DNA of 37,158 bases from Actinomycetota bacterium (GCA_030838265.1 JAUTXA010000036.1:1-37158), one strand, 5' to 3'; positions 1-37,158 are shown, counted from the stretch's first letter. Notes: generated by a model from the letters alone, not told the origin. Made by a program: numbers and translations.

Positions 1-1
1 C

Positions 2-802
2 GAGAGCGGCCGCTGGCGGAGCGACCCCACCGGCGATCTCGGGCGCATCCAACGCCAGCAGGATTTCATCCGCCGCGTGCTGCGCAAGTCGATCTCCCGC
101 AGCAAGCAGAACCCAGCCACCCTGCTCGCCCTCATCAACCAAGGCGTGAAGTTCGTCACCATCGACAAGAGCCTCAACACCGACGTCATGTTCCGGATCG
201 GGAAGCGCTTCCGCTCGCTCTCGCCTGACAGGGTCGACATGCTGACCCTGCCCACCGTCCCCGGCAGCGTGCTCATCGGACGGGAACGGGCCTCGATCCT
301 GCGGCTCGAAGAGCCGGCGGCCCAGCAGACCATCGACCAGTTCCTCGGCAACACGGCGGCGACCGGACAGGGCACCACCGGCGTGCCCACCGGGATCCTT
401 CCCAACTCGGTCCGGGTGCGCGTCCTCAACGGCTCGGGCCGCAGCGGTGAAGGCGCCAACGTGACCAGCCTGCTCTCGAACCTTGGTTTCAACGTGTCCG
501 GCACCGGCGACCGCAAGCCCTACACGACGGGCACGCCCATCATCGAGTACGGCCCAGGGCAAAAGCAGAAGGCCCAGCTGCTGGCCGCCTATGTGGTCGG
601 GGGCGCCACGCTCAAAGCGAACGACACCCTGACTGCCGTCGACCTGCAGTTCGTCACCGGCAGCAGCTACACGGGCTTGAAGGCGCCGGTGAAGGGGGCC
701 ACGTCGACCACGTCGCGGTCGAGCACGGTCTCGTCCACCACCTCGACCACTGTGAAGCTCAAGACCACCCCGGTCGGTGTGTCGCCCCAGCTCGACTGCT
801 GA
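2..802 (+). CDS. LytR-CpsA-Psr (LCP) family glycopolymer-to-peptidoglycan ligase, C-terminal part (5' end outside the window)
   Basis: The frame of ORF 77..802 stays open back to nt 2. It reads ...DPTGDLGRIQRQQDFIRRVL..., the conserved end of an LCP catalytic domain. A LytR_C-like segment follows (VRVRVLNGSGRSGEGANVTSLLSNLGFNV), then a Ser/Thr-rich tail. TGA at 800-802. Confidence 0.8.
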   Translation, partial: ESGRWRSDPTGDLGRIQRQQDFIRRVLRKSISRSKQNPATLLALINQGVKFVTIDKSLNTDVMFRIGKRFRSLSPDRVDMLTLPTVPGSVLIGRERASILRLEEPAAQQTIDQFLGNTAATGQGTTGVPTGILPNSVRVRVLNGSGRSGEGANVTSLLSNLGFNVSGTGDRKPYTTGTPIIEYGPGQKQKAQLLAAYVVGGATLKANDTLTAVDLQFVTGSSYTGLKAPVKGATSTTSRSSTVSSTTSTTVKLKTTPVGVSPQLDC

Positions 803-844
803 CCCAACGACCGCCCCGGCGCACGGCCTGCTAGAGAGAAGGCC

Positions 845-1738
845 ATGAAAGGCATCGTGCTGGCCGGTGGCCGGGCCACGCGTCTCGGCCCGGCGAGCCG
901 GGCGACGTCGAAGCAGTTGATGCACGTCTATGACAAGCCGCTGATCTACTACCCGATCTCGACGCTCATCCACGCCCGCATCAACGAGATCCTCGTCATC
1001 ACCACACCCGCCCAGGTGTCGCAATTCGAGGAGCTGCTGGGTGACGGCTCACAGTGGGGCTGCGCCTTCAGCTACGCCGAGCAGACCGAACCCCGGGGGC
1101 TGGCCGACGCCTTCCTGATCGGCGCCGAGTTCATCGGCGACGACGCCGTCGCTCTCATTCTCGGCGACAACATCTTCTACGGCGCCGGTTTGGGCGAGCA
1201 GCTCCAGGCCTTCACCGACCCGGACGGGGCGGTGGTGTTCGGACTGTGGGTGCCCGACCCCGAGCGGTTCGGCGTGCTCGAGATGGGGCCCGACGGCAAG
1301 ACCGTCGTCGCCATCCACGAGAAGCCGGCCGATCCTCCGTCGCACTTCATGGTCCCCGGGCTCTACTTCTACGACCACAGCGTGGTCGACGTGGCCCGGC
1401 ACCTGCCGCCCAGCGCCCGGGGCGAGCTCGAGATCACCGACGTCAACAACCAGTACCTCGGGCAGGGAAAGCTGGCGGTGTCGACCCTGCCCTTCGCCAC
1501 CGATTGGTTCGACGTCGGCACGTTCGACGCCCTGCTCGACGCCCAGAGCTGGGTGGCCGGCCTGCAGCGGCGGAAGGGCCTGCTCATCGGCTCGCCCGAG
1601 GCCGCCGCCTACCGCGAGGGATTCATCGACGCCGACGGCCTGCGGGCCCTGGCGGCGGCCGACACCCACACCGGTGACCTGGTCAAGAGCGGCTACGCCA
1701 CCAGCCTGCTGCGCATCCTCGACTTCGAGGACGGCTGA
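845..1738 (+). CDS. rmlA: glucose-1-phosphate thymidylyltransferase
   Basis: N-terminus MKGIVLAGGRATRLGPASRATSKQLMHVYDKPLIYYPISTL is the classic RmlA G-x-G-T-R-L / KQL motif. 297 aa. Purine-rich stretch (agagagaagg) just upstream of the ATG. Confidence 0.93.
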   Translation: MKGIVLAGGRATRLGPASRATSKQLMHVYDKPLIYYPISTLIHARINEILVITTPAQVSQFEELLGDGSQWGCAFSYAEQTEPRGLADAFLIGAEFIGDDAVALILGDNIFYGAGLGEQLQAFTDPDGAVVFGLWVPDPERFGVLEMGPDGKTVVAIHEKPADPPSHFMVPGLYFYDHSVVDVARHLPPSARGELEITDVNNQYLGQGKLAVSTLPFATDWFDVGTFDALLDAQSWVAGLQRRKGLLIGSPEAAAYREGFIDADGLRALAAADTHTGDLVKSGYATSLLRILDFEDG

Positions 1739-1766
1739 GCGCCGCCGTGCCGTAGCCTCTAGGGCC

Positions 1767-2726
1767 ATGAAGTTGTTCGTGACCGGCGGTGCCGGCTTCA
1801 TCGGGTCGAACTACGTGCGCTACGTGCTCGACCACACCGACGACGAGGTCACCGTCTACGACGCCCTCACCTACGCCGGAAACCTCTCGACCCTGAAGGA
1901 CGTCGACGACGACCCCCGCTACCGGTTCGTCAAGGGCAACATCTGCGACCCGGGCACCCTCGAGGACGCCATGGTCGGGCACGATGCCGTCGTCCACTTC
2001 GCAGCCGAGAGCCACGTCGACCGCTCGATCGCCGGTCCCGACGACTTCATCAACACCAACTGCTTCGGCACCAACATCGTCATGGACACGGCCCGCCGTC
2101 TCGAGATGGGCCGGGTCATCCACATCGGCACCGACGAGGTCTACGGCTCGGTCGAGCAGGGCTCGTCGAAGGAGACCGACCCCCTCGAGCCCCGGTCGCC
2201 CTACAGCGCATCGAAGGCCGGGTCCGACCTCATCGCCCTGAGCTACCACCACACCTACGGCCTCCCCGTCACCGTCACCCGCTGCACCAACAACTTCGGT
2301 CCGTGGCAGTACCCCGAGAAGGCGTTGCCGGTTTGGGTGACGAACCTGCTCGACGGCCGGAAGCTCCCGCTCTACGGCGACGGATTGAACGAGCGGGACT
2401 GGCTCTATGTCGACGATCACTGCTCGGCCGTCGAGCTGGTGCGCACCAAGGGCACCCCGGGCGAGATCTACAACATCGGCGCCAACAACGAGACCCCGAA
2501 CCGCGTGATCGTCGACAAGGTGCTCACCCTTCTGGGCCAGGGCGACGACATGATCGAGTACGTGACCGACCGGCTCGGCCACGACCGGCGCTACTCGGTC
2601 GACATCACCAAGGTCACCGAGCTCGGCTGGCGCAAGGAGCGCACCCTCGACGAGGCCCTCGAGGCGACCGTCAACTGGTACAAGCAGAACCGCTGGTGGT
2701 GGGAGCCCCTGAAGGCCGGCGGGTGA
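1767..2726 (+). CDS. rmlB: dTDP-glucose 4,6-dehydratase
   Basis: The real start is the ATG at 1767 (residue 32 of track ORF 1674..2726). Sequence MKLFVTGGAGFIGSNYVRYVL... with a YSASKAGSD catalytic YxxxK and typical RmlB length (319 aa). The upstream part of the track ORF overlaps rmlA. Confidence 0.93.
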   Translation: MKLFVTGGAGFIGSNYVRYVLDHTDDEVTVYDALTYAGNLSTLKDVDDDPRYRFVKGNICDPGTLEDAMVGHDAVVHFAAESHVDRSIAGPDDFINTNCFGTNIVMDTARRLEMGRVIHIGTDEVYGSVEQGSSKETDPLEPRSPYSASKAGSDLIALSYHHTYGLPVTVTRCTNNFGPWQYPEKALPVWVTNLLDGRKLPLYGDGLNERDWLYVDDHCSAVELVRTKGTPGEIYNIGANNETPNRVIVDKVLTLLGQGDDMIEYVTDRLGHDRRYSVDITKVTELGWRKERTLDEALEATVNWYKQNRWWWEPLKAGG

Positions 2727-2733
2727 GCGCGGC

Positions 2734-3576
2734 GTGAAGGTCTTGATCACCGGCGCCGGGGGGCAGATCGGACACGATCTGATCAGCGCCTTCGAGGGAT
2801 GGGACGTGGTCGCCACCGACCGCACGACCCTCGATGTGGCGTCGCGCGACTCGGTCCTGCAGGCCATCACGTCGGCCTCGCCCGACGCGGTCGTCCACAC
2901 CGCGTGCTGGACCGCGGTCGACGCGTGCGAGTCCGACCCCGACAAGGCCATGGCCGTCAACGCCCTCGGCACCCGGCACGTGGCCGAGGCGGCCCGCCTG
3001 GTCGGGGCCCACCTCTGCTACATCTCGACCGACTACGTCTTCGACGGCACGTCGACCACGCCCTACACCGAGTGGGACGACACCAACCCGCAATCGGTCT
3101 ACGGCCGCTCCAAGCTCGGCGGCGAGCTCGAGCTCGACCCGACCCAGACCATCGTCCGCACCTCATGGGTGTGCGGGCTCCACGGCTCGAACTTCGTCAA
3201 GACCATGCTCCGCCTGGCCGATGCCGGCGGCGAGATCACGGTGGTCGACGACCAGCACGGCTGCCCGACGTTCAGCGCAGATCTGGCCGGGATGATCAGG
3301 CGGCTGGTTGCCGGTCGCCGGCCCGGAACCTTCCACGTGACGAACAGCCGGCCCACCACCTGGTTCGAGCTGGCCCGCGAGGTCTTCACGCTGGCCGGAC
3401 ACGACGCCGAACGGGTCCGGCCCGTCGCCGCCGCCGACCTACAGCCCCCCCGCCCCGCGCCCCGCCCCGCCTACTCCGTCCTCGACAACGCCGCCCTGCG
3501 GCTGTCCGGCATCCCGCTTCTGCCCGATCATGCCGAGCCTCTCGAGCGCTTGGTGAAGGAGCTGCTTTCGTCGTGA
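2734..3576 (+). CDS. rmlD: dTDP-4-dehydrorhamnose reductase
   Basis: MKVLITGAGGQIGHDL..., STDYVFDG, YGRSKLGGE and DDQHGCPT are hallmark RmlD motifs. 280 aa. Confidence 0.9.
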   Translation: MKVLITGAGGQIGHDLISAFEGWDVVATDRTTLDVASRDSVLQAITSASPDAVVHTACWTAVDACESDPDKAMAVNALGTRHVAEAARLVGAHLCYISTDYVFDGTSTTPYTEWDDTNPQSVYGRSKLGGELELDPTQTIVRTSWVCGLHGSNFVKTMLRLADAGGEITVVDDQHGCPTFSADLAGMIRRLVAGRRPGTFHVTNSRPTTWFELAREVFTLAGHDAERVRPVAAADLQPPRPAPRPAYSVLDNAALRLSGIPLLPDHAEPLERLVKELLSS

Positions 3577-4844
3577 GTCGCATCGCCATCATCGGAACCG
3601 GCTACGTGGGCCTCACGACCGGCGCCTACCTCTCGCACCTCGGCCACGAGGTGGTGTGCGCCGACGTCATGCCCGACAAGGTCGCCATGCTCAACCGGGG
3701 CGAGATCCCCATCTACGAGGCGGGCCTCGACGAGCTGGTGCGGGCCGGCCTCGACGGCGGCCGCCTGAGCTTCGTGCTGGGCGCGGCCAACGCGGTCGAA
3801 GGCGCCGAGTTCGTCTTCCTCTGCGTCCAGACCCCCCAGGGCGAGGATGGCTCGGCCGACCTCACCTACATCCAGGACGCGGCTGCCGAGATCGCGCCCG
3901 TCCTCGAGGCCGAGAGCGTGGTCATCAACAAGTCGACCGTGCCCGTCGGGTCGACCCGCGTCGTCGAGCGGGCCCTCGGCCGCAGCGATGTGTTCGTTGT
4001 CTCGAACCCCGAGTTCCTGCGCGAGGGGTCGGCGGTGCACGACTGCCTGCACCCCGACCGCATCGTCATCGGCAGCGACGACTCCGCCGCCGCAGCCCGG
4101 GTGGCCGGGCTCTTCGACCAGCTCCAGGCCCCGCTCATCGTGACCGACCCGGCGTCGGCCGAGACCATCAAGTACGCGTCCAACGCCTTCCTCGCCACCA
4201 AGATCAGCTTCGTCAACGCCATCGCCAACGTGTGCGAGGCCGTCGGCGCCGACGTGCGCGAGGTCGTCCTCGGCATGGGCTACGACAAGCGCATCGGCTT
4301 CGAGTTCCTCAAGCCGGGACCCGGATGGGGAGGCAGTTGCTTCCCGAAAGATTCTCGGGCGTTGGTGCGCATTGCCGAGGATGCCGGGTATGACTTCGGG
4401 TTGCTCAAGGGCGTGATCACGGTCAACACCGAGCAGTACGAGCGGGTGGCCACCAAGATCGAGCAAGCGGCGGGGGGCTCACTCGGCGGCGTGACGGTGG
4501 CGGTGTGGGGGCTCACCTTCAAGGCCCGCACCAACGACCTGCGGGATTCGCCTGCTCTCGAGGTCATCGGCCGCCTGCGCCAGCGAGGTGCGAACGCCAT
4601 CAAGGCCTATGACCCAACGGTGACGGGCGACATCGACGGCGTCGAGGTTTGCGCCGACGCCTACGCGGCCTGCGAGGGGGCAACGGTCCTGGCCGTCCTC
4701 ACCGAGTGGGACGACTTCCGGTGGCTCGACTTCGACAAGGTCAAGGGACTGATGGCTGTCCCCAATGTCGTCGACGCCCGCAACCTTCTCGACCCGGCCG
4801 CCCTGCGCCGTCGGGGCTTCTTCTACGTCGGCGTGGGTCGATGA
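3573..4844 (+). CDS. ugd: UDP-glucose 6-dehydrogenase
   Basis: GTG at 3573 overlaps the rmlD stop (GTGA). [32 protein letters not shown] Rossmann N-terminus, GGSCFPKD catalytic-Cys motif, 423 aa. Residues 1-258 of track ORF 2799..4844 are an Arg/Pro-rich artefact overlapping rmlD. Confidence 0.9.
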
Positions 4845-5785
4845 GGGTCGTGGTCACCGGCGGCGCCGGCTTCCTCGGTTCGCACCTCTGCGATGCCCTG
4901 CTGGCGCGGGGCGACGAGGTGGTCGCCATCGACAACCTCATCACCGGCAGCCTGGCCAACGTCGAGCACCTCTTCGGCAACGCCGCCTTCACGTTCCAGC
5001 ACCACGACGTGAGCAACTTCATCCACGTCGCCGGCCCCGTCGATCGGATCATGCACCTCGCCAGCCCGGCGTCGCCCGCCGACTTCGAGCGCATCCCCAT
5101 CCAGATCCTCAAGGTCGGGAGCCGCGGGACGCAGCACGCCCTGGGGCTGGCCAAGGACAAGGGGGCCCGCTTCTTCCTGGCCTCGACCAGCGAGGTCTAC
5201 GGCGACCCCCTGGTGCACCCCCAGCCCGAGACGTACTGGGGCAACGTGAACCCCATCGGGCCCCGGGGCGTCTACGACGAGGCCAAGCGCTTCGCCGAGG
5301 CCATGACCATGGCGTACCACCGGTACCACGACGTCGACGTCCGTATCGTGCGCATCTTCAACACGTACGGCGAGCGCATGCGGCCCGACGACGGACGGGC
5401 CGTGTCGAACTTCATCGTGCAGGCTCTGGCCGGTCAGCCCATCACCATCTACGGCGACGGCAGCCAGACCCGCAGCTTCACCTACGTCGAGGACGAGATC
5501 CGGGGCTTCCTCGCCCTCCTCGACAGCGACCAGACCGGTCCCATCAACATCGGCAACGACAACGAGTTCTCCATCCGCCAGCTGGCCGAGATGGTGCTCG
5601 AGCTCACCGGCTCGTCGTCGCCTCTCGTCTTCGAGGACCTTCCCGTCGATGACCCGACCCAGCGCAAGCCCGATCTCACGTTGGCCCGGACCCTCCTCGG
5701 TTGGGAGCCGAAGGTGCAGCTGCGCGAGGGTCTCGCCCGCACCTCCGAGTGGTTTGCCGCCCAGGCGACGAAAGGTCAGCTGTGA
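4841..5785 (+). CDS. uxs: UDP-glucuronate decarboxylase (UDP-xylose synthase)
   Basis: ATG at 4841 overlaps the ugd stop (ATGA). [20 protein letters not shown]..., [62 protein letters not shown] and [12 protein letters not shown] match the UXS signature closely. Confidence 0.88.
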
Positions 5786-6519
5786 GCTCCACCGACTCAA
5801 CCGAGTTCTCCGACTTCCCCCTGCCCACCTACCGCACGCTGTCGGTGATCGTCCCCGTGTTCAACGAGCGCAACACGGTGGGCGAGATCATCCGCCGCAT
5901 GCGCAAGGTCGAGCTGCCCGTCGACCTCCAGATCGTGGTGGTCGACGACGCGTCAGCCGACGGCACCGACAAGATCCTCACCGCCCTCGAGGACTCGACG
6001 GTCCGCGTCATCAGCCACCCCACCAACCAGGGCAAGGGGGCGGCGATCCGCACCGGGCTCGAGTTCGCCAGCGGCGACCTGATCCTCATCCAGGATGCCG
6101 ACCTCGAGTACGACCCTGACGACTGGCCGAAGTTGCTGGCGCCGATCATGAAGGGCAAGGCGACCGTGGTCTACGGTAGCCGCTTCACCGGTGAGCGCCG
6201 CAACATGCTCTTCCTGCACTGGGTCGGCAACCGCTTCCTGTCGCTGGTCACCAACGTGCTCTACAACACGACCATCTCCGACATGGAGACGTGTTACAAG
6301 CTGTTCGACCGCAAGGCCATCGAGGGCCTCACCATCGAGTCGAACCGCTTCGACTTCGAGCCCGAGATCACGGCCAAGGTCATCCGCCGCGGCCACCGCA
6401 TCTACGAGGTGCCCATCTCGTACGCCGGGCGCGAGTTCGACGAGGGCAAGAAGATCACCTGGAAGGACGGCTTCGGCGCCATCTGGGCCTTGGTCAAGTA
6501 TCGAGTCAAGCCCCTCTAG
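5782..6519 (+). CDS. GT2 glycosyltransferase, DPM/DPG-synthase-like (putative polyprenyl-phosphate sugar synthase)
   Basis: GTG at 5782 overlaps the uxs stop. [14 protein letters not shown]..., [22 protein letters not shown] and [10 protein letters not shown] (DxD region) resemble GtrB/CsbB/DPM1-type GT2 enzymes. 245 aa. No obvious C-terminal TM helices. Confidence 0.78.
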
Positions 6520-7772
6520 CCGCGGGGCGGCACGGATCGGCGACGAGCGGTGGCCAGCTCGGAGAAGAGCTCCTCGTAGGACTGGGCCACCGCCGCGGGC
6601 GAGGCCCATCCCTCGACCCACGCCCGTCCCCGCTGGCCCATGGCCGCCGCCTCGTCGGGGCTGGCGAGCAGCCGCCCGAGGGCGGCAGTGAAGGCCTCGG
6701 GGTCGTCGGGGGGCACGGCGATGCCGGCGCCGGCCCGCTCGACGATGCGGGCCACCTCGCTGCCCTCGTCGACGCTGGCCACCAACGGGCGCCCGGCGGC
6801 CAGGATCGAGTACGTCTTCGACGGCACCGACGCCCGGGCCAAGCCCCGCTTGAGGGGGACGAGGTGGATGTCGCCGGCGGCGAGCAGCTCGGGCAGGCGC
6901 TCGGCCGGCTGCATGGCGACGAAGCGCACGTTGTCGAGGTCGGCCGCCGCCTCGCGCAGGCCGATGAGGGCGGCGCCACCCCCGTTGATGACGAACATCA
7001 CGTCCGGGTGCTGGGCGCGCAAGGCGCGCGCCGCGTAGAGGACGAGGTCGAGCGACTGTGACATGCCGACGTTGCCGGCATAGAGCACCACCCGCTTGCC
7101 ACTGAGCGCGTACTCGGCCCGGTAGGAGTTCTCGGCCGGCATCGGACGGATGAGCTCGGTGTCGACGAAGTTGGGGATGACGCGGATCTTGTGGGCCTGG
7201 CCGGGCCCGACCTTGTCGACCAGATTGGCCCGGAGGTCGTCGGAGAGGACCGTGACGGCGTCGGCCCGGTGGTAGGACCACAGCTCGAGCTTGTAGGACG
7301 CGGCGATCACCTTGGGGTTGGTGAGGGCGCCGAGGTCGATGGCCACGTCGGGGTAGACGTCTTGGATGTTGAACACCAAGGGGGCTCGACGGGCCTTGGC
7401 CACCATCCAGCCCACCCCGCCGAGGGTGAGCGGGGGCGACACGGCGAGCACGGCGTCGACCTTCGGGCCCAGGGCCCCGACGGCGGCGGCCAGGGCACTG
7501 AAGCCGGCGAAGGCGGCGGCCCGGCGGGGGATGTCGGTCTTGTCGGTGGGGAAGGGGTGCAGGCGCGTCACCGACCCCCACTCGGTCTGCTCCTTGCGGA
7601 CGAGCCTTCCCTCGAAGCCGGGCTCGACCCGGTGGTCTTTGTACCAGGGCAGGGCGGTGATGACCTCGATGCGGTGACCTCGGTTGGCCAGCTCGGTGAC
7701 GATCCGCGTCCAGACCGCGCCGGTGGGCGCCACGTCGGGTGCGAAGTGGGGGGGAAGGACGACGAGGTTCAC
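6516..7772 (-). CDS. GT4 glycosyltransferase (WcaI-like)
   Basis: GTG at 7772 overlaps the stop of the upstream gene (GTGA). VNLVVLPPHFAPDVAPTGAVWTRIVTELANRGHRIEVIT... N-terminal GT-B half. C-terminal half carries VPSKTYSILAAGRPLVA. 418 aa. The rest of track ORF 6516..8846 is an out-of-frame artefact over the neighbouring gene. Confidence 0.82.
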   Translation of the reverse strand: MNLVVLPPHFAPDVAPTGAVWTRIVTELANRGHRIEVITALPWYKDHRVEPGFEGRLVRKEQTEWGSVTRLHPFPTDKTDIPRRAAAFAGFSALAAAVGALGPKVDAVLAVSPPLTLGGVGWMVAKARRAPLVFNIQDVYPDVAIDLGALTNPKVIAASYKLELWSYHRADAVTVLSDDLRANLVDKVGPGQAHKIRVIPNFVDTELIRPMPAENSYRAEYALSGKRVVLYAGNVGMSQSLDLVLYAARALRAQHPDVMFVINGGGAALIGLREAAADLDNVRFVAMQPAERLPELLAAGDIHLVPLKRGLARASVPSKTYSILAAGRPLVASVDEGSEVARIVERAGAGIAVPPDDPEAFTAALGRLLASPDEAAAMGQRGRAWVEGWASPAAVAQSYEELFSELATARRRSVPPRG

Positions 7773-8878
7773 GATTGAAGGGCGAGATGGTAGGCCGCGA
7801 CCAAGGCCCGGGCTGCGACTTCGGGGCGGAAGGCCTGGGCTCGTTGCCGGCCGGCGGCCACCAGCCGACCGCGCAAGGCCTCGTCGTCGAGCAGGCCGCT
7901 CATGGCGTCGGCCCACGCGTGGGAATCGTCGGGCGGAAGCAGGATGCCGGCGTCGCCCACGACCTCGGGCAAGGCCGTGGTGTCCGACGCGATGACCGCG
8001 CAGTCGCGCTGCATGGCCTCCACCACCGGCGCCCCGAACCCTTCGTAGCGCGAAGGGAAGACCAAGCCGACTGCGGCCCGGTAGAGGGCGTCGAGGGCGG
8101 CGTCGGACACCCGTCCCAGCTGGTGGAAGCGAGCGCCCACCCCGAGAGCGTCGGCTCGCGCTCGTAGGGCGGCGTCCTCTGTCCACGGCAGCCCGGTGCA
8201 GATCAGGTGAGCACCGGCGAGGTGAGGAAGGGCGTCGATCACCACCGCGTGGTTCTTGTGGGGGTAGGCGATGGCGGGCAGCAGGAAGAAGGTCTCGGGC
8301 AGGCCCGGGGGAAGGGCCTCGGGCGTGGGTTGGGGCGGGGGTAGGACGGCGTGGGGGACGACGGCGGTGCGCGCCGGCGACACCCCGAGATGGTCGATGA
8401 CGCTGCGGCGGGTGAACTCGCTCACCGTCATCACCACCCGAGCCCGATGGGCCGAGCGGGGCATGACCCGTCCGAGGTAGGCCCGCTTGCCGGCCGAGAA
8501 GAACTGGGGAAGGTCGAGGTACTGGAGGTCGTGGATGGTGACCACGTTGGGTCGCGGCGCGAGGGCCGGAATCGTGCCCCCCAGGTGATGGACCAGGTCG
8601 AAGCCCGCGGTGCGGGCGGCCAGCCACGTGCTCTCGGACGCGACTCTCAATGCCTTGGGCCGTCCACCTGTGGGCGACACCCGCGTCGGCCACCGACGAA
8701 CCAGGTCGGGATGGGCCGGGGCGAAGGCGGGGAGAGCGAACAGGGTGAGGTCGACGTCGCGCTCGGCCGCGGGCAGGTCGGCGACGGCCGCGGCCAGCCG
8801 GGTGGCGTAGGACTCGGTGCCGCCGACCGCACCGGGCCGCAACCACAGCAGGTTCAGGGCGATGCGGGCCGACGTCAC
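7769..8878 (-). CDS. GT4 glycosyltransferase
   Basis: GTG at 8878 overlaps the stop of the upstream gene. ...VFPSRYEGFGAPVVEAMQRDCAVIASDTTALPEVVGDAGILLPP is the E-x7-E Glycos_transf_1 signature. 369 aa. Confidence 0.82.
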   Translation of the reverse strand: MTSARIALNLLWLRPGAVGGTESYATRLAAAVADLPAAERDVDLTLFALPAFAPAHPDLVRRWPTRVSPTGGRPKALRVASESTWLAARTAGFDLVHHLGGTIPALAPRPNVVTIHDLQYLDLPQFFSAGKRAYLGRVMPRSAHRARVVMTVSEFTRRSVIDHLGVSPARTAVVPHAVLPPPQPTPEALPPGLPETFFLLPAIAYPHKNHAVVIDALPHLAGAHLICTGLPWTEDAALRARADALGVGARFHQLGRVSDAALDALYRAAVGLVFPSRYEGFGAPVVEAMQRDCAVIASDTTALPEVVGDAGILLPPDDSHAWADAMSGLLDDEALRGRLVAAGRQRAQAFRPEVAARALVAAYHLALQS

Positions 8879-10014
8879 GGCGCCACCTCGGCGTAGGCCG
8901 CGACCACCAGCCGGGCGGTGCGGTCCCACGTGAACTCGGCGGCCCGCAGTCGGCCGGCCGAGGAGAGCTCGGCCGCGAGGGCGGTGTCGGTCACCACCCG
9001 CTCGATCCCTTCGGCGATCGACTCGGGAGAGCCGGCGTCGACCAGCACCGCCGCCCCCTGGCTGACCTCTTCGGTCGACGACCCCCGGGACGTGACGACC
9101 GGGGCGCCGTGGGCCATGGCCTCGAGCACCGGAAGGCCGAAGCCCTCGAAGTGGCTCGGGTAGCAGAAGACGCTGGCCTCGGCGTAGAGGCGGGCCAAAT
9201 CGGCATCGGGGACGAAGCCCACCACCTTGACGCGCGATCGCTCGGCCCCGATGAGGAACTCGAGGTCTTCATTCCAACCCTTAGGCCCGACGAGAACGAG
9301 GTCGAGGTCGAGGTCGGCCCGACGCTTCTCGATGAGGCGGAAGGCGTCGACCAGGCCACCCAGGTTCTTGCGGGGCTCGGTCGTGCCCACCCACAAGATG
9401 AAGGGGCGCGTCAGCCCGTAGCGTCGCCGGACCTCACCAACGTCGGTCACCGCCACCGGGTTCGGCGGGTCGACGCCCCAGGGCACCAGTCGCAGGCGCG
9501 CCGGTTCGAGGCCATGCTCGACGCACGAGTCGATGGTCGCCTGCGACGGGCAGAGGATGAGGTCGGCGTCGGTGCGCACCAGCTCGAGGGCGCGGTCGAA
9601 AAACGACAGGCCGCGCCGGGTGAACCACCGGGGCTCGACGAGGTGGGCCAGGTCGTGGATGGTGGCCACGATCGGCACGCTGTGGGGCGGCATGGCCCAG
9701 GCCGTGGCGTGGATCACGTCGACCGGCCCCGTGGCCCGCTCGACGTGGGGTCGGCGCAGGCGATGCCACGCCTCGTAGAGGGCGAGTCGAGGCAGGGGAA
9801 GGGCCCGCACCGGGATCACGGGCACGAACGCCGGCGCGGGCGGGCGGCGGTGGCGGGCCGACACCCCGACCAGCTCGGGGGCGTCGCCGAGGCGGGTGAT
9901 GGCGTCGACCATGCGCAGGATCGACGTCGCCGTGCCGCCTGGAACTCGGTGCCAGCACTGCTCGAGGGTGACGGCGATGCGCCGCTCCGGGGCCACGGCG
10001 GGTGATTGTCGCAT
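8875..10014 (-). CDS. GT4 glycosyltransferase
   Basis: ATG at 10014 (residue 47 of track ORF). ...CYPSHFEGFGLPVLEAMAHGAPVVTSRGSSTEEV is the GT4 signature. 379 aa. An alternative ATG at 10044 would overlap the divergent fcl start. Confidence 0.8.
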   Translation of the reverse strand: MRQSPAVAPERRIAVTLEQCWHRVPGGTATSILRMVDAITRLGDAPELVGVSARHRRPPAPAFVPVIPVRALPLPRLALYEAWHRLRRPHVERATGPVDVIHATAWAMPPHSVPIVATIHDLAHLVEPRWFTRRGLSFFDRALELVRTDADLILCPSQATIDSCVEHGLEPARLRLVPWGVDPPNPVAVTDVGEVRRRYGLTRPFILWVGTTEPRKNLGGLVDAFRLIEKRRADLDLDLVLVGPKGWNEDLEFLIGAERSRVKVVGFVPDADLARLYAEASVFCYPSHFEGFGLPVLEAMAHGAPVVTSRGSSTEEVSQGAAVLVDAGSPESIAEGIERVVTDTALAAELSSAGRLRAAEFTWDRTARLVVAAYAEVAP

Positions 10015-10030
10015 CAGTTTGGGGCGCCGG

Positions 10031-10036
10031 TACGCT
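10031..10036 (+). promoter_or_regulatory. candidate -10 element TACGCT (TANNNT) 6 nt upstream of the fcl ATG, implying a leaderless transcript
   Basis: Only 28 nt separate the divergent starts at 10014(-) and 10043(+). TACGCT-gcccgc-ATG has the spacing seen for actinobacterial leaderless mRNAs. Confidence 0.3.
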
Positions 10037-10042
10037 GCCCGC

Positions 10043-11005
10043 ATGCCGACGTTCTGGTCTGAGCAGCGCGTCCTGGTGACGGGTGGCTCGGGCTTCGTGG
10101 GGCGCAGCGTCGTCCGCCAGCTCGATGCAAAGGCGCCCGCCGCCGTGTTCACGCCGTCGAGCCGCGACTACGACCTCACCCAGCCCGAGGCGGCCCGTCA
10201 GCTCTTCGACGACACCGACCCGACCCTCGTGATCCACCTGGCCGCCCGGGTCGGGGGCATCGGCGCCAACATGGCCCATCCCGCCGAGCTCTACCTGGCC
10301 AACCTGCTGATGGGCACCTACGTCATCGAGGAAGCCCGCCGGAAGGGCACCGACAAGAGCGTGCTGGTGGGCACCATCTGCTCGTACCCAAAGATCGTCC
10401 CGATGCCCTTCAAGGAGGAGACCCTGTGGGACGGCTACCCCGAGGAGACCAACGCCCCCTACGGGATCGCCAAGAAGGCCCTGCTGGTGCACGCCCAGGC
10501 CAACCGTGACCAGTACGGCCAGAACTCGGTCTTCCTGCTGCCCACCAACCTGTTCGGGCCGGGCGACAAGTTCCACCCCAGCGTTTCGCACGTCATCCCC
10601 GCCCTCATCAAGAAGTGCGTCGACGCCAAGGAGCAGGGGAGCCACACCCTCGACGTGTGGGGCACGGGGGCGGCGACGCGCGAGTTCCTGTACGTCGACG
10701 ACGCGGCCGAGGGCATGCTCCTGGCGGCCGAGCACTACGACGGAGCCGACCCGGTGAACCTGGGCTCGGGCGAAGAGCTGGCCATCCGCGACCTGGCCGA
10801 GCTCATCGCCCGTCACGTCGGATTCGACGGCGAGCTGAAGTGGGACCCGTCCAAGCCCGACGGCCAGCCCCGGCGCAAGGTCGACACCACCCGGGCCGAG
10901 AAGACGTTCGGGTTCGTGGCCCACACCACCATGGAGGACGGCCTGCGCCGCACCATCGAGTGGTATCTGGCCAATCGGGACGAAGCGGAGTCGGCCGCCT
11001 TCTGA
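10043..11005 (+). CDS. fcl: GDP-L-fucose synthase (GDP-4-keto-6-deoxy-D-mannose 3,5-epimerase/4-reductase)
   Basis: ATG at 10043 (residue 50 of track ORF 9896..11005). RVLVTGGSGFVGRSV, CSYPK, NAPYGIAKKALL, LPTNLFGPGDKFHP..SHVIPALIKK and GTGAATREFLYVDD match Fcl/WcaG. 320 aa. Confidence 0.88.
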   Translation: MPTFWSEQRVLVTGGSGFVGRSVVRQLDAKAPAAVFTPSSRDYDLTQPEAARQLFDDTDPTLVIHLAARVGGIGANMAHPAELYLANLLMGTYVIEEARRKGTDKSVLVGTICSYPKIVPMPFKEETLWDGYPEETNAPYGIAKKALLVHAQANRDQYGQNSVFLLPTNLFGPGDKFHPSVSHVIPALIKKCVDAKEQGSHTLDVWGTGAATREFLYVDDAAEGMLLAAEHYDGADPVNLGSGEELAIRDLAELIARHVGFDGELKWDPSKPDGQPRRKVDTTRAEKTFGFVAHTTMEDGLRRTIEWYLANRDEAESAAF

Positions 11006-11039
11006 AGGCGGTGCGCGCCGAGTAAGGTCTCCCCCCGGC

Positions 11040-11768
11040 ATGGGCAAGGCATCGAGCTCGAAGAAGGTGGCACGCGCCGCCAGCACTGGCGGCGGTCGCA
11101 CCAACCGCGGTCGCACGCCGGTTCTGTACTACGGCGCCCTCTTCATCATCGCTGCTTTGGGCTTCACCGGCATCGCCGTCAGCCGGGGCGCGGGCAAGGC
11201 CAACGCCAAGGTCCCGCCCACCACGGCCGACCACTGGCATGCCGCCTTCGGCTTCTACTTCTGCGACCAGTTCGCCGCCGCTCCGGGCGACAAGGCCGGC
11301 GACCTCTACGGCATCCACACCCACGCTGACGGACTGATTCACATCCATCCCTTCTCGTCCCGCACCACCGGCAAGAACGCCACCCTGGGGGCGATCATCA
11401 CCGACATCGGCGGCACGCTCAGTGAGACCAGGGTGGGCATCCCCGGCCACAAGACGATGAAGAACGGCGACAAGTGCGGCAAGGACGTCGGCAAGGTCCG
11501 GGTCATCGTGTGGGACAACGCAGCGGCTAAGAAGGGCAAGCCGGTCGCCGGCGATCCCAAGTCGCTCCGGCTGAAGAACGGCGAGATCATCACCACCGCC
11601 TTCGCTCCCGCCAACAAGGACATCCCCAAGCCGCCCTCGGCCAAGGACGTCGCCAATCCGGGCGACCTCGGCACCACGCCGACGCCGACACCGACGACGG
11701 TCGCAGGCAACAGCTCGTCGACGACGACCCCCGCGGCCTCGTCGACCACCGCGACCACCCTGAGGTGA
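11040..11768 (+). CDS. hypothetical membrane-anchored, His-rich extracytoplasmic protein with Thr/Ser/Pro-rich tail
   Basis: Basic N-terminus followed by one hydrophobic helix (VLYYGALFIIAALGFTGIAV). His cluster DHWHAAFGFYFCD...GIHTHADGLIHIHPF. C-terminal TTPTPTPTTVAGNSSSTTTPAASSTTATT. High GC3 throughout. The stop overlaps the next gene's start (GTGA). Confidence 0.7.
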   Translation: MGKASSSKKVARAASTGGGRTNRGRTPVLYYGALFIIAALGFTGIAVSRGAGKANAKVPPTTADHWHAAFGFYFCDQFAAAPGDKAGDLYGIHTHADGLIHIHPFSSRTTGKNATLGAIITDIGGTLSETRVGIPGHKTMKNGDKCGKDVGKVRVIVWDNAAAKKGKPVAGDPKSLRLKNGEIITTAFAPANKDIPKPPSAKDVANPGDLGTTPTPTPTTVAGNSSSTTTPAASSTTATTLR

Positions 11769-12757
11769 AGGCCGTTGTCCTCGTCGGTGGCGAGGGCACC
11801 CGGCTCCGGCCCCTGACGTTCACCACGCCCAAGCCCCTGCTCCCGGTGGCAGGCGTGCCGATGCTCGAGCGCATCCTCGGCCACCTGGTCGCCAACGGCA
11901 TCACCGAAGCCGTGCTCTCGATGGGCTACCGGCCCGACGCCATCGAGTCGGCCTACCCGGACGGGGTGTGTGGCGGGGTGGCTATCACCTACGCCGTCGA
12001 GCCCGAGCCCCTCGACACCGCCGGGGGCGTGGCCTTCGCGGCCCGCCACGCCGGGCTCGACTCGACGTTCCTTGTCTTGAACGGCGACGTATTGAGCGAC
12101 ATCGACCTGACCGGGCTGCTCGCCTTCCACAAGGCTCGCGGAGCTGAGGCCACCATCGCCCTCACCCCGGTCGACGACCCGTCGTCGTTCGGCGTCGTCC
12201 CCAGCGATGACGAGGGCCGGGTCACGGCCTTCATCGAGAAGCCGACTCGTGACGAGGCGCCGACCAACCTCATCAATGCGGGCTACTACGTGGTCGAGCC
12301 TTCACTGGTGGAGCGCATCCCCGCCGGTCGCCGGGTGAACATCGAGCGCGAGACCTTCCCGCTGCTGGTGGCCGATCGAACCCTCTACGCCCTGGCCAGC
12401 GACGACTACTGGACCGACACCGGCACCCCCGTCCTCTACCTCGAAGCCAACCTGCACGCCCTGGCCGGCACCACCTGGTTCGGCCCGGGTGCCCGGGTCG
12501 ACACAGCCGGGGCCGCAGTCAGCGCCAGTGCAGTGGGCGCGCGCACCACCATCGGCGCGGGGGCCGAGGTCATCGAGTCGGTGCTGCTCGACGACGTCAC
12601 TGTTGAGCCGGGAGCCCGGGTGCAGCGTTCGCTGATCGGTGCCCGCTCGGTGATCGGCGCCGATGCCGTGGTCGAAGGACTGAGCGTGGTCGGCGACGGC
12701 GTGCGGGTGGCAGCCGGCGACCGCCTCGTCGGGTCGCGAGTGCCGGAGCCGGCATGA
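11765..12757 (+). CDS. manC: mannose-1-phosphate guanylyltransferase (GDP-mannose pyrophosphorylase)
   Basis: VKAVVLVGGEGTRLRPLTFTTPKPLLPVAGVPMLE nucleotidyltransferase motif plus a C-terminal left-handed beta-helix-like repeat region. Resembles mycobacterial ManB (Rv3264c). 330 aa. Confidence 0.85.
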   Translation: MKAVVLVGGEGTRLRPLTFTTPKPLLPVAGVPMLERILGHLVANGITEAVLSMGYRPDAIESAYPDGVCGGVAITYAVEPEPLDTAGGVAFAARHAGLDSTFLVLNGDVLSDIDLTGLLAFHKARGAEATIALTPVDDPSSFGVVPSDDEGRVTAFIEKPTRDEAPTNLINAGYYVVEPSLVERIPAGRRVNIERETFPLLVADRTLYALASDDYWTDTGTPVLYLEANLHALAGTTWFGPGARVDTAGAAVSASAVGARTTIGAGAEVIESVLLDDVTVEPGARVQRSLIGARSVIGADAVVEGLSVVGDGVRVAAGDRLVGSRVPEPA

Positions 12758-13698
12758 AGGCCCTCGTCACGGGCGGCGCCGGCTTCATCGGGTCGACGCT
12801 GGTCGACCGCCTGCTCGCCGAGGGCCATGCCGTCGACGTCATCGACGATCTGAGCAGCGGCTCGCTGGCCAACCTGTCGGACGCCCGCTCCGACTCGTCG
12901 CACGCTCTGACGTTCCACCAGATCGACATCCGCAACCCCGGGGTGGCCGATCTCATCGCCCGCCGCCAGCCCGACGTCGTCTACCACCTGGCCGCCCAGG
13001 CCGACGTGCGGGTCTCGGTCGCCAACCCCGTGCTCGACGCCGAGATCAACATCATCGGCAGCCTCAACGTGCTCGAGGGAGCCCGCCAGGGCGGGGCCCG
13101 CAAGGTCGTCTTCGCCTCGAGCGGCGGCACCATCTACGGCGACCCCGACCCGTCCGCCCTTCCGGTGCGCGAGTCACATCCGCAGGTGCCGGTGTCGCCT
13201 TACGGCGTTGCCAAGAAGGCGGTGGGTGACTACCTGGCCGCCTACCGGCAGCTGCACGACCTCGAGTTCACGGCCCTCGCTCTGGCCAACGTCTACGGGC
13301 CGCGGCAGGACCCGCACGGCGAGGCCGGGGTGGTCGCCATCTTCGCCGGCCGCCTGCTGGCCGGCGAGCCCTGCACCGTCTTCGGCGACGGCACGCAGAC
13401 GCGCGACTTCGTCTTCGTCGACGACGTGGTCGACGCCTTTGCCCGGGCCGCCGAGAAGGGCTCGGGCCTCGTCATCAACATCGGCACCGGCGTCGAGACG
13501 AGTGTCAACCGCCTCTACGCCACCATGGCCGACGGGGCGGGCGTCAGCGACGACGCGGTGCGAGCCCCGGCCCGCCCCGGCGAGCTGCTGCGCTCATCGC
13601 TCGACCCGGGCCGGGCCGGCATCCACCTCGGGTGGAAGCCGTGGACCACCCTCGAGGAAGGCACCGCCGCCGTCCTCCGCTGGTTCCGCGACAGGTAG
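12754..13698 (+). CDS. galE: UDP-glucose 4-epimerase family SDR
   Basis: MKALVTGGAGFIGSTLVDRLLAEGH..., YGVAKKAVGDY (YxxxK), NVYGPRQDPHGEAGVVAIFA and FGDGTQTRDFVFVDDVV. Very similar by eye to mycobacterial GalE1. The ATG overlaps the manC stop (ATGA). Confidence 0.85.
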   Translation: MKALVTGGAGFIGSTLVDRLLAEGHAVDVIDDLSSGSLANLSDARSDSSHALTFHQIDIRNPGVADLIARRQPDVVYHLAAQADVRVSVANPVLDAEINIIGSLNVLEGARQGGARKVVFASSGGTIYGDPDPSALPVRESHPQVPVSPYGVAKKAVGDYLAAYRQLHDLEFTALALANVYGPRQDPHGEAGVVAIFAGRLLAGEPCTVFGDGTQTRDFVFVDDVVDAFARAAEKGSGLVINIGTGVETSVNRLYATMADGAGVSDDAVRAPARPGELLRSSLDPGRAGIHLGWKPWTTLEEGTAAVLRWFRDR

Positions 13699-13743
13699 CG
13701 ACAGCGCGGGTGGGGCCGTCGATGGCTCCAAAGCCAACAGGGG

Positions 13744-14442
13744 TTAGCGGAAGAGGTCTTCGGCGTAGGGACGGACGATCTCGTCCTTGACCGATGACTC
13801 GCGCAGCCACGTCGGGTCGACGCCGCGAACGATGGCGACCGGCACACCGCGGGATTTGCCCATGACCAGCTCGGCGGCGCAGGCGATCTCGTCAGCCACG
13901 CAGACCTCGGTGACCTCGAGTTCGCGCCCCAGGGCGTCGGTGGTGCCCCGCAGGTCGACCACGGCGGCGACGCCGGCGGTGCCGATGGCCACGTCGGTGA
14001 CGCCTTTGCGCCACGTGCGCCCAAACGTGTCGGACACGATGACGCCGACCGAGTGCCCGGTCCGGGCCCGGAGCCCGTCGCGGATGCGGCGGGCCGAGCG
14101 GTCGGGGTCGACGGGGAGGAGGGCGGCCCACCCCCTGGCCACGTTCGACAGGTCGACCCCCGCGTTGGCGCACACGAAGCCGTGCGAGGTCTCGGTCATG
14201 ATCAGGTCGCCCCGGCGGCGCAGGACGCGCACCGCTTCGCGCTCGACGAGGTGCTTGTGGGCGACGGGGTCGGCAGCGTCGATCTCGACCAGCCGACCCT
14301 CGGCCTTCGACACGATCTTCTGGGTGACGACGACGACATCGCCAGAGACAAGTGGCGCGTGCTGGGCGATGAGGTCGACGAGGGCATCACCCGGAAGGAC
14401 CTGGGGGAAGCCCTCGACGGGGATGACCGACAGAGCCGTCAC
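13744..14442 (-). CDS. cofE: coenzyme F420-0:L-glutamate ligase, single-domain form
   Basis: GTG at 14442 overlaps the cofD stop (GTGA). VVVVTQKIVSKAEGR, HGFVCANAGVDLSN and IVSDTFGRTWRKG are CofE motifs. 232 aa. Residues 1-186 of track ORF 13744..15000 are an out-of-frame artefact over cofD. Confidence 0.88.
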   Translation of the reverse strand: MTALSVIPVEGFPQVLPGDALVDLIAQHAPLVSGDVVVVTQKIVSKAEGRLVEIDAADPVAHKHLVEREAVRVLRRRGDLIMTETSHGFVCANAGVDLSNVARGWAALLPVDPDRSARRIRDGLRARTGHSVGVIVSDTFGRTWRKGVTDVAIGTAGVAAVVDLRGTTDALGRELEVTEVCVADEIACAAELVMGKSRGVPVAIVRGVDPTWLRESSVKDEIVRPYAEDLFR

Positions 14443-15359
14443 GCGCCGAGGACGACCTTGGCCAGGGCGGCGGCCTTCTCGCGGTCGCTCATGATCGTGG
14501 GGGCCACGACGCAGGTCATGCCCTCGTCCTCGACGGCGCGGGCCTTGGCCGCGTCGGCCTCGTCGATGACGAGGGTGCCGGCGAACGGGGCGTAGAGCCG
14601 GGCCACGCCGACCACCGATGACTCGTGACCCAGCTCGGTGAGCATGCGGTCGGCCGGGCCCTTGAGGGCGGCGCCGGCGACGATGGGGGAGATGGCGACG
14701 GTGCGCTGGCGGCGGGCCGCCACCTCGTGCTCGACGCCCGGCACGGCCAGGATAGGGCCGATCGACACGATCGGGTTCGACGGGCAGATGACGACCAGGT
14801 CGGCCGACCGGATGGAGCGGAGCACGTCGGGCCCGGGGGTCGACCGCTCGACACCGGCGAAGCGGACACCCGTGACGGGCACGGAGTGGGCCCGTCCCAC
14901 GAAGTACTCCTGAAAGCCGATCTCGCCCTCGCCCTCGACCGTGACCCGGGTCTCGATGCGGTCGTCGGACATGGGCAGGAGGCGCAGCCCGAGACCCCAC
15001 GCGCTGGTGATCTCGGCCGTGACCTCGGTGAGGGTGGCGCCGTCGGCCAGGCGCTGGGTGCGGAAGAGGTGGGTGGCCAGGTCACGGTCGCCGAGCCGGA
15101 ACCAGGTGGCGCCCCGGTAGCGCTCGAGGGCGTCCATGGCCTGCCAGGTCTCGCCGACGAGGCCCCACCCCGTCTCGGGGTTCACGGCCTCGGCCAGGGT
15201 GTAGGTGACGGTGTCGAGATCGGGGCTGATGTGCAGCCCATGAAGGGTGATGTCGTCGCCGGTGTTGACGATGGCCGTGACGTCGTCGGGCGGGACGACG
15301 GCCAAGAGGCCGCGCAGGAAGCGGGCGGCACCAACTCCTCCGGCCAGGGCGACGATCAC
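14439..15359 (-). CDS. cofD: 2-phospho-L-lactate (or EPPG) transferase, F420 biosynthesis
   Basis: MIVALAGGVGAARFLRGLLAVVPPDDVTAIVNTGDDITLHGLHISPDLDTVTYTL is the canonical CofD/FbiA N-terminus. 306 aa. Confidence 0.92.
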   Translation of the reverse strand: MIVALAGGVGAARFLRGLLAVVPPDDVTAIVNTGDDITLHGLHISPDLDTVTYTLAEAVNPETGWGLVGETWQAMDALERYRGATWFRLGDRDLATHLFRTQRLADGATLTEVTAEITSAWGLGLRLLPMSDDRIETRVTVEGEGEIGFQEYFVGRAHSVPVTGVRFAGVERSTPGPDVLRSIRSADLVVICPSNPIVSIGPILAVPGVEHEVAARRQRTVAISPIVAGAALKGPADRMLTELGHESSVVGVARLYAPFAGTLVIDEADAAKARAVEDEGMTCVVAPTIMSDREKAAALAKVVLGA

Positions 15360-15404
15360 TGAGCCGAGGCTAACCCGACCCTCCCGGCAATCGAGCCTCG
15401 AGGC

Positions 15405-16643
15405 TCAGGCTGTTGCGGCGCCCCGCACGATGTTCCAGTTGGCCCAGATGGCCGGCGTGCTGCAGCTGCTGCCGACGCCGACGAGCCCGCCCGAGTTGGT
15501 CAGCACCACGCCGCTGCCCGACTTGATCACGGCGAAGGCGCCCGAGCCGGCCGCCGTGGCCGCCGTGCTGAGGGCCGGGGGCATGGTGTTGTTGCCGACG
15601 GCGAAGGGGCTGAGGCCGCCGTTGCTGTCGACGATGTAGCCGCCGGTGCCATTGGGGAGCATGACGATGCTGCGGGCCTTGTCGGCGCCGAAGTACTTGC
15701 CGCCCCGGGCGTCGGGCATCCCGCCGAAGGGATGGAGGCCGCCGAAGCCGTCGAGCTCGTAGCCCCGTGCGCTGCTCGTGGGGTCGACCGCCAGGTCGCG
15801 GGCGATGTCCCAGTTCTTCCAGTAGGGAGTGCCGGTGATCGCGGGCGCGTTGCCGAAGGGGTGGATGCCGCCGAAGGCGTCGAGGACGTAGGCCCCCTTG
15901 AGGTCGGGCGTCACGGCCAGGGCGTTGGCGATGTCCCAGTTCTTCCAGTACCCGCCGCCGGAGAGCATCGGCAGGCCGCCGACGGGATGGATGCCGCCGA
16001 AGCCGTCGAGGACGTAGCCCTTGCCAGTCGAGTTCACGGCCAGGTCGCGGGCGATGTCCCAGCCGAAGTAGGGAGCGCCGCTGAGGTTGGGAGCCGAGCC
16101 GAGGTTGTGGATGCCGCCATAGCCGTCGAGGAACCAGCCGTTGGGCGGCGTGCACTCGTTGAGTCCGGTCGGGCCGCTGATGGCCGGGCCCTTGATGAAG
16201 TCGAAGGTGATCCAGAGGTTGCCGTCGTCGCCGTTGACGGCGCCGATGCCCACCCGGTTGTAGTCACCGAGCTCGTTGGCCTTGTGGCCGGGCGAGTTCC
16301 AGAAGGCGTTCTGCAGGGACGGCACGCTGGGGCCGTAGCCGACGTTCTCGCCGACCCTGGTCCAGTCGTTCGTCACCCGGGTCGAGATCTGCGACACGTA
16401 GTTGGGGTTGTGGCCGAGCACCCGCTGGGCCGCCATCTGGCCCGTCCACCCGCGGGCCACGCTGCTGGCCGCCGAGTCGAACACCATCGGGCCCAGGCCG
16501 CTGCCCGCACGCGCCTGGTTGAGCACCTTGAGGAAGGCCATCTCGGCCTCGCCGGAGTAGCTGGCGGCGGCCGCCGGACGGGCCGGTGCCAGTACCAGGA
16601 CCGTCATGAGCACTGCCAGGAAGGAGAGAGCCAGCCGTCGCAT
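15405..16643 (-). CDS. secreted CAP/SCP-domain protein with a C-terminal 6-copy ~42-aa repeat module
   Basis: ATG at 16643 gives signal peptide MRRLALSFLAVLMTVLVLAPARPAAAA. CAP-type region (…GHNPNY…GENVGYG…WNSPGHKANE…VGIGAV). Tandem GYVLDG[FY]GGIH…PY[FW]xxWDIAR repeats follow. Confidence 0.85.
   Translation of the reverse strand: MRRLALSFLAVLMTVLVLAPARPAAAASYSGEAEMAFLKVLNQARAGSGLGPMVFDSAASSVARGWTGQMAAQRVLGHNPNYVSQISTRVTNDWTRVGENVGYGPSVPSLQNAFWNSPGHKANELGDYNRVGIGAVNGDDGNLWITFDFIKGPAISGPTGLNECTPPNGWFLDGYGGIHNLGSAPNLSGAPYFGWDIARDLAVNSTGKGYVLDGFGGIHPVGGLPMLSGGGYWKNWDIANALAVTPDLKGAYVLDAFGGIHPFGNAPAITGTPYWKNWDIARDLAVDPTSSARGYELDGFGGLHPFGGMPDARGGKYFGADKARSIVMLPNGTGGYIVDSNGGLSPFAVGNNTMPPALSTAATAAGSGAFAVIKSGSGVVLTNSGGLVGVGSSCSTPAIWANWNIVRGAATA
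15408..16139 (-). repeat. protein-level tandem repeat module, 6 copies (last two degenerate)
   Basis: Copies begin GWFLDGYGGIH, GYVLDGFGGIH, AYVLDAFGGIH, GYELDGFGGLH, GYIVDSNGGLS and GVVLTNSGGLV. Period 40-43 aa. Confidence 0.85.
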
Positions 16644-16687
16644 ACACAGGGTCTCGGCCCGATCCGTGCCTGACTTGAGAAAGTATC

Positions 16688-16708
16688 TAGTCACAACGTA
16701 GTCACAAC
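16688..16708. promoter_or_regulatory. exact tandem direct repeat TAGTCACAAC-g-TAGTCACAAC (11-bp phasing) in the AT-richer divergent intergenic region
   Basis: Read directly at 16688-16697 and 16699-16708. On the minus strand it reads GTTGTGACTAcGTTGTGACTAgaTACTTT. That gives a possible TTGTGA(-35)/16 nt/TACTTT(-10) promoter for the CAP-repeat gene. The repeat could also be an operator. Confidence 0.4.
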
Positions 16709-16827
16709 CGGAATGCCCGATTGGTGGACCGGAAGAGCCCGACCGAAGGGGTCAGAAGGGGCGCCGGTGGTAAGGTCCGAACCGGTTTCCAGGCGTGCTC
16801 GCCCAAGCAAGGAGTGCTGCGAGACCA

Positions 16828-17646
16828 GTGTCGATCGATACCGCTCCGGCGGCGCGCATGGGCGAGCTGTGGAGCGCCCGGCAGCTTCTGCGCAACCTCA
16901 CGGTGCGCGAGCTCAAGGTCCGCTACAAGCGGTCGGCCATCGGGTTCCTCTGGAGCCTGGTGAACCCATTGCTGCAGATGGCGGTTTTCTCGCTGGTCTT
17001 CGGCAAGTTGTTCAGCGCCAGCAAGACCATCCCCCAGTTCCCCATCTTCTTCATCGTCGCTTTCCTCCCGTGGGCCTTCTTCCAGGGCTCGGTGCAGAAC
17101 TCGACGGGCGCCATCGTGGGCAACGCCAACCTGGTCAAGAAGGTGTACTTCCCCCGCGAGGTGCTCCCGGTGGCGACGATGCTGGCCCAGTTCGTCCACC
17201 TGCTCCTGGCTGAGCTGGTGCTCTTCGTCGTCCTGGCCATCGGGGGCAACGACTTCCTGCCCTACCTCCCGGTGTTCGTCATCGCCACCGTCATCGTGGT
17301 GGTGCTGGCCACCGGCTTCGCCATGCTCTTCGCCGCTCTCAACACCGCGTTCCGCGACGTCCAGGAGCTATCCGGCGTCCTGTTCCTCGTGTGGTTCTAC
17401 GCCACCCCGGTCGTCTATCCGCTGAGCCTGGTGCCGTCCAAGTGGCGTTGGGTGCTCAGCCTCAACCCCATGACCCACGTGGTGCGGCTCTACCGCTACG
17501 CCCTCTACCCGGTGCCGCGGGCGGGCGGGTTCGCCTGGCCCCCGGTCACGGTGGTCGCCGCCGGCGCCGCCTTTGCCGTCGCCGCCCTCGTGCTCGGCTA
17601 CGTGGTCTTCGGCCGCATGGCCGCCAACTTCGCCAAAGAGGTCTGA
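16828..17646 (+). CDS. wzm: ABC-2 type polysaccharide exporter permease (Wzm/TagG-like)
   Basis: [49 protein letters not shown] is the typical Wzm N-terminal motif, followed by 6 hydrophobic segments. Start ambiguous: GTG 16795, GTG 16828 (AAGGAG 13 nt upstream, chosen) or ATG 16858. Confidence 0.85.
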
Positions 17647-18851
17647 TGGCGGAGCTGGCCCCGGGCTCGGTGGTGGTGCGCGACCTGTGGGAGTCGTTCA
17701 CCATCTACCACGACCGCCCGGTGAGCCTGAAGGACCGCCTGGTCGGGAAGCGCAAGACCTCGACCGAGCAGTTCTGGGCCCTCAAGGGGGTGAGCGTCGA
17801 GGTCGAGCCGGGCGAGACCCTGGCCCTCGTCGGGGCCAACGGCTCGGGCAAGTCGACCCTGCTCAAGGTCATGGCCCGCATCCTCGAGCCCGACAAGGGG
17901 TCGGTCGATATCGGGGGCCGGCTGGCCGCCCTGCTCGAGGTCGGCGCCGGCTTCCACGGCGACCTGACGGGACGGGAGAACGTCTACCTCAACGCCTCCA
18001 TCCTCGGCTTCGGCCGCAGGGAGGTCGACCGCATCTTCGACGACATCGTCGCCTTCGCCGAGCTCGAGCGCTTCATCGACACGCCGGTGCGCACGTACTC
18101 GTCGGGGATGTACGTGCGTCTCGGCTTCGCCGTCGCCATCCACCTCGATCCCCACATCCTGCTGGTCGACGAGGTCCTGGCCGTGGGCGACGCCCGCTTC
18201 CAGGCTCGCTGCTTCGACCGCATCCGGGCCCTGCAGCGCGAGGGCCGCACGATCATCTTCGTCACCCACGACACCGACCTGGCCGCGTCGCTGTGCAAGC
18301 GGGCCGTGCTGCTGGTCGAGGGCGAGATCGATCAGATGGGCCCGAGCCACCTCGTCGTCGACCGCTACCGCGAGCTCTACACCGCCGAGGGCACGCATGA
18401 CATGGGCCACTTCACCGGCGGTGAGGTCCACGGCACCGGCGACATGCGGCTCAGTGGCATTCGGCTCATCACTGAGGCGGGCGACCCGGTCGTGAAGGTC
18501 GGTGAGGCCCTGTCGGTCACCTACGCGGCCGAGGCCACGACCGAGATCGAGCGCCCGGTGTTCGGCCTCATCGTGCGGGCCCCTGATGGCACCTACCTCT
18601 ATGACACCAACACCTTGTGGCGGAACCACGACACCGGGACCTACCGCTCGGGCGACAAGGTGGTCGTGCGCTTCGACCTGAAGGCTCACCTCTTGCCAGG
18701 GATGTACCTGATCACGGTGGCCGCGGCCAACGAGGACGGGCGCGTGGCGTATGACTGGCACACCGATGTGCTGGCCTTCGAGGTTCGGGGCAACACCCAC
18801 GCGCGGGGCATCGCCGCCCTCGACGCCGACGTCACCATCGAGGCCCTGTGA
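17646..18851 (+). CDS. wzt: polysaccharide ABC exporter ATPase with extra C-terminal domain (Wzt/TagH-like)
   Basis: ATG at 17646 overlaps the wzm stop. Walker [10 protein letters not shown], signature YSSGMYVRL, Walker [13 protein letters not shown]. About 150 additional beta-rich C-terminal residues (from about nt 18408). 401 aa. Confidence 0.9.
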
Positions 18852-19714
18852 CGAGCGACGACCTCGAGCTGTCGTACTACGAGTCGCGCCAGTTCGACGC
18901 CGAGCACATCTGGCAGGTCCGCAGCCACTACCTCCAGTTCGTCGAGGGGGCCTCGTTCCTCGTCGAGCTGGGCTCAGGCCGCGGCGAGTTCCTGGCCAAG
19001 GTGGCGGGCGGCATCGACCGCGTCCTCGGCGTCGACAGCGAGGCGGCGATGGTCGAGCGGGCCCGGGCGCTCGGCGTCGACGTCGTCCACGACGACGCCC
19101 TGCACTGGCTCGAGTCGACCGACGACCGGCCCGACGCCCTGGTCGCCGCCCACCTGGTCGAGCACCTGGCCGTCGAGGACGCCAGCCGCCTTTTCGAGGG
19201 GGCGGCGCGGGTGCTGGCCTCGGGCGGGGTGCTCGTCGCCGTGACGCCCAACCCGTCCTGCCTCTCAGTCCTGCTCCAGGACTTCTGGAGCGACCCAACC
19301 CACGTGCGCCCCTACACCCTCGACCTCCTCCAGTTTCTGACCCGCCGGGCCGGGCTCGAGGTGGTCGACGCCGGCGGCAACCCCCTCGACGTCCCCGGCC
19401 CACCCGCCCACCTGCCGGTCGACAACGTGATGACACCGTGGGGCGCGCCTTCGGCCGCCGTCGAGCCCGAGGCGCGGCGGACGCAGTCGCGCCTGAAGGC
19501 CGGGCTCACAGCCGGCGTGACCGCCGGCGTCGACGACGAGGTGGCCCGGCTGCGGCGCGCCGTCGAGCTGCTGGTCCACGACATGCACACCCTCGCCGGC
19601 CAGATCAACACGATCGGCCACCAGGCGGCCGAGGCGAGGGACGGCGTCAACCGGACCCTCGCCCACCTCTACGGCCCCAACGAGATCTACGTGGTCGCCC
19701 GCCAGCCGGCATGA
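18848..19714 (+). CDS. class I SAM-dependent methyltransferase with helical C-terminal extension
   Basis: GTG overlaps the wzt stop. SAM motif [22 protein letters not shown] and [11 protein letters not shown] are typical of Methyltransf_11/23. The C-terminus [46 protein letters not shown] looks coiled-coil-like. Confidence 0.85.
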
Positions 19715-21069
19715 CGCCCTTCGTTCGCGTCGTCGTCCTCAACTTCAACGGCGGAGACCTCACCACCGACTGCCTCACCCACCTCGAGCAGGTTGACTGG
19801 CCCGCCGACCGGCTCGAGCTGGTGATGGTCGACAACTCGCCCGCTGACGGCGTGGCCGAACGGGTGCGTCGCGACCACCCGACCGTCCGCATCGTCACCG
19901 CGCCCCGGAACCTGGGCTTCGCAGGCGGCAACGACTTGGCCCTGCGCGACCTCGGCGCCGCCGACTACGTCGCCCTCCTCAACAACGACGCCACCATCGA
20001 GCCGGGCTGGCTCCGCCCACTGGTCGCAGCTCTCGAAGCCGACCCGAGCCTGGCCGCGGCCAACTCGAAGATCGTGTTCGCGGCCGAGTTCGTCGAGGTC
20101 GAGCTGTCGACGTCGGGCTTCACACCGGGGCGGGGCGACCCGCGTGACCTGGGCGTGCGCCTCAGTGGCGTGCGGGTCGACGGCACCGACCAGTGGCGCG
20201 ACACGCAACGGGCCGAGGGGTGGTGGGGGATCGAGCACGGCGGGCCCGACGAGGTGACCTTCGAGTGGTCGAAGTCATCGGCTGTCCTGCGCGTCCCCGT
20301 GACGGTCGGCGACGATCGGTCCGCCTCGCGGCGCGTCGAGCTGAAGTTGGCGGCGGAGCGAGAAAAGTCGGTCACCATCGGCTCCGGTGACGAGTCGGTC
20401 TCGGTGACGGTGGGCCCCACGCCGGCCTGGCATGAGATCCCCCTGGGGGGCAAGGCCTTCGACGTCATCAACAACGTGGGGTCGGTCCTCATCGAGGGAG
20501 GGTGGGGGGCAGACCGCGGCTACCTCGAGCCCGACCGTGGCCAGTACGACGAAGCGGCCGAGGTCTTCGCCTGGTGCGGGGGCAGCGTCCTCCTGCGCCG
20601 CAAGTACCTCGACGAGGTTGGCGTCTTCGACGAGCGCTTCTTCCTCTACTACGAGGACTTCGACCTCTCGTGGCGCGGTCGCCTGGCCGGGTGGCGCTAC
20701 CAGTACGTCCCCGAGTCGCGGGTCCGCCACATCCACAGCGCATCGAGCGGTGAGGCGTCGGCCATCTTCCAGCACCACGTCGAGCGCAACCGGCTGCTCA
20801 TGCTGACCAAGAACGCACCGGCGTGGCTGGCCCGCCAGGCCGCCTTCCGCTTCGTCCTCTCGACCGCTTCGTACGGACGGCGCGACGTCGTCAGCCCCGT
20901 CCTGCGCGGCCACCGGCCCAACACCACGCTGACGGCGCGGCGCGTCCGCTCGTTCGTCGACTACCTTCGCCTCCTACCTCACGCCCTCCGGGAGCGGCGC
21001 CGGGTGCGGGCCCATCAGGTGGTGCCGGACGAGCAGCTGCTGTCGTGGGCCGTGCCCCCTCGATCATGA
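19711..21069 (+). CDS. GT2 glycosyltransferase with a ~125-aa internal insertion
   Basis: ATG at 19711 overlaps the methyltransferase stop. VRVVVLNFNGGDLTTDCL, LVMVDNSPADG, NLGFAGGND and LLNNDA. After the insert: DRGQYDEAAEVFAWCGGSVLLRR…FFLYYEDFDLSWR…RHIHSAS. 452 aa. Confidence 0.85.
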   Translation: MTPFVRVVVLNFNGGDLTTDCLTHLEQVDWPADRLELVMVDNSPADGVAERVRRDHPTVRIVTAPRNLGFAGGNDLALRDLGAADYVALLNNDATIEPGWLRPLVAALEADPSLAAANSKIVFAAEFVEVELSTSGFTPGRGDPRDLGVRLSGVRVDGTDQWRDTQRAEGWWGIEHGGPDEVTFEWSKSSAVLRVPVTVGDDRSASRRVELKLAAEREKSVTIGSGDESVSVTVGPTPAWHEIPLGGKAFDVINNVGSVLIEGGWGADRGYLEPDRGQYDEAAEVFAWCGGSVLLRRKYLDEVGVFDERFFLYYEDFDLSWRGRLAGWRYQYVPESRVRHIHSASSGEASAIFQHHVERNRLLMLTKNAPAWLARQAAFRFVLSTASYGRRDVVSPVLRGHRPNTTLTARRVRSFVDYLRLLPHALRERRRVRAHQVVPDEQLLSWAVPPRS

Positions 21070-22637
21070 GGGTCGGCGTCTACAACAAGCACTGGGCCAC
21101 GGCCGGTGGGGGCGAGAAGTACGCGGCCTCGATGGCCATCGCCCTAAGGGACGGGAACGAGGTGACCCTGCTCGGCAACGACGCGATCGACACCGCCATG
21201 CTCGAGGAGCGTCTCCAGGTCGACCTGTCCGGGATGGCGACCGTCGACCTGGGTCCTGACCCCGGCGCGGCCAGCGAGGCGTCGGCCGACTACGACCTGT
21301 TCGTCAACGCCAGCTACGGCAGCGACGAGCCCAACCGGGCCAACCACGGGCTCTACGTCGTCTACTTCCCGTCGGGCGCCCACCCCGGCATCCAGGGCGT
21401 CGACCGGGCTGCGGTGCGGATCCTCGACCCCATCGCCCGCCCCCACGGTGCCGTGGTGCGCTGGGGTCGCGGCTTCTGGGCCCGCGACAGCGGCGCCGTC
21501 TTCTCATGGACAGCGGGCCGGGCTGTGATCTACGTCGAAGCCGCCGACGGGCTCGAGGTGCCGCTGCACCTGGCGTTCGGTGGCCATCGCCCCGAGGCGG
21601 CGGGCCCGACGGTGGCTCGCATCGCGGTCGAGGGCGAGCCGGTGGCGACGGTGCTGGTCGAGCCCGGCCGGCGACGGGCGTCAGTCGATGTGCCCGTGCG
21701 GGGCAGGGGGCCGAAGCACCCGGTCGCGGTCGAGATCCGAGCCGACACCTTCGTCCCCGCCGAGCTGGGGATGGGCGACGACCGACGACAGCTGGGCGTC
21801 CCTCTCACCCGGGCCGCCATCGGCCCGCGCTTCGGCAGCGCCCGCTCGCTGGGCCAGTGGGGGATCGCCCGCCTGGCCCAGCGGGTTCGGCCCAACGTGA
21901 ACCTGCTGCAGTCGATCCGCTTCCTCGACTCCTACGACCGACTGGTGTCGATCTCGGATTACACGACGTTGTGGACCAAGCGCTTCTGGGATCGCGATTC
22001 CGTGCTCCTGCACCCGCCAGTGACGCCACAGCCCCGCGGTGCCGGCGGCAAGGACAACATGATTCTGTCGGTGGGTCGCTTCTTCGCCCCCGAGCACGGG
22101 CACTCGAAGAAGCAGCTCGAGATGGTCAACGGCTTCCGTCTCCTGTGTGAGGGCGGCCTCACCGGCTGGGAGTACCACCTTGTCGGCGGGTGCAAGCCCG
22201 AGGACGAGCACTACCTGAACGATGTGCGGGCCGCGGCCGAGGGCCTGCCCGTCGTCTTCCACATCGGGGCCAGCGGGGCCGAGCTCCGCGACCTCTACTC
22301 GCGGGCCTCGATCTTCTGGCACGCCTCCGGTCTCGGCGAGGATCCGGCCCGCAACCCGGTGCGCTACGAGCACTTCGGCATCACCACCGTCGAGGCCATG
22401 TCGGCGGGCATCGTCCCCATCGTGATCGGCATGGCCGGTCAGCTCGAGGTGCTCGAGTCCGGCGTCGAGGGATACCACTTCCAGACCCTCGACGAGCTGG
22501 TGGCCCGCACGCGAGAGGTGGCGGGCGACGAAACCCTCCGCCGCCGTCTGGCCGATGCCGCCGTCGCCCGGGCCGCCCAGTTCTCGCCCGAGTGCTTCGC
22601 CGACCGGCTGGGCGAGATCGTCGCCACCCTCGGCTGA
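21066..22637 (+). CDS. GT4 glycosyltransferase with an internal beta-rich insertion
   Basis: ATG at 21066 overlaps the upstream stop. The C-terminal half carries RYEHFGITTVEAMSAGIVPIVIGMAGQLEVL (GT4 E-x7-E region). 523 aa. Confidence 0.85.
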   Translation: MRVGVYNKHWATAGGGEKYAASMAIALRDGNEVTLLGNDAIDTAMLEERLQVDLSGMATVDLGPDPGAASEASADYDLFVNASYGSDEPNRANHGLYVVYFPSGAHPGIQGVDRAAVRILDPIARPHGAVVRWGRGFWARDSGAVFSWTAGRAVIYVEAADGLEVPLHLAFGGHRPEAAGPTVARIAVEGEPVATVLVEPGRRRASVDVPVRGRGPKHPVAVEIRADTFVPAELGMGDDRRQLGVPLTRAAIGPRFGSARSLGQWGIARLAQRVRPNVNLLQSIRFLDSYDRLVSISDYTTLWTKRFWDRDSVLLHPPVTPQPRGAGGKDNMILSVGRFFAPEHGHSKKQLEMVNGFRLLCEGGLTGWEYHLVGGCKPEDEHYLNDVRAAAEGLPVVFHIGASGAELRDLYSRASIFWHASGLGEDPARNPVRYEHFGITTVEAMSAGIVPIVIGMAGQLEVLESGVEGYHFQTLDELVARTREVAGDETLRRRLADAAVARAAQFSPECFADRLGEIVATLG

Positions 22638-22644
22638 CCGAGGG

Positions 22645-25482
22645 TTGGGTGACGCCCGGCCCCGCGGGGCGTGTGCCATCCTGAGCGGGGGCGGAGTCGA
22701 CCACACTGGTGGTGAGCGCGCCCTGAGACGACATCCTCGAACCCCCCGGTCCCTGAGAGCGGCTGTCGCTCTGGTCGTCACGATGGCGGCAGCAGTGCTC
22801 GGGCCAGGGGCAGCGCCGGCGGCCCGCGCCGACACGTCGTTCGTCTTCCACGGTGGCGGCTTCGGTCACGCCCTCGGCATGAGCCAGTACGGCGCCATGG
22901 GGATGGCCCGGTCCGGGTTCACCTACCAGCAGATCCTCACGCACTACTACACGGGCATCACCGTCTCTGCTCCCGGGGTCCCGGCCACCATCCGAGTCGG
23001 GCTGCGCCAGGGGTCGGAGTCCTTCCGCCTCACCGGCACCGGAAACTTCAACTTCTCGGCCACCAAGGGCGGGCCGGCGGTGGCCATCGGCAGCGCCAAC
23101 CAGTGGTGGGCCATCACCCGAACGGGGACGTTGCTCTATCTGACCGGCCCCGACAACGTCAAACGGGGGCCGTACTCGCAGGTGTGGCAATCGACCAACG
23201 CCGGTGAGCACCTCAAGCTGGTCGAGTGGAACGGGTCGCAATGGGTCACCACCGGCGACTACGCCCACGGCCAGATGCAGGTCGTCGCCAACAGCGGCGG
23301 CTCGGCGACCTACGTGGTGCTCCAGGACCTCACCCTCGAGCAGTACGTCGCCGGCATCGGTGAGGTCCCGAGCACCTGGCCCACCGCGGCCAAGCAGGCC
23401 CAGGCGGTGGCGGCCCGCACCTACGGGGCCCGGCTCATCACGACCGGAGGCCGGTCGAACTGCGGCTGCGACCTGTTCGACGACACGCGCGACCAGGTGT
23501 ACTCGGGCTGGGCGACCGAGCAGCAGTCGGGCTGGACGAGCGCCGTCAACTCGACCCCCGGCGTCGTCGCGACCTATCAGGGCACCCTCATCACGGCCTA
23601 CTACTCGTCGTCGTCCGGTGGCTGGACGGAGGACAACGAGAAGGTCTGGGGGGGCAGCGCCATCGCCTACCTGCGCGGCGTCGAGGACCCCTACGACAAC
23701 CAACCCGAAAACCCCAACTACCGGTGGACGCGCACGTTCTCCGGCACCGCCCTCTCGAGCACCCTGAACGGCTGGCTGGCGGCGCGGGGGCGGGCCCAGA
23801 TCGGAACCGTGCAGTCGGTGGTCTACCCGGCGCCCCGCGGCCACGGCGGGAGGATCATCATCCCCACTGCCGGCGGCGGCGGAGCCACCTTCAACGGCAC
23901 CAGCGGCCAGGCCCGGCTCAGCGGTGAGGACCTGCGCGGTGCGCTCGGCTTCCCGGGGTCGATGATCGTCGACCCCAGCAACGTGGCCACCACCGACGTC
24001 TCGGGCGGATGGGTCGTCGACGCGCTGGGCGGCTTCCACTCCTTCGGCGGCGCCGCGTCCCCGAGTGGCGGCCGCTACCGATCGACGTGGACGGTGCGCG
24101 ACGCCACGGCACGCGGCGACGGCCGGGGCGGTTACGTCCTCGACGGCAACGGGACCCTCGACACCCTCAACGGCGCGCCGGGCCTGGCCAAGGTGCCCGC
24201 CTTCGGCAGTGACATCGCCCGTTCGATCGCCCTCTCCGGCAATGGCGACCAGGGTCAGATCCTCGATGGCTACGGCGGCCTGCACCCCATCGGCACCGCC
24301 ACCAGCCTGGGGCCTGGCCCCTACTGGAACGGGTGGGACATCGCCCGGGCCGTGGCCCTCACCGCCGACGGCAAGGGCGCCTACGTCCTCGACGGCTACG
24401 GAGGCATCCACCCCGTCGGCACGGCGCCGGCCGTCAGCGGTGCTCCCTACTTCGGCTTTGACATCGCCCGCGACATCGCGTTGCGCCGGGGCGGAGGCGG
24501 TTACGTCCTCGACGGCTATGGCGGCCTCCATGCCTTCGGTGGCGCTCCAGCCGCGACAGGCGGGAGCTACCACGGTGGCAGCGACACCGCCGCCGCTCTG
24601 GTGCTGCGCAGCCGGGGCGCCGGCGGCTACGTCGTCGAGCGCGGCGGTCCGCTGGTGGCCATGGGTGGCGCACCGGTGCTCACCGTGCCCGACTCCTTCA
24701 CCAACAACGCGGCCCGGGCCGTGGTGCTGCCCCCCGACCCGGGGGCTTACGTCATGGCCGGCTCCGGTCAGGTCGCGGCCGCCGGGCTAGCGCCCGGCGT
24801 CACCGGCTCGCCGTCATTCAGCAGCGACATCGGCCGCGACCTGGTGATGCGCCCCAACGCCACCGGCTACGAGGTCGACGGCTACGGCGGCATCCACGAG
24901 ATCGGGGCGGGGGCCCACGTCCACACCGGCGGGCAGTTCTTCTCGGGGCAGGATCGCATCCGGGCCATCGCCCTCACCCCGGACGGAACCCAGGGCTACA
25001 CCCTCGACAAGAACGGCACGCTCTACAACTTCGACGGCGCCCCGGCGGTCACGGTGACAGGCAGCTGGTGGGCCGACAGCGCCGACATCGCTCGGGCCCT
25101 GACCCTGACAGGCAGCGCCAAGGGCTACCTGCTCGACGAGGGGGGAGCGCTGCACGAGTTCGGCGGTGCCCCGGCCCTCTTCAGCGGCCCGCCCTCGTGG
25201 TACGCGCCGGGCCAGAACAAGTTCGTGGCCTTCGCCCTCGCTCCCGACCAGACCAGCGGCTACGTGCTCGAGAGCAACGGGACGCTGCATCCGTTCGGCT
25301 CGGCGCCCGCCGCCACCGCGCCGGGCGTGACGGCGCCGGCTCGCGACGTCATCCTCCGCCCCGATGGCCGCTCCGGGTGGGTGGTCGACGCGGGCGGCGG
25401 CCTCCGTCCCTTCGGCGGGGCGCCACCGGTGAGCGGTGGCCTCGGCAGCGGCCAGGTGGGACGGGCCGGCACCAACGGTTAG
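22645..25482 (+). CDS. secreted SpoIID/LytB-domain protein with a C-terminal 12-copy ~42-aa repeat array
   Basis: SpoIID-type core (FVFHGGGFGHALGMSQYGAMGMA…LEQYVAGIGEVPSTWP…AVAARTYG…VYSGW…YSSSSGGWTE). Hydrophobic signal-like segment LRAAVALVVTMAAAVLGPGAAPAARA. Start uncertain: in-frame TTG 22645, CTG 22723 (best signal-peptide geometry) or ATG 22783. The end is firm (TAG 25480-25482). Confidence 0.85.
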   Translation: MGDARPRGACAILSGGGVDHTGGERALRRHPRTPRSLRAAVALVVTMAAAVLGPGAAPAARADTSFVFHGGGFGHALGMSQYGAMGMARSGFTYQQILTHYYTGITVSAPGVPATIRVGLRQGSESFRLTGTGNFNFSATKGGPAVAIGSANQWWAITRTGTLLYLTGPDNVKRGPYSQVWQSTNAGEHLKLVEWNGSQWVTTGDYAHGQMQVVANSGGSATYVVLQDLTLEQYVAGIGEVPSTWPTAAKQAQAVAARTYGARLITTGGRSNCGCDLFDDTRDQVYSGWATEQQSGWTSAVNSTPGVVATYQGTLITAYYSSSSGGWTEDNEKVWGGSAIAYLRGVEDPYDNQPENPNYRWTRTFSGTALSSTLNGWLAARGRAQIGTVQSVVYPAPRGHGGRIIIPTAGGGGATFNGTSGQARLSGEDLRGALGFPGSMIVDPSNVATTDVSGGWVVDALGGFHSFGGAASPSGGRYRSTWTVRDATARGDGRGGYVLDGNGTLDTLNGAPGLAKVPAFGSDIARSIALSGNGDQGQILDGYGGLHPIGTATSLGPGPYWNGWDIARAVALTADGKGAYVLDGYGGIHPVGTAPAVSGAPYFGFDIARDIALRRGGGGYVLDGYGGLHAFGGAPAATGGSYHGGSDTAAALVLRSRGAGGYVVERGGPLVAMGGAPVLTVPDSFTNNAARAVVLPPDPGAYVMAGSGQVAAAGLAPGVTGSPSFSSDIGRDLVMRPNATGYEVDGYGGIHEIGAGAHVHTGGQFFSGQDRIRAIALTPDGTQGYTLDKNGTLYNFDGAPAVTVTGSWWADSADIARALTLTGSAKGYLLDEGGALHEFGGAPALFSGPPSWYAPGQNKFVAFALAPDQTSGYVLESNGTLHPFGSAPAATAPGVTAPARDVILRPDGRSGWVVDAGGGLRPFGGAPPVSGGLGSGQVGRAGTNG
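24007..25479 (+). repeat. protein-level tandem repeat array, about 12 copies (two 6-copy modules)
   Basis: Copies begin GWVVDALGGFH, GYVLDGNGTLD, GQILDGYGGLH, AYVLDGYGGIH, GYVLDGYGGLH, GYVVERGGPLV, AYVMAGSGQVA, GYEVDGYGGIH, GYTLDKNGTLY, GYLLDEGGALH, GYVLESNGTLH and GWVVDAGGGLR. Confidence 0.85.
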
Positions 25483-27257
25483 TCGGCAGACAGCCACCAG
25501 ACCCAGACGCCACCGGTCCGCTCCGGGCGACGACCCAACAGCAGCGTGAGGTAGTCGACGACGCGGGATTCGTTGGCGATGGGCCCGACGATCACGGCCC
25601 GGGTCTTCCAGCCGCGGATCTCGGCGCGCATGGCGTCGAGTGTGGGCTCGTCCGTCCCGATCGTCTCGCCGCCCTTCAGCTGGCCCAGGGCCCGTCCCAG
25701 GATCGTGGGGACGGGACCGAAGGCGGGACGGTTGTCGACCCGGTCGGGCCGGATGCTGTATCCGGACGGCATCTTGAAGCGCATGTCGGCCGCCGCCTGC
25801 CAGATCATGGGGGCGTCGTCGGTGACGTCGCCGGTGCTCCACGGCGCGACGACCGCCACCGAGCCGGGTGGCAGCCGATGCACGCCGCCGCCGGCCGTGA
25901 AGAAGGACGGAACGGGCGACGGGGTGTACGGAGGCGCCAGCGGGATCAGGGGGAGGAGCACCACCGCCGTCACCGCCAGGCCCGCGACCAAGCGACGGCC
26001 GCGCCGGGCCAGGACGGCGTCGACAAACAGGCCGATCAACAGAGCCAGAAAGACCCACGCGTAGAGGATGAGCCGGCCCGGCAGCATGTGGGTGGCCAAG
26101 GGCACCTCGCGCACCAGCCGCCACGGCAGCTTGACGGCCAGGTAGTCGTGGCCGGCCACGTGCAGATAGGGCCCCAACGAGAGCACGGCGATGCCGAGGG
26201 CCGAAAGGGCAGACACCACGACGATGGGCCGGCGCCGCCACACCACGGCCATGGCGCCCGCCAGGACGAGGAGGGGAAGCCCGACATAGGCGTTCCACTC
26301 GACGCCGATCGTGGTCGGCGTGAAGCGGCGGTAGATGTGGGCCGCCGACGACGGCGAGATCCACTGCTGGAAGGTGGGCACCACGAACCCGGCCAGGTCG
26401 CTGACGAAGGTGTCCTCGGGCTGGATGGCACCGGGGCCCAGATGCTGGGGGCCGCGGAACTGGGCGACCAGGGGCCAGGCGCACAGGACCCCGGCGATCA
26501 CCCCGCCCACGGCGAGCGCCTTGAGGGCGTAGGCCGCCTTGGCCCGAACCCGTCCCCGGTACAGCACAACCAGACCAACCGAAGTGAGGCCGGCCACGAG
26601 GGCCTCGGCCAGCAGCATCTCCTCGGCCAGCAGGAACTGGGCCGTCACGAGCAGGCCCAGGGCGGCGCCCGTCTTCCAGAGCGCCCAGCGCTGCTCGACG
26701 AGGAGCTCGTGGAGGACGACGAGCAGCAGCGGGGGCACGAAGGCCACGATCAGGTGGGCGTGGGAGTACGACTGCAGCACCATGTAGGGGGAGAACCCGT
26801 AGACGAGTCCGGCCAGCACGGCCGCGGCCCGGTGGTCGACGAAGCGTCGCACCGCGATGTAGGCGGCGAAGGCCGACAGGGCGTAGCCCGCCGTGACCAA
26901 CACGTTGTACGAGACGATTGGGCCGAAGACGGCGGTGATCGGTGCCAGCACCACGCCGGCGAGCGGCATGGCCGTGTTCCACATCACGTTGAAGCCCGCC
27001 GGGTAGTTCATGTGGTCGGTGAACCACGGGTTCTGGCCGTGGGCCAGGGCATGGGGAACCCAGCGGAGGTACCAGATGAACAGAGGTGGGTCACCGAGCC
27101 CGGCGAAACGAGCGCTGGGGTCGACCCAAGCCCCCCTCAGGAAGGCGGTGGCCAAGGCCGAGAACATCACGAGGACGCCCAAGTCGGGCAGGAGACGAGC
27201 CCGCCACCCGGGCCCGCTGGTCAGGCCCGGAGGCTGCGTTGGCTCGTCGTCCGTCAT
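25479..27257 (-). CDS. large polytopic membrane protein, GT-C-like putative extracytoplasmic glycosyltransferase
   Basis: About 12 or more hydrophobic helices. The first predicted loop carries acidic/aromatic GDPPLFIWYLRW…GQNPWFTDHMNYP. Soluble C-terminal ~130 aa. Start is ATG 27257 or GTG 27269. The family assignment is tentative. Confidence 0.72.
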   Translation of the reverse strand: MTDDEPTQPPGLTSGPGWRARLLPDLGVLVMFSALATAFLRGAWVDPSARFAGLGDPPLFIWYLRWVPHALAHGQNPWFTDHMNYPAGFNVMWNTAMPLAGVVLAPITAVFGPIVSYNVLVTAGYALSAFAAYIAVRRFVDHRAAAVLAGLVYGFSPYMVLQSYSHAHLIVAFVPPLLLVVLHELLVEQRWALWKTGAALGLLVTAQFLLAEEMLLAEALVAGLTSVGLVVLYRGRVRAKAAYALKALAVGGVIAGVLCAWPLVAQFRGPQHLGPGAIQPEDTFVSDLAGFVVPTFQQWISPSSAAHIYRRFTPTTIGVEWNAYVGLPLLVLAGAMAVVWRRRPIVVVSALSALGIAVLSLGPYLHVAGHDYLAVKLPWRLVREVPLATHMLPGRLILYAWVFLALLIGLFVDAVLARRGRRLVAGLAVTAVVLLPLIPLAPPYTPSPVPSFFTAGGGVHRLPPGSVAVVAPWSTGDVTDDAPMIWQAAADMRFKMPSGYSIRPDRVDNRPAFGPVPTILGRALGQLKGGETIGTDEPTLDAMRAEIRGWKTRAVIVGPIANESRVVDYLTLLLGRRPERTGGVWVWWLSAD

Positions 27258-27319
27258 GGGCGGGCGCACTCTACCGTCCGTCCCTTCAGTTTTTTCGACG
27301 GTGTGCCGATACCCGACTA

Positions 27320-29158
27320 GTGCGTGCGGCGAGGCGTCTTCCGGGTCTATCGACCCGCTCCCTTTTGATTGCAGTCGCGGTCCTGGCGGCTCTGATGTTG
27401 AGCCCGGGACGAGCCGAGGCGGCCAGCGGCAACTTGATCGGTCGGGTGACCGACGCCGCCACCGGATCCGGGGTCTCTGGGGTCACCATCTGGGCCGGGG
27501 GGTCGCCGACCGCGCTGACCGACGGCTCGGGCAACTACACGCTGACCCTCCCGGCGGGCCAGGGCTACAACGCCCTCGCCGACAAGGCCGGCTATGCCAA
27601 GGCGCACCGATACAGCGTCGCCGTGTCGGGCGGTTCCAACACCAGGCTCGACTTCGCCATCACCACCCAGCAGGGCCGGATCACCGGTCGGCTGGTCGAC
27701 ACCGCGGGCCGGGGCGTCGCCGGACAAGCCCTCGCCGACTCGATCGAAGGAACCGGCTTCAACGCCACCAACACCGACAGCAACGGCTTCTTCACCCTCG
27801 ACCGCTTGGCCCCCATGTCGTATTACGTGCACGGCTTTCCGGCCAGCTCGTCGCAGCCGTCGACCGTCATCAACGGGATCCGGGTCTCGAACGGGGCCAC
27901 GACCTCGGTCACCCTCGTGTCGGGCGGCAACGCCGGGCGCATCTCCGGCCAGGTGACGCAGCCCAACGGCGCACCGCTGGCCAACGCCCAGATCTACATC
28001 GACGGCAACACGACGACGTCGATGTGGAACGGGGCCACCGACGCCAACGGCGTCTACAGCTCGGGGCTGCTGTCGGCCGGCACCTACAACGTCCATCTCT
28101 CCGACGTCGCCCCCTACGGCAACCAGGTGATCTACGGGCAGACGATCTCGGCCGGTCAGACCCTGGGTGGCGTCAGCTTCCGGCTGTCGAGCAACCTCGG
28201 CGCCATCCGGGGCTGGGTCCGCGACACCCTGGGCAACGCCATCGCCGGGGCTCAGGTCGATGCCTTCTCGTCGGCCAAGAGCGGGCCGTGGGGTTGGCAG
28301 ACCGTCACCACCGACAGCAACGGGTGGTATGCCCTCAACCTGCTCATGCCCAGCCCGAGCTACAAGCTCTGGGTCCACTCGCCCAATCGACCCGTGCTCA
28401 CAGGCGACGGCATCCCGGCCACGGCCGGCAGCGTCACCCAGCCCTACAACTTCACGTACACCGTGCCGGGCCGGGCCACCGTGTCCAACCCCAAGGGCGG
28501 CTACTACGTCCTCTCCGGCGAGGGCACCGTCTTCTCCCGGGGCGGCGCTCCCCTCTTCGGCTCGCCTCACTTCGGGTCTGACATCGCCCGAGCCCTGGCG
28601 GTGATGCCCGACGGCCAGGGCTACATCGTGCTCGACGGCTTCGGTGGGCTGCACAAGTTCGGCAGTGCCGCCAGCGGTGCCATGGGAGCACTGGGCGGGG
28701 CCTACTTCGGCTGGGACATCGCCCGCGGCATCGCCATCACCCCGACCGGCACCGGCCTCGACGTGCTCGACGGCTTCGGCGGCGTGCACACCTCGGGCAA
28801 CGCCGTGTCGACCAAGTCGCCCTACTTCGGATGGGACATCGCCCGCGGCCTCGCCCTCTCGCCCACCGGCCTCGGTGTCTACGTGCTCGACGGCTACGGC
28901 GGGGTCCACACCTCGGGTGACGCCATCGCCCGACCGACGCCGTACTTCGGCTGGGACATCGCTCGCTCGGTCGTTATGTCGCCGACCGGCCAGGGCTACG
29001 CCATCCTCGATGGCTTCGGTGGCATCCACACCGCGGGCGACGCCCCGGCACCGAAGGGCAACTCGGGGTACACCAACAAGGACCTGTGGCGGGGCATCGC
29101 CCAGGTCAACGGCGGGTACGCCGTGACCCGCAACGACGGCACCACCATCCCCCTCTAG
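27320..29158 (+). CDS. secreted protein: 4 carboxypeptidase-regulatory-like (CarboxypepD_reg) beta-sandwich domains plus a C-terminal ~6-copy repeat module
   Basis: GTG at 27320 gives a good signal peptide (V/M)RAARRLPGLSTRSLLIAVAVLAALMLSPGRAEA|AS. Four units of the type GRVTDAATGSGVSGVTI…TDGSGNYTL / GRLVDTAGRGVAG…TDSNGFFTL / GQVTQPNGAPLANAQI…TDANGVYS / GWVRDTLGNAIAGAQV…TDSNGWYAL. GYxVLDGFGGxH…YFGWDIAR repeats follow. 612 aa. Confidence 0.85.
   Translation: MRAARRLPGLSTRSLLIAVAVLAALMLSPGRAEAASGNLIGRVTDAATGSGVSGVTIWAGGSPTALTDGSGNYTLTLPAGQGYNALADKAGYAKAHRYSVAVSGGSNTRLDFAITTQQGRITGRLVDTAGRGVAGQALADSIEGTGFNATNTDSNGFFTLDRLAPMSYYVHGFPASSSQPSTVINGIRVSNGATTSVTLVSGGNAGRISGQVTQPNGAPLANAQIYIDGNTTTSMWNGATDANGVYSSGLLSAGTYNVHLSDVAPYGNQVIYGQTISAGQTLGGVSFRLSSNLGAIRGWVRDTLGNAIAGAQVDAFSSAKSGPWGWQTVTTDSNGWYALNLLMPSPSYKLWVHSPNRPVLTGDGIPATAGSVTQPYNFTYTVPGRATVSNPKGGYYVLSGEGTVFSRGGAPLFGSPHFGSDIARALAVMPDGQGYIVLDGFGGLHKFGSAASGAMGALGGAYFGWDIARGIAITPTGTGLDVLDGFGGVHTSGNAVSTKSPYFGWDIARGLALSPTGLGVYVLDGYGGVHTSGDAIARPTPYFGWDIARSVVMSPTGQGYAILDGFGGIHTAGDAPAPKGNSGYTNKDLWRGIAQVNGGYAVTRNDGTTIPL
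28499..29155 (+). repeat. protein-level tandem repeat module, 5 full copies plus 1 truncated
   Basis: PHFGSDIARALAV, AYFGWDIARGIAI, PYFGWDIARGLAL and PYFGWDIARSVVM, each followed by G.(Y/D)(I/V)LDG(F/Y)GG(L/V/I)H. Confidence 0.85.
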
Positions 29159-29176
29159 CGGCGCTCGACTCCGCGG

Positions 29177-31078
29177 TCAGCCCGCGCTGGTGAGGACGAG
29201 GCTGCGCCCCAGGCCCGTCCCCGTATAGGTCAACGACGTCTTCAGGGCCGAAGCGTTGCCGAACGGCCAAACGTCGCCGTTGTTGTCGAGCATCCAACCG
29301 CCGTCGCCCGCCGTGTTCAGCACGATCTGACGGGCCATGTCGGCGTTCGGCGTGTAGTGCGGGTTGTTGAGGTCCGGCGCGCCGCCGAAGGGATGCAGGC
29401 CACCGAGGCCATCGAGCACGTAGCCGCTGACGCCGTCGGGGCGCACGGCGATAGAGCGAGCTATGTCCCACCCGTTCCAATACGCCGCCGCTCTCACTGG
29501 CGTCGCCCGTCCGTAGGCGTGGATGCCGCCGTACCCGTCGAGCTCGTAACCGCCGGTGCCATCGGGAAGGGCGGCGGCATCGCGGGCGATGTCGAAGCCG
29601 AAGTAGGGCGCGCCCAGCGGTTCGACGGCGCCGTTCAGGGCGTGGATGCCGCCGTACCCGTCGAAGACGTAGAGGCCGGTGCCGACGGCCGGGGCGAGAG
29701 CTCGGGCGATGTCCCAGCCGTTCCAGTACGGCCCGCCGACGACGGACGGGGCACCACCCTCGGGGTGGACGGCGCCGTAGCCGTCGAGGACGTAGATGCC
29801 CCCGTTGCCCGCCTTGACCACGTCCCGGGCGATGCGGAAGCCGCTCCAGTAGGCCGAGTGGTAGATCGCCCCTTGGTGGGCCACGGGAAGCAGGCCACCG
29901 TAGGCGTTCATGGTGAGCAGGCCCGGGCCGGTGGCCGCAGGCGTCCACCCCGGCATGGGGTTGGGCGACCCCGCCAGCTCGTAGCGCTGGACGTCGTCGC
30001 GCAAGCGGGCCACGTCGACGTACTCGTGGTCGCCGGGGCACTCGGTCGTGTCGACGTCGCGGTGGCCGATGATGGTGGGCATCGAGATCACCGTCCCCGC
30101 CGGGTAGCGGCTGAACTGGGTGCCGCCGCTGGTGACGTAGATCGACCGCTTGGGGTCGATGCCGTGGTAGCCGAGCTTCCAGCCCAGGAAGTTGACCAGG
30201 CCCGAGCGCATGGCGGCGGTGGGGTAGCCGTTGGCGAAGTCGCCGATGAGGGCCACACCCGTGCTCCCGGTGTTGAAGCCCCCGGCGTGGGCCCCGATCA
30301 CGGCCTTCGTGATGCCTCCGTAGCGCCCCTCGAAGACCTGGCCGAAGCGGTCGACGAGGAAGTTGTACCCGATGTCGCACCAAGCGTTGGTGTGGGTGTG
30401 GAAGTAGTAGAGCCCCCGGACCAACGCCGCCGACTGGCTCGAGGAGTACGAGTTCGAGTTCACGGTGTGGTGGATGACGGCGTAGCGCACGCCGCTGCTG
30501 GCGTACGAGGCCGAGCCGTCACAACCGGAGGCGTAGGTGCGGTAGCTCTCGTCCGCGCCCCACTGGGCGCGCGTGATGATCGCTGGTTGGACGGGCAACG
30601 CCGCCGCCCGGCCCATGGCTCCACCACTCGAGGGTGACGTCGAGTGGATCAGCACCGCCTTGACGTCGGTCGGGCTGCCTTCCTTCACCCTGACGCTGAT
30701 CTCGCGCACCCCGCTGCCCACCCACAAGGGACCGGCACTGGTGATGCTGGTGTGCTCGGGCGAGGTGGGGTCGGGTCCCTCGTCGGGCCCGGCGCCGACC
30801 TCGGTCCACGGCGACCAACGCCCCCCCTGCTTGGCCCGCACCTCGACCGAACCCGTCGGGGCACCCGTCCAGGTGAAGCCGACCATCTCGATGGGCAGCG
30901 GCGCGTGCACGGCGTGGCCCGTGACGGCCCTCGTGGTGGGCACGGCCAGCGTGCGCGATCGCACCTCGGGCTTGGGCGTCGCGGTCGACCCGACCAACCC
31001 GGTGCTCATGAGCGAGGCCAGCGCGGTGAGCACGAGCAGTCTGGTGATGACGTCGCCGCCTCGGCGTCTGGTGCGCAT
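29177..31078 (-). CDS. secreted N-acetylmuramoyl-L-alanine amidase (Amidase_2/PGRP type) with a C-terminal 6-copy repeat module
   Basis: ATG at 31078 (residue 182 of track ORF 29177..31621) gives MRTRRRGGDVITRLLVLTALASLMSTGLVG. Amidase_2 motifs AIITRAQWGADES, YAVIHHTV, WCDIGYNFLVDRFGQVFEGR, GAHAGGFNTGSTGVALIGDF and IIGHRDV..TECPG. Repeats follow. 633 aa. Confidence 0.88.
   Translation of the reverse strand: MRTRRRGGDVITRLLVLTALASLMSTGLVGSTATPKPEVRSRTLAVPTTRAVTGHAVHAPLPIEMVGFTWTGAPTGSVEVRAKQGGRWSPWTEVGAGPDEGPDPTSPEHTSITSAGPLWVGSGVREISVRVKEGSPTDVKAVLIHSTSPSSGGAMGRAAALPVQPAIITRAQWGADESYRTYASGCDGSASYASSGVRYAVIHHTVNSNSYSSSQSAALVRGLYYFHTHTNAWCDIGYNFLVDRFGQVFEGRYGGITKAVIGAHAGGFNTGSTGVALIGDFANGYPTAAMRSGLVNFLGWKLGYHGIDPKRSIYVTSGGTQFSRYPAGTVISMPTIIGHRDVDTTECPGDHEYVDVARLRDDVQRYELAGSPNPMPGWTPAATGPGLLTMNAYGGLLPVAHQGAIYHSAYWSGFRIARDVVKAGNGGIYVLDGYGAVHPEGGAPSVVGGPYWNGWDIARALAPAVGTGLYVFDGYGGIHALNGAVEPLGAPYFGFDIARDAAALPDGTGGYELDGYGGIHAYGRATPVRAAAYWNGWDIARSIAVRPDGVSGYVLDGLGGLHPFGGAPDLNNPHYTPNADMARQIVLNTAGDGGWMLDNNGDVWPFGNASALKTSLTYTGTGLGRSLVLTSAG
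29180..29923 (-). repeat. protein-level tandem repeat module, 6 copies
   Basis: AYWSGFRIARDVV, PYWNGWDIARALA, PYFGFDIARDAAA and AYWNGWDIARSIA. The last two copies are degenerate. Confidence 0.85.
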
Positions 31079-31189
31079 CGCGGACGTCCTTCCGGTGTCG
31101 TTCGACAGGTCGCCCCCCCGAAGGCCCAGCCTGTCACGGATGCCCTCCGAGCGGCGCGCGGCGAGCCCCTCACCTACAGTCCGACACCC

Positions 31190-32278
31190 GTGCGGATCGC
31201 CTTCGACGTCACGCCCCTCTTGGGGCATCCGACGGGCGTGGGGGCGTTCGCCCTCGGTGCGCTCGACGCTCTGGTCGATCTCGACGACCTCGACGTCGCC
31301 CCCTACGCCCTGACCTGGCGGGGCCGATCTGCGTTGCCCGCCCTGCTTCCCTCGGGCCTCACCGTGTCCCGCTGGCCCATGGCGGCCCGTCCCCTGCGCG
31401 CCGCGTGGACCCGGGCCGACCTCCCACCGATCGAGTGGTGGACGGGAAGGGTCGACGTCGTCCACGGCACCAACTTCGTCGTGCCGCCGGCGCGACGGGC
31501 CGGGGAGGTGGTCACCGTCCACGACCTCACCGCCGTCCGCTTCCCCGAGCTGTGCAGCGCCGACACGCTGGCCTACCCCAGCCTGATCCGGCGGGCCCTG
31601 GGTCGGGGAGCCATCGTGCACACGCCGTCAGCCTTCGTGGCCAGCGAAGTGATCGAGCACTTCGGGGTGGAGCCCGGGCGCGTACGCGCCGTCCACCACG
31701 GCATCCCCCCGATCGCGCCGTCGACCTCGCCGAGCCCGGCGGGACCGGGGCCGTACATCTTGGCCATCGGCACCATCGAGCCCCGCAAGGCCTTTCCCGA
31801 TCTGGTGGCGGCCTTCGACCGCGTCGCCGACAGCGACCGCGACCTGCGGCTGGTGGTGGCGGGCGGTGACGGCTGGGGCGTCGAGGCCTTCGACGCCGCG
31901 GTGGCGCGCGCCGCCCATGGCGCCCGGATCCTTCGCCTCGGCTACGTCTCGGGCGACCAGCACGCCGCCCTGCTCGGCGGCGCCGAGGTCTTCGCCTACC
32001 CCTCGGTCTACGAGGGGTTCGGGTTCCCGCCCCTCGAAGCCATGACGTGCGGGGTGCCCGTCGTGGCGACCGCGGCCGGCGCCCTTCCCGAGGTGGTCGG
32101 TGACGCCGCGCTGCTGGTCGCGCCGGGCGACGTCGATGCTCTGGCCGCCGCCCTGCTCGAGGCCCGGCGAGATGACGTCAGGGCCACCCTCGTCGAACGA
32201 GGGCGCCAGCGCGTCAGTCGTTACTCGTGGCGTCGCTGCGCGGAGGGTCTGGCCTCCATCTACCGAGACGCCGCCTGA
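31190..32278 (+). CDS. GT4 glycosyltransferase
   Basis: GTG at 31190 (residue 183 of track ORF 30644..32278). VRIAFDVTPLLGHPTGVGAF…AYPSVYEGFGFPPLEAMTCGVPVVATAAGALPEVVGDAALLVAP. 362 aa. Confidence 0.85.
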   Translation: MRIAFDVTPLLGHPTGVGAFALGALDALVDLDDLDVAPYALTWRGRSALPALLPSGLTVSRWPMAARPLRAAWTRADLPPIEWWTGRVDVVHGTNFVVPPARRAGEVVTVHDLTAVRFPELCSADTLAYPSLIRRALGRGAIVHTPSAFVASEVIEHFGVEPGRVRAVHHGIPPIAPSTSPSPAGPGPYILAIGTIEPRKAFPDLVAAFDRVADSDRDLRLVVAGGDGWGVEAFDAAVARAAHGARILRLGYVSGDQHAALLGGAEVFAYPSVYEGFGFPPLEAMTCGVPVVATAAGALPEVVGDAALLVAPGDVDALAAALLEARRDDVRATLVERGRQRVSRYSWRRCAEGLASIYRDAA

Positions 32279-34640
32279 GCCGGCCCGCTCGACTGGCGGC
32301 GTCGCGTGATCGACGTTCGAGGGCGACGCCCATCAGCCCCGCCCCGGCCAGCAGCCAGAGGCACCAGGCCACGAACGAGATGGCCAGGCCCTTGCGAAAG
32401 GCTGGCGCGCCGTACTCGAAGCGGACGTGGCTGTGACCGGCGGGCAGGGCGACGCCGCGTAGCCAGGCGTTGGTCCGGCGGATGGGAACGAGGTGGTCAT
32501 CGACCGTCGCCTTCCACCCCGGGTACCAGGTGTCGGCCAGGGTGAGCCACCCGGCGTGGTCGAGGTCGACCTCGACGTCGACCGAGTTGAGCGTCTCCTC
32601 GCTGACCTCGGCCGAGCCGCACACGGTCGTGGGCTGTGACACGCCGGCGCCTTCGAGGATCACGGTGTCGGCCGTGAAGGCAGGATCCAAAACCTTGTCG
32701 ATGGCCGCCGCCTGGTCGGCCACGTAGCGGGCGCCGCACAGGGCGCGCGCCCGGCGGCCCGGGGTCCTGAGCTCGTACAGGCTGAGGTCGCCGTAGGTCT
32801 CCCGCCGGACGAGCTCGGGGTCGCTCACCGTATCGGGATCGCCGGTCGGGACCATCAGGTAGCGCACGTCGAGGGCTCGCCACAGCTCTTCCCGTCCGTA
32901 GAGCTGGGGCGACCCGTGGGCCAGCTGAGCGGTCGTTCGCCGCTCGAGCTCGTGGAGGTTCTCGGGGGGCCAGTTGCCACCGATGCCGAGGACGCTGTGC
33001 ACGCCGGGGTGCAGGAGGGGAGTGTCGGACTCGAGACGATCGCCGGTGACTGACCACCCGTGGGCCGACGGAGCGTCGGGGAAGACGCGGCCGCCGGGGT
33101 GATCGAGCACGTACTGCAGCGGCGGCAGGGCTTGGTGGTAGAAGCCGGGGTCGACGGGCCGGTTGATCTCGAACACGGCTCCCGACACGAGTAGCTCGGC
33201 CGCTACCAGGCTGGCGATGAGGGCCCCGCTGACGAGTCGGTTGGCGCCGGCCAAGGCGCGCAACCCGATGACGATGACCAGGGCGGCGACGCATTGGAGC
33301 GAGGCGCGCAGCAGCAGCGGGCTGCGGTCGAAGGACTCGACGGCGGCCCGGCAGGCGTACACGCCGGCCACGCCCGTCGCCAAGACGGAGGCCAATGTGG
33401 CCACCACGCCGGCCCGCTTGGCGTGCCACCGGTCGGGCCCGGATGGCCGGCGCCACCCGAGGACGTCGTCGACGCCATAGGCCACGAGGACGCAGAGGGC
33501 GATGGACGCGGGGTAGAGCCAGCGGACGGGAAAGCGGAAGCGATCGAGGCCCGGGACGGCGGCGAAGGCGAGGTGGTACAGCGGTCCGATGGCCGAGCCC
33601 ATGGCGAGCAGGTACGAGATGGTGGCCATGCCCGCCCACAGCGCCAGCTGGGGCCAGCGGCGACGGCGGATCAGACCGATGAGGCCAACGACGACGAGGA
33701 GGAGGGCCACGCCGCCGATGTAGGCGAAGTTCTCGCCGCCCTGGCTCTTGGCGAAGTCGGGGAGGAGGAGGCGCCAGGGTGAGATCTTCGGAAGGGATCC
33801 CACGGTCGCCTCGCCGTAGGTGAGGCCGTGGTTGCGTCCGGACTGGGCCACCAGCTCGAGCTGCGGGAGGACCTGCACGGCGGTGAGGAGGAAGCCGCCG
33901 ACCACGGCTGTCCCGGTGGCGACGGCCGTTCGGACGGCGAGCCGCCGCACCGATCCGCCCCAACACAGGACGAGCAACACGACGGGAACCCACACCATGG
34001 CCAGGTACAGCTGCTGGGGCTGGCCGGCGAGCAAGCCGAAGGCAAATGGAAGGCAGGCCGCCCACGCCCACCACAGGTTGCGGTTGACGCCTCGTTCCAA
34101 GCAGAGCAGCACAAGGGGCGGCCAAGGCTGGGAGTACACCAGCACGAGGAGGCCACTGTGACCGAGGGCCTGACCGCCGAGACCGAAGACGATGCCGGCA
34201 GTGGCGGCGGCCGCCACTCCGAGGCCCAGGCTGACCCGGCACAGGGCGTACATGGCGATGGCGGCCAACCCCAGGTGGAGCCAGACGACAAGCCCGAGCC
34301 CGCGCTCCGGGGTCGTCAAGAAGAACGGGAGCTGAAAGGGATAGAGAAAGGCGGCGTCGCCGTTGGCCAGGAAAGGCGTCCCCATATAGAGGTATGGCAC
34401 CCAGAGCGGCAGCTGGTGCGAGGCGATTGCCCTCGACACGAAGTATCGGAAGGGCACGTGGATGATCAGGTTGTCGATCGTCACGAACACACCGGAGCCG
34501 AACAAGAGGCGGCGAACGAAGACAGCGGCCGCGCCAAGGGCGCCGAGAGGCGCGACCGCGATCTCGAGCCAGACCAGGCGCCAGTCGCGGCGCGCTCCGC
34601 CCCGAGCCCGGGTCCGCCCGTCCGATCTGGCCGATGTCAC
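32214..34640 (-). CDS. YfhO-like large polytopic membrane protein (GT-C-type extracytoplasmic glycosyltransferase candidate)
   Basis: 808 aa with many TM helices. N-terminal loop HQLPLWVPYLYMGTPFLANGDAAFLYPFQLPF resembles the YfhO-family signature. Large C-terminal extracytoplasmic region and a final TM. GTG start at 34640. Confidence 0.78.
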   Translation of the reverse strand: MTSARSDGRTRARGGARRDWRLVWLEIAVAPLGALGAAAVFVRRLLFGSGVFVTIDNLIIHVPFRYFVSRAIASHQLPLWVPYLYMGTPFLANGDAAFLYPFQLPFFLTTPERGLGLVVWLHLGLAAIAMYALCRVSLGLGVAAAATAGIVFGLGGQALGHSGLLVLVYSQPWPPLVLLCLERGVNRNLWWAWAACLPFAFGLLAGQPQQLYLAMVWVPVVLLVLCWGGSVRRLAVRTAVATGTAVVGGFLLTAVQVLPQLELVAQSGRNHGLTYGEATVGSLPKISPWRLLLPDFAKSQGGENFAYIGGVALLLVVVGLIGLIRRRRWPQLALWAGMATISYLLAMGSAIGPLYHLAFAAVPGLDRFRFPVRWLYPASIALCVLVAYGVDDVLGWRRPSGPDRWHAKRAGVVATLASVLATGVAGVYACRAAVESFDRSPLLLRASLQCVAALVIVIGLRALAGANRLVSGALIASLVAAELLVSGAVFEINRPVDPGFYHQALPPLQYVLDHPGGRVFPDAPSAHGWSVTGDRLESDTPLLHPGVHSVLGIGGNWPPENLHELERRTTAQLAHGSPQLYGREELWRALDVRYLMVPTGDPDTVSDPELVRRETYGDLSLYELRTPGRRARALCGARYVADQAAAIDKVLDPAFTADTVILEGAGVSQPTTVCGSAEVSEETLNSVDVEVDLDHAGWLTLADTWYPGWKATVDDHLVPIRRTNAWLRGVALPAGHSHVRFEYGAPAFRKGLAISFVAWCLWLLAGAGLMGVALERRSRDAASRAGRLRRRLGRWRPDPPRSDATSND

Positions 34641-34668
34641 GAGGGCGAGATCGTAGTGGTGAGGCTTG

Positions 34669-34674
34669 TAGGGT
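34669..34674 (+). promoter_or_regulatory. candidate -10 element TAGGGT (TANNNT) 7 nt upstream of the rmd ATG, implying a leaderless or near-leaderless transcript
   Basis: The 41-nt divergent gap 34641-34681 also contains TACGAT on the minus strand (34655-34650), 9 nt from the YfhO-like GTG. Confidence 0.3.
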
Positions 34675-34681
34675 CGTCGCT

Positions 34682-35581
34682 ATGCGAGCGTTCGTCACCG
34701 GCGGTTCCGGCTTCGTCGGACCGTGGCTGCGACGACACCTCGAGGACAACGGCGACGAGGTGATCGCGCCCGGTCCCGAGGTCGACGTGACCGATGCGGC
34801 CGCCATCACCAAGGCCGTCGTCGACGCCGCGCCCACCGCCATCTACCACCTGGCCGCGCTGGCCAGCGTGGGTGACTCGTGGCGCGACCCGGCCCGGACC
34901 TTCGAGGTCAACGCCACCGGGACTCTCCATCTGCTCGAGGCGGCGCGGGCCTGTGCCACGCCGCCGACCGTGCTCCTCATCTGTTCGGCCGAGGTCTACG
35001 GAGTGGTCACGCCCGAGGATCTTCCCCTGACCGAAGAGGCGCCCCTTCGCCCGGCCACGCCGTATGCGGCCAGCAAGGTGGCAGCTGAGTTCCTCGGCCT
35101 GCAGTCCTTTCTGTCATATGGGCTCCCCGTCATCCGGGTGCGAGCCTTCAATCACATCGGGCCCGGCCAAGCTGGTTCGTTCGTGGTCTCCGACCTCGCC
35201 CAGCGGGTGGCCCAGCTGGCGGCCACGGGTGGCGGGAAGCTGCGCGTGGGCAACACCACGACGCGCCGCGACTTCACCGACGTCCGCGACGTGGTGCGGG
35301 CCTACCGGCTGTTGGTCGCCAAGGGCGAGCCCGGCGAGGTGTACAACGTCTGCACGGGCCAGGACGTGTCGATCGAGCATCTCATCGAGCGGCTTCTCGA
35401 CCTGGCGGGCATCGAGTGCGAGGTCGAGCCCGATCCCTCGCTCATCCGTCCCGTCGACATCCCTGTACTGCGGGGCGACCCCAGCAAGCTGGCTCGAGCG
35501 ACGGGCTGGCAGCCCACCATCCCCTTGGAGCAGACCCTCAAGGAGACGCTCGCCCAGTATTCGGTCAGCCCAGGGCGGTGA
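34682..35581 (+). CDS. rmd: GDP-4-dehydro-6-deoxy-D-mannose reductase-like SDR (Rmd-like)
   Basis: ATG at 34682 (residue 17 of track ORF). MRAFVTGGSGFVGPWL, CSAEVYG, PYAASKVAAEF and RVGNTTTRRDFTDVRDVVRAYRLLVAKGEPGEVYNVCTG parallel the Rmd pattern (VGxLDxxRDFxDVxDV). 299 aa. Substrate specificity is inferred only. Confidence 0.75.
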   Translation: MRAFVTGGSGFVGPWLRRHLEDNGDEVIAPGPEVDVTDAAAITKAVVDAAPTAIYHLAALASVGDSWRDPARTFEVNATGTLHLLEAARACATPPTVLLICSAEVYGVVTPEDLPLTEEAPLRPATPYAASKVAAEFLGLQSFLSYGLPVIRVRAFNHIGPGQAGSFVVSDLAQRVAQLAATGGGKLRVGNTTTRRDFTDVRDVVRAYRLLVAKGEPGEVYNVCTGQDVSIEHLIERLLDLAGIECEVEPDPSLIRPVDIPVLRGDPSKLARATGWQPTIPLEQTLKETLAQYSVSPGR

Positions 35582-35762
35582 GGCTGCGCCGCAGCTGATA
35601 GCTGGCGTCGTCGGCGGCCTTGCTGACCTGGGTGCGGAGCTGGTCGAGCTGCTTGGTGAGCTCAACCCGCCGGACCTGGGCCCGCTGCAAGCCGATCACG
35701 CCAAAGCCGACGGCGACGTAGGCCGCATCCTTGGCCAGCGTGGTGAGGTCGGAAAGGTCCAT
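35565..35762 (-). CDS. small hypothetical protein (65 aa), one hydrophobic segment plus a helical tail
   Basis: ATG at 35762. MDLSDLTTLAKDAAYVAVGFGVIGLQRAQVRRVELTKQLDQLRTQVSKAADDASYQLRRSL. Codons show the same G/C-ending bias as neighbouring genes. The 3' end overlaps rmd by 17 nt. Confidence 0.5.
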   Translation of the reverse strand: MDLSDLTTLAKDAAYVAVGFGVIGLQRAQVRRVELTKQLDQLRTQVSKAADDASYQLRRSLTALG

Positions 35763-35817
35763 TCGGTGTCTCCAGTTTCGGGCCGGGAAGAGCCTCAAGG
35801 CTAGTCTCCCCATCGCT

Positions 35818-37158
35818 ATGGAGGCCGAAGGCCCTTCGGCGCCTCCCGTGGTGGCCGTGGTGGTGACCTGTGATGCGGGGCCCTGGCTCGAAGAGGCACT
35901 GGCTGCCCTTCGTGATCAGGACTACCCCGCCCTGTCCGTCCTGGTGATCGACGACGCCAGCGACACCGACGTGACCGCCCGGGTCGCGGCCATCCTCCCC
36001 ACCGCCTTCGTGCGTCGGGAGAACGAGCGCCGCGGCTACGCGCCGACCGCCAACGCTGTCCTCGGACTGGTCGAGGGGGCCGCCTTCTTCCTGCTGTGCC
36101 ACGACGATGTCGCCCCCGAGCCTGACTCGTTGCGGATCATGGTCGAAGAGGCCTTCCGGTCGAACGCCGGCATCGTCGGCCCGAAGCTCGTCGAGTGGGT
36201 CGAGCCCGATCGCATCCTCCAGGTCGGCATGAGCATCGACAAAGGCGGGAACCCGTCGTCACCCGTCGAACCGGGTGAGCTCGACCAGGAGCAGCATGAC
36301 GCCGTGCGCGACGTCTTCGCCGTCGGGGGTGGCTGTGTCCTCATCCGCACTGACCTGTTCGAGGCCCTCGGTGGGTTCAACCCCGCCCTGCAGCTCTACG
36401 GCGAGGACGTCGATCTCTGTTGGCGGGCCCAGGTGGCCGGCGCGCGCGTGGTGGTGGCGCCCGGTGCGCGCGTCCGCCACCTCGAAGCGCTCACCTCGGG
36501 GCTGCGCCGGACCGGTGCTGTCTCCCACGACCCGCTCTCGGTGCGCGATGAGCTGCGCCCCCTCCAGCTGCGCCACCGCCTCCGCGCTGTCCTGACCAAC
36601 TACAGCCGCTTCCATCTGGCGCGCGTCCTGCCCCAGCTCTTGCTCTTGAGCCTCATCGAGATCGCCTTCAGCCTGGTCACCGGACGGACGGCAACAGCCG
36701 CGGCGGTCGCCGGGGCGTGGACGTGGAACGTCCGTCACCTCGGTGAGATTCGCGCTTCCCGAAAGCGGCTGCGCGGTCAGCGTCGCGTCCCCGACAGCGA
36801 GGTGCGCCGACTCCAGGTGCGCGGCAGCGCCCGGGTGACGGCCTTCGCTCGAGGGTCGGCCGTCAGTGGACGGACCCGCTCCCTGGCCGAGGCGGGACGC
36901 GACCTCGCCACCTCGTTCCGCGACAACCGACTCTTGCTCGCCGGCTGGTCCGCCCTGATCCTGCTTCTCGTCGTCGGCACCCGGAACCTCATCGGCGGCC
37001 GCATCCCAGCCGTCGGCCAGCTCCAGTCCTTCCCGTCGGTCGGAAGCTTCTTGAGTCGCTTCTTCAGCGGGTGGCGCGACGGCGGGTTGGGCGGGGCCTC
37101 GCCCGCCCCCGCCGCCTATGCCTTGCTCGGCGGGGCCGGCACCCTGCTGTTGGGCGCC
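35818..37158 (+). CDS. GT2 glycosyltransferase with C-terminal membrane region (3' end outside the window). Not in the supplied ORF track
   Basis: Translated by hand from ATG 35818 and open to the window end. MEAEGPSAPPVVAVVVTCDAGPWLEEALAALRDQDYPALSVLVIDDASDTD…LLCHDDVAPEPD…GGGCVLIRTDLFEALGGFNPALQLYGEDVDLCWR…RHLEA. Hydrophobic segments follow (LPQLLLLSLIEIAFSLV, LLLAGWSALILLLVVG). Confidence 0.8.
   Translation, partial: MEAEGPSAPPVVAVVVTCDAGPWLEEALAALRDQDYPALSVLVIDDASDTDVTARVAAILPTAFVRRENERRGYAPTANAVLGLVEGAAFFLLCHDDVAPEPDSLRIMVEEAFRSNAGIVGPKLVEWVEPDRILQVGMSIDKGGNPSSPVEPGELDQEQHDAVRDVFAVGGGCVLIRTDLFEALGGFNPALQLYGEDVDLCWRAQVAGARVVVAPGARVRHLEALTSGLRRTGAVSHDPLSVRDELRPLQLRHRLRAVLTNYSRFHLARVLPQLLLLSLIEIAFSLVTGRTATAAAVAGAWTWNVRHLGEIRASRKRLRGQRRVPDSEVRRLQVRGSARVTAFARGSAVSGRTRSLAEAGRDLATSFRDNRLLLAGWSALILLLVVGTRNLIGGRIPAVGQLQSFPSVGSFLSRFFSGWRDGGLGGASPAPAAYALLGGAGTLLLGA

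Follow-up and report, generated by a model that had tools for sequence, protein, structure and literature searches.

A repeat of about 42 residues, carried by four secreted proteins encoded within 16 kb, is, to judge from sequence comparisons, the blade unit of a previously uncurated domain family. The fold of the module built from it, a beta-propeller, and its modular use on many unrelated head domains are well supported. We propose, with a probability of roughly 0.55, that the propeller is a lectin-like module that keeps secreted proteins non-covalently on a wall glycopolymer; we infer both the wall retention and the glycopolymer ligand from context. If wall binding holds true, the module would play a role comparable to that of SLH or CWB2 domains in other Gram-positive bacteria.

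The window (the whole stretch of DNA analysed, 37,158 nucleotides from an Actinomycetota bacterium, GCA_030838265.1 JAUTXA010000036.1:1-37158) is, by its gene content, a Wzm/Wzt, rhamnose-type wall-polysaccharide locus. Its features are listed here in order.

2..13698, no strand assigned: upstream part of the same glycopolymer locus, with a LytR_C protein, RmlA/RmlB/RmlD, UDP-glucose dehydrogenase, epimerases, a GT2, two GT4s and an NTP-transferase
15405..16643, minus strand: protein A, 412 aa, with signal peptide, CAP/SCP domain (aa 39-148) and 6-copy propeller module
15414..16139, minus strand: propeller module of protein A (aa 169-410), copies 1-4 canonical, 5-6 degenerate
16795-17646, plus strand: wzm, ABC-2 permease
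17646-18851, plus strand: wzt, ABC ATPase with Wzt_C glycan-end-binding domain
18848..22637, plus strand: methyltransferase (18848-19714), GT2 (about 19750-21069) and GT4 (about 21063-22637), tightly packed from wzt to gene B
22645..25482, plus strand: protein B, 945 aa, with signal peptide, SpoIID/LytB domain (aa ~223-403) and 12 repeat copies
24007..24738, plus strand: copies 1-6 of protein B (aa 455-698), read as propeller 1
24748..25440, plus strand: copies 7-12 of protein B (aa 702-932), read as propeller 2
25479..27269, minus strand: polytopic membrane protein of 596 aa without a Pfam match, between genes B and C
27320..29158, plus strand: protein C, 612 aa, with signal peptide, four CarboxypepD_reg-like stretches and propeller module
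28505..29155, plus strand: propeller module of protein C (aa 396-612), 5 full copies and a C-terminal stub (GGYAVTRNDGTTIPL)
29177..31078, minus strand: protein D, 633 aa, with signal peptide or signal anchor, Amidase_2 domain (aa 197-350) and 6-copy propeller module
29180..29911, minus strand: propeller module of protein D (aa 390-633)
31130-32278, plus strand: GT4 glycosyltransferase flanking gene D
32214-34640, minus strand: YfhO-like membrane protein flanking gene D

The original prediction had named these four ORFs and their heads, and both were borne out. Pfam and NCBIfam models match the CAP head of protein A (PF00188, E=2.6e-10), the SpoIID/LytB head of protein B (TIGR02669, E=5.7e-52), the four CarboxypepD_reg stretches of protein C (E=1.4e-37) and the Amidase_2 head of protein D (E=9.3e-17); the Pfam domain scan found no enzymatic domain in protein C. 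An identical start is called for the 412-aa protein A in two JGI metagenomes. Read from sequence, all four N-termini are signal-peptide-like (basic, then a hydrophobic stretch, then an Ala-rich end), and an LPXTG motif and a lipobox Cys are absent from all four proteins.

A repeat HMM was built from 10 units and then rebuilt with 546 homologous units. The consensus of the latter is G-Y-V-L-D-G-[WFY]-G-G-[LVI]-H-P-F-G-G-A-P-x6-Y-W-P-G-W-D-I-A-R-G-[ILV]-[AV]-L-x-P-D-G, in agreement with the one first read by eye. Across the whole window, a six-frame scan detected the repeat in the four ORFs and nowhere else, the E-values of single copies falling as low as 1e-24, so that chance is excluded. By this model the CAP protein has 6 copies, four of them strong and two degenerate, the SpoIID protein has 12 and the amidase 6, as originally counted; in the CarboxypepD_reg protein, for which about 6 had been given, there are 5 copies and a 13-residue C-terminal stub, GGYAVTRNDGTTIPL, which probably contributes to a sixth blade. 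Spacing from copy to copy is 39-45 aa. The lowest-scoring copies are the first and the last in each of the four proteins, which accords with the degenerate terminal copies noted earlier. The second six copies of protein B are more degenerate, and the W-D-I-A-R motif is missing in several of them. Canonical blades share the recurrent residues D5, [WFY]7, H11, Y24, W25, W28, D29 and R32. Some features are tied to the position of a blade and recur from protein to protein.

Copy number is quantised across the family at about 6 and about 12 (modes 6 and 10-12), as the proposal of six blades would have it. In 79 related genome loci, 99 of the 127 ORFs have 5-6 copies and another 12 have 9-12; among 144 representatives, 82 have 6 copies, 22 have 5 and 21 have 10-11.

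The repeat was not matched by any curated family. Neither Pfam-A nor NCBIfam models hit it in the four window proteins or in about 250 homologues (sets of 117, 69 and 64; hmmscan cut-off for Pfam-A, E<=0.1), and searches of PDB sequences with a single sequence, a 6-copy profile and a 1-copy profile likewise gave no match. Over the tails there was no HMM match to FG-GAP, LGFP, SLH, CW_binding_1/2, PKD, SH3b or LysM, in keeping with the original view that the repeat resembles none of LGFP, SLH, choline-binding, FG-GAP, PKD or SH3b repeats; where homologues do match FG-GAP, PKD, fn3 or SH3_3, the matches fall in the heads, outside the propeller module. No Pfam lectin family matched the tails, and no lectin was among the significant matches when the PDB was searched with the tail, the 6-copy profile or the 1-copy profile. 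A weak PDB match of the repeat to galectin-1 (E=0.0023, 50 aa), a non-propeller protein, was judged spurious. A likeness to NHL and YWTD blades had also been suggested. YWTD domains are among the closest solved folds, by a generic similarity; the NHL, Ldl_recept_b (YWTD) and YVTN families had no Pfam-A match at E<=0.1 in the four tails or the 117, 69 and 64 homologues.

The fold was predicted by AlphaFold2 from the last 247 aa of protein D (29180-29920), which contain the propeller module, with 117 sequences in the alignment. The model is all-beta (pLDDT 95.1, pTM 0.91), so that the amidase tail is predicted with high confidence to be a closed propeller. Every top Foldseek match in the PDB is a propeller, at E of about 1e-5. 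The best are the six-bladed YWTD domains of LRP6 (3sov, 3sob and 8ffe, TM 0.66-0.68) and LRP4 (0.64); the archaeal S-layer YVTN protein 1l0q is also among the top matches, which are mostly WD40 and YWTD proteins with 10-17% identity in the structural alignment. Because these matches are generic, no function can be transferred from them. DSSP gives each blade of the amidase-tail model three regular strands and a long aromatic loop. Its first strands are GYVLD-like and GG-H-like and its last is a single x-A-R-x-[IV]-x-L strand, an order that, as read from DSSP, is consistent with velcro closure. For the 12-copy tail of protein B, 36 strands are predicted, arranged likewise, and tandem double propellers are the best structural matches; its twelve copies most likely form two propellers in tandem.

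Clustered at 50% identity, the family comprises about 2,000 representatives, mostly from Acidimicrobiia and Dormibacterota. Its carriers show more than 25 head families, among them Peptidase_M23, GH18, S8, SpoIID, CHAP, Amidase_2, GH25, YkuD, Polysacc_deac_1, CAP, fn3/TIG/Ig and GH5/9/43, with FG-GAP and PQQ propellers as further carriers. The majority of heads are wall-active enzymes (M23, CHAP, Amidase_2, SpoIID, GH25, GH18, YkuD and the deacetylase). The module is C-terminal in 118 of the 144 representatives and N-terminal in 16. It sometimes lies directly behind the signal peptide, and with CAP both domain orders occur. Family genes are often grouped, two to six per locus.

Gene context links the module to polymer biosynthesis and export. 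In the window the repeat genes share a locus with Wzm/Wzt, Rml and glycosyltransferase genes, and gene B is the last gene of the tightly packed plus-strand run wzm-wzt-methyltransferase-GT2-GT4. For other genomes we used 79 related loci picked by similarity to the amidase tail. Of the 79, 23-24 have a homologue of Wzm or Wzt within 10 kb, and about two thirds have neither within reach; since many of these loci are orthologous neighbourhoods, the association is not made up of independent events. The gap from the end of a propeller gene to a downstream wzm is 4-90 bp, often 4 bp, in three lineages: Acidimicrobiia (with FG-GAP heads), Dormibacterota (with GH18 heads) and Chloroflexota-labelled MAGs (with CAP). 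Among the other neighbours, homologues of the 596-aa membrane protein occur in 3 of the 79 loci and CofD, a neighbour of genes in the window, in none.

Phages and toxins carry the module too. In two viral contigs the protein encoded directly after the tape-measure gene has four N-terminal repeat copies, diverged to 34-37% identity, and one of the two has a further match, to a PHROG 'minor tail protein' family; a curated phage collection gave no match. A 2,999-aa Rhs-repeat protein has the module at its start. We take these phage-tail and Rhs-toxin fusions as independent pointers to cell-surface recognition. Gene context, together with the phage and toxin fusions, thus lends strength to the original prediction of a targeting or binding domain, while the binding itself is something we infer.

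In the mechanism we propose, a mobile, non-catalytic module on secreted proteins of monoderm-type lineages, mainly Acidimicrobiia and Dormibacterota, would act as a multivalent lectin-like binder that recognises a wall-linked glycopolymer and holds the attached proteins non-covalently. The likeliest ligand would be the rhamnose- and uronic-acid-type polysaccharide of the surrounding locus, with Wzm and Wzt (16795..18851) as exporter of this candidate polymer, after which an LCP enzyme would join it to peptidoglycan. The repeated blade residues could provide each propeller with as many as 4-6 equivalent sites, and avidity for a repetitive polymer would replace a covalent anchor. Proteins so retained would include peptidoglycan amidases, SpoIID/LytB, M23, CHAP, GH25, GH18, YkuD and CAP proteins, and non-enzymatic Ig-like arrays. 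From strand order, the aromatic and acidic residues would lie on one face. The residues conserved in every blade may instead have a structural role, as the tetrad residues do in WD40 repeats, and not contact a ligand.

The propeller might bind peptidoglycan itself, for example GlcNAc/MurNAc strands in the way of LysM or SH3b, which would give substrate targeting with no need of a secondary polymer. Most identifiable heads do act on peptidoglycan or GlcNAc polymers (M23, CHAP, Amidase_2, SpoIID, GH25, YkuD, GH18, Polysacc_deac_1), beta-propeller lectins that bind GlcNAc exist (tachylectin-2 and PVL), and a cavity that may accept GlcNAc is present in the receptor-binding protein of phage phi11. 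We nevertheless consider this rather unlikely, since it leaves unexplained why, in three lineages, the module's genes are repeatedly and tightly linked to those for Wzm/Wzt and glycosyltransferases, and since many carriers are without a peptidoglycan-active domain (CarboxypepD_reg arrays, fn3/TIG/Ig, S8, GH5/9/43, FG-GAP and PQQ propellers). Phage tail and Rhs fusions would also argue against it, if, as is usual, they aim at strain-variable surface polymers and not at buried peptidoglycan. A general carbohydrate-binding module (CBM) for exogenous polysaccharides or environmental glycans, bringing enzymes to their substrates and not to the cell's own wall, has a low probability in our estimate: polysaccharide-degrading heads are a small minority, wall-remodelling and non-enzymatic heads dominate, and the genes sit in biosynthetic, not catabolic, loci. 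Against this must be set the GH5, GH9, GH43 or GH18 heads of some representatives and the abundance in the repeat of conserved aromatics, which are typical of CBMs and lectins. That GH5, GH9 and GH43 heads act on exogenous polysaccharides fits surface display as well as a substrate-binding CBM.

Propellers are common protein-interaction scaffolds, and the mostly WD40/YWTD Foldseek matches, the YVTN propellers of the archaeal S-layer protein 1l0q, the lack of a catalytic domain in protein C and the grouping of family genes would all suit a platform for protein-protein contacts or self-assembly, either as an S-layer-like lattice or by docking to a membrane or wall protein such as the 596-aa and YfhO-like neighbours. 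We give little credence to such a platform, because near-identical residues in each blade point to several equivalent small-ligand sites and not to one asymmetric protein interface, and because the candidate membrane partners are not conserved beside the family (the 596-aa protein, as above, in 3 of 79 loci). A catalytic role for the propeller, for example as a lyase, lactonase or glycosidase of the six-bladed class, is very improbable, and so is allosteric control of the hydrolase to which it is attached. A His and an Asp are conserved in each blade, and many six-bladed propellers are enzymes, but catalytic propellers have one asymmetric active site, whereas in the module one set of residues recurs from blade to blade, with decay of the terminal blades; moreover, the module is also found doubled in tandem, within phage tail proteins and next to heads without enzymatic function, and it has no match to an enzyme family.

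Retention on a wall glycopolymer, the reading we prefer, has parallels in known systems. SLH domains (Bacillus, Paenibacillus and Clostridia; ligand, pyruvylated secondary cell wall polymer) likewise place one module on many secreted proteins with unrelated heads, amidases, glycosidases, proteases and structural proteins among them, and in both cases surface retention would be non-covalent, with no sortase signal, and the ligand a wall-linked polysaccharide. Ligand binding is proven for SLH, whereas for the propeller it is proposed; SLH is a helical motif of ~55 aa used in threes, while the propeller module is all-beta and six-bladed, has no PF00395 match and occurs in different phyla. The CWB2 proteins (PF04122, Cwp of Clostridioides difficile) combine varied functional domains with a common anchor. 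They bind PSII, and the PSII biosynthetic locus adjoins the cwp genes (PMC4973711), a placement beside a polymer locus like that in the window. CWB2, however, has an alpha/beta fold with three repeats that trimerise and is unrelated in sequence, and its PSII binding has been measured, whereas the propeller's ligand is suggested by neighbouring genes. LGFP repeats (PF08310, Corynebacteriales) are also short actinobacterial tandem repeats, C-terminal on secreted wall-associated hydrolases and presumed wall anchors; their anchoring is itself presumed, and their motif and period differ from those of the propeller module, which has no Pfam match.

Among solved folds the closest are the YWTD (LDL-receptor class B) and NHL/YVTN propellers, with a similar repeat length (40-44 aa) and likewise six blades, but the signature motifs of the module, GYVLDGxGGxH and YWxGWDIAR, differ from theirs. 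The propeller lectins (tachylectin-2, the fucose lectins AAL/RSL, PLL/PHL, PVL) share the proposed principle, in that near-identical blades with aromatic-lined sugar sites give multivalent avidity towards repetitive glycans. They differ in having 5, 6 or 7 blades and in being mostly stand-alone, whereas the module is fused to wall enzymes; they have no detectable sequence relation to it and are absent from the top 50 structural matches. A propeller that serves in the recognition of Gram-positive wall polymers is known from phage phi11, whose receptor-binding protein uses one with five blades and a putative GlcNAc site (PMC6115969).

Four proteins encoded in the window carry the same C-terminal tandem repeat of about 42 aa (the module) behind four different head domains. 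The ORFs are present where the original prediction placed them, the heads that it named are recognised by Pfam and NCBIfam models, and all four N-termini read as signal peptides from the sequence:

15405-16643 (-): protein A, CAP head (E=2.6e-10)
22645-25482 (+): protein B, SpoIID/LytB head (TIGR02669, E=5.7e-52)
27320-29158 (+): protein C, four CarboxypepD_reg stretches (E=1.4e-37)
29177-31078 (-): protein D, Amidase_2 head (E=9.3e-17)

The start of the 412-aa protein A is called identically in two JGI metagenomes. LPXTG motif and lipobox are absent from all four proteins.

A repeat HMM was seeded with 10 units and built a second time from 546 homologous units. It counts 6 copies each in the amidase and the CAP protein, those of the latter being 4 strong and 2 degenerate; the SpoIID protein has 12, and the CarboxypepD_reg protein has 5 and a stub of 13 residues. 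The period is 39-45 aa, and a six-frame scan of the 37 kb found no further copies outside the four ORFs. The 546 units give the consensus G-Y-V-L-D-G-[WFY]-G-G-[LVI]-H-P-F-G-G-A-P-x6-Y-W-P-G-W-D-I-A-R-G-[ILV]-[AV]-L-x-P-D-G, in which D5, G8, H11, G14 and R32 are each conserved at more than 90%. Since HMM counts and consensus agree with them, the consensus and copy numbers previously read by eye are correct. Recent intragenomic duplication was considered as the origin of the four tails (the module-bearing C-terminal parts) and rejected, the tails being mutually only 38-46% identical.

The module had been predicted to lie outside existing repeat families such as LGFP, SLH and FG-GAP, and the Pfam-A, NCBIfam and PDB sequence searches gave it no credible assignment. 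No Pfam-A or NCBIfam model falls on the repeat at E<=0.1 in the four window proteins, nor does any in sets of 117, 69 and 64 individually scanned homologues. PDB sequence searches with the 247-aa amidase tail and with 6-blade and 1-blade profiles gave no credible match; hits to galectin-1, a xylanase and Fdc1 were dismissed as short, weak and not repeated. Sources that give the homologues a name label them 'hypothetical protein' or after their head, and full-text literature searches found no description of a propeller-type wall-binding domain in Actinobacteria or phages. The family is uncurated, with no detectable sequence link to NHL, YWTD, YVTN, FG-GAP or lectin propellers or to established wall-binding repeats. 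New domain families are no rarity in metagenomic lineages; the beta-propeller fold and the proposed wall-targeting job are of already known kinds, and what is new is the family itself.

With the amidase tail as query, a word-indexed search recovered 474 proteins; a profile search run exhaustively over 1.84 billion representatives recovered 2,007 at E<=1e-3 (857 at E<=1e-30), and at least 530 encoding stretches turned up when one genome per species was scanned. The repeat is not confined to the window's genome, and about 2,000 clusters at 50% identity bear it. Carriers are overwhelmingly MAGs, which are labelled as Acidimicrobiia or Actinomycetes, as Dormibacterota or as Chloroflexota, and a few are Thermoleophilia; the cultured carrier is one strain, Salinilacustrithrix flava EGI L10123, with a 6-copy member at ~2.408 Mb of NZ_CP133888 (L043). 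Copy number is quantised across the family. Among 127 ORFs from 79 related genome loci, 99 have 5-6 copies, 12 have 9-12 and one has 15, and diverse representatives (144 proteins) have 6 copies in 82 cases, 5 in 22 and 10-11 in 21. Penultimate and terminal blades have position-specific features common to different proteins, an example being the W-less A-D-x-A-R of blades A4, B1-5 and D5, and therefore the six-blade unit moves as a whole.

The last 247 residues of the amidase (29180-29920 (-)) were modelled with AlphaFold2 from a 117-sequence alignment, giving an all-beta structure with pLDDT 95.1 and pTM 0.91. Each repeat contributes three regular strands, mapping to x-A-R-x-[IV]-x-L, G-Y-V-L-D and G-[ILV]-H-P, and a 16-residue loop that bears A-P-x6-Y-W-x-G-W-D. 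The chain starts with strands of the second and third types and leaves a lone first-type strand for last, an order with the look of a velcro-closed six-bladed ring, from which we infer that the predicted ring closes. Foldseek against PDB returned propellers only, at generic E values (~1e-5) and 10-17% identity, the best TM scores (0.64-0.68) being to the six-bladed YWTD domains of LRP6 and LRP4; BFVD matches were just as generic. Model confidence and the propeller-only list support the six-bladed propeller that had been guessed as the predicted fold; the suggested likeness to NHL/YWTD blades is seen at generic similarity in fold but not in sequence. By DSSP, the regular strands of the model number only three per blade, an irregular A-P-x-[VL] segment and the long aromatic loop taking the place of the usual outer fourth. 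A missing regular fourth strand is unusual among propellers.

The 12-copy tail of the SpoIID protein was modelled at pLDDT 83.6 and pTM 0.57 with 36 strands in the pattern of the amidase tail, and its best Foldseek matches are proteins with two tandem propellers, which points to two propellers of six blades each. A single 12-bladed ring was rejected as the probable fold, given the quantisation of the family at six and these tandem matches.

In other genomes, too, the module sits on many unrelated exported heads. It is C-terminal in 118 of the 144 representatives and N-terminal, just behind the signal peptide, in 16. Wall-active heads are Peptidase_M23 (16 of 133), GH18 (7), SpoIID, CHAP, Amidase_2, GH25, YkuD and Polysacc_deac_1; other enzymes are S8 (5), GH5/9/43, NAGPA and arylsulfotransferase; and non-enzymatic heads are CAP, fn3/TIG/Ig arrays and other propellers (FG-GAP, PQQ, DUF5122, Kelch, NHL). 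CAP precedes the propeller in the window protein and comes after it in two loci, L016 (4746-6173 (-)) and L051 (7612-8955 (-)), where the order is signal peptide, propeller, CAP, with wzm directly downstream of the gene. Two to six propeller genes occur in 26 of the 79 loci, and GH18-, M23-fn3-, PQQ-Ig- and CAP-propeller genes are consecutive in the Dormibacterota loci L070 and L049, so that four genes in 16 kb are typical of the family.

The whole window is a wall-glycopolymer locus, the parts of which surround the propeller genes:

2-13698: sugar-nucleotide and glycosyltransferase part, with a LytR_C protein, RmlA/B/D, UDP-glucose dehydrogenase, GT2, two GT4s and an NTP-transferase
13744-15359 (-): CofE (F420-0:gamma-glutamyl ligase) and CofD of F420 biosynthesis, interrupting the polysaccharide locus and adjoining the CAP-propeller gene
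16795-25482 (+): wzm, wzt (with a Wzt_C domain), methyltransferase, GT2, GT4 and the SpoIID-double-propeller gene
25479-27269 (-): 596-aa polytopic membrane protein without a Pfam match, between two propeller genes
32214-34640 (-): 808-aa membrane protein with a C-terminal match to YfhO, adjoining a GT4 and the amidase-propeller gene

Four epimerase/dehydratase genes also lie in 2-13698, and no RmlC was identified there; the gene content of this part implies a polymer that would contain rhamnose and uronic acid. The genes from wzm through wzt, the methyltransferase, GT2 and GT4 to the SpoIID-double-propeller gene lie on one strand with junctions that overlap or measure 8 nt; the last therefore looks co-transcribed with the polymer export genes, and the whole run looks like one operon. 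Chain length in E. coli O8/O9a is controlled by a terminal methyl cap, and by analogy Wzt_C and the adjacent methyltransferase suggest such control here. The 596-aa protein, which has homologues near propeller genes in three of the related loci (L041, L021, L037), may be a glycosyltransferase of GT-C type or an enzyme that modifies the polymer; the YfhO family is tied to teichoic-acid glycosylation.

Elsewhere, Wzm or Wzt homologues are found within 10 kb in 23-24 of the 79 loci and in 12-16 of 38 long loci, counts that overstate independence because similarity to one tail was the basis for choosing the loci, some of which are orthologous neighbourhoods. CofD, a neighbour in the window, is near the family in 0 of the 79. 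Adjacency to wzm recurs in three lineages with different heads, the propeller gene often ending 4-90 bp upstream of it:

Acidimicrobiia, FG-GAP heads: L014, L042, L064, L065, L072, L018
Dormibacterota, GH18 heads: L067, L058
Chloroflexota-labelled MAGs, CAP: L016, L051

The six Acidimicrobiia loci encode, 4 bp upstream of wzm-wzt, a conserved protein of ~850 aa with a seven-blade-type FG-GAP region and the six-blade module, which may serve the export system as a dedicated partner.

Read most economically, the module would be a multivalent, lectin-like propeller that holds exported proteins to a wall-linked glycopolymer by non-covalent binding, and its most likely ligand is the polymer made by the linked Wzm/Wzt locus. 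If the first-type strand is innermost, the G-[WFY]-G turn and the Y-W-x-G-W-D loop would share one face and form four to six equivalent aromatic and acidic pockets, a placement read from strand order only. SLH domains, which bind pyruvylated secondary cell wall polymer, follow a parallel logic of wall-polysaccharide binding. CWB2 repeats bind PSII, the biosynthetic locus of which adjoins genes of the anchored proteins (PMC4973711), so that there, as in the window, genes of anchored proteins lie beside the polymer locus. A phage example is the receptor-binding protein of phi11, a propeller recognising wall teichoic acid and GlcNAc at a putative site (PMC6115969). Direct binding of peptidoglycan or GlcNAc by the module is the likeliest of the rivals and would suit the spectrum of heads, but it leaves unexplained both the wzm linkage and the many heads without activity on peptidoglycan. 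A carbohydrate-binding module (CBM) for exogenous substrates seems less probable, a protein-protein or lattice platform less so again, and a catalytic or regulatory module the least probable.

Retention on a wall glycopolymer may be extended into a wider proposal, to which we give a tentative probability of about 0.4: the module would be the main surface-display system of Acidimicrobiia and Dormibacterota, a six-bladed propeller lectin reading a Wzm/Wzt-exported, rhamnose-type wall polysaccharide, equivalent in function to SLH and CWB2 but wholly unlike them in fold, and phage tail proteins and Rhs toxins would have taken it over for host or target recognition because it reads a lineage-specific surface glycan. 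Both kinds of protein have to recognise a cell surface. P0260, a 2,999-aa polymorphic-toxin-like protein with Rhs repeats, has the module N-terminally (aa ~131-299), with fn3 domains and RHS repeats behind it. In two IMG/VR contigs a pattern scan found four diverged copies at the N-terminus of the protein encoded directly after the tape-measure gene:

L080, 5809-7707: propeller-bearing phage gene, copies scoring 20-33 bits
L081, 5644-8484: propeller-bearing phage gene, the rest matching PHROG 5287 'minor tail protein'; the protein also matches an Ig_Rha78A_N domain

The phage case for surface recognition is thin, because the tail has no tblastn match in 50,697 curated phage genomes.

Abundant in soil and water, Acidimicrobiia and Dormibacterota are almost uncultured, and to our knowledge the building and decoration of their envelopes is essentially unknown. 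Were the module to mark their exported, wall-associated proteome, it would part-annotate several thousand 'hypothetical' proteins at once, tie them to a specific class of polysaccharide loci and extend the short list of Gram-positive wall-anchoring domains by a new fold. It would offer a handle on the surface proteome, wall polymers and phage receptors of abundant, poorly known phyla, with possible uses as a surface-display tag or cell-wall probe for both groups and as a marker predicting the hosts of their phages.

In the second six blades of the SpoIID protein, 24748-25440 (+), most W-D-I-A-R and G-G-x-H signatures are gone, which suggests that binding by this second propeller may be relaxed or altered relative to the first.
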